Shown here: positions 1-63,440 of the stretch, in pieces | Numbering within the stretch: position 1 is the first letter of the stretch | Layout of the letters: every line of letters begins with the position of its first letter | From: an uncultured Chitinophagaceae bacterium | GTDB taxonomy: Bacteria > Bacteroidota > Bacteroidia > Chitinophagales > Chitinophagaceae | DNA length: 63,440 nucleotides | Assembly: GCA_965652975.1 (NCBI GenBank) | Contig: CBFGYO010000001.1 | Location: forward strand, 1-63,440 | Reading direction: 5' to 3' | The notes under the pieces: model-generated | Databases searched by the model: none | The model's input: only the letters and a program-made list of their open reading frames with translations | Told to the model about the DNA's origin: nothing | Made by a program: the position numbers and the translations under genes

Positions 1-473
1 AGTCATTTTGTGCTACCGCTATTTCGCCCCTAACGGGGCTTTTAAAAAAAGTCTTTAGTTATTCCGCCCTAGTCCCGTTGGGGTATTATATCGATAGAAA
101 GGTTTCGTCATTTCCCTCACGCCCCGTTAGGGGCATAATATCGGTAGTAACGTCTTTAGTTATTCTCTCTACGCCCCGTAGGGGCAAAATCTGGGGTTTG
201 CCAAATTGAATGGTTGCTTTTGAAATATTGAAATCTCTATATTTTGCCCCTACGGGGCGAATGCATCGATAGTCATTTTGTGCTACCGCTATTTCGCCCC
301 TAACGGGGCTTTTAAAAAAAGTCTTCAGTTATTCCGCCCTACGCCCTTTGGGGTAAAATTTCGAAAAAAAGATTTTCATCGTTTCCCTCACGCCCCGTTA
401 GCGGCATAATATCGGTAGTAAAGTCTTTAGTTATTCCTCTAACGGGGCGCTTAAAATAATCATTCCTATGTTC
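1..473. repeat. Mosaic tandem array of ~50-nt units, each carrying a GCCCC-N3-4-GGGGC hairpin, organised as a 270-bp direct super-repeat
   Basis: Nt 1-50 and 271-320 are identical (agtcattttgtgctaccgctatttcgcccctaacggggcttttaaaaaaa). The following units (51-101/321-371, 102-151/372-422, 152-~190/423-~460) are diverged copies sharing gtctttagttattc, cgccccgttaggggc and ataatatcggtagtaa. Hairpins lie at 26-39, 65-84, 121-134, 173-185, 246-258, 296-309, 335-354, 392-405 and 440-448 (half). Orientation varies between hairpins (loop taac vs gtta). No ORF >=60 aa in the track. Confidence 0.9.
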
Positions 474-499
474 TAAATTTTCCAAGCTGTCGGACTATT

Positions 500-1255
500 T
501 TACCTATCCATCCATTCCTTAAACGCTGATACATTCTCCTGGCTAATAATTACCTCCTCTGCAACTGCCGGTTCCACCTCAAGTTGCAATTTGCTTTTAG
601 GATACACCTTTATTTTTTTAATAGCTGCCTGCTGTACAAGATATTTCCTGTTTACCCGGTAAAAAAGCAGCGGATCTACCTGCTTCTCGATATCCGCAAG
701 TGAAAGATCCAGGATGAATTTTTGATTTTTCTGATCTACCAGGCACACCACTTTATGTGCTGCATAGAAGTAAGCAATATCTTCAGTTTTTATGCTTGCA
801 TAATCACTTCCACGTTTTACCAAAAATCTTTTTTTGTATCCATTTCCACCAGGTTGCTGCTGCCATTGCTGCAATTGTTTGAAACTTGCCGCAAAATGGT
901 TCTTAAGCTTGTCATACTTATTCAGCGCGATTTCCAATTTCTCCTGTTTCACGGGTTTCAATAAATAATCAATGCTGTTATGTTCAAATGCTTCCTGCCA
1001 GTATTCATCGAATGCGGTGCAAAAAATCACGGGACTATTAATATCCACACGCTCAAAGATCTTAAACGACAGGCCATCACCCAGCTCTATATCCATAAAG
1101 AAAAGGTCCGGCAATGCATTTTGCTTGAGCCATTCCACAGAAGATTGCACGCTATCCAGTACTGCTACTACCTCCAGTGAGGGACCAGCCTTATGTAGAG
1201 CCTTCTGTAATTTTTCAGCGGCGGGTTTTTCATCCTCGACGATTACTACTTTCAT
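500..1255 (-). CDS. LytR/AlgR-family response regulator (receiver + LytTR DNA-binding domain)
   Basis: 251 aa. Receiver motifs MKVVIVEDE ... FFMDIELGDG. C-terminal LytTR-like segment (FYRVNRKYLV). Starts 1 nt after the stop of the kinase gene. Confidence 0.9.
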   Translation of the reverse strand: MKVVIVEDEKPAAEKLQKALHKAGPSLEVVAVLDSVQSSVEWLKQNALPDLFFMDIELGDGLSFKIFERVDINSPVIFCTAFDEYWQEAFEHNSIDYLLKPVKQEKLEIALNKYDKLKNHFAASFKQLQQWQQQPGGNGYKKRFLVKRGSDYASIKTEDIAYFYAAHKVVCLVDQKNQKFILDLSLADIEKQVDPLLFYRVNRKYLVQQAAIKKIKVYPKSKLQLEVEPAVAEEVIISQENVSAFKEWMDR

Positions 1256-1256
1256 G

Positions 1257-2384
1257 CTAATCGATTTTTAATACAGGTAATGTTACTATAAAATTGAATA
1301 CGGTACTTTCCACAGTGATCTCTTTATTGGTGGTAAGTTTATAACGCTCCCTGAGGTTATTGAGACCAATCTTTGACGAGGGCCGCCGCAGGTTCTTTTT
1401 TCGTATTGCATTTCGAACTATTAATGCATCGTCTGTGAGCCTGATCTCCACAAGCAATGGATTAGCCTCTGAAAATTCGTTGTGCTTGATGGCATTCTCT
1501 GCCAGTATCTGCAATGAAATAGGTGGCACAAGATATTGTTCAAGTTCGGTTTCGGGTATTATAAGGTTGAGGTATACCGCATTTTCAAATCGAATTTGCA
1601 GGAGCAGGAAATAACTTTTTAAAAACTCCAGTTCTTCGCGAAGCAGTACCAGGTCCCTGGCTTTGTTTTGCAATATATATCGGTACACATCTGCAAGGTT
1701 GTCATTAAACTGTTTGGCCCGCGCGGGTTTTTCTTCTATCAAATGACTTAACGTATTTAGCGAATTGAAAATAAAATGCGGATCGATCTGGTTTTTTAAA
1801 GCTTCCAGTTCGGCTTCTGCTTTTGCCCTTTCCAGTTGCTCTGCACGGATCATTTCGGATTCGGATTCTTTTACCAGGAAAACGGTCTCGTACACATGCG
1901 TAATGAAAATAACGGCAATGAGTATAATGAGTGTGGATTGTGTTACAACATTCCAGTTTACCGGTTCGCCGGAAAATAAATTATACCAACCTACCAGCAG
2001 CAGTATGCTTAAGGGCACTGTATAAAAACTTATTCCCAGCATCAGCACAGCAATCTTTTGCAACGGCTTATTGATCCAGTCAAAATAACTGCGCAGTGAA
2101 AAGTGCAGGTAGCGATTGCCCTGCCAGATAACATACGCAATCATGATAGTATATAAAAAACTAAGTTTTACCTGCCAGTTAGATAAATTGAGATTATTGA
2201 TCATCCCCGTAACGAGCGGGATGGTGATGCCAAAGAATGGAATCAATATTAGTCGAAAGCCAATATCATTGACCTTATAACCATTCTTTGTGTCCGTCGG
2301 TAGTTTTTGTATGTCGATCCCTTCCTTTTCCAACTTCGATCTTTTTACAAATGGGATGTAAAAATTAAATAATAGTTTAGACAT
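1257..2384 (-). CDS. LytS/YehU-type sensor histidine kinase
   Basis: 375 aa. Several N-terminal TM helices, then His_kinase motif IDPHFIFNSLNTLSHLI and N-box LAENAIKHN. Operonic with the LytTR regulator. Confidence 0.85.
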   Translation of the reverse strand: MSKLLFNFYIPFVKRSKLEKEGIDIQKLPTDTKNGYKVNDIGFRLILIPFFGITIPLVTGMINNLNLSNWQVKLSFLYTIMIAYVIWQGNRYLHFSLRSYFDWINKPLQKIAVLMLGISFYTVPLSILLLVGWYNLFSGEPVNWNVVTQSTLIILIAVIFITHVYETVFLVKESESEMIRAEQLERAKAEAELEALKNQIDPHFIFNSLNTLSHLIEEKPARAKQFNDNLADVYRYILQNKARDLVLLREELEFLKSYFLLLQIRFENAVYLNLIIPETELEQYLVPPISLQILAENAIKHNEFSEANPLLVEIRLTDDALIVRNAIRKKNLRRPSSKIGLNNLRERYKLTTNKEITVESTVFNFIVTLPVLKID

Positions 2385-2418
2385 ACAAGTTTATTCCATC
2401 ACCAAAACTTTTTCACTT

Positions 2419-2853
2419 ATGGAAATGGGTACAATTAACTGGCTGGCAGTCCTGGTTGCCGGTATTTCATCGTTTGTAGTTGGAGGCATCTGGTATTCGC
2501 CCGGCCTGTTTGGCAACGCCTGGATGAAAGACAACAATCTTACACAAGAAGATGTAAAACGTGGAAACAAAGGGAAGATCTTTGGCTGGACGCTTATCTT
2601 CTCCCTACTCATGGCTGCAAACCTGGGAATGTTCCTGGCAGAGCCAAAGGCTTCGTGTCCAGTGGACTGTGTACCTAAAATAAACCTGGCTTTCGGCGCC
2701 GCCGCTGGTTTTCTTGCAGGCATTTGGGCATTCTGTGCTATTGCGATTCACAGTTTGTTTGAACAAAAGCCCTGGCGTGTGATCCTCATTAATGGATTTT
2801 ATAGCCTGGTAGCGCTTACATTGATGGGAGCCATCATTGGTGTGTGGCGATAA
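2419..2853 (+). CDS. DUF1761-like small membrane protein
   Basis: 144 aa, 4 predicted TM segments. GGIWYSPGLFGNAWM motif as I remember it for DUF1761. Confidence 0.6.
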   Translation: MEMGTINWLAVLVAGISSFVVGGIWYSPGLFGNAWMKDNNLTQEDVKRGNKGKIFGWTLIFSLLMAANLGMFLAEPKASCPVDCVPKINLAFGAAAGFLAGIWAFCAIAIHSLFEQKPWRVILINGFYSLVALTLMGAIIGVWR

Positions 2854-2911
2854 ACGAGGATAAAAGAACCAGCTTTCCGCGTACATTATAGGTCTTACTG
2901 AAAAACTGTTT

Positions 2912-3430
2912 ATGAAAAAAAGTTACCTGGTAGCTATCGCATTGCTAACTATCCAAGTGGCAAATGCACAAACAAGTACCCTGCCAAGACCATGTGCAAC
3001 AAATAATATTTATCGCTTTTTTGATTTTTGGATTGGCGAGTGGGAGGCATTTGGAGCCAAGGGTAAAGCAGGCGAAAGCAAGATATCGCTTATACTGGAT
3101 AGCTGTGTAATACTTGAGGAATGGACCAGTATGCAACAGGGCTATGCAGGTAAAAGTTTTAATACTTACAATCCGCAATCCAAAATGTGGCAACAAACAT
3201 GGGTAGACAATCGTGGCGGACTCACTGAGTATAGTAATAGTGTGTGGGAAAAAGATAAGATGATGCTTACATCGGCCAACCAATCGTTGCCAGATGGCAA
3301 ACAGCTCATACAACGCATGACATTCACTAAATTAAGTAACGACAAAGTGAGGCAACATGGCGAGAATAGTAATGATGGCGGCAAAACATGGACCACCACT
3401 TTTGACCTGGAATACAGGCGCAGGAAATGA
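2912..3430 (+). CDS. Secreted hypothetical protein
   Basis: 172 aa. N-terminal signal peptide (MKKSYLVAIALLTIQVANAQ). No catalytic motif recognised. Confidence 0.5.
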   Translation: MKKSYLVAIALLTIQVANAQTSTLPRPCATNNIYRFFDFWIGEWEAFGAKGKAGESKISLILDSCVILEEWTSMQQGYAGKSFNTYNPQSKMWQQTWVDNRGGLTEYSNSVWEKDKMMLTSANQSLPDGKQLIQRMTFTKLSNDKVRQHGENSNDGGKTWTTTFDLEYRRRK

Positions 3431-3484
3431 TGAATGGAACGGTAGACTCGTTTTCTTTTTGGACCTTTAAGAAAATCATTCGCT

Positions 3485-4003
3485 ATGGACAGAAAGAATT
3501 TCCTGATGCAGGCAGCAGTTGGTGCCGGCACGATTGTAACCTTGCCGTATCTTGTATATGGTCAAAATACGGCGACTACCGTACCTCCAAAAGCTGAACC
3601 ATTGCCTGCGGAAAAAGTGAAAGCGTTTGTAAGTGCAGGTCACAACAACCTTGATAAGGTAAAAGAGTTGCTCACAGAATTTCCAACTCTGATATATGCG
3701 ACCTGGGACCTTGGAGGTGGTGATTTTGAAACAGCGCTGGAAGGAGCTGGGCATGTAGGTAATAAAGACATTGCCAACTACCTGATAAAGCTCGGCGCAA
3801 GAACAAATATGTTTGTATTGACGATGCTGGGCAAAACACAGGTAGTAAAACCGTACCTGGAAGCATTCCCGGAATATCTCACTGCCCGTGGTCCGCACGG
3901 TCTTACTTTACTACACCATGCGCAGCGCGGCGGAGATGATGCAAAAGAACTATTGGAATATTTACAAACCAAAGGATTGAAAGAAACAAAATCACCATTA
4001 TAA
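3485..4003 (+). CDS. Ankyrin-repeat protein with Tat-like signal
   Basis: 172 aa. N-terminus MDRKNFLMQAAVGAGTIV resembles a Tat leader. Ankyrin-like repeats (GHNNLDKVKELL, TALEGAGHVGNKDIANYLIKLGAR, GLTLLHHAQRGG). Confidence 0.65.
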   Translation: MDRKNFLMQAAVGAGTIVTLPYLVYGQNTATTVPPKAEPLPAEKVKAFVSAGHNNLDKVKELLTEFPTLIYATWDLGGGDFETALEGAGHVGNKDIANYLIKLGARTNMFVLTMLGKTQVVKPYLEAFPEYLTARGPHGLTLLHHAQRGGDDAKELLEYLQTKGLKETKSPL

Positions 4004-4016
4004 AAATCAATTACCA

Positions 4017-4400
4017 ATGCAACACGCGATCAGCTGGTTCGAGATTCCTTCGACAGACCTGGAAAGAGCAACAAAATTTTATGAAACTATTTTCTCCTTC
4101 AAATTAACACCGCTTGATATGGACAATATCAAAATGCGGATGTTCCCGATAGACGATATGACCGGCGTGAGTGGCGCTGTTGTAGACAGCGGTGGATTTC
4201 ATAAGCCATCGATGACAGATGGACCCCTGATTTATCTAAATGGCAATCCTGATTTGCAATTGATTTTAGATAAGGTAGAAGCTGCCGGGGGCAAAATACT
4301 GGTACCAAAAACTGAAATATCTCCTGAATATGGCAGCATGGCTGTATTCTTCGATACGGAAGGTAACCGCATCGGGTTGCACAGCGTGCCCGCCTCATAA
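4017..4400 (+). CDS. VOC (glyoxalase/bleomycin-resistance) family protein
   Basis: 127 aa. N-terminus ISWFEIPSTDLERATKFYETIF is typical of small VOC proteins. Confidence 0.8.
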   Translation: MQHAISWFEIPSTDLERATKFYETIFSFKLTPLDMDNIKMRMFPIDDMTGVSGAVVDSGGFHKPSMTDGPLIYLNGNPDLQLILDKVEAAGGKILVPKTEISPEYGSMAVFFDTEGNRIGLHSVPAS

Positions 4401-4411
4401 ACAAAAGTTTT

Positions 4412-4915
4412 ATGTCAACAGCAATCGACTGGAGTCGTTTTTCAGTAAGGGTGAATATTAATGCCCCCATAGAAAAACTATACCATGCCTGGACAAGTCA
4501 ACAGGGCATCGAACATTGGTTCCTCCGTATGAGCGAGTATCGTACTGCCGATGGGCGACTACGCAAACGAAATGAAGAAGTGGAACCTGGCGATACCTAC
4601 AAATGGCGATGGCACGGTTACCCCGATTCAGTTACGGAAGAGGGAACGGTGCTTGATTTAAATGGAAAAGACCTGTTCAAATTCAGTTTCGGCAAAGCAG
4701 GCAATTGTACGGTGAAAGTATATAAGGACCATGATCAGTCGATTGTTGAATTAGTGCAGGATCATATACCAACAGATGAAAAGAGCATGGAATATTATCA
4801 TGTGGGTTGCAAAACCGGCTGGACTTTTCACCTTGCTAATATGAAATCCATTTTTGAAGGCGGGATCGACCTGCGCAATAAAGATGAAAATCTGAAAGAT
4901 GTTCTTAATTCTTAG
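4412..4915 (+). CDS. SRPBCC / AHSA1-like domain protein
   Basis: 167 aa. IEKLYHAWTSQQGIEHWF motif is typical of the Activator-of-Hsp90-ATPase-homologue-like SRPBCC family. Confidence 0.75.
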   Translation: MSTAIDWSRFSVRVNINAPIEKLYHAWTSQQGIEHWFLRMSEYRTADGRLRKRNEEVEPGDTYKWRWHGYPDSVTEEGTVLDLNGKDLFKFSFGKAGNCTVKVYKDHDQSIVELVQDHIPTDEKSMEYYHVGCKTGWTFHLANMKSIFEGGIDLRNKDENLKDVLNS

Positions 4916-4935
4916 TGTCAGCGAGCTAAGTATCC

Positions 4936-5118
4936 GGGGTTAAAATCAGGGAATATCCTTATTCGTTTTTTTACCACATAGAATCATAGAAGCATAGATT
5001 TCACATAGAATTTAAACCGGTCGAATATAATAATCCCTATGTTGATCTATGTGTCTATGATTCTACCTGCCTGCCGGTAGGCAGGTGTGGTAAATAAGCG
5101 AACTTAAAGATATTCCCC
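4936..5118. repeat. Word-periodic palindromic element A ('CATAG' family)
   Basis: Left arm ttaccacatagaatcatagaagcatagatttcacatag pairs with ctatgttgatctatgtgtctatgattcta...tgtggtaa. Outer arms gggaatatccttattcg / cgaacttaaagatattcccc. An extra nested hairpin cctgcctgccggtaggcagg sits inside the right arm. Confidence 0.85.
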
Positions 5119-5170
5119 ATGAAACGCACCCCCTTCGACGCCTGGTATTATTTTTTGTAAAAATTAAACA

Positions 5171-5695
5171 ATGCAATTCGACCTGGATAAATCAATAGAA
5201 GTACTCGAACGAACTCCTGCTTGTCTACAGTTATTACTTAGCGGCCTGGATAGTGAATGGATAACAAGTAATGAAGGACCCGATACATTTTCACCCTACG
5301 ATGTATTAGGACACCTGATACATGGCGAAAAAACGGATTGGCGCCCCAGGGTCCTGATGATACGCGAACATGGAGTATCGCAGACATTCGTTCCCTACGA
5401 CCGGTTTGCGCAATACCGCGAAAGCGAAGGAAAATCAATCAACCAGTTGCTGGAAGAATTCAACAAGCTTCGTAAAGAAAATTTGATTTGGTTTAAATCT
5501 TTACAACTTACGGAGGCTGATTTAAACAAGGAGGGCATGCATCCTGTGCTGGGTACTGTCACAATGAAACAATTGCTGGCAGCCTGGGTTGTACATGATC
5601 TTACACATATCGCTCAAATAGGACGCGTGATGGCGAAACAATACAAAGAAGAAATTGGACCCTGGGTTGAGTTTTTCAGGGTCTTGAATTTTTAA
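5171..5695 (+). CDS. DinB-family protein
   Basis: 174 aa. His triad context (LGHLIHGEKTDW ... HDLTHIAQI) is typical of DinB_2. Confidence 0.8.
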   Translation: MQFDLDKSIEVLERTPACLQLLLSGLDSEWITSNEGPDTFSPYDVLGHLIHGEKTDWRPRVLMIREHGVSQTFVPYDRFAQYRESEGKSINQLLEEFNKLRKENLIWFKSLQLTEADLNKEGMHPVLGTVTMKQLLAAWVVHDLTHIAQIGRVMAKQYKEEIGPWVEFFRVLNF

Positions 5696-5706
5696 GGACT
5701 GGCTTC

Positions 5707-5796
5707 CTTTGTGTTCGTTGTGATTCGTTGTGTCTGTTGTGATTCCTAAACATAATCACATTAGGCGCACCACGACGAACACAACGAACCACAAAG
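5707..5796. repeat. Word-periodic palindromic element C ('CGTTGTG' words)
   Basis: ctttgtgttcgttgtgattcgttgtg (5707-5732) pairs with cacgacgaacacaacgaaccacaaag (5771-5796). Inner stem gtgatt/aatcac. Confidence 0.85.
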
Positions 5797-5837
5797 AACA
5801 CGACGAAAAACACATACCAAAATATAAAACTTCATTT

Positions 5838-6323
5838 ATGAGAATACTTTACCTTTTATTAATCACTCTATCTCTCGCCTCCTGCGCAAATGACAATACA
5901 TCAAAAACGGAAACAGGTGAAGCTGCCGCCACCGATTTAATTGGTGAATGGAATAACCTTTCAATTAAAGTAGACATCAACTCCAAAAACAATACAGACT
6001 CAACCGACACATTTGAAGCCGCACAACCACACTGGGAAGAAAAGCTGAAGATCCGCCCGATCAGGACTTTTTTCCGCACAGACAGCACGTGGAATTCCGC
6101 ACATTATAATCTAAAAGACTCGCTCTTTTACAACCCTTCTGGTAAATGGTGGATCAATCGCGATCAACTGGTGATGCTACAAACCTTCCCTTCACCAGAT
6201 ACTACCACCTACCTGCTCACCATCACAAAGGATACAGCAACGTTTGATGCCATGCTCGATTGGGATTCTGATGGCAAAAAGGATGACAGGTATTTCGGTA
6301 GACAGGTGAAAATAAAGAGGTAG
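5838..6323 (+). CDS. Lipoprotein, unknown function
   Basis: The track ORF starts at 5730, but its first 36 codons lie inside palindrome C (low-complexity HNHIRRTTTNTTNHKEH). The ATG at 5838 gives a lipobox, MRILYLLLITLSLASC. Confidence 0.6.
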   Translation: MRILYLLLITLSLASCANDNTSKTETGEAAATDLIGEWNNLSIKVDINSKNNTDSTDTFEAAQPHWEEKLKIRPIRTFFRTDSTWNSAHYNLKDSLFYNPSGKWWINRDQLVMLQTFPSPDTTTYLLTITKDTATFDAMLDWDSDGKKDDRYFGRQVKIKR

Positions 6324-6333
6324 TGATTTGAAT

Positions 6334-6469
6334 GATTCCTTAGCTTTTTTAACCACATAGGAGCATAGAAGCATAGTTACACATAGGATTAAATATTCGA
6401 AGGTGTTACTCCCTATGTTGGCTTATGCTTCTATGCTCCTATGTGTTAAAAAAAGCGAATAAGGAAATC
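6334..6469. repeat. Word-periodic palindromic element B ('CATAG' family, paralogue of A)
   Basis: accacataggagcatagaagcatag (6351-6375) pairs with cttatgcttctatgctcctatgtgtt (6422-6447). Outer arms gattccttagctttttt / aaaaaagcgaataaggaaatc. Shares ccttattcg-T-run-accacatagRAKcatagaagcatag with element A. Confidence 0.85.
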
Positions 6470-6517
6470 TACCCCCCATCACCCCGGATGTCTGCAACAA
6501 CTGCAGGAGTAAAATAA

Positions 6518-6559
6518 AAACGGTTACCAACAGGGTTTACACCCCACTGGTAACCGTTT
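6518..6559. terminator. Bidirectional intrinsic-terminator-like hairpin
   Basis: 12-bp stem aaacggttacca (6518-6529) / tggtaaccgttt (6548-6559). Flanked by A-run upstream and T-run downstream, between convergent genes. Confidence 0.7.
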
Positions 6560-6574
6560 ACCTCATTTTTTATT

Positions 6575-7240
6575 TTATTTCTTTGTAAGCGTTATTTGCA
6601 TGTTCTTGTATTGCACACCCGTCATAGGATCGGGACCGTACATTTCCATAATGTGTGTTTTATCATCCACCATCCGCATTACCTGTTTCAACTTGCAGGT
6701 CCTGCCATCTACAGGGCTTACCATCTCGCCAGTCATAACGATTGATTTGGATGCCGCGTCGTAGGGACCTTCCATTGTCATGATGCCCGAGCTCATATTG
6801 TCGATCCAGGTGCTGATATACACTTTCTTTGCATTATCATAACCGGTAGTGCTGGTACCTTCGAATGGCATTCCCATCATATTTCCCTTGTAACTGGAAA
6901 CCAGGAAGCGATCTCCCATGATCATTTTATTGCTAACGGTAGTCATACTGGTATCCGCGGGCGCATTTTGTCCCATCCACCATACAACCTGTCCGTTCCA
7001 GTTGCCGGTAGATTTTGCCAGCATCTTTTGCGGCTCTCCTACAGCACCATATTCCATCATGGCCTGCATCATTTTGGATGTATCCATAGGTACCCAGTCT
7101 TTATGCGTAGTAGATGTATCGGCATACGAAGTAGTTTTAGAAACCGTACTGGTATCAGACGCTGTTTCATTCTTTGCCGCATTGTTACACGCATTCAATA
7201 ACAATGTGAGTGCACAGAAGGCTAAGGTTATCCGTTTCAT
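6575..7240 (-). CDS. DUF1579-like secreted lipoprotein
   Basis: 221 aa. Lipobox LLLNAC. Met-rich body with GDRFLVSSYKG...MPFEGTSTTGYDNAKKVYISTWIDNMS, typical of DUF1579. Confidence 0.7.
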   Translation of the reverse strand: MKRITLAFCALTLLLNACNNAAKNETASDTSTVSKTTSYADTSTTHKDWVPMDTSKMMQAMMEYGAVGEPQKMLAKSTGNWNGQVVWWMGQNAPADTSMTTVSNKMIMGDRFLVSSYKGNMMGMPFEGTSTTGYDNAKKVYISTWIDNMSSGIMTMEGPYDAASKSIVMTGEMVSPVDGRTCKLKQVMRMVDDKTHIMEMYGPDPMTGVQYKNMQITLTKK

Positions 7241-7467
7241 AAAAATATTTTAGGATAAAAAGGTACAAATATTCACCACTGCTGGCAAAAAATAATCCGA
7301 CGGAGCCGGAGAATAAAACGACGAACCTGAGTCTAGCTCACATAAATAATCATAAACCCGCAAAACCCGTAATTTATATAACGACCACAAATTCAGCGAC
7401 CTTGAACCTTCCACCACGCCAATTCTACCACACTTAGATACTATGCCTTCGCTCAACGCTCTCGCTC

Positions 7468-8859
7468 TCACTCTATCTTTCCTCCTTGTTCAATCCAGCA
7501 TCGGATTAGTTCCCGCTCTTCAGGAGTCATATTCGTTTTGTTGTTCTGGGGCATTGTTTTCGTAATTACCACGCGTTGCAGGATCGCATCCATCTTTCGG
7601 GCAATGTCGGGGGGCGTATCATATACAACTCCACTGGGTGCAGTGGTATAAACATTATCGGTGGGACGTGAAGAGTGGCAACTGATACAACGATCTTGTA
7701 TAATCCTGTTGACCGTAGCAAAAGGTACCGTATCACATTTTCCACCGCTAGCAGCTGGTTTGGTAACGTATGCAGTTGCCAGTAATAAAATTACAGATGC
7801 CGGAAGCACCCATACGCTTAATTGGCCACGCTCACGCAAATTGAGCCAATGCTTGATGCCTGCACTTCCCAGGGTAATGGCGATAAGCACCAGCCATTGA
7901 TAACGGTTACTGAAGGTGCTGGGAAAATGATTGCTAACCATTACAAAAAGTACAGGTAGTGTGAAATAATTATTATGCAACGACCTGAACAAGGCGTTTT
8001 TCCCTTTGCGTGGATCTGGTGCTACTCCTTTTTTTGCTGCATTTACCATCGCTTTCTGGGATGGTATAATGATAAAAAAAACATTGGCCGCCATAAGTGT
8101 ACCAATCATTGCTCCGAAATGAATGAATGCAGCACGTCCTGTGAATAGCATGCTGTATAAAAATGCAAATGCAGACAGGAATAAAATAATTGTGAGAGCA
8201 AACCACAACGTTTTTTTTGCCAGGAACGATTTGCAAAGCAGGTCATATATTATCCATGCTGCAATAAATGATCCGATGCTAATGGTAATTGCTGCTGTTG
8301 GGCTCAATGCCATTACATTGGTATCGATCATCGTTGCCGAGGCATTGAAATAATAAATGATAAATAATAATGCGAATCCTGATACCCACGTAAAATATGC
8401 TTCATATTTAAACCAATGCAGGTGCTTCGGAATGGTTTTCGGCGCCACTTTATATTTTTCCAGGTAATAGAAACCCCCACCATGCACGGCCCATAAGTCG
8501 CCTGCAATTTCATCCCGTATATTTTCTTTTCGATTAAGTGCGTTTTCCAAAAACACAAAATAGAATGAAGCCCCGATCCAGGCAATTCCAAAAGTAATAT
8601 GCAACACGCGCACCACGATATTCAACCATTCCATCAAATGACCTTCGTACACAGTACCCTTAACCAGGAAATAAATGCTTGTAATAATTGCAATAATGGT
8701 AAACACAATTGAAGCATACACCCAATTCTGGATCAACACGATTTTATCCCTGCTTTCCGGGTTTGATGTATCCGGCCGCGCAAGCGCATGAATACGATGA
8801 GTCATGATTACCAGCATAACCAGTATCGCACTGAATAATATCAGTAATATCATTGCCAT
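7468..8859 (-). CDS. puuD: Membrane cytochrome-c urate hydroxylase (PuuD-type)
   Basis: 463 aa. Polytopic membrane N-terminal ~370 aa plus a C-terminal c-type haem motif, CISCH. Divergent from the allantoinase operon. Confidence 0.7.
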   Translation of the reverse strand: MAMILLILFSAILVMLVIMTHRIHALARPDTSNPESRDKIVLIQNWVYASIVFTIIAIITSIYFLVKGTVYEGHLMEWLNIVVRVLHITFGIAWIGASFYFVFLENALNRKENIRDEIAGDLWAVHGGGFYYLEKYKVAPKTIPKHLHWFKYEAYFTWVSGFALLFIIYYFNASATMIDTNVMALSPTAAITISIGSFIAAWIIYDLLCKSFLAKKTLWFALTIILFLSAFAFLYSMLFTGRAAFIHFGAMIGTLMAANVFFIIIPSQKAMVNAAKKGVAPDPRKGKNALFRSLHNNYFTLPVLFVMVSNHFPSTFSNRYQWLVLIAITLGSAGIKHWLNLRERGQLSVWVLPASVILLLATAYVTKPAASGGKCDTVPFATVNRIIQDRCISCHSSRPTDNVYTTAPSGVVYDTPPDIARKMDAILQRVVITKTMPQNNKTNMTPEERELIRCWIEQGGKIE

Positions 8860-8935
8860 TGCAACAAGATAGAAATGTCTTAACCCACAAAGTATAAAAT
8901 TGTTTTCTATTTTTAAGCGTATAAACTATGCAAGC

Positions 8936-10288
8936 ATGGTAGATGTTGCTATTCGAAGTAATAAGGTGATCACTGAAGAAGGAATGAAAAAGGCCATTGT
9001 ATTACTGCAAAACGGAAAGATTGCCGGTATTACAAGTGAACTGCCTGGCCAAAATTTCCACCTGATAGATGTCGAAGACAGTATAGTAATGGCTGGTATT
9101 GTCGACCCACACGTGCATATCAATGAACCTGGTCGTACCGATTGGGAAGGATTTTACACAGCAACGAAAGCGGCAGCGGCTGGTGGCATTACAACGCTAG
9201 TTGATATGCCATTAAACTCATCGCCGGTAACAACTACACGCGCTGCGTTTATGAAAAAAATGGCCGCCGCTAAAAATGCAGGACTCCATGTGCATTGCGG
9301 ATACTGGGGTGGTATTATTCCTGGCAATAAACGGGAAATAGAGCCATTGATCGAGGCCGGAGTGCTGGGCTTCAAAGCGTTTTTGACAGATTCAGGCATT
9401 GATGATTTTCCACGCGTAGATATTAATGAACTTAAAAAAGCAATGCCCATAATTGCCCGGCATAACTTACCCCTACTCTTGCATTGTGAATTAGTAACTA
9501 CCTATACAAGTCCCGTTACTACTAACGACACCGCTTTATACAAATCCTATCAACATTACCTGTCATCTCGTCCAAAAAAATGGGAAGACGATGCTATTCA
9601 ACTCGCAATAAGTTTGTGCGAAGAATTTGGCTGCAGAACGCATATCGTACACCTGTCGTCAGCCGATTCACTGCAACAAATTCAATCGGCTAAAAAGCGC
9701 GGACTGCCTTTAACGGTAGAAACGGCCCAGCACTACCTGTATTTTAATTCAGACCAAATAAGCGATGGACAAACGCAGTTTAAATGTGCGCCACCCATAC
9801 GTGAGCAGGAAAATAATGAACAATTGTGGGATGCATTGAAAACTGGAATTATTGATTTCGTTGCTACTGATCACTCTCCTTCGCCTCCAGCGATGAAAGA
9901 AATCACCACTGGTAACTTTATGAAAGCGTGGGGCGGGATAGCATCCCTGCAATTTGCCTTGCCCGTGCTTTGGACCTCCGCACGTCATCGTGGATGTAAC
10001 ACACTGGATATTGCCCGCTGGCTATGTGAAAAACCAGCCCGGTTGCCGGGCTTACAAGACAGGAAAGGAATGATTAAAGCCGGATTTGATGCAGACCTGG
10101 TGATCTGGGATCCGGAAAAGAAGTTTGTAATAACGGAAGAAATGATTTTACATAAACATAAACTTACGCCATACCTGGACGAACAACTATATGGCGTTGT
10201 AGAGCAAACATGGTTAGGTGGGGAGCAGGTGTACGCTAATGGAAAATTTTTAAATTTGAACAAGGGCACAATAATAAAAGGGAATTGA
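8936..10288 (+). CDS. allB: Allantoinase
   Basis: Cyclic amidohydrolase motif VDPHVHINEPGRTDWEGF, typical length. The ATG at 8936 is preferred over the TTG at 8900 given by the track. Confidence 0.9.
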   Translation: MVDVAIRSNKVITEEGMKKAIVLLQNGKIAGITSELPGQNFHLIDVEDSIVMAGIVDPHVHINEPGRTDWEGFYTATKAAAAGGITTLVDMPLNSSPVTTTRAAFMKKMAAAKNAGLHVHCGYWGGIIPGNKREIEPLIEAGVLGFKAFLTDSGIDDFPRVDINELKKAMPIIARHNLPLLLHCELVTTYTSPVTTNDTALYKSYQHYLSSRPKKWEDDAIQLAISLCEEFGCRTHIVHLSSADSLQQIQSAKKRGLPLTVETAQHYLYFNSDQISDGQTQFKCAPPIREQENNEQLWDALKTGIIDFVATDHSPSPPAMKEITTGNFMKAWGGIASLQFALPVLWTSARHRGCNTLDIARWLCEKPARLPGLQDRKGMIKAGFDADLVIWDPEKKFVITEEMILHKHKLTPYLDEQLYGVVEQTWLGGEQVYANGKFLNLNKGTIIKGN

Positions 10289-10289
10289 A

Positions 10290-11291
10290 ATGAATGAACC
10301 TGCATTTACACAAATGATTGACCTGGCCGCCGAAAAGTTGGGAGGAAAGGCGCTTGCCTGTACAGATGATTTTTTTGCCGAAAAGGAAAACCTGTTAAAA
10401 CCCGGGCGAGGTGTTTTTATTGCTGATAAATATACTGACCGTGGCAAATGGATGGATGGATGGGAATCGAGAAGAAAACGTTGCGAGGGTCACGACTGGT
10501 GTATTGTACAACTGGCCACTTCGGGAAAAATTTACGGTGTGGATATCGACACCAATCATTTCCTGGGCAATCATCCCCCTTACGCTTCAATTGAAGCCGT
10601 CTATATTAATGAAGATGAAAAGGATGTTGATTTTGAGAAAATAAATTGGACTGAAATTTTACCCCAATCTCCATTGCAGGCCGGATCGCAGAATCTTTTC
10701 GAGATAAATGATCATACTGTTTATACCCACCTGCGCCTGAATATTTATCCTGATGGTGGGGTAGCAAGGCTGAAGGTGTATGGTGAAGTGTATAAGGATT
10801 GGAGCACCGTGTATACATCAGAGAAAGTAAACCTGGCTGCTGCTGCAAATGGTGCCCGCGCGATTGCCTGCAACGACATGTTTTTTTCTCATATGGAAAA
10901 CCTGCTGATGCCGGGGCGTGGAGTAAACATGGGCGATGGGTGGGAAACCAAGCGCAACCGAACACCAGGTAATAAAGATTGGGTAATTATACGGCTTGCT
11001 CACAAGGGAATAATAGAACGCATACTTGTCGACACCTGCCATTTCAAAGGCAATTATCCTGATCGTTGCCTTATAGAAGGCTGTTCTATTTCTGCCGACA
11101 AAGAACACCTGCTGACTTCCGATAAAGTTGAATGGAAAACCATCCTCCCCGAAGCAAAATTAAGTGCCGACTATGAACACTATTATGAAAATGAAATTGT
11201 AAGCAGCGATGCTTTCACGCATGTTCGGCTCACCATTTTCCCGGATGGTGGTGTGAGCCGGTTACGTTTATGGGGAAAGATCAGTAATTGA
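10290..11291 (+). CDS. alc: Allantoicase
   Basis: 333 aa. Two internal allantoicase repeats with DGWESRR and DGWETKR. Starts 2 nt after the allB stop. Confidence 0.9.
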   Translation: MNEPAFTQMIDLAAEKLGGKALACTDDFFAEKENLLKPGRGVFIADKYTDRGKWMDGWESRRKRCEGHDWCIVQLATSGKIYGVDIDTNHFLGNHPPYASIEAVYINEDEKDVDFEKINWTEILPQSPLQAGSQNLFEINDHTVYTHLRLNIYPDGGVARLKVYGEVYKDWSTVYTSEKVNLAAAANGARAIACNDMFFSHMENLLMPGRGVNMGDGWETKRNRTPGNKDWVIIRLAHKGIIERILVDTCHFKGNYPDRCLIEGCSISADKEHLLTSDKVEWKTILPEAKLSADYEHYYENEIVSSDAFTHVRLTIFPDGGVSRLRLWGKISN

Positions 11292-11416
11292 TAACGATTA
11301 AAGCGAGGTACTACTGCAATTAGTTGCCTGCACACGAATGGCGTCAGCTAAATTAAGCCGGCAGGCAGGTTTGCGTGAAACCTTTGTATCTTAGTAATCA
11401 AACGATTTGCAAGGCT

Positions 11417-11914
11417 ATGACCCTTCACGAGTTTAATACATTGCCCCGCGAACAACTCATCGAATTGCTTGGCAACTGTTGTGGTTCAAAAGCATGGGTA
11501 AACAGGATGTTGCCCTTCATTCCTGCGGAAGACCTGGTGGAACTGCTCGAAGATGCCGAGGAACAATGGTGGCTGTGCCAGGAGTCGGATTGGAAAGAAG
11601 CTTTTAGCCATCATCCAAAAATAGGAGACACACTAATCAAGAAAAATTCGACATCCGCGGAATGGGCCATTGACGAGCAGGCAGCGGTAATGAAATCAAC
11701 CGACGATACGCTTAGGGAACTTGCAGCAGCCAATAAAAAATATGAAGACAAATTCGGGTATCTTTTTATTGTATGCGCAACCGGCAAATCAGGTGAAGAA
11801 ATGCTTGCATTATTGCAAACCCGTTTGCAAAATAATCCTGAAGTAGAAATTGAAATTGCAGCCGACGAGCAAAATAAGATCACCAAGCTTCGCCTCGAAA
11901 AACTTTTACAATGA
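11417..11914 (+). CDS. uraD: OHCU decarboxylase
   Basis: FSHHPKIGD motif and ~165 aa from the ATG at 11417 (the track ORF begins at GTG 11375). 4-nt overlap with uraH. Confidence 0.85.
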   Translation: MTLHEFNTLPREQLIELLGNCCGSKAWVNRMLPFIPAEDLVELLEDAEEQWWLCQESDWKEAFSHHPKIGDTLIKKNSTSAEWAIDEQAAVMKSTDDTLRELAAANKKYEDKFGYLFIVCATGKSGEEMLALLQTRLQNNPEVEIEIAADEQNKITKLRLEKLLQ

Positions 11915-12249
11915 GCCAGCTTACCACACATATTCTCGATACTGCAATAGGAAAACCGGCTGCGGGTATTACTGTTGTGTTATATATGGGTGAAAATGAT
12001 GCATGGACAGAAATTGCCCGTGGTATTACTAACGCAGATGGCCGCGTAACAGATCTCTTAAAAAACAATATCTTTCTTACACACAGTATGCATAAACTGA
12101 GGTTTGAAACCAAAGACTATTTCGATCAACATCATGTCCGCACTTTTTATCCATTTGTAGAAATCATTTTTGATATTACAGCGAATGAGCATTACCATAT
12201 CCCGTTGCTATTGAGCCCGTTTGGCTATAGCACCTACCGCGGATCGTGA
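11911..12249 (+). CDS. uraH: 5-hydroxyisourate hydrolase (transthyretin-like)
   Basis: 112 aa. MSQLTTHILDT... start and the diagnostic C-terminal YRGS tetrapeptide (…YSTYRGS). Confidence 0.92.
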   Translation: MSQLTTHILDTAIGKPAAGITVVLYMGENDAWTEIARGITNADGRVTDLLKNNIFLTHSMHKLRFETKDYFDQHHVRTFYPFVEIIFDITANEHYHIPLLLSPFGYSTYRGS

Positions 12250-12346
12250 GAAAGAGCGATAAACAGAGCGGGAGCGAGGATGGGAAGTGCGCCTGGCTTT
12301 TTTTTCCCACTCTTACGTAATATGCATTTTAAAAACAGCCACACAT

Positions 12347-13780
12347 ATGAATTTTTCAATTTCGGACGGCGAAAAAGATACACTGCTCACATCTTTACGT
12401 TCTGCCAACCTTTATTTCCAGCAGCGCTACCCCGGCGATAAGCCCGATAGACAGCCCGTACACACTGTATATGGTGGTGCAAATCTTTTTAAAGCAGATA
12501 CATGTACCCGCATGGGCGAGATAGCATTGAAGAGTTTACAAAATTATGCGCGTGATTTTGTGACGCTAGCAAAAGTGTTGGAGCTGGACGGCCATAAAGA
12601 ACTTCCGGATTCAGAAAAAGGAATTAAAAAACTGGAAAAGAAATTGGATAAGATGAGCGAAAAAGAAAGGAAGAAGGAGGCCGGGTGGCTCGCTTATTCG
12701 GTTTATAATAAAATGATTCAAAAGCTGGAAACCGAAGCAGTAGAAGATTTCAGGATCGATTTTGAAGATGGTTTTGGCAACAGGCCCGATGATGAAGAGG
12801 ACGCGGCAGCCATCAATGCAGCGAACGAACTGGCAACTGGCATGAAACACAAAACTATTTCCCCTTTTATAGGCATCAGGATAAAACCATTTACAGAAGA
12901 CCTGAAATACCGCGGTGTAAGAACCCTTGATCTTTTTCTTACCACATTATTGGAAAGAACAAATAATAAACTCCCTGCCAACTTTGTAGTGATGCTTCCA
13001 AAGGTTACCATACCTGAACAGGTAACTACGCTGGTGCGCCTTTTTGAACTAATTGAATACAAGAATGAATTGCCGCCACACACTTTAAAGATGGAAACGA
13101 TGGTGGAGGCTACGCAAATCATAATGGATGATGAAGGTCGCAACCCGCTTTTGCGTATAATACGCGCCAGCGACGGAAGATGTATTGCTGCGCACTTTGG
13201 AACATATGACTATACAGCATCCTGTGGCATCACGGCAAAATACCAGACCATGGATCATCCAGTATGCGATTTTGCTCATCACATGACCAAGGTGGCATTA
13301 GGCGGTACCGGAATATTTCTATCTGATGGTGCCACCAATGTAATGCCCGTGGCCCCTCACCGTGGAGATAAACTCACTGACCGGCAGAAGAAAGAAAACA
13401 GGCAGTCGGTGCATGCCGCCTGGCGTACAGGGTATCATCACACGATGCACTCCCTTATTAATGGTTTTTACCAGGGATGGGATCTCAACCCTGCCCAATT
13501 GCCGATGCGGTATGCCGCCACTTATAATTTTTTTCTCAGCAGTTATGATGATGCATTGTTCCGCCTTCGCAGTTTTGTAGACCGGGCTGCTATATCCACA
13601 CTTACAGGCGATATTTTTGATGACGCTGCTACGGGACAGGGCTTGCTCAACTTCTTTTTAAAAGCCATGAATTGTGGCGCCATCACGGAAGATGAAGCGC
13701 TCGAAACAGGCTTGACCATCGAAGAGATCCGCAGCCGAAGCTTCTATAAGATCCTGGAAGGACGAAGAAAAAGTAAGTGA
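12347..13780 (+). CDS. Unassigned malate-synthase / CitE (HpcH-HpaI)-like TIM-barrel enzyme
   Basis: ~477 aa from the ATG at 12347. Motifs DFRIDFEDGFG, VVMLPKV, KMETMVEATQIIMD and AAHFGTYDYTAS are collinear with malate synthase DFED / LPKME / IETL / GRWDYIFS as I remember them. Last-but-one gene of the ureide operon. Confidence 0.5.
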   Translation: MNFSISDGEKDTLLTSLRSANLYFQQRYPGDKPDRQPVHTVYGGANLFKADTCTRMGEIALKSLQNYARDFVTLAKVLELDGHKELPDSEKGIKKLEKKLDKMSEKERKKEAGWLAYSVYNKMIQKLETEAVEDFRIDFEDGFGNRPDDEEDAAAINAANELATGMKHKTISPFIGIRIKPFTEDLKYRGVRTLDLFLTTLLERTNNKLPANFVVMLPKVTIPEQVTTLVRLFELIEYKNELPPHTLKMETMVEATQIIMDDEGRNPLLRIIRASDGRCIAAHFGTYDYTASCGITAKYQTMDHPVCDFAHHMTKVALGGTGIFLSDGATNVMPVAPHRGDKLTDRQKKENRQSVHAAWRTGYHHTMHSLINGFYQGWDLNPAQLPMRYAATYNFFLSSYDDALFRLRSFVDRAAISTLTGDIFDDAATGQGLLNFFLKAMNCGAITEDEALETGLTIEEIRSRSFYKILEGRRKSK

Positions 13781-13835
13781 TGATTAAATTTTAATTGGAT
13801 AGGTTATTGATAATTTTGGAAAAGAACTCAACAAC

Positions 13836-14963
13836 ATGACAATAGCGATCCTGGGTACCGGAACGGTTGGAAAAGCAATTGCACTGGATCTTGCCAAAGA
13901 GCACGACATTACCTGTTTTGATCTAAGCAAGGAAAACCTGGAAGAGGTACAGCAAAGAAATCCCCAGATAAAAATTGCGGCGAACGACCTGGCAGATTAC
14001 CGGCAATACAAGGATTTTCTTGCAACTTTTGAATTGGTGATAACGGCTGTACCAGGGTTTATGGGTTACCAAACTCTGGAAGCAGTTATCGAAGCAGGTA
14101 AGAATGTTGTCGACATTTCTTTTTTTCCTGAAGATGCATTGCAGCTACATCAACTGGCCGTAAAGAATAACGTGACGGCAATTACCGACTGTGGTGTTGC
14201 TCCTGGTATCAGCAATTTTATACTTGGGCGCTACAACGAAGAAATGAAAATAACCTCCTTTGCGTGTTATGTTGGCGGATTACCCGTTGAGCGCAAACCT
14301 CCCTTCGAGTATAAAGCTCCCTTTTCACCCGTTGATGTAATACAGGAATATATTCGCCCTGCAAGGTTGGTTGAAAATGGCGAGATCGTTACCAAACCGG
14401 CATTAAGTGACAGGGAAATACTGACATTTGATGAGATTGGGGAGCTGGAAGCTTTTAATACCGACGGACTACGATCCCTCATATTTACCATGGGTCATAT
14501 TCCCGACATGAAGGAAAAAACGATGCGCTATCCTGGCCACATTGATATCATCATTGCCATGCAACAGGCAGGATTTTTCGATACCACACCTCTACGCATC
14601 AAAGAAGTTGATATTAGTCCGTTGGAATTCACTTCACGTTTACTGATGAACGAATGGAAACTTGAACCGGGAGAAGAAGAATTTACTGTAATGAAAGTGA
14701 TTGTATCGGGCGAACAAAACGGAAAGCCAAAAACCATACAATATGATCTGCTGGACCGGTATGATTTTGCCAGTCAGACTTCATCTATGGCGCGCACCAC
14801 CGGGTACACTTGTGCCGCGGCTGCCAACCTGGTCGCTAAAGGTATGTTTACAGAAAAAGGCGTTTACCCACCGGAGCTAATTGGAAAGCACAAAGCATGT
14901 TTTGATTTTGTGATCGACTATCTCCACGATAGAAACGTACACTGGAAGAAGACGGAAAAATAA
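13836..14963 (+). CDS. Saccharopine-dehydrogenase-family NAD(P) oxidoreductase
   Basis: 375 aa. N-terminal Rossmann AILGTGTVGKAIALDLA. Overall saccharopine dehydrogenase-like layout. Confidence 0.75.
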   Translation: MTIAILGTGTVGKAIALDLAKEHDITCFDLSKENLEEVQQRNPQIKIAANDLADYRQYKDFLATFELVITAVPGFMGYQTLEAVIEAGKNVVDISFFPEDALQLHQLAVKNNVTAITDCGVAPGISNFILGRYNEEMKITSFACYVGGLPVERKPPFEYKAPFSPVDVIQEYIRPARLVENGEIVTKPALSDREILTFDEIGELEAFNTDGLRSLIFTMGHIPDMKEKTMRYPGHIDIIIAMQQAGFFDTTPLRIKEVDISPLEFTSRLLMNEWKLEPGEEEFTVMKVIVSGEQNGKPKTIQYDLLDRYDFASQTSSMARTTGYTCAAAANLVAKGMFTEKGVYPPELIGKHKACFDFVIDYLHDRNVHWKKTEK

Positions 14964-14964
14964 A

Positions 14965-14982
14965 AGCAGCCCGAAGGCTGCT
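14965..14982 (-). terminator. Intrinsic terminator of the nfu-like gene
   Basis: agcagcc-cgaa-ggctgct hairpin. On the minus strand it is followed by ttttattttt. Confidence 0.65.
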
Positions 14983-15007
14983 CTCATATAGTTTAACCAG
15001 GGAAATA

Positions 15008-15604
15008 TTATTCGGCCTCGGCTACCACTTCTTTTACTTCGGGTATCATTCTTTTCATCATGCCCTCGATACCGGCTTTCAAAGTGATCATCGATGATGG
15101 ACAACCACTGCATGATCCCTGCATGGCGAGGTTTACTGTGCCGGCTTCATAACTTTTGAACTGTATCGCACCACCATCCATTTCCACTGCCGGACGAACA
15201 TAATTGTCCAACAATTCCTTTATACGCTTTACTACATCGTCGTCGTCGGCAGTTACTTCGTTGCTACTTGCCTGCTTCACTGCTGCAAGCTCTTCTTCGT
15301 TAACCACCACTTTTCCCTCTTCCAGGTATTCTTTCAGGAATTGACGAACAGCAGGAATTACATCCTGCCAGTCTGTTTCTCCCGTTTTGGTAAGTGTTAC
15401 AAAATTGCTGGCGATGAAAACAGCTTTAATGAAGGGAAATCCAAACAGCTCTGTAGCCAGGGGCGACGGTTTTGCACTTTCCGCATCCGGAAAATCGATA
15501 CTCTTGCCGGGGTATAACAGTTTGTTGGCAACAAACTTCATCGTCTCCGGGTTTGGGGTCATTTCGGTATAAATACTAATAATAGGGTTTCCAGTTTTTA
15601 TCAT
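15008..15604 (-). CDS. NifU/Nfu-type Fe-S cluster scaffold/carrier
   Basis: 198 aa. Nfu_N-like N-terminus plus a C-terminal NifU domain with GSCSGCPSS. Confidence 0.85.
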   Translation of the reverse strand: MIKTGNPIISIYTEMTPNPETMKFVANKLLYPGKSIDFPDAESAKPSPLATELFGFPFIKAVFIASNFVTLTKTGETDWQDVIPAVRQFLKEYLEEGKVVVNEEELAAVKQASSNEVTADDDDVVKRIKELLDNYVRPAVEMDGGAIQFKSYEAGTVNLAMQGSCSGCPSSMITLKAGIEGMMKRMIPEVKEVVAEAE

Positions 15605-15737
15605 AGCTCACTATTTAAATTCCCCATGGGGATGCACAAAAATAACAAGAATTGCACGTGTTTGTTTACGAATGAGGGAGAAGCCCAACACGATGGAACC
15701 CATAACGTTGGATGATCGATAGTCAACTCCTGGCAGG

Positions 15738-16460
15738 TTATTCCCTGAATCTCCCTGTTTTCTTAAGAAACCGGACCAGGGCATACAACAGCACCAGTAT
15801 AGACAGGGCTATGATCAATAAGGTATTACGAAGCCGTGTATCGTTGCCGGTGAGCTCGGGGTAATTGAGAAACAGCAATAAAACGATACCCACCAGCCAG
15901 ATAAATTGAGTGGTGTGCTCCTTCAAAATCCAGCGCCGCCAGTTGAACGACATGCTTGCGAAAGTTTTGCCAATTCCCTGCAAATTGGGGAACCAGCGGT
16001 TCACCTTGCTGCAGTAAGTGTCGAACCCCGCCCCAAATTTTCCCCGGAGAAAATTTTCTTCGGCCAGTACTATTGCCTGGTAAATAAAAAGGAAGACAGG
16101 AATTACAATTGCTACATATACCAATGAGTTTGCCAGTATGCCCACCCCCAACAACATCAGGATGTTGCCAACATACAGAGGATTGCGACAATGATTGAAA
16201 ATGCCTTCAGTTACCAGGCCTTCGGCATAAGGTTTTCCTTCCTTTCCCCCACGAACGATATAAGCGAGGCCAATGGTAAGTCCACGGATCAACTGCCCGA
16301 GGCAGGTAATAAGCAAACCGATAATGATGGGCCAGTAATAATAATATTCACCAAACCGCTCCCGGGAAAATAATGGCCAGGATGGTATGAACAGCGCAGC
16401 ATAAAACAGTATGAAGATCCAGTTGCGATACTTGAAGAAAAAATTACCGATTGCTACCAT
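15738..16460 (-). CDS. Isoprenylcysteine carboxyl methyltransferase (ICMT/PEMT)-family membrane protein
   Basis: 240 aa, polytopic. HCRNPLYVGNILMLLG motif. Confidence 0.7.
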   Translation of the reverse strand: MVAIGNFFFKYRNWIFILFYAALFIPSWPLFSRERFGEYYYYWPIIIGLLITCLGQLIRGLTIGLAYIVRGGKEGKPYAEGLVTEGIFNHCRNPLYVGNILMLLGVGILANSLVYVAIVIPVFLFIYQAIVLAEENFLRGKFGAGFDTYCSKVNRWFPNLQGIGKTFASMSFNWRRWILKEHTTQFIWLVGIVLLLFLNYPELTGNDTRLRNTLLIIALSILVLLYALVRFLKKTGRFRE

Positions 16461-16488
16461 GGAGAGATTTATTATTCTAAATGTTTTT

Positions 16489-16648
16489 GAGTGTGGGAGT
16501 TGGAGAGAGTAAGAGATTGTTGAGTTAGTACGGCCACAGAGCTCACAGAGTAGCGCAGAGTTTCACAGAGAATTCTCGGCGGCCTTCTGCGCTACCCTGT
16601 GAGCTCTGTGGCCGTACTAACTCCAATTTCCTCACCTCTCTCCCCCTC
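16489..16648. repeat. Word-periodic palindromic element D ('CACAGAG' words)
   Basis: 38-bp stem with one mismatch: gagttagtacggccacagagctcacagagtagcgcaga (16522-16559) vs tctgcgctaccctgtgagctctgtggccgtactaactc (16586-16623). Purine-rich outer arms gggagttggagagagtaagag / ctcacctctctccccctc. Confidence 0.9.
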
Positions 16649-16730
16649 GTCGAAAAATTAAATGTTCAAAAAAACAGGTGATGATCCATAGGCATCATCC
16701 GATCAACACGATGTAACCTGTATCATCACT

Positions 16731-17459
16731 TTACTTCTTCGTAGCCACCAGGCCCGCAAAATTATACCACTTGAAAAAAACTTCGCAATGTGAAAATCCT
16801 TTGTCACGCAGCAGGCTGATATTTTCGCTCAGCTTATAGGGCACAAGTACATTTTCCAGTGCCTCTCTCTTCTGGGATATCTCCAGCTCACTATAATTAT
16901 TGCGGCGTTTGTAGTTATAATAATACTTGATAAAATCGCGATTGAAATTGCTTTCTTCAGCCAGTATTTTTTCAACCAGTATCAATACACCGCCGGGATT
17001 GAGGCCGTCGTAAATATTTTTCAGCAACTGTTCGCGGTAGATAGGCCGTACAAATTGAAGCGTGAGGCAAAGTACTACCACGGAAGCATTTTCTATTTTG
17101 ATGCCGGTACCCAGGTCAATACAACGTAATTCGTAATCGCGGGAAAATCCGTGCTCCATCAACTTCGACTTGCACTTATCCAGCATTTCCTGCGAATCGT
17201 CTACGCCAATGAAGCGTATATTCTGGTTCACCATGGTATCCATGCCTTCCATTGTGGTGCCGGTGGAGCATCCGAGATCATATACGTCGGAGCCTTCCTT
17301 CGCATATTCGGAAGCCAGCTCGGCCATCATTCGCTGTATTTCACCATAAAAAGGTACCGAACGATTGACCATGTCATCAAAAACCTTGGCTACATTGGCG
17401 CCAAATTTAAAATCACTGGCCTTCTCGATTTCGCCTTTGAAAACCTCATCTTTGCCCAT
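16731..17459 (-). CDS. cmoA: Carboxy-S-adenosyl-L-methionine synthase
   Basis: 242 aa. Class I SAM-dependent fold (VYDLGCSTG). Overall CmoA-like sequence. Confidence 0.8.
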   Translation of the reverse strand: MGKDEVFKGEIEKASDFKFGANVAKVFDDMVNRSVPFYGEIQRMMAELASEYAKEGSDVYDLGCSTGTTMEGMDTMVNQNIRFIGVDDSQEMLDKCKSKLMEHGFSRDYELRCIDLGTGIKIENASVVVLCLTLQFVRPIYREQLLKNIYDGLNPGGVLILVEKILAEESNFNRDFIKYYYNYKRRNNYSELEISQKREALENVLVPYKLSENISLLRDKGFSHCEVFFKWYNFAGLVATKK

Positions 17460-17523
17460 ATAAAAAGTATAAAGTTTACAAAGTAAAGGATTTTAAATAG
17501 GAATGAAACAAACACCAGGTCTG

Positions 17524-17607
17524 GATAAAAGATAAAAACTAAAAGTTGTACTTAGTCGGAATTCCCGACTGGATACAACTTTTATCTTTTATCTTTTAAC
17601 TTTTATC
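17524..17607. repeat. Word-periodic palindromic element E ('AAAGATAAAAG' family)
   Basis: gataaaagataaaaactaaaagttgta / tacaacttttatcttttatcttttaacttttatc. Loop contains agtcggaattcccgactgg. Lies in a divergent intergenic region. Confidence 0.9.
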
Positions 17608-17628
17608 TGCACCAAGTACAGTATTTCC

Positions 17629-17985
17629 ATGAAAAAAATGTACCACCTAAGCACCTGCACCACCTCCCAGGCGATAATCAAAGAAACTGCTATTGATAAA
17701 AAAGGATTCGAGATGCAGGACATCAAATTTGAAAAAATCACGGAAAAACAATTGGAAGAAATGAAGCAAATGGCAGGATCCTATGAAGCCCTCTTCAGCC
17801 GCCGCGCAATGAAATACAAGGAATGGGGACTTAAAGACAGGCAACTTACCGAAAAAGACTACCGGCAATACATCCTCGATGAATACACTTTTCTCAAAAG
17901 GCCTGTCGTGATTATCAACGACAAAATCTTTATTGGTAGTGAAAAGAAAACTGTGGCTGAACTCAAAAATGCTGTGAAGAAATAA
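17629..17985 (+). CDS. ArsC/Spx/YffB-family thioredoxin-fold protein
   Basis: 118 aa. N-terminal YHLSTCTTS (redox Cys context) and typical length. Confidence 0.7.
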   Translation: MKKMYHLSTCTTSQAIIKETAIDKKGFEMQDIKFEKITEKQLEEMKQMAGSYEALFSRRAMKYKEWGLKDRQLTEKDYRQYILDEYTFLKRPVVIINDKIFIGSEKKTVAELKNAVKK

Positions 17986-17993
17986 TTCGGGCA

Positions 17994-27617: not shown

Positions 27618-27845
27618 ATGAATAGTTATAATTAAGCATAGGGTAAAAAGATCTTTGTCAGTTCAAATACATTGGATAAGAATGTTCTTTATTCGAGAGA
27701 AGGTTCTCGCGGCGAGCGCAGCGGTTATGCAGCGACGCAGCGACGATCATTGCTTTTACCGAGAGAATACCGATTGTCGAATAGCTTCGATACGCCCAGC
27801 TTACCAGCAATTATCCTAACTTTAAGATTAATAAAAAAAGCCCCC

Positions 27846-29270
27846 TTGATTCGTTTTATTCTCAATGAAACTTCGATTGCTACCCGGTTTGCCAGCGGGG
27901 CTGTACTGCTTGATTTTATCCGATATCAACAACATTTGACAGGTACAAAAATTGGATGCCGTGAAGGTGATTGTGGTGCGTGTACCATATTGGTTGGCGA
28001 ATTAGAAAACGGCACACTCACCTATCGCTCCATGGTATCCTGTCTTATGCCCATGCGAAATGCTCACGGCAAACACATTGTAACTATAGAAGGCATTAAC
28101 ACCATTGGACTAAACCCGGTGCAACAGGCAATGGCGGATGAAGGCGCTACTCAATGCGGTTTTTGCACACCGGGTTTTGTGGTATCGCTTACAGGATTTT
28201 GCCTGGAGAAAAAAACAACGGGTTGCAAACAGGCAATAGCTGCTATAGATGGAAATATTTGTCGCTGCACCGGCTACAAATCCATCGAAAGAGCGGCGGC
28301 CATGATTTCCGGGTTGATGGATAAAAGAAAAAGCGCGGATACATTTCAATTTGCGATCGACAATAATATAGTACCTGCCTATTTTGCAACAATAAAAAGC
28401 CGGCTTGCAACATTGGGTGCTGATGGCATTGATGGCGACGGCAATGGGGTAACTGTACCTGGCACCAAATCTTCTACGTTTCTTTCCGGAGGCACTGACC
28501 TGTATGTACAAAGACATGATGAAATGCACGATACACCCCTCCAATTCCTCTTTGACGACATCGAGCTGAAGGGAATAAGAAAAGAAGGCAATCGATGTGT
28601 GATTGGCGCGGCAGCTACGGTTACTGATCTTCTAAATTCCACTGTGTTCAACGACGCCTTCCCATATTTTAAGCAATATGCCAAACTCGTTTCTTCAACA
28701 CCTATCCGCAATATGGCTACGGTGGGCGGTAATTTTATCAATGCTTCGCCCATTGGCGACCTCACCGTTTTCTTCCTGGCTCTGAATGCACAACTTGTGT
28801 TTGCCGATGGCGAAAACCTAAGAGAAATTGCACTGGAAGACCTGTACACGGGATATAAGCAGCTTGCGAAGCAACCCCAAGAATATCTTCAACAAATCTG
28901 GTTTGAATTGCCCGGGCCTGATAGTCATTTTCATTTTGAAAAAGTGAGCAAGCGCACCCATCTCGACATTGCAAGCGTGAACACGGCAATACTATTGACA
29001 ATGAGCGACGGCCGGTTTAGTGAAGCCCGCATTGCAGCAGGTGGGGTAGCACCCATTCCTTTGTATTTACGTAAAACATCAGCAATATTGAAAGGAAAAA
29101 AAATTGAGCCAGCCGTGGTTCGTGAGGCGATTGAAATAATGAAGGGTGAAATTTCGCCGATAAGTGATGCGCGAGGTTCAAAAGAATACAAGGCATTATT
29201 GCTTGGCCAGTTGGTGAAGGCGCATTTCAAAACACTGGCACCATCAATAAGTGAAGAAATTTTTAAATAA
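27846..29270 (+). CDS. xdhA: Xanthine dehydrogenase small subunit (2Fe-2S + FAD-binding)
   Basis: GCREGDCGACT and CRCTGYKSI iron-sulfur motifs, followed by an FAD-binding/CO-dehydrogenase flavoprotein-like region. The TTG at 27846 (LIRFILNE...) is preferred to the track's TTG at 27672, because the 58-codon extension is low-complexity. Confidence 0.85.
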   Translation: MIRFILNETSIATRFASGAVLLDFIRYQQHLTGTKIGCREGDCGACTILVGELENGTLTYRSMVSCLMPMRNAHGKHIVTIEGINTIGLNPVQQAMADEGATQCGFCTPGFVVSLTGFCLEKKTTGCKQAIAAIDGNICRCTGYKSIERAAAMISGLMDKRKSADTFQFAIDNNIVPAYFATIKSRLATLGADGIDGDGNGVTVPGTKSSTFLSGGTDLYVQRHDEMHDTPLQFLFDDIELKGIRKEGNRCVIGAAATVTDLLNSTVFNDAFPYFKQYAKLVSSTPIRNMATVGGNFINASPIGDLTVFFLALNAQLVFADGENLREIALEDLYTGYKQLAKQPQEYLQQIWFELPGPDSHFHFEKVSKRTHLDIASVNTAILLTMSDGRFSEARIAAGGVAPIPLYLRKTSAILKGKKIEPAVVREAIEIMKGEISPISDARGSKEYKALLLGQLVKAHFKTLAPSISEEIFK

Positions 29271-29275
29271 AAGGA

Positions 29276-31585
29276 TTGTCATTGCAAAACATCGATTCAT
29301 ATACCCACCTCCGCGGAGAATCTGTTTACCTGGATGATATTCCGGAGTTGAATGGTACGTTGTATGCTGCGGTGTTTGATTCACCCGTGGCACATGGTAA
29401 AATCATTTCGCTTGATACCAGTGCTGCATCAGCCATGCCGGGTGTTGTTCGAATCTTTACTGCAAAAGATATTCCTGGCGAAAACCAGATTGGCGGCATA
29501 ATACCCGATGAAGAATTACTTGCTTCTACGCACGTTCACTTTTGTGGAATGCCGGTAGCCCTTGTAGTAGCTACCTCATCACACTTCGCAGCCGCCGCCG
29601 CAAAAAAAATTGTGCTCCAAACAGAACCTTTACCCATAATTACTGATCCGCGTGAGGCAAAGGAAAAAGGTGAACTGATTATTCCTCCCCGCACCTTCCA
29701 GATTGGCGATACCGCCAAAGGCTGGAGTGATTGTACGCATATCATCGAAGGTAATACAGAAACTAACGGCCAGGAGCACCTGTATATTGAATCGCAGGGC
29801 GCATATGCAACACCGCAGGAAAAAGGAGCCATTCGCATTTATTCATCCACGCAGGGTCCTACAGCGGTACAACGCACTACGGCGCAGGTGTTAAATATTC
29901 CCATGTACCAGGTGGAGGTAGATACTACGCGACTCGGTGGTGGTTTTGGTGGCAAGGAAGACCAGGCCACTACATGGGCTGTAATGTGTGCATTGGCATG
30001 TTATCATCTGAAGCGCCCCGTGAAATATTCGCTTCATAGGTTGGAAGACATGCGCATGACGGGCAAACGTCACCCATACTCTGCCGATTATAGGATCGGG
30101 TTCGACAAAGATTTGCGTATCCATGCGTATGAAGTAACATTCTACCAGAACGCAGGCGCCGCCGCTGATCTTTCACCTGCGGTAATGGAACGTACACTCT
30201 TTCATTGTACCAATTCTTATTATATACCACACGTAAAAGCTACTGCCTATAGCTGCCGTACCAACCTGCCGCCCAATACCGCGTTTCGTGGTTTTGGTGG
30301 ACCCCAGGGGATGTTTGTGATAGAAGCCGCCATTGATAAAATGGCAAAGCAACTCGGCATACCCGCTTATGTAATTCAACAAAAAAATTTACTTACCACT
30401 GGAGATACATTTCCTTATGGGCAAAAAGCGGAGAGTGAGGCAGGAGCCTGCTGGCAGCGCGCCAACGAGCTGTACGACATAGAGGGATTAAGTGAAGAAA
30501 TAAAAACCTTCAATGCTAATCACTCGCTCATAAAAAAGGGTATGGCAATTATGCCTATTTGCTTTGGAATTTCCTTTACGAAAACGCGCATGAACCAGGC
30601 AAGATCGCTGGTACACGTGTATACTGATGGCAGTGTGGGAATAAGTACGGGTGCAGTGGAAATGGGCCAGGGAGTAAATACCAAGATCGCACAGGTGGCC
30701 GCTGAAATATTTTCCCTGCCCGCATCGAAGATCAAAATTCAAACAACCAATACGTTTCGTGTAGCCAACACCTCACCCTCGGCAGCAAGTGCCACAGCCG
30801 ATTTAAATGGAAAAGCAACGCTAATAGCGTGCAATGAAATTTTAAACAGGCTAAAAAAGGTTGCCGCCTCAGAACTGAATACATCGATCGACTCGATCAC
30901 TATTGAAAATGAAAAAGTGCTGGTCAATAAAGTACCATCACAACTGGGATGGCAGGATGTCGTAATGCTTTGTTATAACAACCGGATCAGCCTTTCAGAA
31001 CATAGTCACTACACGCCCCCGGGAATTCATTTTGACAGCAAAACGGAAAAAGGTCATCCCTTTGCCTATCATACTTATGGTACCGCAATCATTACAGTAA
31101 GTATAGATTGCATTCGTGGCACCTACGACATCGATACCGTAAAGGTGGTACACGATTTTGGCAGTAGCATGAATACCATTATTGACCGCGGTCAGTGCGA
31201 AGGAGGTATTGTGCAAGGTATTGGCTGGATGACAATGGAAGAGATAGTTTATGATAAAGAAGGACGGTTACGATCAAATGCATTGAGTACTTATAAGATC
31301 CCGGATATTTATTCTGTACCCAACGAAATAGTCATACATCCGCTGGAAACTACAAAAGATAATCTTGCCATATTTCGAAGCAAGGCGGTGGGCGAACCCC
31401 CGCTGATGTATGGCATTGGGGCTTACTTTGCCCTGCGTAATGCAGTACTTGCCTTCAATCCTTCAGCAACCATTCCGTATGATGCACCTATGACGCCGGA
31501 AAAATTGTTGATGAGCCTTTATGCCGGCGTCACCAACCCCAGCCCCCGAAGTGGTCAAGAAAAAGTAGCCGATGCAACAAGCTAA
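29276..31585 (+). CDS. xdhB: Xanthine dehydrogenase molybdopterin-binding subunit
   Basis: 769 aa. GGGFGGKED motif and aldehyde-oxidase/xanthine-dehydrogenase layout. Apparent TTG start. Confidence 0.92.
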   Translation: MSLQNIDSYTHLRGESVYLDDIPELNGTLYAAVFDSPVAHGKIISLDTSAASAMPGVVRIFTAKDIPGENQIGGIIPDEELLASTHVHFCGMPVALVVATSSHFAAAAAKKIVLQTEPLPIITDPREAKEKGELIIPPRTFQIGDTAKGWSDCTHIIEGNTETNGQEHLYIESQGAYATPQEKGAIRIYSSTQGPTAVQRTTAQVLNIPMYQVEVDTTRLGGGFGGKEDQATTWAVMCALACYHLKRPVKYSLHRLEDMRMTGKRHPYSADYRIGFDKDLRIHAYEVTFYQNAGAAADLSPAVMERTLFHCTNSYYIPHVKATAYSCRTNLPPNTAFRGFGGPQGMFVIEAAIDKMAKQLGIPAYVIQQKNLLTTGDTFPYGQKAESEAGACWQRANELYDIEGLSEEIKTFNANHSLIKKGMAIMPICFGISFTKTRMNQARSLVHVYTDGSVGISTGAVEMGQGVNTKIAQVAAEIFSLPASKIKIQTTNTFRVANTSPSAASATADLNGKATLIACNEILNRLKKVAASELNTSIDSITIENEKVLVNKVPSQLGWQDVVMLCYNNRISLSEHSHYTPPGIHFDSKTEKGHPFAYHTYGTAIITVSIDCIRGTYDIDTVKVVHDFGSSMNTIIDRGQCEGGIVQGIGWMTMEEIVYDKEGRLRSNALSTYKIPDIYSVPNEIVIHPLETTKDNLAIFRSKAVGEPPLMYGIGAYFALRNAVLAFNPSATIPYDAPMTPEKLLMSLYAGVTNPSPRSGQEKVADATS

Positions 31586-32546
31586 AACCTGGCAATTCAT
31601 TTACGACAATTTTGAAAAAGGCATTCCCGTAATGCTGCTCTATGTACTTGAAAGTCGTGGAAGCAGCCCGGGAAGACAGGGGTTTTTAATGGCTGTAAAT
31701 AAAAATGCCGAGATGGAAGGATCGATTGGCGGCGGCATCATGGAGCACAAATTTGTAGAAATGGCGAAGAAACGGTTAGAAGAAGAACAGCCTATTGATA
31801 AAAAAGGTATTTACAAACAGGTGCACGATAAAGAAGCGGTGCGTAATCAAAGCGGGATGATATGTTCGGGCGAACAAACAATTTTTCTCTACTCCCCGGA
31901 TCTACAGGACAAACACAGCATCCAGGCATTGCTGTCCTCGTTGAAGAATAACGAAAATGGCACCTTAATACTTTCACCCTCCGGGCTAAAATTTGATCAG
32001 TCATTACCCGAAACAGATTTTCAATTTCATTTCACTTCCGAATCCGATTGGTTGTATCTCGAAAAAACCGGGTACCTATATCGTATTTCCATAATTGGCG
32101 GGGGTCATTGTTCTCTTGCTTTGTCAACCTTAATGAAGCAATTAGGATTTTTCGTTGCAGTTTATGAGGATCGCCACGATTTGAAAACGTTTCTACAAAA
32201 TGATAATGCGCATGCGCGGCATGTTGTAAATGATTATTCTGAAATAGGAGCGCTCGTTCAACCTTCGAAGAATCATTACGTAGTGATTATGACATTTGGT
32301 TATCGCACAGACGATATCGTCATCAGGAGCCTGGAGGGAAAAAACTTTCCTTATATTGGTGTATTAGGTAGCAGTACAAAAATCGGCAAAATGATAAACG
32401 CTTATCGGCAACAAGGGATGAATGAAACCTGGCTGAAACAACTATATGCGCCAATTGGCATACAGATCAAAAGCCAGACGCCAGAAGAAATTGCAGTGAG
32501 TATCGCAGCGCAGATAATACAGGTAAAAAATAAAGACGCCTCATAA
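31572..32546 (+). CDS. xdhC: XdhC/CoxI-family Moco insertion chaperone
   Basis: 324 aa. N-terminal XdhC_CoxI-like plus C-terminal Rossmann-like (IIGGGHCS). 14-nt overlap with xdhB. Confidence 0.85.
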   Translation: MQQAKTWQFIYDNFEKGIPVMLLYVLESRGSSPGRQGFLMAVNKNAEMEGSIGGGIMEHKFVEMAKKRLEEEQPIDKKGIYKQVHDKEAVRNQSGMICSGEQTIFLYSPDLQDKHSIQALLSSLKNNENGTLILSPSGLKFDQSLPETDFQFHFTSESDWLYLEKTGYLYRISIIGGGHCSLALSTLMKQLGFFVAVYEDRHDLKTFLQNDNAHARHVVNDYSEIGALVQPSKNHYVVIMTFGYRTDDIVIRSLEGKNFPYIGVLGSSTKIGKMINAYRQQGMNETWLKQLYAPIGIQIKSQTPEEIAVSIAAQIIQVKNKDAS

Positions 32547-32554
32547 TTGTAAAA

Positions 32555-33136
32555 ATGAAAATACTGGTAATACTGCTGTTCTTTCCGGCCCTCCTGCCTG
32601 CACAGGATAATTACTCGACTACGGACCTAAAGAATGGGAAATTCAAAGATGATAGAAGTTATATCTACACACTGCCTTTTGAAAAAAAGAAAAAAGTGCT
32701 CCTGGTACAGGCTTATGAAAGCAATTTGAGTCATAAGAATGAGCGGGCGCTTGATTTTAAAGTCAGGAAAGGCACAAAGATCTGTGCGGCCCGCGAGGGC
32801 GTGGTTATTGCTGCACGCGAAGATTCGGAAGTGGGTGGCTTAAAAGATGAACATCTTTCCGATGGCAATTATATTTCAATTAAGCACGACGACGGTTCGG
32901 TAGCACACTACTGGCATTTACAATTCAATGGTGTGATGGTAAATGTTGGCGATTCGGTGCAGGCGGGACAATGGATCGGCCTAAGCGGTAACACAGGTTA
33001 CTCAGCATTTCCACATCTGCATTTTGAAGTGCAGGGGTACACGGCTTCGGGAGCTTATACCCAATTACCTACACGTTTTTATACACAAAAAGGTGTGATC
33101 TATCTGAGGCCGGGAAAGTTTTATCGCGTTCGTTAG
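32555..33136 (+). CDS. M23-family metallopeptidase
   Basis: 193 aa. Signal peptide. HYWHL ... GNTGYSAFPHLHFEV (HxH motif). Confidence 0.85.
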   Translation: MKILVILLFFPALLPAQDNYSTTDLKNGKFKDDRSYIYTLPFEKKKKVLLVQAYESNLSHKNERALDFKVRKGTKICAAREGVVIAAREDSEVGGLKDEHLSDGNYISIKHDDGSVAHYWHLQFNGVMVNVGDSVQAGQWIGLSGNTGYSAFPHLHFEVQGYTASGAYTQLPTRFYTQKGVIYLRPGKFYRVR

Positions 33137-33227
33137 TGTCATGTAAAGTGCGCAAAGATTTTGTAAGCGCCCTTGGGTAACACTTTTCCCTGCAATAACG
33201 TACCTTGAACAATCAAAATAACAAGCT

Positions 33228-33743
33228 ATGTTTTTTGTATATATTTTTATTGGCCTGGTTGTTTTACTATTGATCATTGCTGCCGTGATGCCCAAAACAT
33301 ATAATATCGAAAAATCGATTGTTATACACCGACCTGTGAACCAGGTAATGGACAACGTGGGCAACCTCAACTTCTATTCTCAATGGAACCCCTGGCAGCA
33401 GTCCGATCCAACTACAAAAGCTACGATCACTGGCAGTCCCAAAACACCGGGTCACCAGTATGCCTGGCAGGGAAAAAAAGTGGGCGTTGGAAGTCTTACA
33501 TTACGTGACCTCGACAATAAGCATATTCACTTCGACCTGCAATTTTTTAAACCGTGGAAGTCAAAAGCCAAAGACAATTGGCTCTTCGAACCGTGGGGCG
33601 CCAGTGATACTAAAGTTACCTGGCAAAACAGTGGAGAATTTCCCTGGCCCATAGCAAGCCTGATGGGTCCGCTTATCAGCAAAAATCTTAATCACCAGTT
33701 TCAGCAGGGACTTAATAATTTGAAGAAGATGTGTGAGGCGTAG
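33228..33743 (+). CDS. SRPBCC-like protein with N-terminal membrane anchor
   Basis: 171 aa. TM MFFVYIFIGLVVLLLIIAAV, then a polyketide-cyclase/SRPBCC-like body. Confidence 0.6.
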   Translation: MFFVYIFIGLVVLLLIIAAVMPKTYNIEKSIVIHRPVNQVMDNVGNLNFYSQWNPWQQSDPTTKATITGSPKTPGHQYAWQGKKVGVGSLTLRDLDNKHIHFDLQFFKPWKSKAKDNWLFEPWGASDTKVTWQNSGEFPWPIASLMGPLISKNLNHQFQQGLNNLKKMCEA

Positions 33744-33841
33744 AAAGATAAAAGATAAAAACTAAAAGATAAAAGTTGTATTCATGCAGAGTATCCGACT
33801 GGAGACCACTTTTATCTTTTAACTTTTACCTTTTATCTTTC
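33744..33841. repeat. Word-periodic palindromic element H ('AAAGATAAAAG' family)
   Basis: aaagataaaagataaaaactaaaagataaaagttgta / ccacttttatcttttaacttttaccttttatctttc. Loop tatccgactggagacc. Starts at the first nt after the stop codon (33741-33743). Confidence 0.9.
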
Positions 33842-33852
33842 TCATGGTGCTC

Positions 33853-34227
33853 TCAAAAGAAGAACTGCTCCATTACAATCTTCCCATCCTTTACTTCATA
33901 CACAGCAATCTCATCCATTTTCATTCGTCCCATGCCCTTCATGGTTGCGTCCAGGCCCATAACTACGGCGAAGAAATTTGCGGCAACGATGGGAGCATTA
34001 GAATACCCGCCATGCATTTCTTCCACCGATTCGTTGAAGATTTCACCCTTTCTTTTAATCGCTTCTTTACCTTCAACTCTTTGAACTCCGGGAGCTTTTT
34101 CTGGTTCGATACTTACGGCATTGTCCGCAAACAATTCTTCCTGGATTTTGTCAAATTGGCCCATTTGAGCCAGTTCATGAAAGCGGTCAGCCACTTCCTG
34201 TGTGGTCAAGACTTTTTCGGCGATCAT
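33853..34227 (-). CDS. SnoaL/NTF2-like protein
   Basis: 124 aa. Typical NTF2-like small protein (…DKIQEELFADNAVSIEP…VYEVKDGKIV). Confidence 0.7.
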   Translation of the reverse strand: MIAEKVLTTQEVADRFHELAQMGQFDKIQEELFADNAVSIEPEKAPGVQRVEGKEAIKRKGEIFNESVEEMHGGYSNAPIVAANFFAVVMGLDATMKGMGRMKMDEIAVYEVKDGKIVMEQFFF

Positions 34228-34298
34228 AACCTATATTTTTAAGTTAAAAAAGGACATAAAAGCTACGTTCCTTTTGCCGCTTAAAAAATTAAATAATT

Positions 34299-34961
34299 AT
34301 GAATACCGAAATTTGGGGGATGAATGTAGTTTTACCTGGACTCAATAATAAAGTGATAGTGAAGGCGGTCTGGTTTCTTTTAATAATCTTCTTAACGGGT
34401 TGCTCCGTAAGCAATAATCCACTTCGAAAGGAAATAAAACTTTTGCAAAAAGGTATTATTCGGGATGATAGCAGCTATGTGTATGCCCTGCCATATGAAG
34501 AGGGTACATCGCACCGGCTTGTACAGGGATATTTCGGTCCCTTCTCGCACAAAGAAAGGGCGGCGTTGGACTTCAAGATGAAACGAGGCACGCGCATAAC
34601 CGCTGCAAGGGAAGGTGTGGTTGTTCGTGTAAAAGAAGATGGTAGTCGTGGCGGGTGGAACAGGAAATACCGGGCACATGGCAACAATATTATTATCCAG
34701 CATCCCGATGGATCAAGAGCGGGGTACTGGCATCTTCAGCATAATGGTGCTTTGGTAAATGTGGGCGACACCGTAAAGAAAGGCCAGGTGATCGCATTGA
34801 GCGGAAAAACTGGATACGCCGCCATGCCGCATCTTCACTTCCTCGTTTGGTCATTTGATAATAACAGGAAATGGCAACAGGTGCCTACACGTTTTCAAAC
34901 ATCTACCGGCATTAAGTATTTACGAAGCTGGGGGAAATACAGGAATGGGGAGAAAGACTAA
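34299..34961 (+). CDS. M23-family metallopeptidase (paralogue of 32555-33136)
   Basis: 220 aa. Lipobox FLTGC. GYWHL ... GKTGYAAMPHLHFLV. Collinear with the upstream paralogue. Confidence 0.85.
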   Translation: MNTEIWGMNVVLPGLNNKVIVKAVWFLLIIFLTGCSVSNNPLRKEIKLLQKGIIRDDSSYVYALPYEEGTSHRLVQGYFGPFSHKERAALDFKMKRGTRITAAREGVVVRVKEDGSRGGWNRKYRAHGNNIIIQHPDGSRAGYWHLQHNGALVNVGDTVKKGQVIALSGKTGYAAMPHLHFLVWSFDNNRKWQQVPTRFQTSTGIKYLRSWGKYRNGEKD

Positions 34962-35084
34962 ATTTTTAGAAGTGTACTCCTTTTCAACACATAGAGTGTA
35001 ATAGTTCAAAAGCCAATAACGACCATTTCCTTTTTACGCTTATTTCATTCCCCATAAACTTCTATCTTTCACAAAAAATCTCCT

Positions 35085-35714
35085 TTGTCTCTACCTGAAA
35101 TCTTCCAGCAGTTTGTCGCAAATATCAAGAGTGCTTCCCTACTGGAATACATTGCCGTTATTACCGGGATTGCCAGCGTATGGTATAGTCGCAAAGTAAA
35201 CGTACTGGCCTACCCTGTAGGACTTGTAAATACCATTATTTATATCTATTTAAGTTTTAAATTCCATTTAGCCGGCGAAGCAAGCGTGAATTTTTATTAC
35301 ACGGTGATGAGCATTTATGGCTGGTACATATGGTTGAAGAAAGACAAAGAGAAACACCCGGTTATTCACGTAAGCTACTCCAACAGGATAATGCTTTTGT
35401 ACCAGTTTTTATTCTTTCTCACGATTTATTTCGCTTATTATATTTCACTTGTTTATCTCAAAAAAGAATTTTTCAAAGAGGCAATTCCATGGGGGGATGC
35501 ATTGGCAACAGCCACCGCATTCACTGGTATGTGGTTAATGACGCGTAAAAAAGTAGAAAGCTGGTATTGGTGGATCGCTACCAATATTGCATCTATCCCA
35601 CTTTACTTTGTAAAAGGACTGGTTTTAACAAGCGTGTATTACCTGATCCTGCTTGTGTTTGCATTTTGGGGACTGAGTGAGTGGAAACGTCGCGCAAGAT
35701 TGCATACCGCATGA
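35085..35714 (+). CDS. pnuC: Nicotinamide riboside transporter
   Basis: 209 aa, ~7 TM, PnuC-like W-rich helices (WYWWIATNI). 4-nt overlap with the nadR-like gene. Confidence 0.8.
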   Translation: MSLPEIFQQFVANIKSASLLEYIAVITGIASVWYSRKVNVLAYPVGLVNTIIYIYLSFKFHLAGEASVNFYYTVMSIYGWYIWLKKDKEKHPVIHVSYSNRIMLLYQFLFFLTIYFAYYISLVYLKKEFFKEAIPWGDALATATAFTGMWLMTRKKVESWYWWIATNIASIPLYFVKGLVLTSVYYLILLVFAFWGLSEWKRRARLHTA

Positions 35715-36697
35715 AAAAGGGCCTTGTATTTGGGAAATTTATGCCTCCGCACAAGGGTCATCTTGCACTTATCGACAAAGCATATAATAACTGCGATCTT
35801 TTGCAGGTGCTATTGTGCTACACAAAAGAGGAACCCATTCCAGGTGAATTGCGAGTGGAGTGGATGACCCAGGTTCTTATGAACTACCCATCCACTATAT
35901 TGATCCCGTACTGTTATAATCCGCAACTTTTACCTAATACTTCCGTTGCATCCGAAGAGGTATCAGAACTCTGGGCGGCTGCATTCCAGCAGCTCGTACC
36001 CGACACGGATATTTTATTTACTTCTGAAAAATATGGCGAATATGTAAGCCGGTTTATGCATATCGAGCATATGTTGTACGACGAAATGCGAAGCGAGCAT
36101 CCGATTTCAGCCACTGCTATTCGCGAAAACCCATTTTTACACTGGGACTGGATCGCCGAACCCGCAAGACGTTATTTTGTAAAAAAAGTGGCCATCCTTG
36201 GATCGGAATCAACTGGTAAGTCCCTGATGGCAAAAAATCTCGCGAAGTACTTTCATACATCCTACGTGCCTGAAATGGCGAGAGACATCGTTGAAAAAAC
36301 GGACACCTGTACTATTGATGATTTATACAAGATAGCCTCGTTGCAGGCCACACATATTCAAAAAGAGCTGCAGAAAGCCAACCGCATTTTGTTTTCTGAT
36401 ACTGATTTGACAACAACAGCTTCGTATGCAGCATTTCTTTTTAATCATCAGCTCGAAGTAAGCGAGGAGATCAGGAAAATAAATCAATTTGATCTCTATT
36501 TATTCCTGGAGACTGACTGTCCCTTTGTACAGGATGGTACCCGCCTCGATGAAGCAATGCGTAACAGTCTAAGCAGGCATCACGAAGAATATTTGCATCG
36601 TAACAATATTCCCTTTACAAAAATTACAGGGCGGGATTGGGATAGCAGGCAAAAGTCAGCTATCGATGTCATACATAAGAAATTCCCACAATTGTAA
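35711..36697 (+). CDS. nadR: NadR-type NMN adenylyltransferase / ribosylnicotinamide kinase (no HTH)
   Basis: The ATG at 35711 is preferred. Nucleotidyltransferase motif FGKFMPPHKGH and kinase Walker A GSESTGKS. Confidence 0.8.
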   Translation: MKKGLVFGKFMPPHKGHLALIDKAYNNCDLLQVLLCYTKEEPIPGELRVEWMTQVLMNYPSTILIPYCYNPQLLPNTSVASEEVSELWAAAFQQLVPDTDILFTSEKYGEYVSRFMHIEHMLYDEMRSEHPISATAIRENPFLHWDWIAEPARRYFVKKVAILGSESTGKSLMAKNLAKYFHTSYVPEMARDIVEKTDTCTIDDLYKIASLQATHIQKELQKANRILFSDTDLTTTASYAAFLFNHQLEVSEEIRKINQFDLYLFLETDCPFVQDGTRLDEAMRNSLSRHHEEYLHRNNIPFTKITGRDWDSRQKSAIDVIHKKFPQL

Positions 36698-36752
36698 TCA
36701 TATAAACTGGCACTGAATTGGTAATGCTGACAAAAAGGTATCGATCAGTGCT

Positions 36753-37373
36753 ATGACGAATAAGTTCATCATAGAAAGCTTTTGGCAAAAGGCAGACAAC
36801 TGTACCAGTATCGTATTGATTAAGGCGGCCATACTCACCTATGGGATAGGTAAGGTGTTTAAAGTAACCAATAAGAGCGGGTATCGACTGATATCGCTAA
36901 AAGACCGACGAATGCTGCTTTTAACGAATACTGAAATCAGGAAAATTAACAAGGCAAACAAAATATTATTCAGTCGCCCGCATGATCCCATTAAAAAGAA
37001 ACGAGTAAAGCAACTTCGCCAGTATGTTGAATTGTGTTTTGCTGTGATCGTACGCAATCTTCAACTTCATGGCTATAAGGGAAAAGAATTCACCCTTTCA
37101 TCAGCCATACATCACCTTACCAAAGAGGGCATGCACACGGATCATATTCATCAGTTGCTTGGTTTACGACGAAAACGTAGCGCCGCACACTCACTTTCAG
37201 ACAATCATTTGCGCTTATTTAAAATGAAGAAAGCCGTGTTGCTTTACAGTGATGAGCATATCACCATTGCTTCCCGTGGCTATTATGAAGATTTTGGTAC
37301 GGCAGTACCAATCGCTGATACAATACCGTTACTGAAAGGGAAAAAGGCTAAAGAATGGTTTGAGCTGAAATAA
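36753..37373 (+). CDS. Hypothetical protein (possible papain-like Cys-His-Asp fold)
   Basis: 206 aa, no signal peptide. WQKADNCTS ... SDEHITIA ... YYEDFG are spaced as in papain-like peptidases. This assignment is weak. Confidence 0.45.
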   Translation: MTNKFIIESFWQKADNCTSIVLIKAAILTYGIGKVFKVTNKSGYRLISLKDRRMLLLTNTEIRKINKANKILFSRPHDPIKKKRVKQLRQYVELCFAVIVRNLQLHGYKGKEFTLSSAIHHLTKEGMHTDHIHQLLGLRRKRSAAHSLSDNHLRLFKMKKAVLLYSDEHITIASRGYYEDFGTAVPIADTIPLLKGKKAKEWFELK

Positions 37374-37374
37374 A

Positions 37375-37398
37375 AAGTGGTGGCAAATGCCACCACTT
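37375..37398. terminator. Bidirectional terminator-like hairpin
   Basis: 10-bp stem aagtggtggc / gccaccactt, loop aaat. Between convergent genes, with an A-run upstream. Confidence 0.7.
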
Positions 37399-37412
37399 TA
37401 CATTAAGCCTGA

Positions 37413-37811
37413 TTAGCTAATTGGAATTGCCTGGTCATTCGCAGTTTTGCCTTCAACAACTGGCAGTGTTACCTGCAACACACCATCCACATACTTCGCG
37501 CTGATCTTTGTGGTGTCGATGCTGTCGTCGAGTGTGAATGTCCGCACAAAACCACCCCTGCTGTACTCGCGTAATACCCAGTCGAATTTGGGAAAACCTT
37601 CGGGTGGCGTATAAGTAACTGTGAGTTCGTTACCCTTTACAGCCAGGCTAAAATTTTCCTTGATGCGACCTGGAGCAAATACCAGCATTTCAAAACTTGA
37701 ATCTGTCCGGTAAATATTTACGCCGGCTCTTTGCATGGAGCGGATAAACAGGTGCCGGTTCCTGCTTCCGTAGTAATTGCCTTTTGCGGCACATGACTGA
37801 TTGTAGTACAT
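37413..37811 (-). CDS. Hsp20 / alpha-crystallin small heat-shock protein
   Basis: Alpha-crystallin domain (…ISAKYVDGVLQVTLP…). The ATG at 37811 is preferred to the track start at 37859. Confidence 0.85.
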   Translation of the reverse strand: MYYNQSCAAKGNYYGSRNRHLFIRSMQRAGVNIYRTDSSFEMLVFAPGRIKENFSLAVKGNELTVTYTPPEGFPKFDWVLREYSRGGFVRTFTLDDSIDTTKISAKYVDGVLQVTLPVVEGKTANDQAIPIS

Positions 37812-37975
37812 GTTACATTTTTTTGAGTGAAAAAAATCTACTATCACTATTATCAACACACAGCCGGACTAAAAAGTTTGTCCATACTTAAGCTTATGCG
37901 GACTTCAAAGCCCAGGCGCTATAAAAATCAGTAAGTCAACTTTCAATAAAGGCCCGCGTATCGTAACTTGGACAA

Positions 37976-38530
37976 ATGCTTAAGAAAGTTGTCGTTATTG
38001 GGCCCGAATCGACTGGTAAAAGCACACTGTGCGAACAACTTGCCCAACATTATGACACCATGTGGTGTCCTGAATTTGCCAGGGAATACCTGCTCACCAA
38101 TGGCGTAAACTATGAATATGATGACCTGCTTGTAATTGCGCGGGGACAACTGGCCCTGGAAGATGAGTATACATTGATGCTCGAAAATCAATCTCTTACA
38201 TTGCTGGAAAAAGGTGGTCACATACCGCTATTTATCGATACGGATATGCAGGTGATGAAGGTGTGGTGCGAATTTGCATTTGGGCAATGCCACCGCTTTA
38301 TACTCGACGAGATCGTAAAACGAAAATATGACCTGTACCTGTTGTGCAATGTGGACCTGCCCTGGGCCAGTGATGAGTTGCGGGAGTATCCGGAACTGCG
38401 TATCAGGCAAACGCTATACAATATTTACAAGGATATAATGATCAACCAGGAGGTGCCGTGGGTGGATATAAGTGGAGACTATGATGCGCGGTTGAAAAAG
38501 GCGTGTGAGGCGGTTGATAAATCTTTATAG
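37976..38530 (+). CDS. Stand-alone NadR-C-like ribosylnicotinamide-kinase-type P-loop ATPase
   Basis: 184 aa. Walker A GPESTGKST followed by CPEFAREYL. Collinear with the kinase half of the nadR-like gene. Confidence 0.7.
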   Translation: MLKKVVVIGPESTGKSTLCEQLAQHYDTMWCPEFAREYLLTNGVNYEYDDLLVIARGQLALEDEYTLMLENQSLTLLEKGGHIPLFIDTDMQVMKVWCEFAFGQCHRFILDEIVKRKYDLYLLCNVDLPWASDELREYPELRIRQTLYNIYKDIMINQEVPWVDISGDYDARLKKACEAVDKSL

Positions 38531-38556
38531 AAAGTAGTGTTTTGAAATTCGGAAAG

Positions 38557-38654
38557 TTTCACGCAAAGGTCGCAAAGATTGCGAAGGAAGGCGCAAAGGG
38601 CGGCTATAAAAGACGCTTTGCGCCTTTGTCTTTCTTCGCGTTCTTTGCGTGAAA
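38557..38654. repeat. Word-periodic palindromic element I ('CGCAAAG' words)
   Basis: tttcacgcaaaggtcgcaaagattgcgaaggaaggcgcaaag (38557-38598) / ctttgcgcctttgtctttcttcgcgttctttgcgtgaaa (38616-38654). Ends 9 nt before the ATG at 38663. Confidence 0.85.
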
Positions 38655-38662
38655 TATTCGGC

Positions 38663-40330
38663 ATGAACCAGTTTCTTCAAAAAAATCATCGACTGCTCTT
38701 CTACGGCTGCTGGTTATTGCTGGGTATTTTTCAATCGGGACTGACGGAACTGCAGGACGATGAGGCTTACTACTGGGTGTATAGTCAATACCTCGACTGG
38801 GGCTATTTTGATCATCCCCCGATGATCGGGCTGCTCGTAAAAATGGGTTACGCCATTTTTCCAAATGAACTGGGGGTTCGATTATTCCCCTTGTTGCTGC
38901 ATGTGCTTTCATTGGTTATTATTGAAAACCTGACCGCGAAAAAACATCCGTTTCTATTTTATGTTATCGCCCTTTCAATAGCAGTGTTACAACTTAGCGG
39001 CTTTGCAGCGGTTCCCGATATTCCACTCATTTTTTTTACAGCATTTTTTTTCCTTTGTTACAAAAGGTTTATCAACAGCTTCTCTATCCTGCATGCCCTT
39101 ATTCTCGGCATATCGATGGCGTTATTATTTTATAGCAAGTATCACGCTGTGCTGATTATATTCTTTACACTTCTTTCCAATATTAAATTAATTACACGCT
39201 ACCAGGCGTGGGTCGCTGTACTTACTGCGATTGTCTTTTTTGCGCCTCATCTTTGGTGGCAGTATCAACACGATTGGGTGAGTTTCCGCTACCATCTTTT
39301 TGAAAGTAATGTGAATGCTTATAAGTTTTCGTTTACGGGCGACTATATCATTGGGCAATTATTGTTGCCAGGTCCAATCGCGGGCTTTATCTTACTACCC
39401 GCCGCATTCATGTACCGGCCAACCGATGCCACTGAAAAAGCTTTGCGATTTACCATGATCGGTATCTATATATTTTTCCTGCTAAGCTCATTCCGTGGTA
39501 AAGTAGAAGCAAACTGGACTTCACCGGCGCTCGTGCCCCTCATTATCCTGTCGCATCAATACCTGGCAGATAAATTCAAGTGGCAAAAAATTCTTTTACG
39601 GCTTTTACCCATCACGCTGTTGCTGGTAGTAATCGCACGTTGCGCAATGATCGTTGATTTTGTACCCGTAAAAGAAATCGCCACCCGCTATCATAGCTGG
39701 AAGGGCTGGCCTCAACAAATGAAAACTTTAACCCAGGGTTTGCCGGTTGTTTTCAGCAACTCTTACCAGCGTGCGTCTAAGTACTGGTTTTATACCGGGC
39801 AAATGACTTATTCTCAAAACTGGTACCGGGAACGACAGAACAATTATAATTTCTGGCCCGTTGAAGATTCTTTGTTGGGCAAGCCCGTTTATTTCCTTGA
39901 TAAATACCTGCTGTCCCGCTTCCGTGATACATTGACCACGCCAATCGGTACGGTTGGATACTTATACGATTCATCATTGTTATCGTTTGCAAAAATTAAA
40001 TTCATTCTGCCGAATAAAACACTGGATTTACAAAGTGGGAAATCGATCACTATCACTGGCGAGGTACAGATGCCGGAGAAATATCGAAATTTCCTATTGC
40101 AGCATCGTGTTAGTAACGACACTATTCGTATAGGTATATTTTCAAAAAAGGGTTGGCTGGCGGATGAGTTTACTTCACTTCGCCTTAATGAGCTGACGGC
40201 AAATAAAATCTTTCAAACAAATCTTACAACTTCGTTGCCTGCCGGGGTATATTATTTTCGGTTTAGTGTTAATGTGGGAATGAATAATCCGACGCACAAT
40301 AGTGACAAGATAAAACTACACATACGATAG
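38663..40330 (+). CDS. GT39/ArnT-like membrane glycosyltransferase
   Basis: ATG at 38663 (the track's upstream extension lies in palindrome I). ELQDDEAYYWVYSQYLDWGYFDHPPM motif. ~11 TM plus a C-terminal soluble domain. Confidence 0.8.
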   Translation: MNQFLQKNHRLLFYGCWLLLGIFQSGLTELQDDEAYYWVYSQYLDWGYFDHPPMIGLLVKMGYAIFPNELGVRLFPLLLHVLSLVIIENLTAKKHPFLFYVIALSIAVLQLSGFAAVPDIPLIFFTAFFFLCYKRFINSFSILHALILGISMALLFYSKYHAVLIIFFTLLSNIKLITRYQAWVAVLTAIVFFAPHLWWQYQHDWVSFRYHLFESNVNAYKFSFTGDYIIGQLLLPGPIAGFILLPAAFMYRPTDATEKALRFTMIGIYIFFLLSSFRGKVEANWTSPALVPLIILSHQYLADKFKWQKILLRLLPITLLLVVIARCAMIVDFVPVKEIATRYHSWKGWPQQMKTLTQGLPVVFSNSYQRASKYWFYTGQMTYSQNWYRERQNNYNFWPVEDSLLGKPVYFLDKYLLSRFRDTLTTPIGTVGYLYDSSLLSFAKIKFILPNKTLDLQSGKSITITGEVQMPEKYRNFLLQHRVSNDTIRIGIFSKKGWLADEFTSLRLNELTANKIFQTNLTTSLPAGVYYFRFSVNVGMNNPTHNSDKIKLHIR

Positions 40331-40412
40331 GTTGCCGCAAAATCCACAAACACATAATGTAGGTCACAAATATTTGCTACAGACTAAGCTGTAATAACGG
40401 GAGGATATGGGT

Positions 40413-40458
40413 AAAAAAAGGCATTGAATTCAGTTTGTTACGCTGAAACTTCAATGCC
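40413..40458 (-). terminator. Intrinsic terminator closing the minus-strand hydrolase block
   Basis: ggcattgaa (40420-40428) / ttcaatgcc (40450-40458), with inner ttcag/ctgaa pairing. On the minus strand it is followed by ttttttt (40413-40419). Confidence 0.8.
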
Positions 40459-40473
40459 CTTAATATGATTTTT

Positions 40474-41220
40474 TTAATTATGACTATAAGTCAATGCATT
40501 TACAGATGCTTCAATGATAGTTTTTGCTACAGCCTCGGGCTGCGACATGAATATTACATGGCTACCCTGGATCTCTGTGACTTTAGTATTTGAGCGTTTA
40601 TACATATTACGCTGAATTTCTGGAGCAATGCTTTTGTCGTCTGTTGCTACAAGTCCATAGGCTGGTTTATCTTTCCATGCCGCGTGAGTTATTGGTGTTA
40701 CAAATCCTTTTGCATAAAATGCACCCTGTGATGCGTACATAAAATCTGCCTCTTCCTTGCTGATGTCGCCACAAAAACCGGCATGATACTTTGCTTTATC
40801 ATAATACACTATTCCTTTATCGTCTGGTGGTAGAACACCATTTTCAGGTGCAGGTGGGGCAGTCTGTAACCATTGTAGGGCAGATTCACCTTTGTCAGGC
40901 TGAAATGCAGCTACATAAACCAGGGCAACGACTTTTGAATGATTTCCCGCTTCAGTGATAACAGCTCCGCCCCATGAATGTCCAACAAGTATAACCGGAC
41001 CATCCTGTTTATCCAGTACTACATGTGTTGCGGTTACGTCATCCTCCAGCGAGGTTAACGGGTTTTGAACAACTGTTACATTGTATCCTTTCTTAGTTAG
41101 AACACTATACAGTGCCTTCCACCCTGAGCCATCTGCAAATGCACCGTGAACCAAAACCACATTTTTTACTGTAGAATCTAATCCACTGGCTAAATCGCCT
41201 TTTTTAGTTTGAGTTTCCAT
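40474..41220 (-). CDS. Alpha/beta hydrolase (no signal peptide)
   Basis: 248 aa. VVLVHGAFADGSGW and nucleophile elbow GHSWGG. Confidence 0.85.
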   Translation of the reverse strand: METQTKKGDLASGLDSTVKNVVLVHGAFADGSGWKALYSVLTKKGYNVTVVQNPLTSLEDDVTATHVVLDKQDGPVILVGHSWGGAVITEAGNHSKVVALVYVAAFQPDKGESALQWLQTAPPAPENGVLPPDDKGIVYYDKAKYHAGFCGDISKEEADFMYASQGAFYAKGFVTPITHAAWKDKPAYGLVATDDKSIAPEIQRNMYKRSNTKVTEIQGSHVIFMSQPEAVAKTIIEASVNALTYSHN

Positions 41221-41362
41221 TGAATTTGTTTTTTATATTTAAAGGAATCAATACTCCTAAATTTCGTACCGGAACATGCTCTAAAAAATAGCCACATTAG
41301 CCATTATGTTGTACATATTAAGGATTGCCATTGTCGATATCTGGATACAAACATGTTCCAGG

Positions 41363-42736
41363 CTAAAATTTGAGTTGAGCAGTCACGCCGGTAAAAATGA
41401 TATCCTTACCAGTGCCCGCAGCTTTTAGATACTCACCTGCATCAAACCATGTAAACTCCCACCTGAAGTACAAGAAGGCATTAGGTGTGTACACCAGATC
41501 TGTCGCCAACTGGTTGCCAATAAATTTAAAAGGATTGTTTTTCCCTGAATATATCATTAATACGTTTGGACCATAGATTCCGTCATTCTTACTATACCTC
41601 CAAAATATATCGTAATCCATGTTCAGGAATAAGGATTCATTTAATTCAAGTGTTAAAGACGGATGTATGTCAAAAAGATTTACAGGTCCAATCAATGATG
41701 CAAGCCCAAAGTAGCCGCCCCGTGGAAATAATGGATTAAATGTTTGCAATTTATTATCACCATACTGTGCATCTCCGCTTATCCATTCAGCTTTAATTCC
41801 TGCCTCAGGTTTAAGTTTTGCCCTACTAAATTTATAGCCGGTATTGAGGGAAGCTGTCCAGGCGTTTATGTTTTTTTCAGCAAATTTCCCTAGCTGATAA
41901 ACTCCTTCAATATCATATCTCCAATTACTTTTACTGCTCCATAGTCTGCTACCAATTGAATGTCGTAACTCCTTCCCATGACCATCGTCAAAAGCTGCTA
42001 TTTTTTTCCAAAGTCCGAGGTAATAAAAATCTATATTATTTAGAAAAGACATTTCTTTCCTGGTTATATATCCGCCCCAGAATTTTGTGTTACTATTAAA
42101 TCCATCGTCAAAAATTTGTGGCTTCGATCTAACAAAGTGCGAGTAAAATAGATCCACATTGAATTTGCCCCCGGTGTATAACAGTTTGATGGCATCAAAT
42201 GACTGGCGATTATTTGGACCATCTCTTACAGCTATCAGTCTTTGTGAACCATAAAGCAATTCCTGGCGGCCCAGCCTTACCGTCAACAAATGCTGCCTGG
42301 TCAATGGCAGAATCATATCCATAAATGCCTGGTGAAGATCTAATTGGTTTTCATCGACTGGCGAAGGGGGCGACTTCATACCATTAGCGAGACTACTTTG
42401 CAATTGAATAAATGTTCTAAAATGTCTTCCAGCGTGAAGATCGGCATGAAGCAGATACCTCGTGAGAATGTAACCATCTTTATCCTGTGGGGCTTCTCCC
42501 CAGTCTTCATTCTTTGCATAGAAATATTGAAACCGAACCTCTCCTCCATAACTGAGATAGGTAGTTTTGTTTTGCGACAATGGGCTAAACTTCATCTTTG
42601 CATACCACTCTATCGTTGTGTCTTTTTCAAGGAAAGAGTAATCCTCATCATACCTCAACGGTTTAAAAAATCCGATGCCCTGCGTTAGACCATTAGTACT
42701 GGAGAAAATAAGGAATATGAAGACTAATTCCTTCAT
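41363..42736 (-). CDS. Alginate-export (AlgE-like) family outer-membrane beta-barrel
   Basis: 457 aa. Signal peptide. LRYDEDYSFL...YLSYGGEVRFQYFY...HADLH pattern. Ends in aromatic ...AQLKF. Confidence 0.65.
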   Translation of the reverse strand: MKELVFIFLIFSSTNGLTQGIGFFKPLRYDEDYSFLEKDTTIEWYAKMKFSPLSQNKTTYLSYGGEVRFQYFYAKNEDWGEAPQDKDGYILTRYLLHADLHAGRHFRTFIQLQSSLANGMKSPPSPVDENQLDLHQAFMDMILPLTRQHLLTVRLGRQELLYGSQRLIAVRDGPNNRQSFDAIKLLYTGGKFNVDLFYSHFVRSKPQIFDDGFNSNTKFWGGYITRKEMSFLNNIDFYYLGLWKKIAAFDDGHGKELRHSIGSRLWSSKSNWRYDIEGVYQLGKFAEKNINAWTASLNTGYKFSRAKLKPEAGIKAEWISGDAQYGDNKLQTFNPLFPRGGYFGLASLIGPVNLFDIHPSLTLELNESLFLNMDYDIFWRYSKNDGIYGPNVLMIYSGKNNPFKFIGNQLATDLVYTPNAFLYFRWEFTWFDAGEYLKAAGTGKDIIFTGVTAQLKF

Positions 42737-42740
42737 GAAA

Positions 42741-43181
42741 TTAAAACTTGCGAATGATTATCACACCGCCAACAATTAGTATAACACCAAGTATTCTCCA
42801 TGTATTGATGTAGTGTGGATGTGCTACGAGTATATTGAAATGATCGAGTAATACTGAAACGACCATTTGACCTAATACAACAAGTCCAAAAGTTAAGGCA
42901 GGGCCTATTCGTGGAAATGCAAGTATTACGGTTGTTACATAAAACGCCCCCAGTGCCCCGGCTAACCAGGTGTAGGCCGGTGCAGTTTTTAATCCCGCCC
43001 ATGACGACTGCTGTTTCGTAACTAAAGCATAGATTAGAACCGCAAACGCACCTGTAATAAATGAAATCATTGATGCATATACGGGGCTTTCAATAGATTT
43101 ACCTAATCGAGAATTCAGTCCCGCCTGCAACGGCAGAAATGAGCCTGCTACGAAAGCCATTATGATCCATATAACTTTCAT
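42741..43181 (-). CDS. DMT-superfamily half-transporter (DUF606/YdcZ-like)
   Basis: 146 aa, 4-5 TM. 4-nt gap to the porin gene. Confidence 0.7.
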   Translation of the reverse strand: MKVIWIIMAFVAGSFLPLQAGLNSRLGKSIESPVYASMISFITGAFAVLIYALVTKQQSSWAGLKTAPAYTWLAGALGAFYVTTVILAFPRIGPALTFGLVVLGQMVVSVLLDHFNILVAHPHYINTWRILGVILIVGGVIIIRKF

Positions 43182-43206
43182 TCTAGTGTATTTTATGTCA
43201 TAATAT

Positions 43207-44982
43207 TTATTGACGCGGGCTATAAAATAGTACGGGACTCCAGGAAGGAATTACTGGTAATTGTGCCGGGGAAAACGACTTGTATTCACCCATTCCATAC
43301 ACAACCTTCCCATCTACAATTGTTATTTTCGCTGTGATTGTTTTTATTTCTTCATCCAGAACCCCGAGATAGTCTTTATCAAGAATAATAAGGTCGGCAT
43401 AATAGCCGTTTATTATTTTTCCTTTCATGCCCTCTTTAATTAATGAGTACCCTCCCGATGTCATCAATCGCAATGCGGTTACCCTGTCGAGGGTATTCTC
43501 TTTGGACAATATTTGTGTTCCTCCAATGGTCTTACCAGTAGTGATCCAATACAAAGCCATCCATGGATTATAACTTGCTACCCTTGTTCCGTCGGTCCCC
43601 AGGCCCACAGGAATGCCCAGTTCAAGCATCCTTTTTACAGGTGGTGTCGCTAAGGCTGCCTGTTTGCCGTAGCGATGTATAAAGCTTTCGCCCTGGTAGG
43701 CCATTCGATGCTGAATCGCAATACCGCCTCCAAGATTCTTAATACGGAGCATGTTTTCTTCGCTTATTGTTTCTGCGTGATCGATAAACCATATTAACCC
43801 ATTTAAAGGGGTTTCTTTATTTACTTCTTCAATAACATTCAGGTTCCGCGTAATGCTTTCATTGTATGTTGCATGTAGACGGAATGGCCAGCGTTTCTTT
43901 ACCAGCATTTGCACTACTGCTTTCAAATTAACCTCCATACTGGCAGGTAGTTCGGGCCGGGGGAAAAGAAAGTTTTCAAAATCTGCAGCATCGCCGACAA
44001 GATTTTCACCTGCACCGCCAACATAATAATCAATATCATTTATGCCGTTATTTCCATGTTCATCTATTTCTACCATCCCCATCCATTTTGAATAGTCATT
44101 CAGCTCTGAACCTTTTTTCTGGGCAAAAAGAAAGTATGGTAGCCGAACTGTGATCTTTCCAAGCTTATTTAGGGAATCGGTAACAGTATAGTCGTCAGGA
44201 AAATTTTGAAAGCCGCCACCAGCGTCCATCACTGCAGTTACACCCAGCCTGTTTAGCTCGGTCATGTATTGAATAGTAGAATTTACTTTCTCTTCGTTTG
44301 ATAATTCGGGAAGCCTGGCAAGGGTGGAATACAGAATAAAGGCGTTTGGTTCTGCAACCAATAAACCTGTTGGATTACCATCATTATCTTTTTCAATTAA
44401 TCCTCCAACTGGATTAGGTGAATCCGCATTGATATTTAATGTTTTTAATCCTGCCTTATTCAACCATGCTTTTCCATATAAATAAAGAATAAAAGCGGGC
44501 ACATTTCCTGTAGCATCATTAATCTCATCTATTGTGGGTAACCGCTTCTCTTCAAACTGGTATTCATTCCAACCACCAACTACTCTTACCCATTGCCCAT
44601 TCGGCGTTCTTTGCGATTGTTCCTTTAGTATTTCCAGTGCCCGCTTTAATGTACTCACTCCATCCCACCTTAATTCACTATTGTAAAATCTTCCTCCACG
44701 TATTACATGAAGGTGACTATCAAACAAACCAGGAACTACCCTGTTGCCTTTGGCATCTATTATTTTTGTTTGCTTTGTCTTCAGTTTAAGCATCTGCCGA
44801 TTTGAACCCGTAGCAAGGATCTTACTTCCCGCTATTGCCACAGCTTCTGTCACGGTATTATTTTCATCAAGTGTAGAAATTTTACCATTAATGATAATAA
44901 TATCAGTTCCCTGTTGTGCTTGCGAAATATTTGTAACGGAAAGAACGATAGACGCCAACAAAATAAAGTGATAGCCCATCAA
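43207..44982 (-). CDS. Exported Amidohydro_3-family metal-dependent hydrolase
   Basis: 591 aa. Signal peptide. PGLFDSHLHVIRGG (HxH) motif. Confidence 0.85.
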   Translation of the reverse strand: MMGYHFILLASIVLSVTNISQAQQGTDIIIINGKISTLDENNTVTEAVAIAGSKILATGSNRQMLKLKTKQTKIIDAKGNRVVPGLFDSHLHVIRGGRFYNSELRWDGVSTLKRALEILKEQSQRTPNGQWVRVVGGWNEYQFEEKRLPTIDEINDATGNVPAFILYLYGKAWLNKAGLKTLNINADSPNPVGGLIEKDNDGNPTGLLVAEPNAFILYSTLARLPELSNEEKVNSTIQYMTELNRLGVTAVMDAGGGFQNFPDDYTVTDSLNKLGKITVRLPYFLFAQKKGSELNDYSKWMGMVEIDEHGNNGINDIDYYVGGAGENLVGDAADFENFLFPRPELPASMEVNLKAVVQMLVKKRWPFRLHATYNESITRNLNVIEEVNKETPLNGLIWFIDHAETISEENMLRIKNLGGGIAIQHRMAYQGESFIHRYGKQAALATPPVKRMLELGIPVGLGTDGTRVASYNPWMALYWITTGKTIGGTQILSKENTLDRVTALRLMTSGGYSLIKEGMKGKIINGYYADLIILDKDYLGVLDEEIKTITAKITIVDGKVVYGMGEYKSFSPAQLPVIPSWSPVLFYSPRQ

Positions 44983-44996
44983 CCTGAAAATTTATA

Positions 44997-45019
44997 GGAC
45001 AGGCTATAGTAGCCTGCCC
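44997..45019 (-). terminator. Possible terminator hairpin after the isochorismatase-like gene
   Basis: caggcta-tag-tagcctg plus two outer G-C pairs. On the minus strand it is followed by tataaatttt. Confidence 0.4.
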
Positions 45020-45043
45020 TGGTTATTATTAAACGACCAACAA

Positions 45044-45739
45044 TCAATGTTTAAGCATTTCGTGTGCGTACTGAATGCCAATTCCATATGCACCGCCATA
45101 CTTTTTTACAAGGTCTGTTACGGCTTTGTATGTTTCGCTTCTTGCCCAGTCACGCTGCAATTCGAGCAGGTATTGCATAGAGGTCATAGTTTTTACGCCT
45201 GCCTGGAGCATACGGTTTATTGCCATTACATGGGCTTCTGTGCTTACATCACCACAAGCATCTGTAATTACAAATACATCATAACCTTCAGCTTTGGCTG
45301 ACAGTGCTGGTCCCACAATGCATACACTTGTCCAAAGACCCGCTAGTACCAGCCTTTTTTTCTCCTTTCCGACGATAGCTTTATAAGCCTTCGGATCTTC
45401 CCATGAGTTCATAGTCGTCCTGTCAATATATATGTTTGCCGGGTAGAATTCTGATACTTCCGGGAATACCGGCCCACTAAATGATTTTTCTGCTACTGTT
45501 GTAACTACCGTAGGGACGTTGAATATTTTTGATGCGCCGGCAACGATCGCGGTATTAAATCTCAATTCTTCAATGGAAATATTCTTTACTGCGAATCCCA
45601 TCTGGCTTTCATGATCAATCAGTACCAGGGCATGATTGGTTGGCGTTAGTAATTCTGTTGAAGGTTTTTGAGAGAATAATGTTGTCGCCGATAAGCAGGC
45701 AATGAGTATGAGCGAAGTAATTTTAATGGACCGTTTCAT
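45044..45739 (-). CDS. Isochorismatase-family cysteine hydrolase with signal peptide
   Basis: 231 aa. MKRSIKITSLILIACLSATTLFSQ leader, then ALVLIDHE...; catalytic Cys context WTSVCIVG. Confidence 0.8.
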   Translation of the reverse strand: MKRSIKITSLILIACLSATTLFSQKPSTELLTPTNHALVLIDHESQMGFAVKNISIEELRFNTAIVAGASKIFNVPTVVTTVAEKSFSGPVFPEVSEFYPANIYIDRTTMNSWEDPKAYKAIVGKEKKRLVLAGLWTSVCIVGPALSAKAEGYDVFVITDACGDVSTEAHVMAINRMLQAGVKTMTSMQYLLELQRDWARSETYKAVTDLVKKYGGAYGIGIQYAHEMLKH

Positions 45740-45778
45740 GATTCAAAGATTTGGGGGTAAATATTTATTTGAAGAATT

Positions 45779-46567
45779 CTATTTAGCGTTTCCTTTTGCC
45801 GCTGCTTCGATTACATCTGCAACTGCCTGCGGTTTTGACATAAAAACCAGGTGACTTGCTTTAATCTCCGTGACGGTCGCATTCATCCTTTTTGCCATAA
45901 ACCTTTCTCCATCCGGTGGAATCGTTTGGTCTTCCTGGGCTACTACATACCATGTTTTTTTTGTTTTCCATGCCGGATTGGTGATTGTTGCACCAAAAAC
46001 AGAAGCAGATACCGGAATTTGTGAGTCAGCCAAGAATTCAGCCTGCTCTTTGGGAAGATCTGCACAAAATCCGGAATGATATTTTTTAAGATCATACCAA
46101 ATAAATCCACTTGCGTCAGGGGGCAGGATCCCGGAGTTAGGAGCAGGTGGGCCTGATTGCAGCAACTGTAATAAGGTTTCGTTTGCATCAGGTGCAAAAG
46201 CAGCGACATATACAAGGCCAGTAACCTTTGGATGATTTCCAGCTTCAGTGATAATTGCCCCACCATATGAATGACCTACCAAAATAACAGGGCCATCCTG
46301 CCTGTCAAGAACTCTTTTTGTCGCGGCAACATCATCTGCAAATCCCGTATTTGGATTACCAACAACACTTACAGTATATCCTTTCTTCTTTAAAAGTTTG
46401 TACACCGCCTCCCAACCAGATCCATCTGCAAATGCTCCATGTACAAGTACAATGTTTTTTGCAGGACCTTGGCCATAACAAATACTTGTAAACATCAGCA
46501 AGAAGGGGAGTAGCATACTAAAGATGCCATGTCTTGTCTTAAGCTTCAAAAAAAGTCGCTTTTTCAT
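45779..46567 (-). CDS. Alpha/beta hydrolase, exported paralogue of 40474-41220
   Basis: 262 aa. Signal peptide. IVLVHGAFADGSGW, GHSYGG. Confidence 0.85.
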   Translation of the reverse strand: MKKRLFLKLKTRHGIFSMLLPFLLMFTSICYGQGPAKNIVLVHGAFADGSGWEAVYKLLKKKGYTVSVVGNPNTGFADDVAATKRVLDRQDGPVILVGHSYGGAIITEAGNHPKVTGLVYVAAFAPDANETLLQLLQSGPPAPNSGILPPDASGFIWYDLKKYHSGFCADLPKEQAEFLADSQIPVSASVFGATITNPAWKTKKTWYVVAQEDQTIPPDGERFMAKRMNATVTEIKASHLVFMSKPQAVADVIEAAAKGNAK

Positions 46568-46681
46568 TTGTATAGTTTTAATAATTTGGAATCATTAAAA
46601 CTACAACTATGAGAAAGCGCTATCAATTGCTAAATGAAGACTGTTGTTGTATAAGTTGTGAGCGAAAGTGAATTCATTCAG

Positions 46682-47464
46682 TTAAAGCGGCGTTTTAATT
46701 CCTGGTGACAGGAAAATTGTTTTACTTTTTAACTCTTCAGCGGATGCGATCCTCGATCTTAATGCCGCTTCCTTTTCTTTAAAATGTGTCCAACCTTTAT
46801 AATGTATGGGGATAATTACATTCGGGTTTAAAACATTTACGGACTTTAAAAGATCAGAACTATTCATAGTATATCTGCCAAAAGCCGTGAGATAGCGAAA
46901 CTCTACAGAGCCAAGATGAAATATCCCAACATTAATTTTATACCGACTGGCAACTTCTTTTATACCATTAAAATATACTGTGTCACCAGAGATGTAAATG
47001 ACACCGCTTTCCTGGTCATCAAATTCAATTATAAATCCAATTACTTTCCCGGCTAAAAACTCAGGTACCCACCACGGGTGATGTTGCGCCGGTGTTGCCG
47101 TGATCTTTAACCCGGGCACTTTACTGGTATTAATTTTATAACTCTCCCAATCGGCAAGTCCAGTTATCCCTTTTATTTCTTTTGCTGCGGATTTTGTGGA
47201 AAGAATCAAGGGCACCGTCAATGTAAACTTCTTTCCATTAATATCGAAATTATCTTTATGTTGATGATGGCTCAGTAATACAAGGTCAACATCTTTTAGC
47301 TCGTTTATAGTTAGGGCAGGACTTTCAGTCTTTCTGGAGAATGTGCCTGATCCATGATAATACAATTGGCCCGCAGTATCTAAGGTTGGATCTGTTAGTA
47401 TTCTATAGCCATTAATATCAAGGAGAACACATGCCGTATCTATATGTGTGATGCTAATATTCAT
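46682..47464 (-). CDS. MBL-fold metallo-hydrolase
   Basis: 260 aa. LLSHHQHKDNFD (HxHxD-like) motif. Confidence 0.75.
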   Translation of the reverse strand: MNISITHIDTACVLLDINGYRILTDPTLDTAGQLYYHGSGTFSRKTESPALTINELKDVDLVLLSHHQHKDNFDINGKKFTLTVPLILSTKSAAKEIKGITGLADWESYKINTSKVPGLKITATPAQHHPWWVPEFLAGKVIGFIIEFDDQESGVIYISGDTVYFNGIKEVASRYKINVGIFHLGSVEFRYLTAFGRYTMNSSDLLKSVNVLNPNVIIPIHYKGWTHFKEKEAALRSRIASAEELKSKTIFLSPGIKTPL

Positions 47465-47511
47465 AAAAAAATATCAGGCAGTAGATATTATGGATAATAT
47501 TTACTGCCTGA
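47465..47511 (-). terminator. Strong hairpin + U-tract immediately abutting the MBL start codon
   Basis: tcaggcagta (47474-47483) / tactgcctga (47502-47511), with further inner pairing. On the minus strand it is followed by atattttttt, which runs directly into the ATG (47464-47462). Confidence 0.7.
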
Positions 47512-47541
47512 CCTGGATTCTGGGTTACCACAAGTTACTTT

Positions 47542-48630
47542 TTATTTCAATGCTTTTTTCAATTCTGCCCCGGCGTATAACAGGGCCGATTGCACCTCCG
47601 GTATTGTTGCCAGGGGATTGAGTAAGCCATAGTCGTGAATCATTCCCTGGTATCTTACTAATGATACAGGCACTCCAGCTTCATTCAATTTTCTTGCATA
47701 AGCTTCACCTTCGTCGCGTAAAACATCATTCTCTGCAGTTTGTACCAGGGTAGGAGGCAATCCTTTTATTTCGTCGGCGGTTGCTCTTAAAGGGGATGCA
47801 TAAATTTCATTGCGCTGATTGGTATCAGGTGCATAATTATCCCAAAACCATTTCATCATATTTTTTGTAAGAAAGCGGTCATTTGCATATTTGTTATAAG
47901 AAACTGTTTCAAATGACGCGTCTGTTACTGGCCAAAATAAAACCTGCATTTTAAATTCAGGGCCTTTCTTATTTTTTGCCATTAATGCTACTGCTGCAGT
48001 TAAGTTACCTCCAACACTATTACCAACAATAGCCAAACGCTTTCCATCAACATTTATTTCTGAGCCATGTTCAGATACCCACTTTGCAGCGGCATAACAC
48101 TCATTAACAGCAGTAGGGTATTTAGCCTCTGGTGAACGGCTATATTCTGCATGTACCGCAACGGCACCTGAATTAACTACTAAATCACGTATGAATCGCT
48201 GATGTGTTGGAAAATCGCCAAGTACCCAACCGCCGCCATGAAAAAACATGAAAGCGGGTAAAGTTTCTTTTATCCCCGACGGCCGCATTATAAATAGTTT
48301 AACTGTGATTCCGTCCTGGGTAATAGTTTTCTCGGAAACTTCAACACCTGAAATATCGGGTTTGACCGAGCTTTGTGCCCCCTCCAAAACTTTTCGTGCA
48401 TCCGCAGGTTGCATTGTTTCCATTGGTTTACCTCCGCTTGTGTTCAACGCTTTTAGAAATGCTTTAGTTTGCACTTCGATCGCAGAGTCTGTTGAATAAT
48501 CTGCTACTGTGATTTCATTTTTCATATATGTTTCATTTGAAAGTTCAGAATTCATTTTGTCTTCGCTCTTTGCATGATTGCAGCTTATATTAATCATCGC
48601 ACCTACGCTCAATAAAAAAGTCCATTTCAT
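47542..48630 (-). CDS. HSL-type (alpha/beta hydrolase fold-3) esterase/lipase, lipoprotein
   Basis: 362 aa. Lipobox INISC. Oxyanion FFHGGGW, nucleophile GNSVGG. Confidence 0.85.
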   Translation of the reverse strand: MKWTFLLSVGAMINISCNHAKSEDKMNSELSNETYMKNEITVADYSTDSAIEVQTKAFLKALNTSGGKPMETMQPADARKVLEGAQSSVKPDISGVEVSEKTITQDGITVKLFIMRPSGIKETLPAFMFFHGGGWVLGDFPTHQRFIRDLVVNSGAVAVHAEYSRSPEAKYPTAVNECYAAAKWVSEHGSEINVDGKRLAIVGNSVGGNLTAAVALMAKNKKGPEFKMQVLFWPVTDASFETVSYNKYANDRFLTKNMMKWFWDNYAPDTNQRNEIYASPLRATADEIKGLPPTLVQTAENDVLRDEGEAYARKLNEAGVPVSLVRYQGMIHDYGLLNPLATIPEVQSALLYAGAELKKALK

Positions 48631-48658
48631 AAGTCTAATCTTTACTTATTTTTTATAA

Positions 48659-49444
48659 TCAAATTCGTTTTAACCAATCCAATATATAATCTGCATCCTC
48701 TTTCCATGTATTTTGTCCAAGTACAAAATGATTTCGACCTTTAAATTCTTTGTACTCCAGGATAGATCCATTCTTTTTGTATTTTTTAAAAATTCTCCTG
48801 TCAAGATGTGCAGGTATAATTGTTCCTTCTGTACCCGCTGTAAGCAGTAGTGGGGGATGTGGCTTATTGAAATCGACTTTTGCTGCACTTGTCAATCCGC
48901 CTCGTGCAACTGTCTTGGATTCTGGTATTGTGTACTTTTCATAGGATTCTTTTTGCTCCTTAAGTGGCATGCCATTTACAAAAGCATATTGCCACTTCTT
49001 AAATGACATGAGGTAGGTTTTTTTAAGAGAGGTAAAAAGGCCCAATACCCTCCATCCGGCCTTTAAAAACGAAAACTCATATGGGAACACTCCTTGTGGA
49101 GGAACTGAATGAATAGCTACGGCTGCAGCAGCCAAATCCCTGTTGCATATAATTTGAGTGATCAATCCACCAAGAGAATGACCGATGACAATGGGCTTTT
49201 CCGGAAAACTCTTAACAATGTTCGCATAGTAATCGATTAGTTGCGTGAGCGTAAGCGCTGCAAGATCCGTATCATTAGGCTGCCTGGCTCTTAATTCGGC
49301 TGCTGTTCCATTCTTGTAAGGCCAGGGCGGTGCAACCGTTGAATAACCTTTGCTTTCAAAATAGATTCTCCATTCATCCCAACAAGCGTTAGAAACAAAT
49401 GCACCGGTAACAAAGACTATGTTTTTGGTTGTAATTGTTGACAT
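48659..49444 (-). CDS. Alpha/beta hydrolase
   Basis: 261 aa. GHSLGG nucleophile elbow. No signal peptide. Confidence 0.8.
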   Translation of the reverse strand: MSTITTKNIVFVTGAFVSNACWDEWRIYFESKGYSTVAPPWPYKNGTAAELRARQPNDTDLAALTLTQLIDYYANIVKSFPEKPIVIGHSLGGLITQIICNRDLAAAAVAIHSVPPQGVFPYEFSFLKAGWRVLGLFTSLKKTYLMSFKKWQYAFVNGMPLKEQKESYEKYTIPESKTVARGGLTSAAKVDFNKPHPPLLLTAGTEGTIIPAHLDRRIFKKYKKNGSILEYKEFKGRNHFVLGQNTWKEDADYILDWLKRI

Positions 49445-49580
49445 GTGTTTTATGTTTAAGAAATAAGTTGAGATACCCGATTAAGCTATCTTTGGGCATA
49501 GTGTTCCAACTAACTAAAGCTAACCCCTTACGCATCTGGAATCAATTGATGAATAATGCGGTTTATTGTATATATCAATT

Positions 49581-50117
49581 TTAAATTCTTTGGGCATTTT
49601 GACTGATATTTAATAGATATTCCGAGAGGTAATTACCTTCCCAGCTTCCTTCATAGCGGGAACCATTGATAAAAAAGGTTGGTGTGGCATTTACGCCGCT
49701 TCTAAGTCCGCTCATAAAATCGCCTTCCACTTTCCTTAAAAGATTTTCGTGTTGAATATCTTCGTTAAACCTGTTAAGATCCAATCCCGCCATGTGTGCA
49801 TACTCAACAATTGCTTCATGTGTAAGACGTTTCTGATGCTCAAAAATCAAATCGTGCATTTCCCAAAATTTATTTTGCAGGGCTGCAGCTTCAGCAGCTA
49901 TTGCTGCTGCTTTAGCTTGCGGGTGTATCTTTGAGATCGGGAAATTCCTGAAAATGAATTTTACTGAATCGTTCATCTCCACTTTTAATCGCTTGATAAT
50001 AGGATAGGCTCTTCCGCAATACGGGCACTGAAAATCGCCATACTCTACCAGTTCAATTAATGCATTCTTGTTGCCCCATAAATGGTCAATGGATGATACA
50101 GGAGGTGTTAATGACAT
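49581..50117 (-). CDS. DsbA-like thioredoxin-fold protein (cytoplasmic type)
   Basis: 178 aa. FQCPYC active site. Confidence 0.8.
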   Translation of the reverse strand: MSLTPPVSSIDHLWGNKNALIELVEYGDFQCPYCGRAYPIIKRLKVEMNDSVKFIFRNFPISKIHPQAKAAAIAAEAAALQNKFWEMHDLIFEHQKRLTHEAIVEYAHMAGLDLNRFNEDIQHENLLRKVEGDFMSGLRSGVNATPTFFINGSRYEGSWEGNYLSEYLLNISQNAQRI

Positions 50118-50135
50118 TGATAATGAATTTAAGAG

Positions 50136-50600
50136 TTAACTAACCGGTTCCAGTTTTTCTAATGCATTAAGAATACCCTCCACACCAGGATTTTTATCAG
50201 GTTCAGAGAGAAAGCTCCATTGAATTATGCTTTTTTCATCTAATACAAATAATGCTCTTTCGCATTCTCCTTCCTGCTCATTATACACACCATACATCCT
50301 GGCTATACTTCCCTTAGGTTCAAAATCTGCCAACAGGGGAAAACCAAGATTGCGTTGCTCCCGGTAACTTGCATGACACCATTTGCTATCTACCGAAATA
50401 CCTATTACCTGCGTATTCATTTTGTCAAATACGTCCGTTATTTCATTATACAGCATTAATTGATCCCCGCAAACAGGGCTCCAGTCTGCTGGATAGAAAA
50501 CTAATACTACCCGCTTGCCCTGGAAATCATACAGGCTTATTTCCTCGTATGGAGTAGCATAAAGTGTGAAGTCAGGCGCCTTGTTTCCCGTTTGAAGCAT
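50136..50600 (-). CDS. Peroxiredoxin (AhpC/TSA family)
   Basis: 154 aa. FYPADWSPVCGDQ peroxidatic Cys context. Confidence 0.85.
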   Translation of the reverse strand: MLQTGNKAPDFTLYATPYEEISLYDFQGKRVVLVFYPADWSPVCGDQLMLYNEITDVFDKMNTQVIGISVDSKWCHASYREQRNLGFPLLADFEPKGSIARMYGVYNEQEGECERALFVLDEKSIIQWSFLSEPDKNPGVEGILNALEKLEPVS

Positions 50601-50616
50601 AACAATGAATATTTTT

Positions 50617-51444
50617 TTAAAAAAGTACTGGTTCCCGTGGCCCTAATTGTGTTGCTAATTCCAATTCAAATTCACCTGGTTGCTGAAAACCCATTTTCAT
50701 TATTTCCGTAATGCGTTTTTGTGTTCCCGGCCATGAAATTGCCTCAAAAAAAGCGTCTTCCGATTCAAGAAATTCTTCGGTTTTAGCAAGACCGGTACGT
50801 TTGTAGATTATTTTTTTTGCTGCTGCAATTGCGTCTTTTTCGAAACTGGCAACGCGCCTTGCAAAACGATCTACAAAACCATCGAGATCATCATCCGGAA
50901 TGGCGCGATTGATCCATCCGTATAAAGAAGCCGTTTCAGCATTAAAATCTTCTCCGCCGATAATTACTTCCAATGCCCGCCTTCTACCAATTAAGTGAGG
51001 TAATCTTTCAAGTCCGCCGCCACCTGGAATTAATCCGCAACCAATTTCTATTTGAGCAAGTTTGGCTCTCTCTTTACTAGCGAAACAAACATCCATAGCC
51101 TGGATAAATTCACTGCCAACACCTCTTGCCCTTCCCCTTACTGATGCTATTGTCAGGAATGAAGCAAGCTCAAATCTTCTAGCAACATCCGGCCAGGTAG
51201 GGAGCCCGGTTGCTGGTCTTGGGGCCAGATCAAATTCTGCCGACCTAATTAAATCAATATGCGCAATAAAATAATCCGGGTTTGCACTGTCAAACACTAC
51301 AACTTTAATCTCTGAGTTCCGCTCGAGGTCCGTGACCAGGGATGATAATTCATCACCCAATTCTGGATCAAACAGATTTAGAGGAGGATTATCAATTGTT
51401 ACTTGCCAATATGCAGGTGTATGTTTAATAATACGAAGGCGCAT
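50617..51444 (-). CDS. Enoyl-CoA hydratase/isomerase (crotonase) family protein
   Basis: 275 aa. Crotonase-fold pattern (…NPPLNLFDP…VVVFDSANPDYFIAHID…). Confidence 0.8.
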   Translation of the reverse strand: MRLRIIKHTPAYWQVTIDNPPLNLFDPELGDELSSLVTDLERNSEIKVVVFDSANPDYFIAHIDLIRSAEFDLAPRPATGLPTWPDVARRFELASFLTIASVRGRARGVGSEFIQAMDVCFASKERAKLAQIEIGCGLIPGGGGLERLPHLIGRRRALEVIIGGEDFNAETASLYGWINRAIPDDDLDGFVDRFARRVASFEKDAIAAAKKIIYKRTGLAKTEEFLESEDAFFEAISWPGTQKRITEIMKMGFQQPGEFELELATQLGPREPVLF

Positions 51445-51465
51445 GATCTGATTTTTTGTATTACA

Positions 51466-52470
51466 TCAATTGTTAACTCCCTGGCTTTTGTTTTTCTCAA
51501 TAAAAGAATGAATATAATCTGATACCATTTCTGGGTACTGGTGTTGAGGTCCATGGCCCGACCGGGGAATAACTACCAATTGTGTTGTTGGCAACTGCCT
51601 GTTTAACTCAAACCAATTTTCAGGAGGAAAACATATTTCATGATCTCCAGAGATTACCAGAATAGGAGTTTTTATAGTCATTAGTTTTTGCCTGGCATTA
51701 TATCGGTCTTTAGCAAAATCTTCACCACCCTTTCCATAAAACTGGAGTTGCTCCAATTTCACCGGCGTGTCTTTGTCAATAGTTCGCCTGGCAATTCTGT
51801 CATGACTTTCTTTTGCAGCTTTTACGCTCAATTCTGAAATCGGCTCAAAGAATAGAATTATCTCATCATTAAAGTCATTTACAGGCTTATACGCAGTTTT
51901 TATAAATATTTCTTCAATTTGGTGATTGACTTTACCGGGAGGTTTTGTTCCCAATAAAATTGTTTGTGAAACAAGATCAGGAAATTCGGTGGTAACAATT
52001 TGTGCAACCCAACCGCCAAATGACCAACCGCCAAGAATTATTTTCTTTAAGCCGAGTGTTTTGGCCAAATCTGTTACATCGCTTGCAAAACCCATCATAT
52101 CAGAATGCGGATTGCCAGTAGAAGAGGCAAAACCAGTATAATCAAATATGATCACGTTGTAATTTTTAGCTAATGCATCAAGAAAAGCGGGATCCCAGTC
52201 GTCAAGGTTTCCGCGAAACCGCTGGCAAAGTATCATAGGATCACCTTTACCGATGGAACGATACGCGATCTTCCTTCCATTAATCTCTGCAAATTGCGTT
52301 TTGGAATTTGTCGCATTTACTTCTAACTTGATATTGGAAGAATTATTTTCTTCCCCGGAAGAGGTTTGCGCTGCGTTATTACTACATGCGGAAATAATAA
52401 ATAGAGCTGCACACGGTATTATGAAGTTTTTTCTTATTTCGCGGATTGCGCCGTTAGCAATATGTTTCAT
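51466..52470 (-). CDS. Alpha/beta hydrolase lipoprotein
   Basis: 334 aa. Lipobox FIISAC. GWSFGG nucleophile elbow. Confidence 0.85.
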   Translation of the reverse strand: MKHIANGAIREIRKNFIIPCAALFIISACSNNAAQTSSGEENNSSNIKLEVNATNSKTQFAEINGRKIAYRSIGKGDPMILCQRFRGNLDDWDPAFLDALAKNYNVIIFDYTGFASSTGNPHSDMMGFASDVTDLAKTLGLKKIILGGWSFGGWVAQIVTTEFPDLVSQTILLGTKPPGKVNHQIEEIFIKTAYKPVNDFNDEIILFFEPISELSVKAAKESHDRIARRTIDKDTPVKLEQLQFYGKGGEDFAKDRYNARQKLMTIKTPILVISGDHEICFPPENWFELNRQLPTTQLVVIPRSGHGPQHQYPEMVSDYIHSFIEKNKSQGVNN

Positions 52471-52576
52471 TTTTCTATTTGTTAAATTATTTATCAGAAT
52501 ACATAAACTTCGAGGAACTAAGCTATATCACAAGGCCCCGGGTAACAATCGCCGAATGATGCTTCAACTTGTATAT

Positions 52577-52927
52577 TTATGCTTTCTCCCACACATCTGC
52601 ATATTTTTCGGGGTTAATGCTAAATTGCTTTTGTATAAACCGTGAAACTGTTACGATTTTCAATTCATGCATTTTTGCATACTCTACAACTTCGTGTAGT
52701 AATCTATTTCTGACTGAATGCAGATACCGCTTCCCTAGTACGGTCGTATCTTGAAGTATCAATTCACTCCCGGATAGGGTTATGACAATTTTGCCTACCT
52801 GGTATCCACCGGCATTTAAGGAAAAAAAACCTTGGCCATGTATGTCGATATGTATTTGAATGGTATACAAAGTATTTTTACGGTTAAAGATCCCGATGCA
52901 TTGAATCAGGATCAATATCCATATCAT
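52577..52927 (-). CDS. YjdJ-like small GNAT acetyltransferase-fold protein
   Basis: C-terminal LLHEVVEYAKMHELKIVTVSRFIQKQFSINPEKYADVW matches the small GNAT (YjdJ-type) pattern. The N-terminal MIWILILIQCIGIF is atypical, and an in-frame TTG at 52870 is an alternative start. Confidence 0.55.
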   Translation of the reverse strand: MIWILILIQCIGIFNRKNTLYTIQIHIDIHGQGFFSLNAGGYQVGKIVITLSGSELILQDTTVLGKRYLHSVRNRLLHEVVEYAKMHELKIVTVSRFIQKQFSINPEKYADVWEKA

Positions 52928-53011
52928 ACTTACTGTTATATAAAATATGCAGCAGGAATAGAAATGCGGGGAAATGCCTGGTAAGGATGATTAATTGAGT
53001 GTTTGTTTTTG

Positions 53012-53482
53012 TTATTGCTTTTGGGATACCGGGATTCGAATATCTGATTTGTCGGAATTTCTGAGTGTTTTACATGCCGTATCAATACAATTTCCCTCCC
53101 TGAACAATACTACCAGCTCCATTATCTTCTCGTTGTCACTAACCTGGAAGAATTTTCGAATATTGGGAATCTTGTATGACCAGCTATTTTTACTTTCAGG
53201 TGTTGCAAGAGCAGCTTCTTCCGTTGAACCCCATTTAAATTTTACATACCTCCATTCGTTGGAATGATTGGAGCTATCTGTTATCAATCCCAGATGAACG
53301 AATACTGGCCCGTCGTAATTCAATAAACCTTTATTACCCTTGCTGGCATTACAGGTAATTGTAAAGGCACTGGTATCAGTAACTGTAGCTGGCCTGGTTT
53401 CAATAAGTGGTGATGAACAACCCAGTAATAGTAGTGAAGCACCTACGAAAAAGATATTCAGTTTTGAATATTGTCTTCTCAT
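53012..53482 (-). CDS. Lipoprotein, unknown function
   Basis: 156 aa. Lipobox LLLLGC. Beta-rich body. Confidence 0.5.
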   Translation of the reverse strand: MRRQYSKLNIFFVGASLLLLGCSSPLIETRPATVTDTSAFTITCNASKGNKGLLNYDGPVFVHLGLITDSSNHSNEWRYVKFKWGSTEEAALATPESKNSWSYKIPNIRKFFQVSDNEKIMELVVLFREGNCIDTACKTLRNSDKSDIRIPVSQKQ

Positions 53483-53559
53483 TTAATTTGATTTTTGTCG
53501 AATAAGAAATCTATTTGCCGACCCATATTTATTATAACTTCCAAATAGCTCCGTAAATT

Positions 53560-55317
53560 CTATAGATTTTTATCTGCCATAAATTCAATTGATATTTTAG
53601 TTCCAGTTGAATTTTCAATTTTGAATTTCGCCATAATATCATCACTAAGTCCTTTCATCAGTTTCATTCCAAGGGAATTAACGTTGTTTATATCAAATCC
53701 CTCCGGTAATCCAACCCCATTATCAGCTACTGAGAAAATAAATTTCTTTGCATCGGTTTTTTTAATCGAAATATTGATTAACCCCCCGTTATGTAATGGG
53801 AACGCGTATTTCATAGCGTTTGTTATGGCTTCATTTATAATTAATCCTACCGGAACTGCCAACGATATATCCAGTTCTAAAGGTTCGGTATCCATTTTGA
53901 ATTTTATCCGGTTCCTTGCTTCAAAACTATCGTTTAGGTATTCAACCAATTCATGCAAATACATAGGCATATCAATGGTTGTGACATTTTTTTCAGGCTG
54001 GTAAAGCTTTTGATGTATCAGCGACATGGCATAAACACGGTGCTGGCTGTCGCGAATTGCTGTTAAAGCATCATTTTCCAGGTATGCTGATTGTGATTCA
54101 AGCAGGCTGGTGATAGTATGAAGGTTGTTTTTAACTCTGTGATGTATTTCTTTCAGCAACCACTCCTTTTCTTCTATCATATGATGTAACGATAGATTCT
54201 TGGTGTTAATTTCTCGTTGCTGTGTTTTCAACCTTCTCACCTGTCTAAATATAATAAAACCCAGGGCTATTAGGAGTAAGAATAAAGCTGTAATAATAAA
54301 GGCATATCGTGTTATGCTTTTTTTATCACTTTGAACATCAGCCAATCTTGCTGATTCAATTAAGGGGAGGATATTGCTTAACTGCAGGATTCGTTGCCTG
54401 GCACCATAAGTCATCGCATCGTCAGAGGCCTTTTGAATATACGCCGATGCATTTTTAAGGTCTCCTGCTTTAAATAATAGCGTAGCAAGGTTTAGGATAG
54501 CAGTGGTTTCCTTTGTGCTTGATTTAATATCCGCGATGGCGGCTTTGCATAGTAAAATTATAGCAGAATCAGCCTGCCCCTTCCTGATAAATAAATCGCT
54601 GAAGGTAGAGTTGACAATAGCTATCTGGCGCAATGATAGTAATGAGTCGGCTGTGAGCATATTATAATATGCTGTTGTTGTACGAATATCGCCTCGACGT
54701 ATACTCTTTAAACCGCTATAGTAATTGTATTGAAAACCGCCTGGTGCTGATATGGTTAGTAAAGAGTCGATATACCTGTCAGCTTCGGCGGTGTATACCG
54801 CTTTAAACAATTTTTCTTTATTATAGTCGGACAGGTCAAAATAACTCCGTGTTTTTAGTATATAGTATTCCGCTTTAGCCGAATCATCAAGTCCGTGTGG
54901 ATTGAGATAACTTAACGAGTCAAACACTTCTTTAAACATCCCGGAGGAAAGCAACACAAAATTTGTTTTTATTTTTGCGTATTTTAAAAGCAAAGTATCA
55001 TTTAAGCTAGCTGCTGTAGCCTGCAACTTTTCTGCATAGTAATAAGCGGAATCAAAATTAAAAACTGAAAACTCGTTATACAGTTCCAGGTACTTCGCGA
55101 AGGTGGTTTTATCAAAATTATTAAAATGCCGACGTAAGCTATCGATCCTGACTAATTTATCTGCGTCGTACCTAGCCGATAAATGAATTTCGTTATTTAG
55201 CTTTTCGAGCCAAATACTTTTTCCGGATTGAGCATTACTCTCCGTAAATGATAGTATAAGCAGCAAATAAAGCATCCTGGAGATGAAAAACAAAGTATGG
55301 CAAGCAATTTTTTTCAC
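53560..55317 (-). CDS. Sensor histidine kinase: signal peptide + extracytoplasmic TPR repeats + TM + HisKA_2/HATPase
   Basis: 585 aa. H-box EIHHRVKNNLHTI, N-box NAMKYAFP. One TM (YAFIITALFLLLIALGFIIF). Confidence 0.85.
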   Translation of the reverse strand: MKKIACHTLFFISRMLYLLLILSFTESNAQSGKSIWLEKLNNEIHLSARYDADKLVRIDSLRRHFNNFDKTTFAKYLELYNEFSVFNFDSAYYYAEKLQATAASLNDTLLLKYAKIKTNFVLLSSGMFKEVFDSLSYLNPHGLDDSAKAEYYILKTRSYFDLSDYNKEKLFKAVYTAEADRYIDSLLTISAPGGFQYNYYSGLKSIRRGDIRTTTAYYNMLTADSLLSLRQIAIVNSTFSDLFIRKGQADSAIILLCKAAIADIKSSTKETTAILNLATLLFKAGDLKNASAYIQKASDDAMTYGARQRILQLSNILPLIESARLADVQSDKKSITRYAFIITALFLLLIALGFIIFRQVRRLKTQQREINTKNLSLHHMIEEKEWLLKEIHHRVKNNLHTITSLLESQSAYLENDALTAIRDSQHRVYAMSLIHQKLYQPEKNVTTIDMPMYLHELVEYLNDSFEARNRIKFKMDTEPLELDISLAVPVGLIINEAITNAMKYAFPLHNGGLINISIKKTDAKKFIFSVADNGVGLPEGFDINNVNSLGMKLMKGLSDDIMAKFKIENSTGTKISIEFMADKNL

Positions 55318-55345
55318 TTTCGAATGTTCGGTTTAAACAGAAATT

Positions 55346-56749
55346 TCATTCCTTTTCGATAGTAAAATAATGTTCCCGGGTTATTCCCAGTTTTTTTATT
55401 TTCGAATTAAGAGTTGATGTGTGAATATTCAATAATTCTGCCGCACCACCTTCCCCGGAAATCTTTCCATTGCAGCTCCTCAAAGCCGAAATAATGTGAT
55501 CTCTTTCATTTTCCTCTATAGTTTTAATCGACTCCTTCGATCCATGAGAATTTGTTATAGTTTTCTTTTGATCGGGAAGTATAATATCTGTAATACTAGT
55601 GGTAGTTGTGAGAAGAACTGAACGCTCAATTATATTTTCTAGTTCCCTGATATTTCCGGGCCAGTCATAGAGCAATAATTTTTTTACTGCTTCCAGGCTT
55701 ATATCATTAATCGGCTTACCTATTTTTTTTGCATACAGGTGTGTGAAATGCATAGCGAGTAATGGGATGTCTTCCTTACGCTCTCTTAATGCCGGCAGTG
55801 TGATCGGAAATACATTTAGACGATAATAAAGATCCATCCTAAAACGACCTTCCGATATTTCCTTTTCCAGGTTCCTGTTTGTAGCAGTTATGATTCGAAC
55901 ATCAACTTTTACTGTGTCCCTCCCACCAATTCGTTCAATTTCCTTCTCTTGTAATACTCGCAACAGTTTTACCTGTATTTCAGTTGGCACTTCTCCTATC
56001 TCATCCAGGAATATTGTTCCTCCATCTGCCTGTTCAAATTTCCCGATTCTTCGTTCTACTGCTCCTGTAAATGATCCACGTTCATGACCAAATAATTCCG
56101 ACTCAATTAATGTAAGCGGCAACGCTGCACAATTTACTTTTATAAAGGGTTTTGATTTTTTGGGAGAAAGGTTGTGAATGCACTCTGCAATTTTTTCCTT
56201 TCCTGTACCGCTTTCACCTAGCAGTAATACAGATGTTTCGGCCCTTGCAACCATCAATACGGCATCTAAAACGGATTGTAGTGGTTTGCTATTTCCGATT
56301 ATACCTTTGAATTCAGGAACAGTTGAACGGTCGGCTGTTTGTTTAACAACGTCGTTCTGTATTTTTTTTGATGCCAGGTATTCCTCATGCAGGTACCACG
56401 CAATATCAAGAGTTACCAATATGTCTCTTTCCCGGAAAGGTTTTACAAGAAATCCATACGGTCTCGTAACCTTGGCATCGTCAAGTGTTTTTTTATTGGA
56501 ATTGGCAGATAGATATACAAATCCAATATCTTTTTCCCTAAGTTTTCTTGCCAGGTCAATGCCTGTAAGGTTGCCCTGTAAGAAAATATCTAATAACACA
56601 AGATCTGGTTTTTCATTTTCAATAATTTCAAGAGCAACAGGTACAGACCTGGCAATCGAACAAACATTGTATCCCGCTTTTTCCAGTATCATTTGAAGGT
56701 TATTGGCTTCGATAAACTGGTCTTCGACAATTAAAATTTTTTTTCTCAT
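55346..56749 (-). CDS. Sigma-54-dependent response regulator (NtrC family)
   Basis: 467 aa. Receiver (ILIVEDQ…DLVLLDI), AAA+ (GESGTGKE, GAFTGA-type loop ERGSFTGA), C-terminal Fis-type HTH (STLNSKIKKLGI). Confidence 0.92.
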   Translation of the reverse strand: MRKKILIVEDQFIEANNLQMILEKAGYNVCSIARSVPVALEIIENEKPDLVLLDIFLQGNLTGIDLARKLREKDIGFVYLSANSNKKTLDDAKVTRPYGFLVKPFRERDILVTLDIAWYLHEEYLASKKIQNDVVKQTADRSTVPEFKGIIGNSKPLQSVLDAVLMVARAETSVLLLGESGTGKEKIAECIHNLSPKKSKPFIKVNCAALPLTLIESELFGHERGSFTGAVERRIGKFEQADGGTIFLDEIGEVPTEIQVKLLRVLQEKEIERIGGRDTVKVDVRIITATNRNLEKEISEGRFRMDLYYRLNVFPITLPALRERKEDIPLLAMHFTHLYAKKIGKPINDISLEAVKKLLLYDWPGNIRELENIIERSVLLTTTTSITDIILPDQKKTITNSHGSKESIKTIEENERDHIISALRSCNGKISGEGGAAELLNIHTSTLNSKIKKLGITREHYFTIEKE

Positions 56750-58722
56750 GACAATAACTCCGTCTTTTGAAATATTTCTTTTTTCGTTGAGTCTTTAATA
56801 ACAAGGTCTCCTGGAAATTCGACCTTAATCTTCGTTCCATTCATTTGCTCGATAAAAAATTTTCCCTGTATATCCTCACTTAATCCTTTCATGAGCTTAA
56901 GTCCAAGCGAGTTATTCTGGATCTTTTCCCAATTACTAGGAAGTCCGATACCATTATCTTTTACTGAGAGCCCTATCAGGCTATTTTCCATTCTTTTCAT
57001 ATCAATCTGAATCTCACCGTATGCATTTCCTGGAAAGGCATATTTTATCGCATTTGTGATCGATTCATTCAATATCAAACCCACTGGAATTGCCTTTGAG
57101 ATGTCTAAGTGGATGTTTTCGATTTCAGTGCGAAACCTGATACGTTGGTGAATGTCAAAGGAATCTTGTAAATAATCAATCAACTCCGGTAAATAGACGG
57201 CCATATTAATATTGGTTGAGTTGTCCAGTTGATAGAGTTTCTGATGGATCAACGACATGGCATAAACACGGTGCTGACTATTTTGGACTGCTGCTAAAGC
57301 GTCATCTTTGAGATAAGTCGATTGAGTTTCAAGCAAACTCATTACTGTATGCAGGTTGTTCTTAACCCTGTGATGCACCTCTTTTAGTAACCATCCTTTT
57401 TCATCCAACAAGTGTTGAAGGGATCGATTTTTATTGCTGATCTCCTTATTGCTCCGCTGTTTTGCATGATACTGATTGTATAATAAGACTAAAATAATAA
57501 GTAATAATGCTATTCCTGAAAAAGTTACATTCCGCAATATATTAGCCTTTTCAAGTTCCAGGTGACGTTTATTGTTTAATAACGCTAGTTCCTTCACCTT
57601 CGCATTGGATTTACTTAGCTCATATTCAGTTTTTAAAGATTCTATATTCTTCGACATGGTGGAATAATAAAAGCTATCCGCCAGTGTATGTTCCCGCTCT
57701 TTCATTAAAAAAGCCTGCTTGTGATTTCCCTCTGCCAAATACAGGGGAATAATTGCTTTCAGATACCTTGTTTCCTGGTTGTAATTTCCTTTTTCCCGAG
57801 CCAGTAATACAGCCTCGTTTAGATAATAGATTGCCTTCGATGATTCATCTTTCCCATATGTTTTTGCCAGGCCGTGTAGCACCTGTAATTCCCTTAAATA
57901 GTTACCTAAGGTTCGGGATCTCTCGAGCGCTTCTTCCTGAAGTTTAATGGCTTTCTTTTTAAATCCCTGTTTTGAATAAACCGAAGCGAGGTTATTAATC
58001 AATGTGATATTTAATCCCTGGTATTCAATATCAGTACTCATTTTTACACCTTTCTCGAGATAATATTCAGCTTGTCTGTAATTTCCCATTTCCCTGTACA
58101 CTACACCAAGGTGGTTGAAAATATTAAGTGAAGTACTGGAAAAGGGTATGCTATCGTTAATATGTTCTGCCTTTTTTAAATATTCCAGGGCAGTTTTATA
58201 GTTTTTACGATCGAGGTATGCCCAGGAAATACTATAGTTTGCCTCCATTTCGCCATACTTGTCGCGTACTCCCTCAGAAATATTAAGGGCGTCGAGAAAA
58301 TACTTCATAGCATTGTCATACTTTCCATTTCTTAATTCAACAACCCCAATACGAATCGATGCTGAAGCAATATTTTTTGGAGAGTTGTTGTTCTTAAAAA
58401 TTTCAAGAGCTTGCTGATACTTCATTCTTGAACTATCAAACTCCCCCTGGTTATCATCGATCATTCCCATTTGTACTAGTATCAATGCAAGGAAAACACT
58501 ATCTTTTTTCCTCCTGGCAAGCTCAATTCCCTGCTGAGCAAAGTAAATGGCAGAGTCTTGCTTGTAATACCTATAGTATTTGATCAACCGTTCGTAGTCT
58601 GCAATATTTGAGATTCTCTTTTGGTCAATTATTTGAGGAGATTTTATTGCTTTCTGTCCGAACACAAACGAGCATCCCATACTCAGAAAACAGCCTAAAA
58701 TAATTTGATGTGTTATTTTCAT
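56746..58722 (-). CDS. Sensor histidine kinase (TPR + TM + HisKA_2/HATPase), paralogue of 53560-55317
   Basis: 658 aa. H-box EVHHRVKNNLHTV, N-box NAIKYAFP. 4-nt overlap (ATGA) with the RR gene. Confidence 0.85.
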   Translation of the reverse strand: MKITHQIILGCFLSMGCSFVFGQKAIKSPQIIDQKRISNIADYERLIKYYRYYKQDSAIYFAQQGIELARRKKDSVFLALILVQMGMIDDNQGEFDSSRMKYQQALEIFKNNNSPKNIASASIRIGVVELRNGKYDNAMKYFLDALNISEGVRDKYGEMEANYSISWAYLDRKNYKTALEYLKKAEHINDSIPFSSTSLNIFNHLGVVYREMGNYRQAEYYLEKGVKMSTDIEYQGLNITLINNLASVYSKQGFKKKAIKLQEEALERSRTLGNYLRELQVLHGLAKTYGKDESSKAIYYLNEAVLLAREKGNYNQETRYLKAIIPLYLAEGNHKQAFLMKEREHTLADSFYYSTMSKNIESLKTEYELSKSNAKVKELALLNNKRHLELEKANILRNVTFSGIALLLIILVLLYNQYHAKQRSNKEISNKNRSLQHLLDEKGWLLKEVHHRVKNNLHTVMSLLETQSTYLKDDALAAVQNSQHRVYAMSLIHQKLYQLDNSTNINMAVYLPELIDYLQDSFDIHQRIRFRTEIENIHLDISKAIPVGLILNESITNAIKYAFPGNAYGEIQIDMKRMENSLIGLSVKDNGIGLPSNWEKIQNNSLGLKLMKGLSEDIQGKFFIEQMNGTKIKVEFPGDLVIKDSTKKEIFQKTELLS

Positions 58723-58834
58723 AACGCGTTTTTTATCCGAATCAAGTAAAAAGTAAGAAACCCAGGATTTTATGCCATTTCCAAAAGCTGCAATCTGTTG
58801 TATATTTCAATTTACCCGTGGTACGAAATAACCG

Positions 58835-61555
58835 TCACCTGTACATCTTGTTCTTTTTAATTCCCAACTTCTTGATCTTTGAGTTTAGGGTAGATACGCG
58901 AAGACGTAGAATATCGGCAGCGCCCGCGGGTCCATAAATTTTTCCGTTACATTTATTTAAGACCCTGATAATATGATCCCGTTCGTTTTCTTCATGCGAC
59001 TTTAAATACTCATCTTCTAATGCTTTCCTCAACTCCTGTTTGTTGTGTAAGGGCAGATGAACATCTTTAATTGTTTTAGTAGTGGTGGTGAGTAAAGTTC
59101 TTTCCATTAGGTGTTCGAGTTCCCGTACATTGCCCGGCCATTCATATGCTATCAATTGCTTCATGACCTTTTTTGAGACTACTTTGACAGGCTTACCGGT
59201 ATTTTTTGAATACTTATTAATGAAGTGTGATATAAGTAACGGAATATCTTTTTTTCTTTCTCTCAGTGCGGGCATTACAATGGGAAATACATTGAGCCGG
59301 TAAAATAAATCACGACGAAAGTTGCCTTCATCTACTTCTTTTTGAAGATCCCGGTTAGTAGCTGCAATTATCCGGACATCAATTCTGATAGTTGATTTTC
59401 CACCAACTCGTTCGATTTCCCTTTCCTGTATTGCTCTTAATAATTTCACCTGGAGTTCTGGAGGCATTTCTCCAATTTCGTCTAAAAATAGTGTACCATG
59501 ATTTGCCAGTTCGAATTTCCCAATTCGCCTTTCCGTAGCTCCTGTAAAACTGCCCCTTTCATGCCCGAATAATTCGCTTTCTATCAGGTTGGCAGGCATT
59601 GCGGCACAATTGACTTTTACCATCAACTTTTCTCGCCTGGGTGATGAATTGTGTATAGCGCGGGCTACGAGTTCTTTTCCAGTTCCCGTTTCTCCCAGGA
59701 TCAATACAGTGCTATCTGTAAATGAAACCTGTGAAAGCTGATGAAATACTTTTTGTATTTCAGGGCCATTCCCAATAATATCACTATATGAATATCCGCT
59801 GCTTACTTCTTCCTGCAAATATTGTTTTTCTTCTTCAAGTTGTTCTTTATAATTCCTGATTTCTTCCAATTGCTTTGAGATTTTCTCATTCGCAAGTATG
59901 TTTGAAAGTGCAATTGATATTTGAGAACACACACCTTTAAGAAGGTTATTTCTCAGGGCGCTTACAAAATCCGGGTCAATATGAAAGAATAAAACACCGA
60001 GATTAGTTTCACCTACACGAAGTGGTACACCAATGATCAGGGGAATCCCCATTTTCTTCCAAAAAGTTACATAGGCGGGTGTGCCGGATCCTGATGGCAA
60101 ATCGTCAACATATAGAGAAACGGGTTCGTCTGAATTTAATACAGTATCAAATAATCCATCCGTGATGTCAAATTTCTGGGACACAATTTCCTGGAAGTCC
60201 GGGTGATTGCAAATGTTATCTTCCAAATCAAATAAATATGGACTATGCGTTTGCCTATCATCATTTACTAAACCAATAGCAAATCCTGTCATGGCAAATA
60301 GCTCTTTAAGATTGCAACTTACAACCCTGAAAAGATCATCCTTATTCCTTACAGCGGCTATTTCATTACTTAAAGTAAGTAATATCGATTTTTCATTTTC
60401 CCTTACCGAGATCTCGTCGTTTGCTAAAAGATTTGCAACTACGGTACCCAACTGGTTTCCGATACCCTGCACCAGGCTGAGCTGGAGTTCAGTGAAAGAA
60501 AGTCTCCTGCCTGAAAATAAAAACAATGCACCTATTTCCCTATTTCTGTCACGAAGTGATATGCCGACCATTTCAACGGTTCCGTTTTCATAGAGGAATT
60601 TTATATAGGATAATGGGTTATCACGATTTACCAATTCCTGTAAATCAAATACAACAGGTTTCTCCGAATGAAGTGCTACCTCAAAAACGCCATCAGGGAA
60701 ATTGTGATGGGCATCACGCATTTGGGCATAGCCTGGATGATTAGCGCGACTGGACTCCTCGTTTACTAAGAATGCGCTAAAAGTTTGATTGTTCCTGTCG
60801 ACTTTCGCAATAGTTACATCACTATAAAATGAGAGTTCTTCAAATTGTTTTTTTAACAGTGGCAGGAGTTCTATTTTATTTCGGATTGAATTAAGTTCCT
60901 TGCTAACTGATAATAAAATATCTTTTTCTTTTTCCCTTGTTTTTATCTCTTCATTTGCCAGGATATTGATGATGAGAACAGAAACCTGGTCTGCAATTTT
61001 TTCTATGAGCGACATGTGATGTGCAGTAAACGCATTCTTCTGCTGCGACCACAATGTCAGTATTCCTATTAACTCGCCACCATGATATAACGATTTGGAA
61101 AGACTTTCAGCTATCCCGGCCGCTCTTGATATTTTAATGTAACCTGGCGCCATTGACCAATTGCAGATTTCCTCTATATCGAAAACAATTGGTTTTTTCG
61201 CATTGAGTATTGTATCAATAAAACCGTCGTGAATGGGAAAATTCGAGTTCATCCAATTTTCATAACCAGGGTAATCTATTCGATTTTTACCGGCTACTCT
61301 TAAGAAAGGATTTAGTGTATCGTTTTTTTTATCGAGAACACAAATAAATATGTCTTCCGTATTGAAGAGCTTTTTTAATTTGGGATGGATCTTTTTGAGT
61401 ATCTCTTTCTTGTCGCGTATTGAAGCAATATCATTATTTAAAGAAAGCAATGTCTCTTTTTCAGACAACTCTTTTTTTAAGGCATCTATCAATTCATCCC
61501 TTTGAGTTGTACTTTCTAAAGTATCTGACACACCCGTCTTTATCGGCTTTGGCAT
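58835..61555 (-). CDS. Sigma-54-dependent activator with multiple N-terminal GAF-like domains, no receiver
   Basis: 906 aa. ~560-aa N-terminal region with repeated GAF-like modules. AAA+ (GETGTGKE, ERGSFTGA). HTH STLNSKIKKLGI. Confidence 0.9.
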   Translation of the reverse strand: MPKPIKTGVSDTLESTTQRDELIDALKKELSEKETLLSLNNDIASIRDKKEILKKIHPKLKKLFNTEDIFICVLDKKNDTLNPFLRVAGKNRIDYPGYENWMNSNFPIHDGFIDTILNAKKPIVFDIEEICNWSMAPGYIKISRAAGIAESLSKSLYHGGELIGILTLWSQQKNAFTAHHMSLIEKIADQVSVLIINILANEEIKTREKEKDILLSVSKELNSIRNKIELLPLLKKQFEELSFYSDVTIAKVDRNNQTFSAFLVNEESSRANHPGYAQMRDAHHNFPDGVFEVALHSEKPVVFDLQELVNRDNPLSYIKFLYENGTVEMVGISLRDRNREIGALFLFSGRRLSFTELQLSLVQGIGNQLGTVVANLLANDEISVRENEKSILLTLSNEIAAVRNKDDLFRVVSCNLKELFAMTGFAIGLVNDDRQTHSPYLFDLEDNICNHPDFQEIVSQKFDITDGLFDTVLNSDEPVSLYVDDLPSGSGTPAYVTFWKKMGIPLIIGVPLRVGETNLGVLFFHIDPDFVSALRNNLLKGVCSQISIALSNILANEKISKQLEEIRNYKEQLEEEKQYLQEEVSSGYSYSDIIGNGPEIQKVFHQLSQVSFTDSTVLILGETGTGKELVARAIHNSSPRREKLMVKVNCAAMPANLIESELFGHERGSFTGATERRIGKFELANHGTLFLDEIGEMPPELQVKLLRAIQEREIERVGGKSTIRIDVRIIAATNRDLQKEVDEGNFRRDLFYRLNVFPIVMPALRERKKDIPLLISHFINKYSKNTGKPVKVVSKKVMKQLIAYEWPGNVRELEHLMERTLLTTTTKTIKDVHLPLHNKQELRKALEDEYLKSHEENERDHIIRVLNKCNGKIYGPAGAADILRLRVSTLNSKIKKLGIKKNKMYR

Positions 61556-61610
61556 ATTTTAAAGGTAGATAATAATAATGTTGAAATGACATAACAAGCT
61601 TCGTCAATTA

Positions 61611-61637
61611 GCGAAATATCGCAAATAATATTGCGAT
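61611..61637. promoter_or_regulatory. Overlapping palindromes GCGA-AATA-TCGC and ATCGCAA-ATAATA-TTGCGAT (candidate operator)
   Basis: Perfect 7-bp arms at 61618-61624 / 61631-61637, in the divergent region between the GAF-bEBP gene and the AraC gene. Confidence 0.3.
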
Positions 61638-61664
61638 GAACTACAACTAAAGCCCTTATTATCA

Positions 61665-62651
61665 ATGAATTATAATTGTGGCATGGCGCTTGGCTTATTA
61701 CTATCACGAAAACCAACTACTCAACCTTATATCTTAACCATGAATAGTGCTTATAGTTACAAAATATTGGATACTGATTCAGGTCTCAATAGTTACCAGA
61801 TAAGTGAAGAGAACAATGAACTGAGTAAGCGATTTGAAATTCATGCGCTGGAATGGATGGAAACGCAGCTTTCATTAAGTTCCGGGCCGGAAAAATTAAG
61901 CCGGTTTGAAATATTTTGGATAAAAAAGGGTAAAGGAATTCTTTGCGTAGATGAACAGAGTTTTGAGGTATCAGATAACAATATTTATTGCCTTGCTCCC
62001 GGTTCTATCCGAAAATATGATTTTGAAACCAGTATTGAAGGCTATTATATTTCTTTTGCTCCAGAATTCGTTTGGCTTTCTGAAGGCTATGCAAGTCATT
62101 CATCGTGGCTTGTGCGGTATGACGATAGCTTCAAAGCCGCAGCAATCAAAATCGATACTGAAACAGATCATGAACTGGAAGTAGTGGTGAGGAAAATGAA
62201 ATGGGAGTTCAGTAATTATTTTAACCGGAGGCTGGAACTTCTTAAAGGGCTCCTCAATATTTTCTTAATATATTTTTCAAGAAATCTTAAGGAATCAGTT
62301 CGCGACCTAAATCAAAACAAGGAATCTGAACTTGTCAAGAATTTTATGGGTCTGCTCAAGAAAAATTTCATAAATCAAAAGATGGTTAGTGATTATGCGC
62401 GCTTGCTTTATGTAACCCCAAATTATTTGAACCGTACAGTTAAAAAAGTTACTGGATTTACTGCAAGCCATCATATACAACAACAAATCATTCTTGAAGC
62501 GAAGAGAAAAGCAATTTATTCATCCATAAGCATGAAAGAGATTGCATATCAACTTGGGTTCGACAACCTTGCCCATTTCAGCAAGTTCTTTAAAAATAAT
62601 TGTGGAGTGAACTTTACGGATTATAAAAAACAGGCACTCCGGGCTGAGTAA
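61665..62651 (+). CDS. AraC-family transcriptional regulator
   Basis: C-terminal AraC HTH (VSDYARLLYVTPNYLNRTVKK…LGFDNLAHFSKFFK). Alternative ATG at 61740. Confidence 0.85.
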   Translation: MNYNCGMALGLLLSRKPTTQPYILTMNSAYSYKILDTDSGLNSYQISEENNELSKRFEIHALEWMETQLSLSSGPEKLSRFEIFWIKKGKGILCVDEQSFEVSDNNIYCLAPGSIRKYDFETSIEGYYISFAPEFVWLSEGYASHSSWLVRYDDSFKAAAIKIDTETDHELEVVVRKMKWEFSNYFNRRLELLKGLLNIFLIYFSRNLKESVRDLNQNKESELVKNFMGLLKKNFINQKMVSDYARLLYVTPNYLNRTVKKVTGFTASHHIQQQIILEAKRKAIYSSISMKEIAYQLGFDNLAHFSKFFKNNCGVNFTDYKKQALRAE

Positions 62652-62688
62652 CATAAAGATTATTGCTTTCAGTTTATTGCGTGTAGTG

Positions 62689-63411
62689 TTAGCGGTCTTT
62701 GCGCGCAATATTCATTCCTATTACATTTTGTATATCGGGATCGGACTGCAGGTTGTTCATCTGTCTACCAATTGTACGAGCGCGTACCGACACATATGGC
62801 GAGAGCGGCTTTACTTTAAATCGCCTCGGATTGGGGAGGCAGGCCGCAATCATCGCAGCTTCCTGCCGCGAAAGGTTGGCTGCAGGCTTGTTGAAATATT
62901 TATTAGCCGCCATTTCAATTCCAAATATCCCTTCACCCATTTCCGCTACGTTGAGATACACTTCAAGGATTCGCCTTTTTCCCCAGATCTTTTCAATCAT
63001 GAACGTAAAATATGCTTCGAGACCTTTTCGAATAAAACTTTTACCCTGCCATAAGAATACGTTCTTCGCTACCTGCTGACTTATCGTGCTGGCCCCACGT
63101 ATGCGCCCGGGCTTTCGTTTGTTATACACCATCGCCTTCTTTATACTTCGCCAGTCAAAACCACTATGATCGGGAAACAACTGGTCTTCGGAAGCAATCA
63201 CTGCGAGTTTGGCGTTTGTAGCCATCTCATCCTCATCTACATAATCTCTTTTAAGTCCACGACCACTTAACCAACTCACCAACTGCGTGATGGTAACGGG
63301 CGGGTCGATCCATTTAAGCAGGATAATATATACAAACTGGAGAATGAACAACCAGAGCAAAATGCGTTTGGTCCATTTCCACAAAGAAGCCATGAATCCT
63401 TTTTTCTTCAT
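62689..63411 (-). CDS. mtgA: Monofunctional biosynthetic peptidoglycan transglycosylase
   Basis: 240 aa. N-terminal TM. GT51 motifs EDQLFPDHSGFD and GASTISQQVAKN. Confidence 0.9.
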   Translation of the reverse strand: MKKKGFMASLWKWTKRILLWLFILQFVYIILLKWIDPPVTITQLVSWLSGRGLKRDYVDEDEMATNAKLAVIASEDQLFPDHSGFDWRSIKKAMVYNKRKPGRIRGASTISQQVAKNVFLWQGKSFIRKGLEAYFTFMIEKIWGKRRILEVYLNVAEMGEGIFGIEMAANKYFNKPAANLSRQEAAMIAACLPNPRRFKVKPLSPYVSVRARTIGRQMNNLQSDPDIQNVIGMNIARKDR

Positions 63412-63440
63412 GCAGGCAATCCATTTTTATAAAACACAAG

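Follow-up and report, generated by a model that had tools for sequence, protein, structure and literature searches.

What are the nine long palindromes that crowd into 34 kb of the genome of a Terrimonas-like soil member of the Chitinophagaceae, and what made them? The window, that is, the whole stretch of DNA analysed here, comprises 63,440 nucleotides. Our results show that the nine loci are long repeats able to form hairpins, with arms composed of short words strung together in repeated copies. All the elements described in the initial annotation of this DNA were found where it had placed them, and an inverted-repeat finder recovers nine of nine; the start given for A (4936) was corrected to 4949, where its outer stem begins. 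The elements, none of which is assigned a strand, are the following:

Element A, 4949..5118, no strand: CACATAG-word palindrome with co-directional genes either side (AHSA1-like, then DinB); outer stem GGGAATATC...GATATTCCC
Nested mini-hairpin CCTGCCTGCCGGTAGGCAGG, 5066..5085, no strand: 20 nt, inserted in the right arm of A
Element C, 5704..5808, no strand: CGTTGTG/CACAACG-word palindrome with DinB on one side and a lipoprotein gene on the other
Element B, 6334..6469, no strand: palindrome of CACATAG words, paralogous to A, with convergent genes either side
Element D, 16489..16648, no strand: CACAGAG-word palindrome, 38-nt stem with one mismatch, between co-directional minus-strand genes; outer stem GGAGAGAG
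Element E, 17524..17607, no strand: AAAGATA family, between divergent gene starts (methyltransferase, ArsC-like)
Element F, 17994..18071, no strand: asymmetric ATAATAG-word palindrome, overlapping the 3' end of an MFS gene
Element G, 20351..20446, no strand: AAAGATA family, occupying the entire spacer between convergent OmpA-like and Na/H-exchanger genes
Element H, 33742..33842, no strand: AAAGATA family, between convergent genes, overlapping a TAG stop codon
Element I, 38547..38664, no strand: CGCAAAG-word palindrome with co-directional genes either side (AAA_28, then PMT_2)

Hairpin strength was measured by single-stranded DNA folding, as a z-score against 200 shuffles per element. The scores were -10.6 for A, -9.9 for B, -5.5 for C, -11.5 for D, -9.2 for E, -6.2 for F, -7.9 for G, -8.5 for H and -6.3 for I, and for every one of the nine none of the 200 shuffles matched the native fold. 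With a cut-off score of >= 14, the palindrome scan found 13 long palindromes in the window and none in any of 10 block-wise dinucleotide shuffles, and an independent word scanner, which looks for a 5-mer three times and then its reverse complement three times, gave 6 matches in the window, where 100 shuffles averaged 0.09. In every element, Tandem Repeats Finder identified arms made of tandem units that have a period of 7-10 and are present in 2.5-5.3 copies; E, F, G and H have a period of 7, the other five elements periods of 8-10. Of the shared architecture first proposed, tandem-word arms thus stand, but the purine-rich character of the words does not hold for C, whose 5' arm is G/T-rich. 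Loops measure 5 to 54 nt instead of the proposed 20-40 nt, and the figure of 3-4 words per arm fails for F, whose two sides are unequal (about 1.5 words in the left arm, 5 in the right). The long stem reported for D, 38 nt with one mismatch, is real and sits within a 76-nt arm pair. In several elements the palindrome runs on through the centre without a break, as at GAGAATTCTC in D and GGAATTCC in E. A search of Rfam 15 gave no matches at the gathering score, and the sole sub-threshold resemblance was to generic microRNA-type long hairpins.

The neighbouring genes have housekeeping functions (purine catabolism, MFS, OmpA) and their synteny is conserved; their orientations are as first counted, with four elements between convergent genes (B, F, G, H), four between co-directional genes (A, C, D, I) and one, E, between divergent genes. 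The closeness to stop codons that had been pointed out was also seen: H overlaps its TAG, about 1-3 nt separate the start of G from the TGA before it, and the MFS gene takes its final codons (tail PRGEIIVN) and its stop from F. Elements directly after stop codons would be expected if they were transcription terminators or hairpins protecting the 3' ends of mRNAs, often bidirectional, in which case selection would act on the RNA, and the words and their turnover would be incidental. Consistent with this explanation, F, G and H lie between convergent genes where there is no other hairpin, and the G site in relatives always has some hairpin, often an ordinary terminator (L011, L029; a non-word hairpin in L174 and words plus a terminator in L010). 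Moreover, elements of the AAAGATA family resemble bidirectional Rho-independent terminators in having A-rich and U-rich flanks, U-rich sequence coming after an apical stem whichever way they are read; A and C are more conserved than synonymous sites; and the transcribed strand folds better in 13 of 20 elements. However, 13 of 20 is not significant, and G·U-type mismatches are not in excess on the transcribed strand (19 there, 19 on the other). Stems are three to five times longer than those of Rho-independent terminators, and most families have no U-tract. A terminator scan calls none of the nine elements, yet it finds ordinary terminators nearby, which are also present elsewhere in the same window; that of the minus-strand gene next to B follows the element at 6518-6559. 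In A and B a T-run precedes the stem (5' of it) and an A-run follows it, the wrong order for a terminator, and E sits between divergent starts. At the F site no terminator appears to be needed, because in three relatives (L174, L175 and L176) the genes are 12 nt or 3 nt apart or overlap. Similar word palindromes also lie within an rRNA operon of Mucilaginibacter, between tRNA-Ile, tRNA-Ala and 23S. The scan, the misplaced T-runs and the divergent position of E led us to reject the intrinsic terminator, with its short GC-rich stem, small loop and U-tract immediately 3', as the identity of the class; the early statement that the elements are not simply terminators holds, given E and the elements inside the rRNA operon, and we regard the broader terminator and mRNA-protection account as rather unlikely.

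Are the elements related to one another? The family structure claimed at the outset is borne out: E, G and H are mutually 85-95% identical over 44-95 nt and are clear homologues, and A and B are paralogues. The AAAGATA family has four copies in the ~79 kb of host genome and is also found at non-orthologous positions in two further species. E, G and H match such copies in L180, L181, L182 and L185, with arm identity across species of up to 34/35 (33/35 for G), where the proteins of those species are 79% identical, and they share with these copies the non-repetitive apex TCCGACTGGATACAAC and the same variant third word. Another apex, TTTCACAKAGAATT, is common to A, B and D. For C, F and I there were no detectable relatives in the 1.6 Mb searched, and D likewise had no second copy there; a palindrome built of the word of I was also found in L021. 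The term 'superfamily' is therefore apt for the common architecture more than for a demonstrated common descent. Near-identical copy pairs, as expected from very recent transposition, were absent among the elements seen. The words themselves differ widely (CATAG, CAGAG, CAAAG, AAGATA, GTTATGG, ATCGTGG, CAGGATTT and others) and have no common core.

This diversity of words, which extends across Bacteroidota, would suit a purely mutational origin, in which slippage and template switching, in a lineage prone to them, would extend short hairpins or tandem words at their own sites, with neither movement nor function. Tandem heptamers that lack an inverted counterpart, at L182:610-645 and as a purine-rich half array at the L187 H site, would fit such growth, and the elements that are palindromic through their centres and the pairing symmetry at the DNA level would agree with it. 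So would the difference between two strains, L180 and L181, which is a loss of 19 nt (two words) from the right arm of C and the sole indel in 1.6 kb; deletion between repeated words thus changes the word number. But the apex TCCGACTGGATACAAC and the variant third word are common to non-orthologous sites in three species, which excludes independent local growth for the AAAGATA family, and D is 160 nt long with a near-perfect stem where an 88% relative has 26 nt. Local growth as the whole explanation is in our judgement distinctly unlikely.

The comparison with relatives shows gain and loss. The D site is empty in L174 (26 nt) and L011 (10 nt), as is the E site (80 nt and 78 nt, respectively), and F is also absent in L011. 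H is identical across eight 99.9%-identical strains and missing in L187 and L189, and L188 keeps only the vestige GGAAGATAAAAGT; the I site is element-free in L187 (66 nt) and L189 (23 nt). D, E, F and I are all missing from the same intergenic sites in the 82-88% relative, whose syntenic 35-kb contig shows a solo arm but not a single intact element, as against nine elements in 34 kb here, and no element occurs in the 21 kb of either Terrimonas locus, L175 or L176. In L187 and L189 the PMT_2 gene directly adjoins the transglycosylase gene, so the sequence between them in the window (40331-62688) is an insertion. This block of ~22 kb, with a GC content of 37-40%, is missing from these two relatives and is a recently acquired island; as had been observed, the AT-rich block at 40.4-62.7 kb holds no element in the palindrome scan of the window. 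The PMT_2-transglycosylase spacer of L187 carries a solo right arm, AACTTTTATCTTTTAGTTTTTATCT, the remnant of a decayed element. The B site in L180/L181 is occupied by an AAAGATA-family element instead. The nested 20-nt hairpin of A is missing from the orthologous A in L181 and L182, and near-identical copies of it lie at unrelated sites in L175 and L176; judged from the sequences, elements decay to solo arms and accept nested insertions.

Insertion polymorphism, a lineage-specific burst, absence from the acquired island and the solo-arm remnant lead us to favour, as moderately probable, the reading that the nine loci are members of several families of intergenic DNA palindromes of 80-170 bp, non-autonomous and REP/REPIN/MITE-like, that have multiplied recently in Terrimonas-like Chitinophagaceae. 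A REP/MITE-like nature was among the possibilities raised by the initial annotation and is the best fit, although neither a transposase nor a target-site duplication was found. No target-site duplication was seen at E when compared with the empty site of L174, because the insertion lies between two CACC that pre-exist in the empty site; at the other sites the flanking sequences have diverged too far for a judgement. No transposase, RAYT or related insertion sequence was seen in the ~79 kb readable of the host genome, no Y1 transposase in a Pfam search of 30 window proteins plus precomputed tables for about 12 more window genes, and no insertion sequence in the window or the related loci. A and C are long-lived at orthologous sites, and C, D, F and I were seen once each, which counts against a REP-like reading.

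A and C also reveal how the arms evolve. In 79% relatives both are kept at orthologous sites with compensated changes in the arms (for A, in L181 and L182); the orthologous C of L180/L181 is built of CGTCGTG/CACGACG. Their arms are 77-85% identical in these relatives, as against 55-58% for the third codon positions of DinB, and their word cores never vary, a degree of conservation suggestive of purifying selection, or of strong concerted evolution, and not of junk. The covariation score was equalled by 8 of 500 shuffles, which with few sequences is only suggestive. Because the G·U mismatches are divided equally between the strands, complementarity is kept symmetrically at the DNA level. The observation from which selection on structure was first proposed is borne out, pairing being kept despite arm changes in the orthologues of A and C, but selection on an RNA feature is not supported.

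The same lack of a strand signal argues against a role as sites for RNase III or other processing, or as small-RNA precursors, in which cleavage of long double-stranded stems would define where transcripts end. At 25-45 bp the stems are ideal substrates as double-stranded RNA, tRNAs and rRNAs are flanked by word palindromes in the Mucilaginibacter operon, just where RNase III stems are expected, and the sole Rfam resemblance, below threshold, is to microRNA-type hairpins; close relatives, however, gain and lose sites without apparent replacement, and we hold this role to be very unlikely. Word cores such as CATAG are invariant between words and species while the inter-word spacers vary, and the 7-11 nt periods of some families are near one helical turn, as could be expected of iteron-like, nucleoid or phasing arrays in which each word is one site for a DNA- or RNA-binding protein. 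Since the words have no common core, however, no single protein could read all the arrays; periods vary from 7 to 11, and one protein per family is implausible. We give binding-site arrays hardly any credence.

How could REP/MITE-like palindromes of this kind arise? The REP model alone gives no account of word-built arms. We infer that replication slippage would duplicate and delete short units to build the arms, whose complementarity may be kept mainly by copying from arm to arm at the DNA level (quasipalindrome template switching) and/or by selection for the hairpin in single-stranded DNA. New copies may arise via a single-stranded hairpin intermediate mobilised in trans, by the logic of HUH/Y1 (RAYT) enzymes, which would leave no target-site duplication. 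Once transcribed, an element would form a long hairpin in a 3'-UTR or intercistronic RNA that might serve as barrier, terminator or processing site, presumably a by-product that may have been co-opted at some sites and would not be the reason why the class exists.

The initial annotation knew of no formal description of such a class. This was too strong, as related systems have been described in other bacteria: REPINs are REP doublets that form hairpins and are mobilised by RAYT/TnpA_REP Y1 transposases (PMC3116915, PMC3733652, PMC6006769), and the STRR of cyanobacteria are 7-bp tandem repeats able to fold into intergenic hairpins, as between hupS and hupL, with a proposed effect on transcript stability (PMC2670836). 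Like REP/REPIN sequences, the present elements are intergenic hairpins of ~100 nt made of inverted halves, which fold with their spacer as single-stranded DNA or RNA, and are multi-copy in the AAAGATA family and in the pair A and B; there are several families per genome, lineage-specific copy numbers and some vertical, long-lived copies, no target-site duplication, and a position at the 3' ends of genes. Unlike a REP, a single imperfect palindrome of 20-40 nt, they have arms of tandem 7-11-nt words and no RAYT was seen; a REP-type GT[AG]G or CGTC foot is absent from all nine when their ends are read directly. They also differ from the REPs of the Bacteroidetes-specific TnpA_REP subclass 2.6, which are short GC-rich hairpins of 24-49 nt. 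With STRR they share tandem heptamer words in intergenic DNA and inverted arrays giving a hairpin between co-transcribed genes, but the phylum is another, periods run from 7 to 11 nt, and entire elements, with their common apex, have been copied from site to site. The heptamers of cyanobacterial STRR are CCCCAGT, TTGGTCA and CAACAGT. STRR proper was rejected because the words differ and the host belongs to the Chitinophagaceae and is not a (heterocystous) cyanobacterium; the STRR hairpin is the closest described analogue. Bacterial MITEs (such as Correia, RUP or the P. gingivalis MITE, which carries a minisatellite; PMC4596501) are likewise small, non-coding and intergenic, with inverted-repeat ends and presence/absence polymorphism, and can alter the 3' ends or expression of genes. 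MITEs, however, have a unique core and short terminal repeats, whereas here the whole element is palindromic, no target-site duplication is seen at E and no parent insertion sequence is known. Integron attC sites were rejected, since direct reading revealed no RYYYAAC/GTTRRRY core sites, no integrase was seen and the neighbours are housekeeping genes. We found no published description of such word palindromes for Bacteroidota, and the elements behave like a family of small, rapidly spreading repeats that is undescribed in this phylum and related to REP elements and to the cyanobacterial hairpins of tandem 7-bp repeats.

Genuine elements were absent from the alphaproteobacterial loci, where the scanner matches are GC-rich and were judged to lie within coding sequence. 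Word palindromes were found in loci of Chitinophagia, Sphingobacteriia, Cytophagia and Flavobacteriia. Among the 22 elements located in other Bacteroidota, none has divergent genes on its two sides, and for most of them a stop codon is no more than about 30 nt away; elements of this kind settle, or survive, almost solely just 3' of stop codons.

Our results show that the word palindromes of the window are real and non-random. All nine that the initial annotation had placed between the genes of this contig were seen on direct reading, and all were recovered by an inverted-repeat finder:

4949-5118, element A, between co-directional genes
5704-5808, element C, between co-directional genes
6334-6469, element B, between convergent genes
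16489-16648, element D, between co-directional genes
17524-17607, element E, between divergent genes
17994-18071, element F, between convergent genes
20351-20446, element G, between convergent genes
33742-33842, element H, between convergent genes
38547-38664, element I, between co-directional genes

These orientations agree with those counted initially, and the genes around the elements are unremarkable, coding for purine catabolism, transporters and methyltransferases. The shared architecture was confirmed overall, with two departures, the G/T-rich 5' arm of C and the lopsided F. In D, the arms measure 76 nt and the inner stem 38 nt with one mismatch, by the inverted-repeat finder and a palindrome scan. 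Folded as single-stranded DNA, elements A-I have z-scores of -5.5 to -11.5, with 0 of 200 shuffles folding equally well, and their predicted RNA folding energies are -25 to -110 kcal/mol on either strand. At a score of at least 14, the palindrome scan gave 13 matches in the window against none in ten block-wise dinucleotide shuffles. A word scanner, which asks for a 5-mer three times and then its reverse complement three times and ignores pairing, recovered six of the nine (background 0.09 per shuffle), and Tandem Repeats Finder detected repeats in the arms of every element, with periods of 7-10 nt and 2.5-5.3 copies. These two measures of 'wordness' replaced fixed-lag autocorrelation, which performed poorly because word spacing varies. 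A smaller hairpin, GGTGATGAT...ATCATCAC, lies at 16677-16729 between D and the methyltransferase stop codon, and is missing from the 26-nt spacer of the relative L174.

The best reading of these elements, and on balance a somewhat probable one, is that they are palindromic repeats of a REP/REPIN/MITE-like kind, recently multiplied in the lineage of the window. The elements display dispersal, gains, decay, nested insertion, exclusion from an island, word slippage, symmetric pairing and a preference for positions just 3' of stop codons. The initial proposal of a REP/MITE-like mobile hairpin was largely right. Elements E, G and H are homologous (85-95% identity), have the arm AGATAAAAGATAAAAAYTAAAAGATAAAAGTTGTA in common and conserve the 3' half of the apex, TCCGACTGGATACAAC. 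A fourth copy of this AAAGATA family fills a convergent spacer of the same genome 8.9 kb past the window end (L185:1681-1811), and the family is also present, at a different site, in two other species (L180, L181 and L182; DinB 79% identical), where its arms match those of the window at up to 34/35 positions (33/35 for G). A covariance model of the family recovers these seven copies and found no further strong member in 0.96 Mb. A and B are paralogous, with the outer stem CCTTAnTCG-T6-8-ACCACATAG common to both, the apex TTTCACAKAGAATT is common to A and D, and locus L021 carries palindromes of the same CGCAAAG and CACATAG words. No second copy of C, F or I was detected in the 1.6 Mb searched. 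Purely local mutational growth, by which each palindrome would have arisen in place, is an explanation that we consider unlikely; the homologous copies at separate sites speak against it. Element A is present as annotated, except that its outer stem starts at 4949 and that a 20-nt hairpin, CCTGCCTGCCGGTAGGCAGG, is nested in its right arm (5066-5085). This hairpin is missing in the orthologous A copies and recurs at unrelated places in two Terrimonas-like genomes (L175:18949 and L176:18326), which suggests that it is a very small mobile hairpin.

The window, from a Chitinophagaceae bacterium, has near-identical counterparts among the contigs of many ENA metagenomes and of the MAG GCA_036374495.1; the Na/H exchanger of the window is at most 75% identical to that of any species representative, and the MFS protein is 85% identical to its Terrimonas pollutisoli counterpart. 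A relative represented by an ENA contig (L174 and L187, proteins 82-88% identical) is fully syntenic with the window. Its D, E and F sites measure 26, 80 and 12 nt, its I site has 66 nt without an element, no palindrome occurs at the H site, the G site has a different, non-word hairpin, and no intact word palindrome was found in the whole 35-kb contig. The D and E sites are likewise empty in L011 (~71%; 10 and 78 nt), the F site is 3 nt or an overlap in L175 and L176, and the H and I sites are empty in L189. Since the D, E, F and I sites lack an element in relatives, these four represent gains in the window lineage. E was inserted between two CACC that pre-existed in the empty site, and for this reason there is no target-site duplication. 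In the syntenic relative an isolated AAAGATA-family right arm, AACTTTTATCTTTTAGTTTTTATCT (L187:15778-15814), lies between convergent PMT_2 and transglycosylase genes, and at the B site the CACATAG element of the window stands against an AAAGATA element in L180 and L181. Two other arrangements were observed in these comparisons. Directly 3' of a stop codon, L182:610-645 has four tandem copies of the heptamers CTGCGAG/CCTCGAG without an inverted partner, the window counterpart being a single GCGAGCT; and at the D site of L010 (20720-21320) a small unannotated ORF lies between two similar hairpins of CGCACAGRG and GAGAGAAAGAG words.

The initial remark that no element occurs in the AT-rich block holds. 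In L187 and L189, PMT_2 is directly followed by the transglycosylase, LysE and GH3 genes, which in the window lie at 62.7 kb and beyond, so that window 40331-62688 is a 22-kb lineage-specific insertion. Its GC content is 37-40%, versus 42-46% elsewhere, and it codes for hydrolase, amidohydrolase, isochorismatase, ECH and alginate-export proteins with sigma-54 and histidine-kinase regulators. Its genes lie on the minus strand apart from one, an AraC-type regulator (61665-62651). About ten spacers of at least 60 nt in this block contain ordinary hairpins only. A resident repeat in the course of multiplying would be expected to be absent from recently acquired DNA, as is the case here.

The main counter-evidence to the repeat reading is that A and C have persisted for long and are conserved above the neutral level, which would accommodate a selected role at certain sites. 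Both elements stand at orthologous sites in L181 and L182, with arms 77-85% identical between species, compared with 55-58% at DinB third codon positions and ~40-54% in the flanking spacer. REPINs have likewise been described as persistent and vertically inherited (10.1101/2022.05.22.493013). Many arm differences in A are compensated (AGAAT...ATTCT in the window, AGGAA...TTCCT in L181, AGATAT...ATATCT in L182), and the CGTTGTG/CACAACG words of C became CGTCGTG/CACGACG in an orthologue. In the A/B alignment, 92.8% of cells are paired, and sliding the partner by 1-3 columns lowers this to 32-60%; the covariation score was equalled in 8 of 500 shuffles, which with four sequences is only suggestive. 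Variable pairs fall between the words, and the CATAG cores are invariant. Invariant cores could be read as a protein-binding array, an explanation to which we give hardly any weight; repeated cores can, we propose, correct one another, and this would account for cores that stay constant beside variable, compensated spacers, with no need of a binding protein. Between two strains that are 98.3% identical (L180:764-870 and L181:1481-1606), the sole indel in 1.6 kb is a 19-nt deletion of two words in the right arm of a C-type element, and three of nine substitutions lie inside elements. Strains 99.8-99.9% identical (L001-L008, L178) are unchanged in elements A, B, C and H and are therefore uninformative on micro-evolution.

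Could the palindromes act as RNA? A role as terminators or stabilisers is a doubtful possibility, and one as RNase III sites is very improbable. The window also has ordinary Rho-independent terminators (6518-6559 and 14960-14987, both minus strand, and 24657-24697). Selection on RNA pairing would pile G·U-type mismatches on the transcribed strand; in 20 co-directional elements these split 19 to 19 between strands, with 28 transversion mismatches, and 13 of 20 elements folded more stably as the transcribed strand, not a significant excess. RNA-strand selection was not adopted on these two results. In several elements the palindrome continues without a break across the centre (GAGAATTCTC in D, GGAATTCC in E, AAAATTTT in L021), as an inverted duplication of DNA should, whereas an RNA loop would gain nothing from it. 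On current evidence, arm complementarity is a DNA-level property.

The same architecture, with very different words, is present in other Chitinophagaceae and Puia (L021, six in 15.6 kb; L036-L038; L044), Mucilaginibacter (L017, L031), Chryseosolibacter (L025) and a flavobacterium (L030). Reading these elements ruled out a universal word core (CANAG) or apex motif. Of 22 placeable elements elsewhere, 16 are co-directional, four convergent and none divergent; for most, the preceding stop codon is no more than ~30 nt away, and several overlap that codon. Within an rRNA operon of Mucilaginibacter sp. SMC90 (L031:4880-5440 and 8375-8640), word palindromes precede tRNA-Ile, separate it from tRNA-Ala and follow tRNA-Ala on the side of the 23S gene, and repeated words (GGTGAGTAGTTG, GGTTGATTA) also make up the flanks of 23S and 5S; the palindromes are therefore tolerated within a heavily transcribed precursor. 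At alphaproteobacterial loci the scanner matched only GC-rich sequence judged to lie inside coding sequence, and scans of viral contigs with the AAAGATA arm and the CATAG-word architecture gave no match. A metagenome scan with AAAAGTTGTA N15-35 TACAACTTTT proved too generic, returning ~120 unrelated hairpins from many organisms and no family member.

The elements are best placed with REP/REPIN-like repeats, as ones whose word arms are STRR-like. The GTAG or CGTC feet that define REP superfamilies (PMC3733652) are missing from our elements. What flanks the Bacteroidetes-specific RAYT subclass 2.6 has been termed 'atypical secondary structures' (PMC6006769); its REPs were rejected as the identity of our elements, the tabulated sequences being short GC-rich hairpins, unlike word palindromes (PMC6006769). 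The nearest described architecture is the cyanobacterial STRR, hairpin-capable 7-bp tandem repeats of unknown function between genes such as hupS and hupL (PMC2670836). The initial view that the class had no formal description goes too far, STRR (PMC2670836) and the REP kind (PMC3733652) both being described; the literature searched yielded no description of word palindromes in Bacteroidota. Rfam gave no match at the gathering score and only microRNA-like noise at the E-value threshold. Integron attC sites and CRISPR arrays were ruled out by gene context and repeat orientation.

We hypothesize that the words could be created by slippage, that the arms may be kept matched by template switching at quasipalindromes, a replication error known to bring imperfect inverted repeats closer to perfection (PMC7202029), and that spread would proceed via a single-stranded hairpin intermediate, with RNA effects being secondary. 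A bolder proposal, which we regard as decidedly unlikely, is that of a phylum-wide self-renewing DNA element whose arms grow by word duplication and arm-to-arm copying and which spreads as a single-stranded hairpin via a dedicated enzyme; candidates would be Y1/HUH subclasses 1.2 and 2.4, largely confined to Bacteroidetes and Cyanobacteria (PMC6006769). If true, it would unite word palindromes mechanistically with the long-unexplained STRR.

The outer right arm of F supplies the last eight codons (PRGEIIVN) and stop (window 18055-18080) of the MFS transporter, whose C-terminal tail is different in every relative, and G and H occupy entire convergent spacers. If the reading as REP/REPIN/MITE-like repeats is right, small repeats of a so far uncatalogued class are abundant in Bacteroidota, where they remodel gene 3' ends, rewriting last codons as F does or filling spacers as G and H do, vary sharply between close relatives and tell native from recently acquired DNA. 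In annotation, such elements will probably mislead predictors of terminators, small RNAs and CRISPR arrays; they are also relevant to strain typing and to metagenome-derived genome assembly, and offer a tractable system for studying the purpose of STRR heptamer hairpins and palindrome survival in bacterial chromosomes.

A second REP-like family was observed in the ~960-nt spacer after a LytTR response regulator (window 1-450; L183:10757-11715), which consists of tandem ~101-nt units (4.1 copies, 83% matches) with GC-rich hairpins GCCCC(K)TWRGGGGC. L010 has similar GCCCC...GGGGC palindromes at its E site, and L011 has them at its G site as a tandem array of 190 nt.
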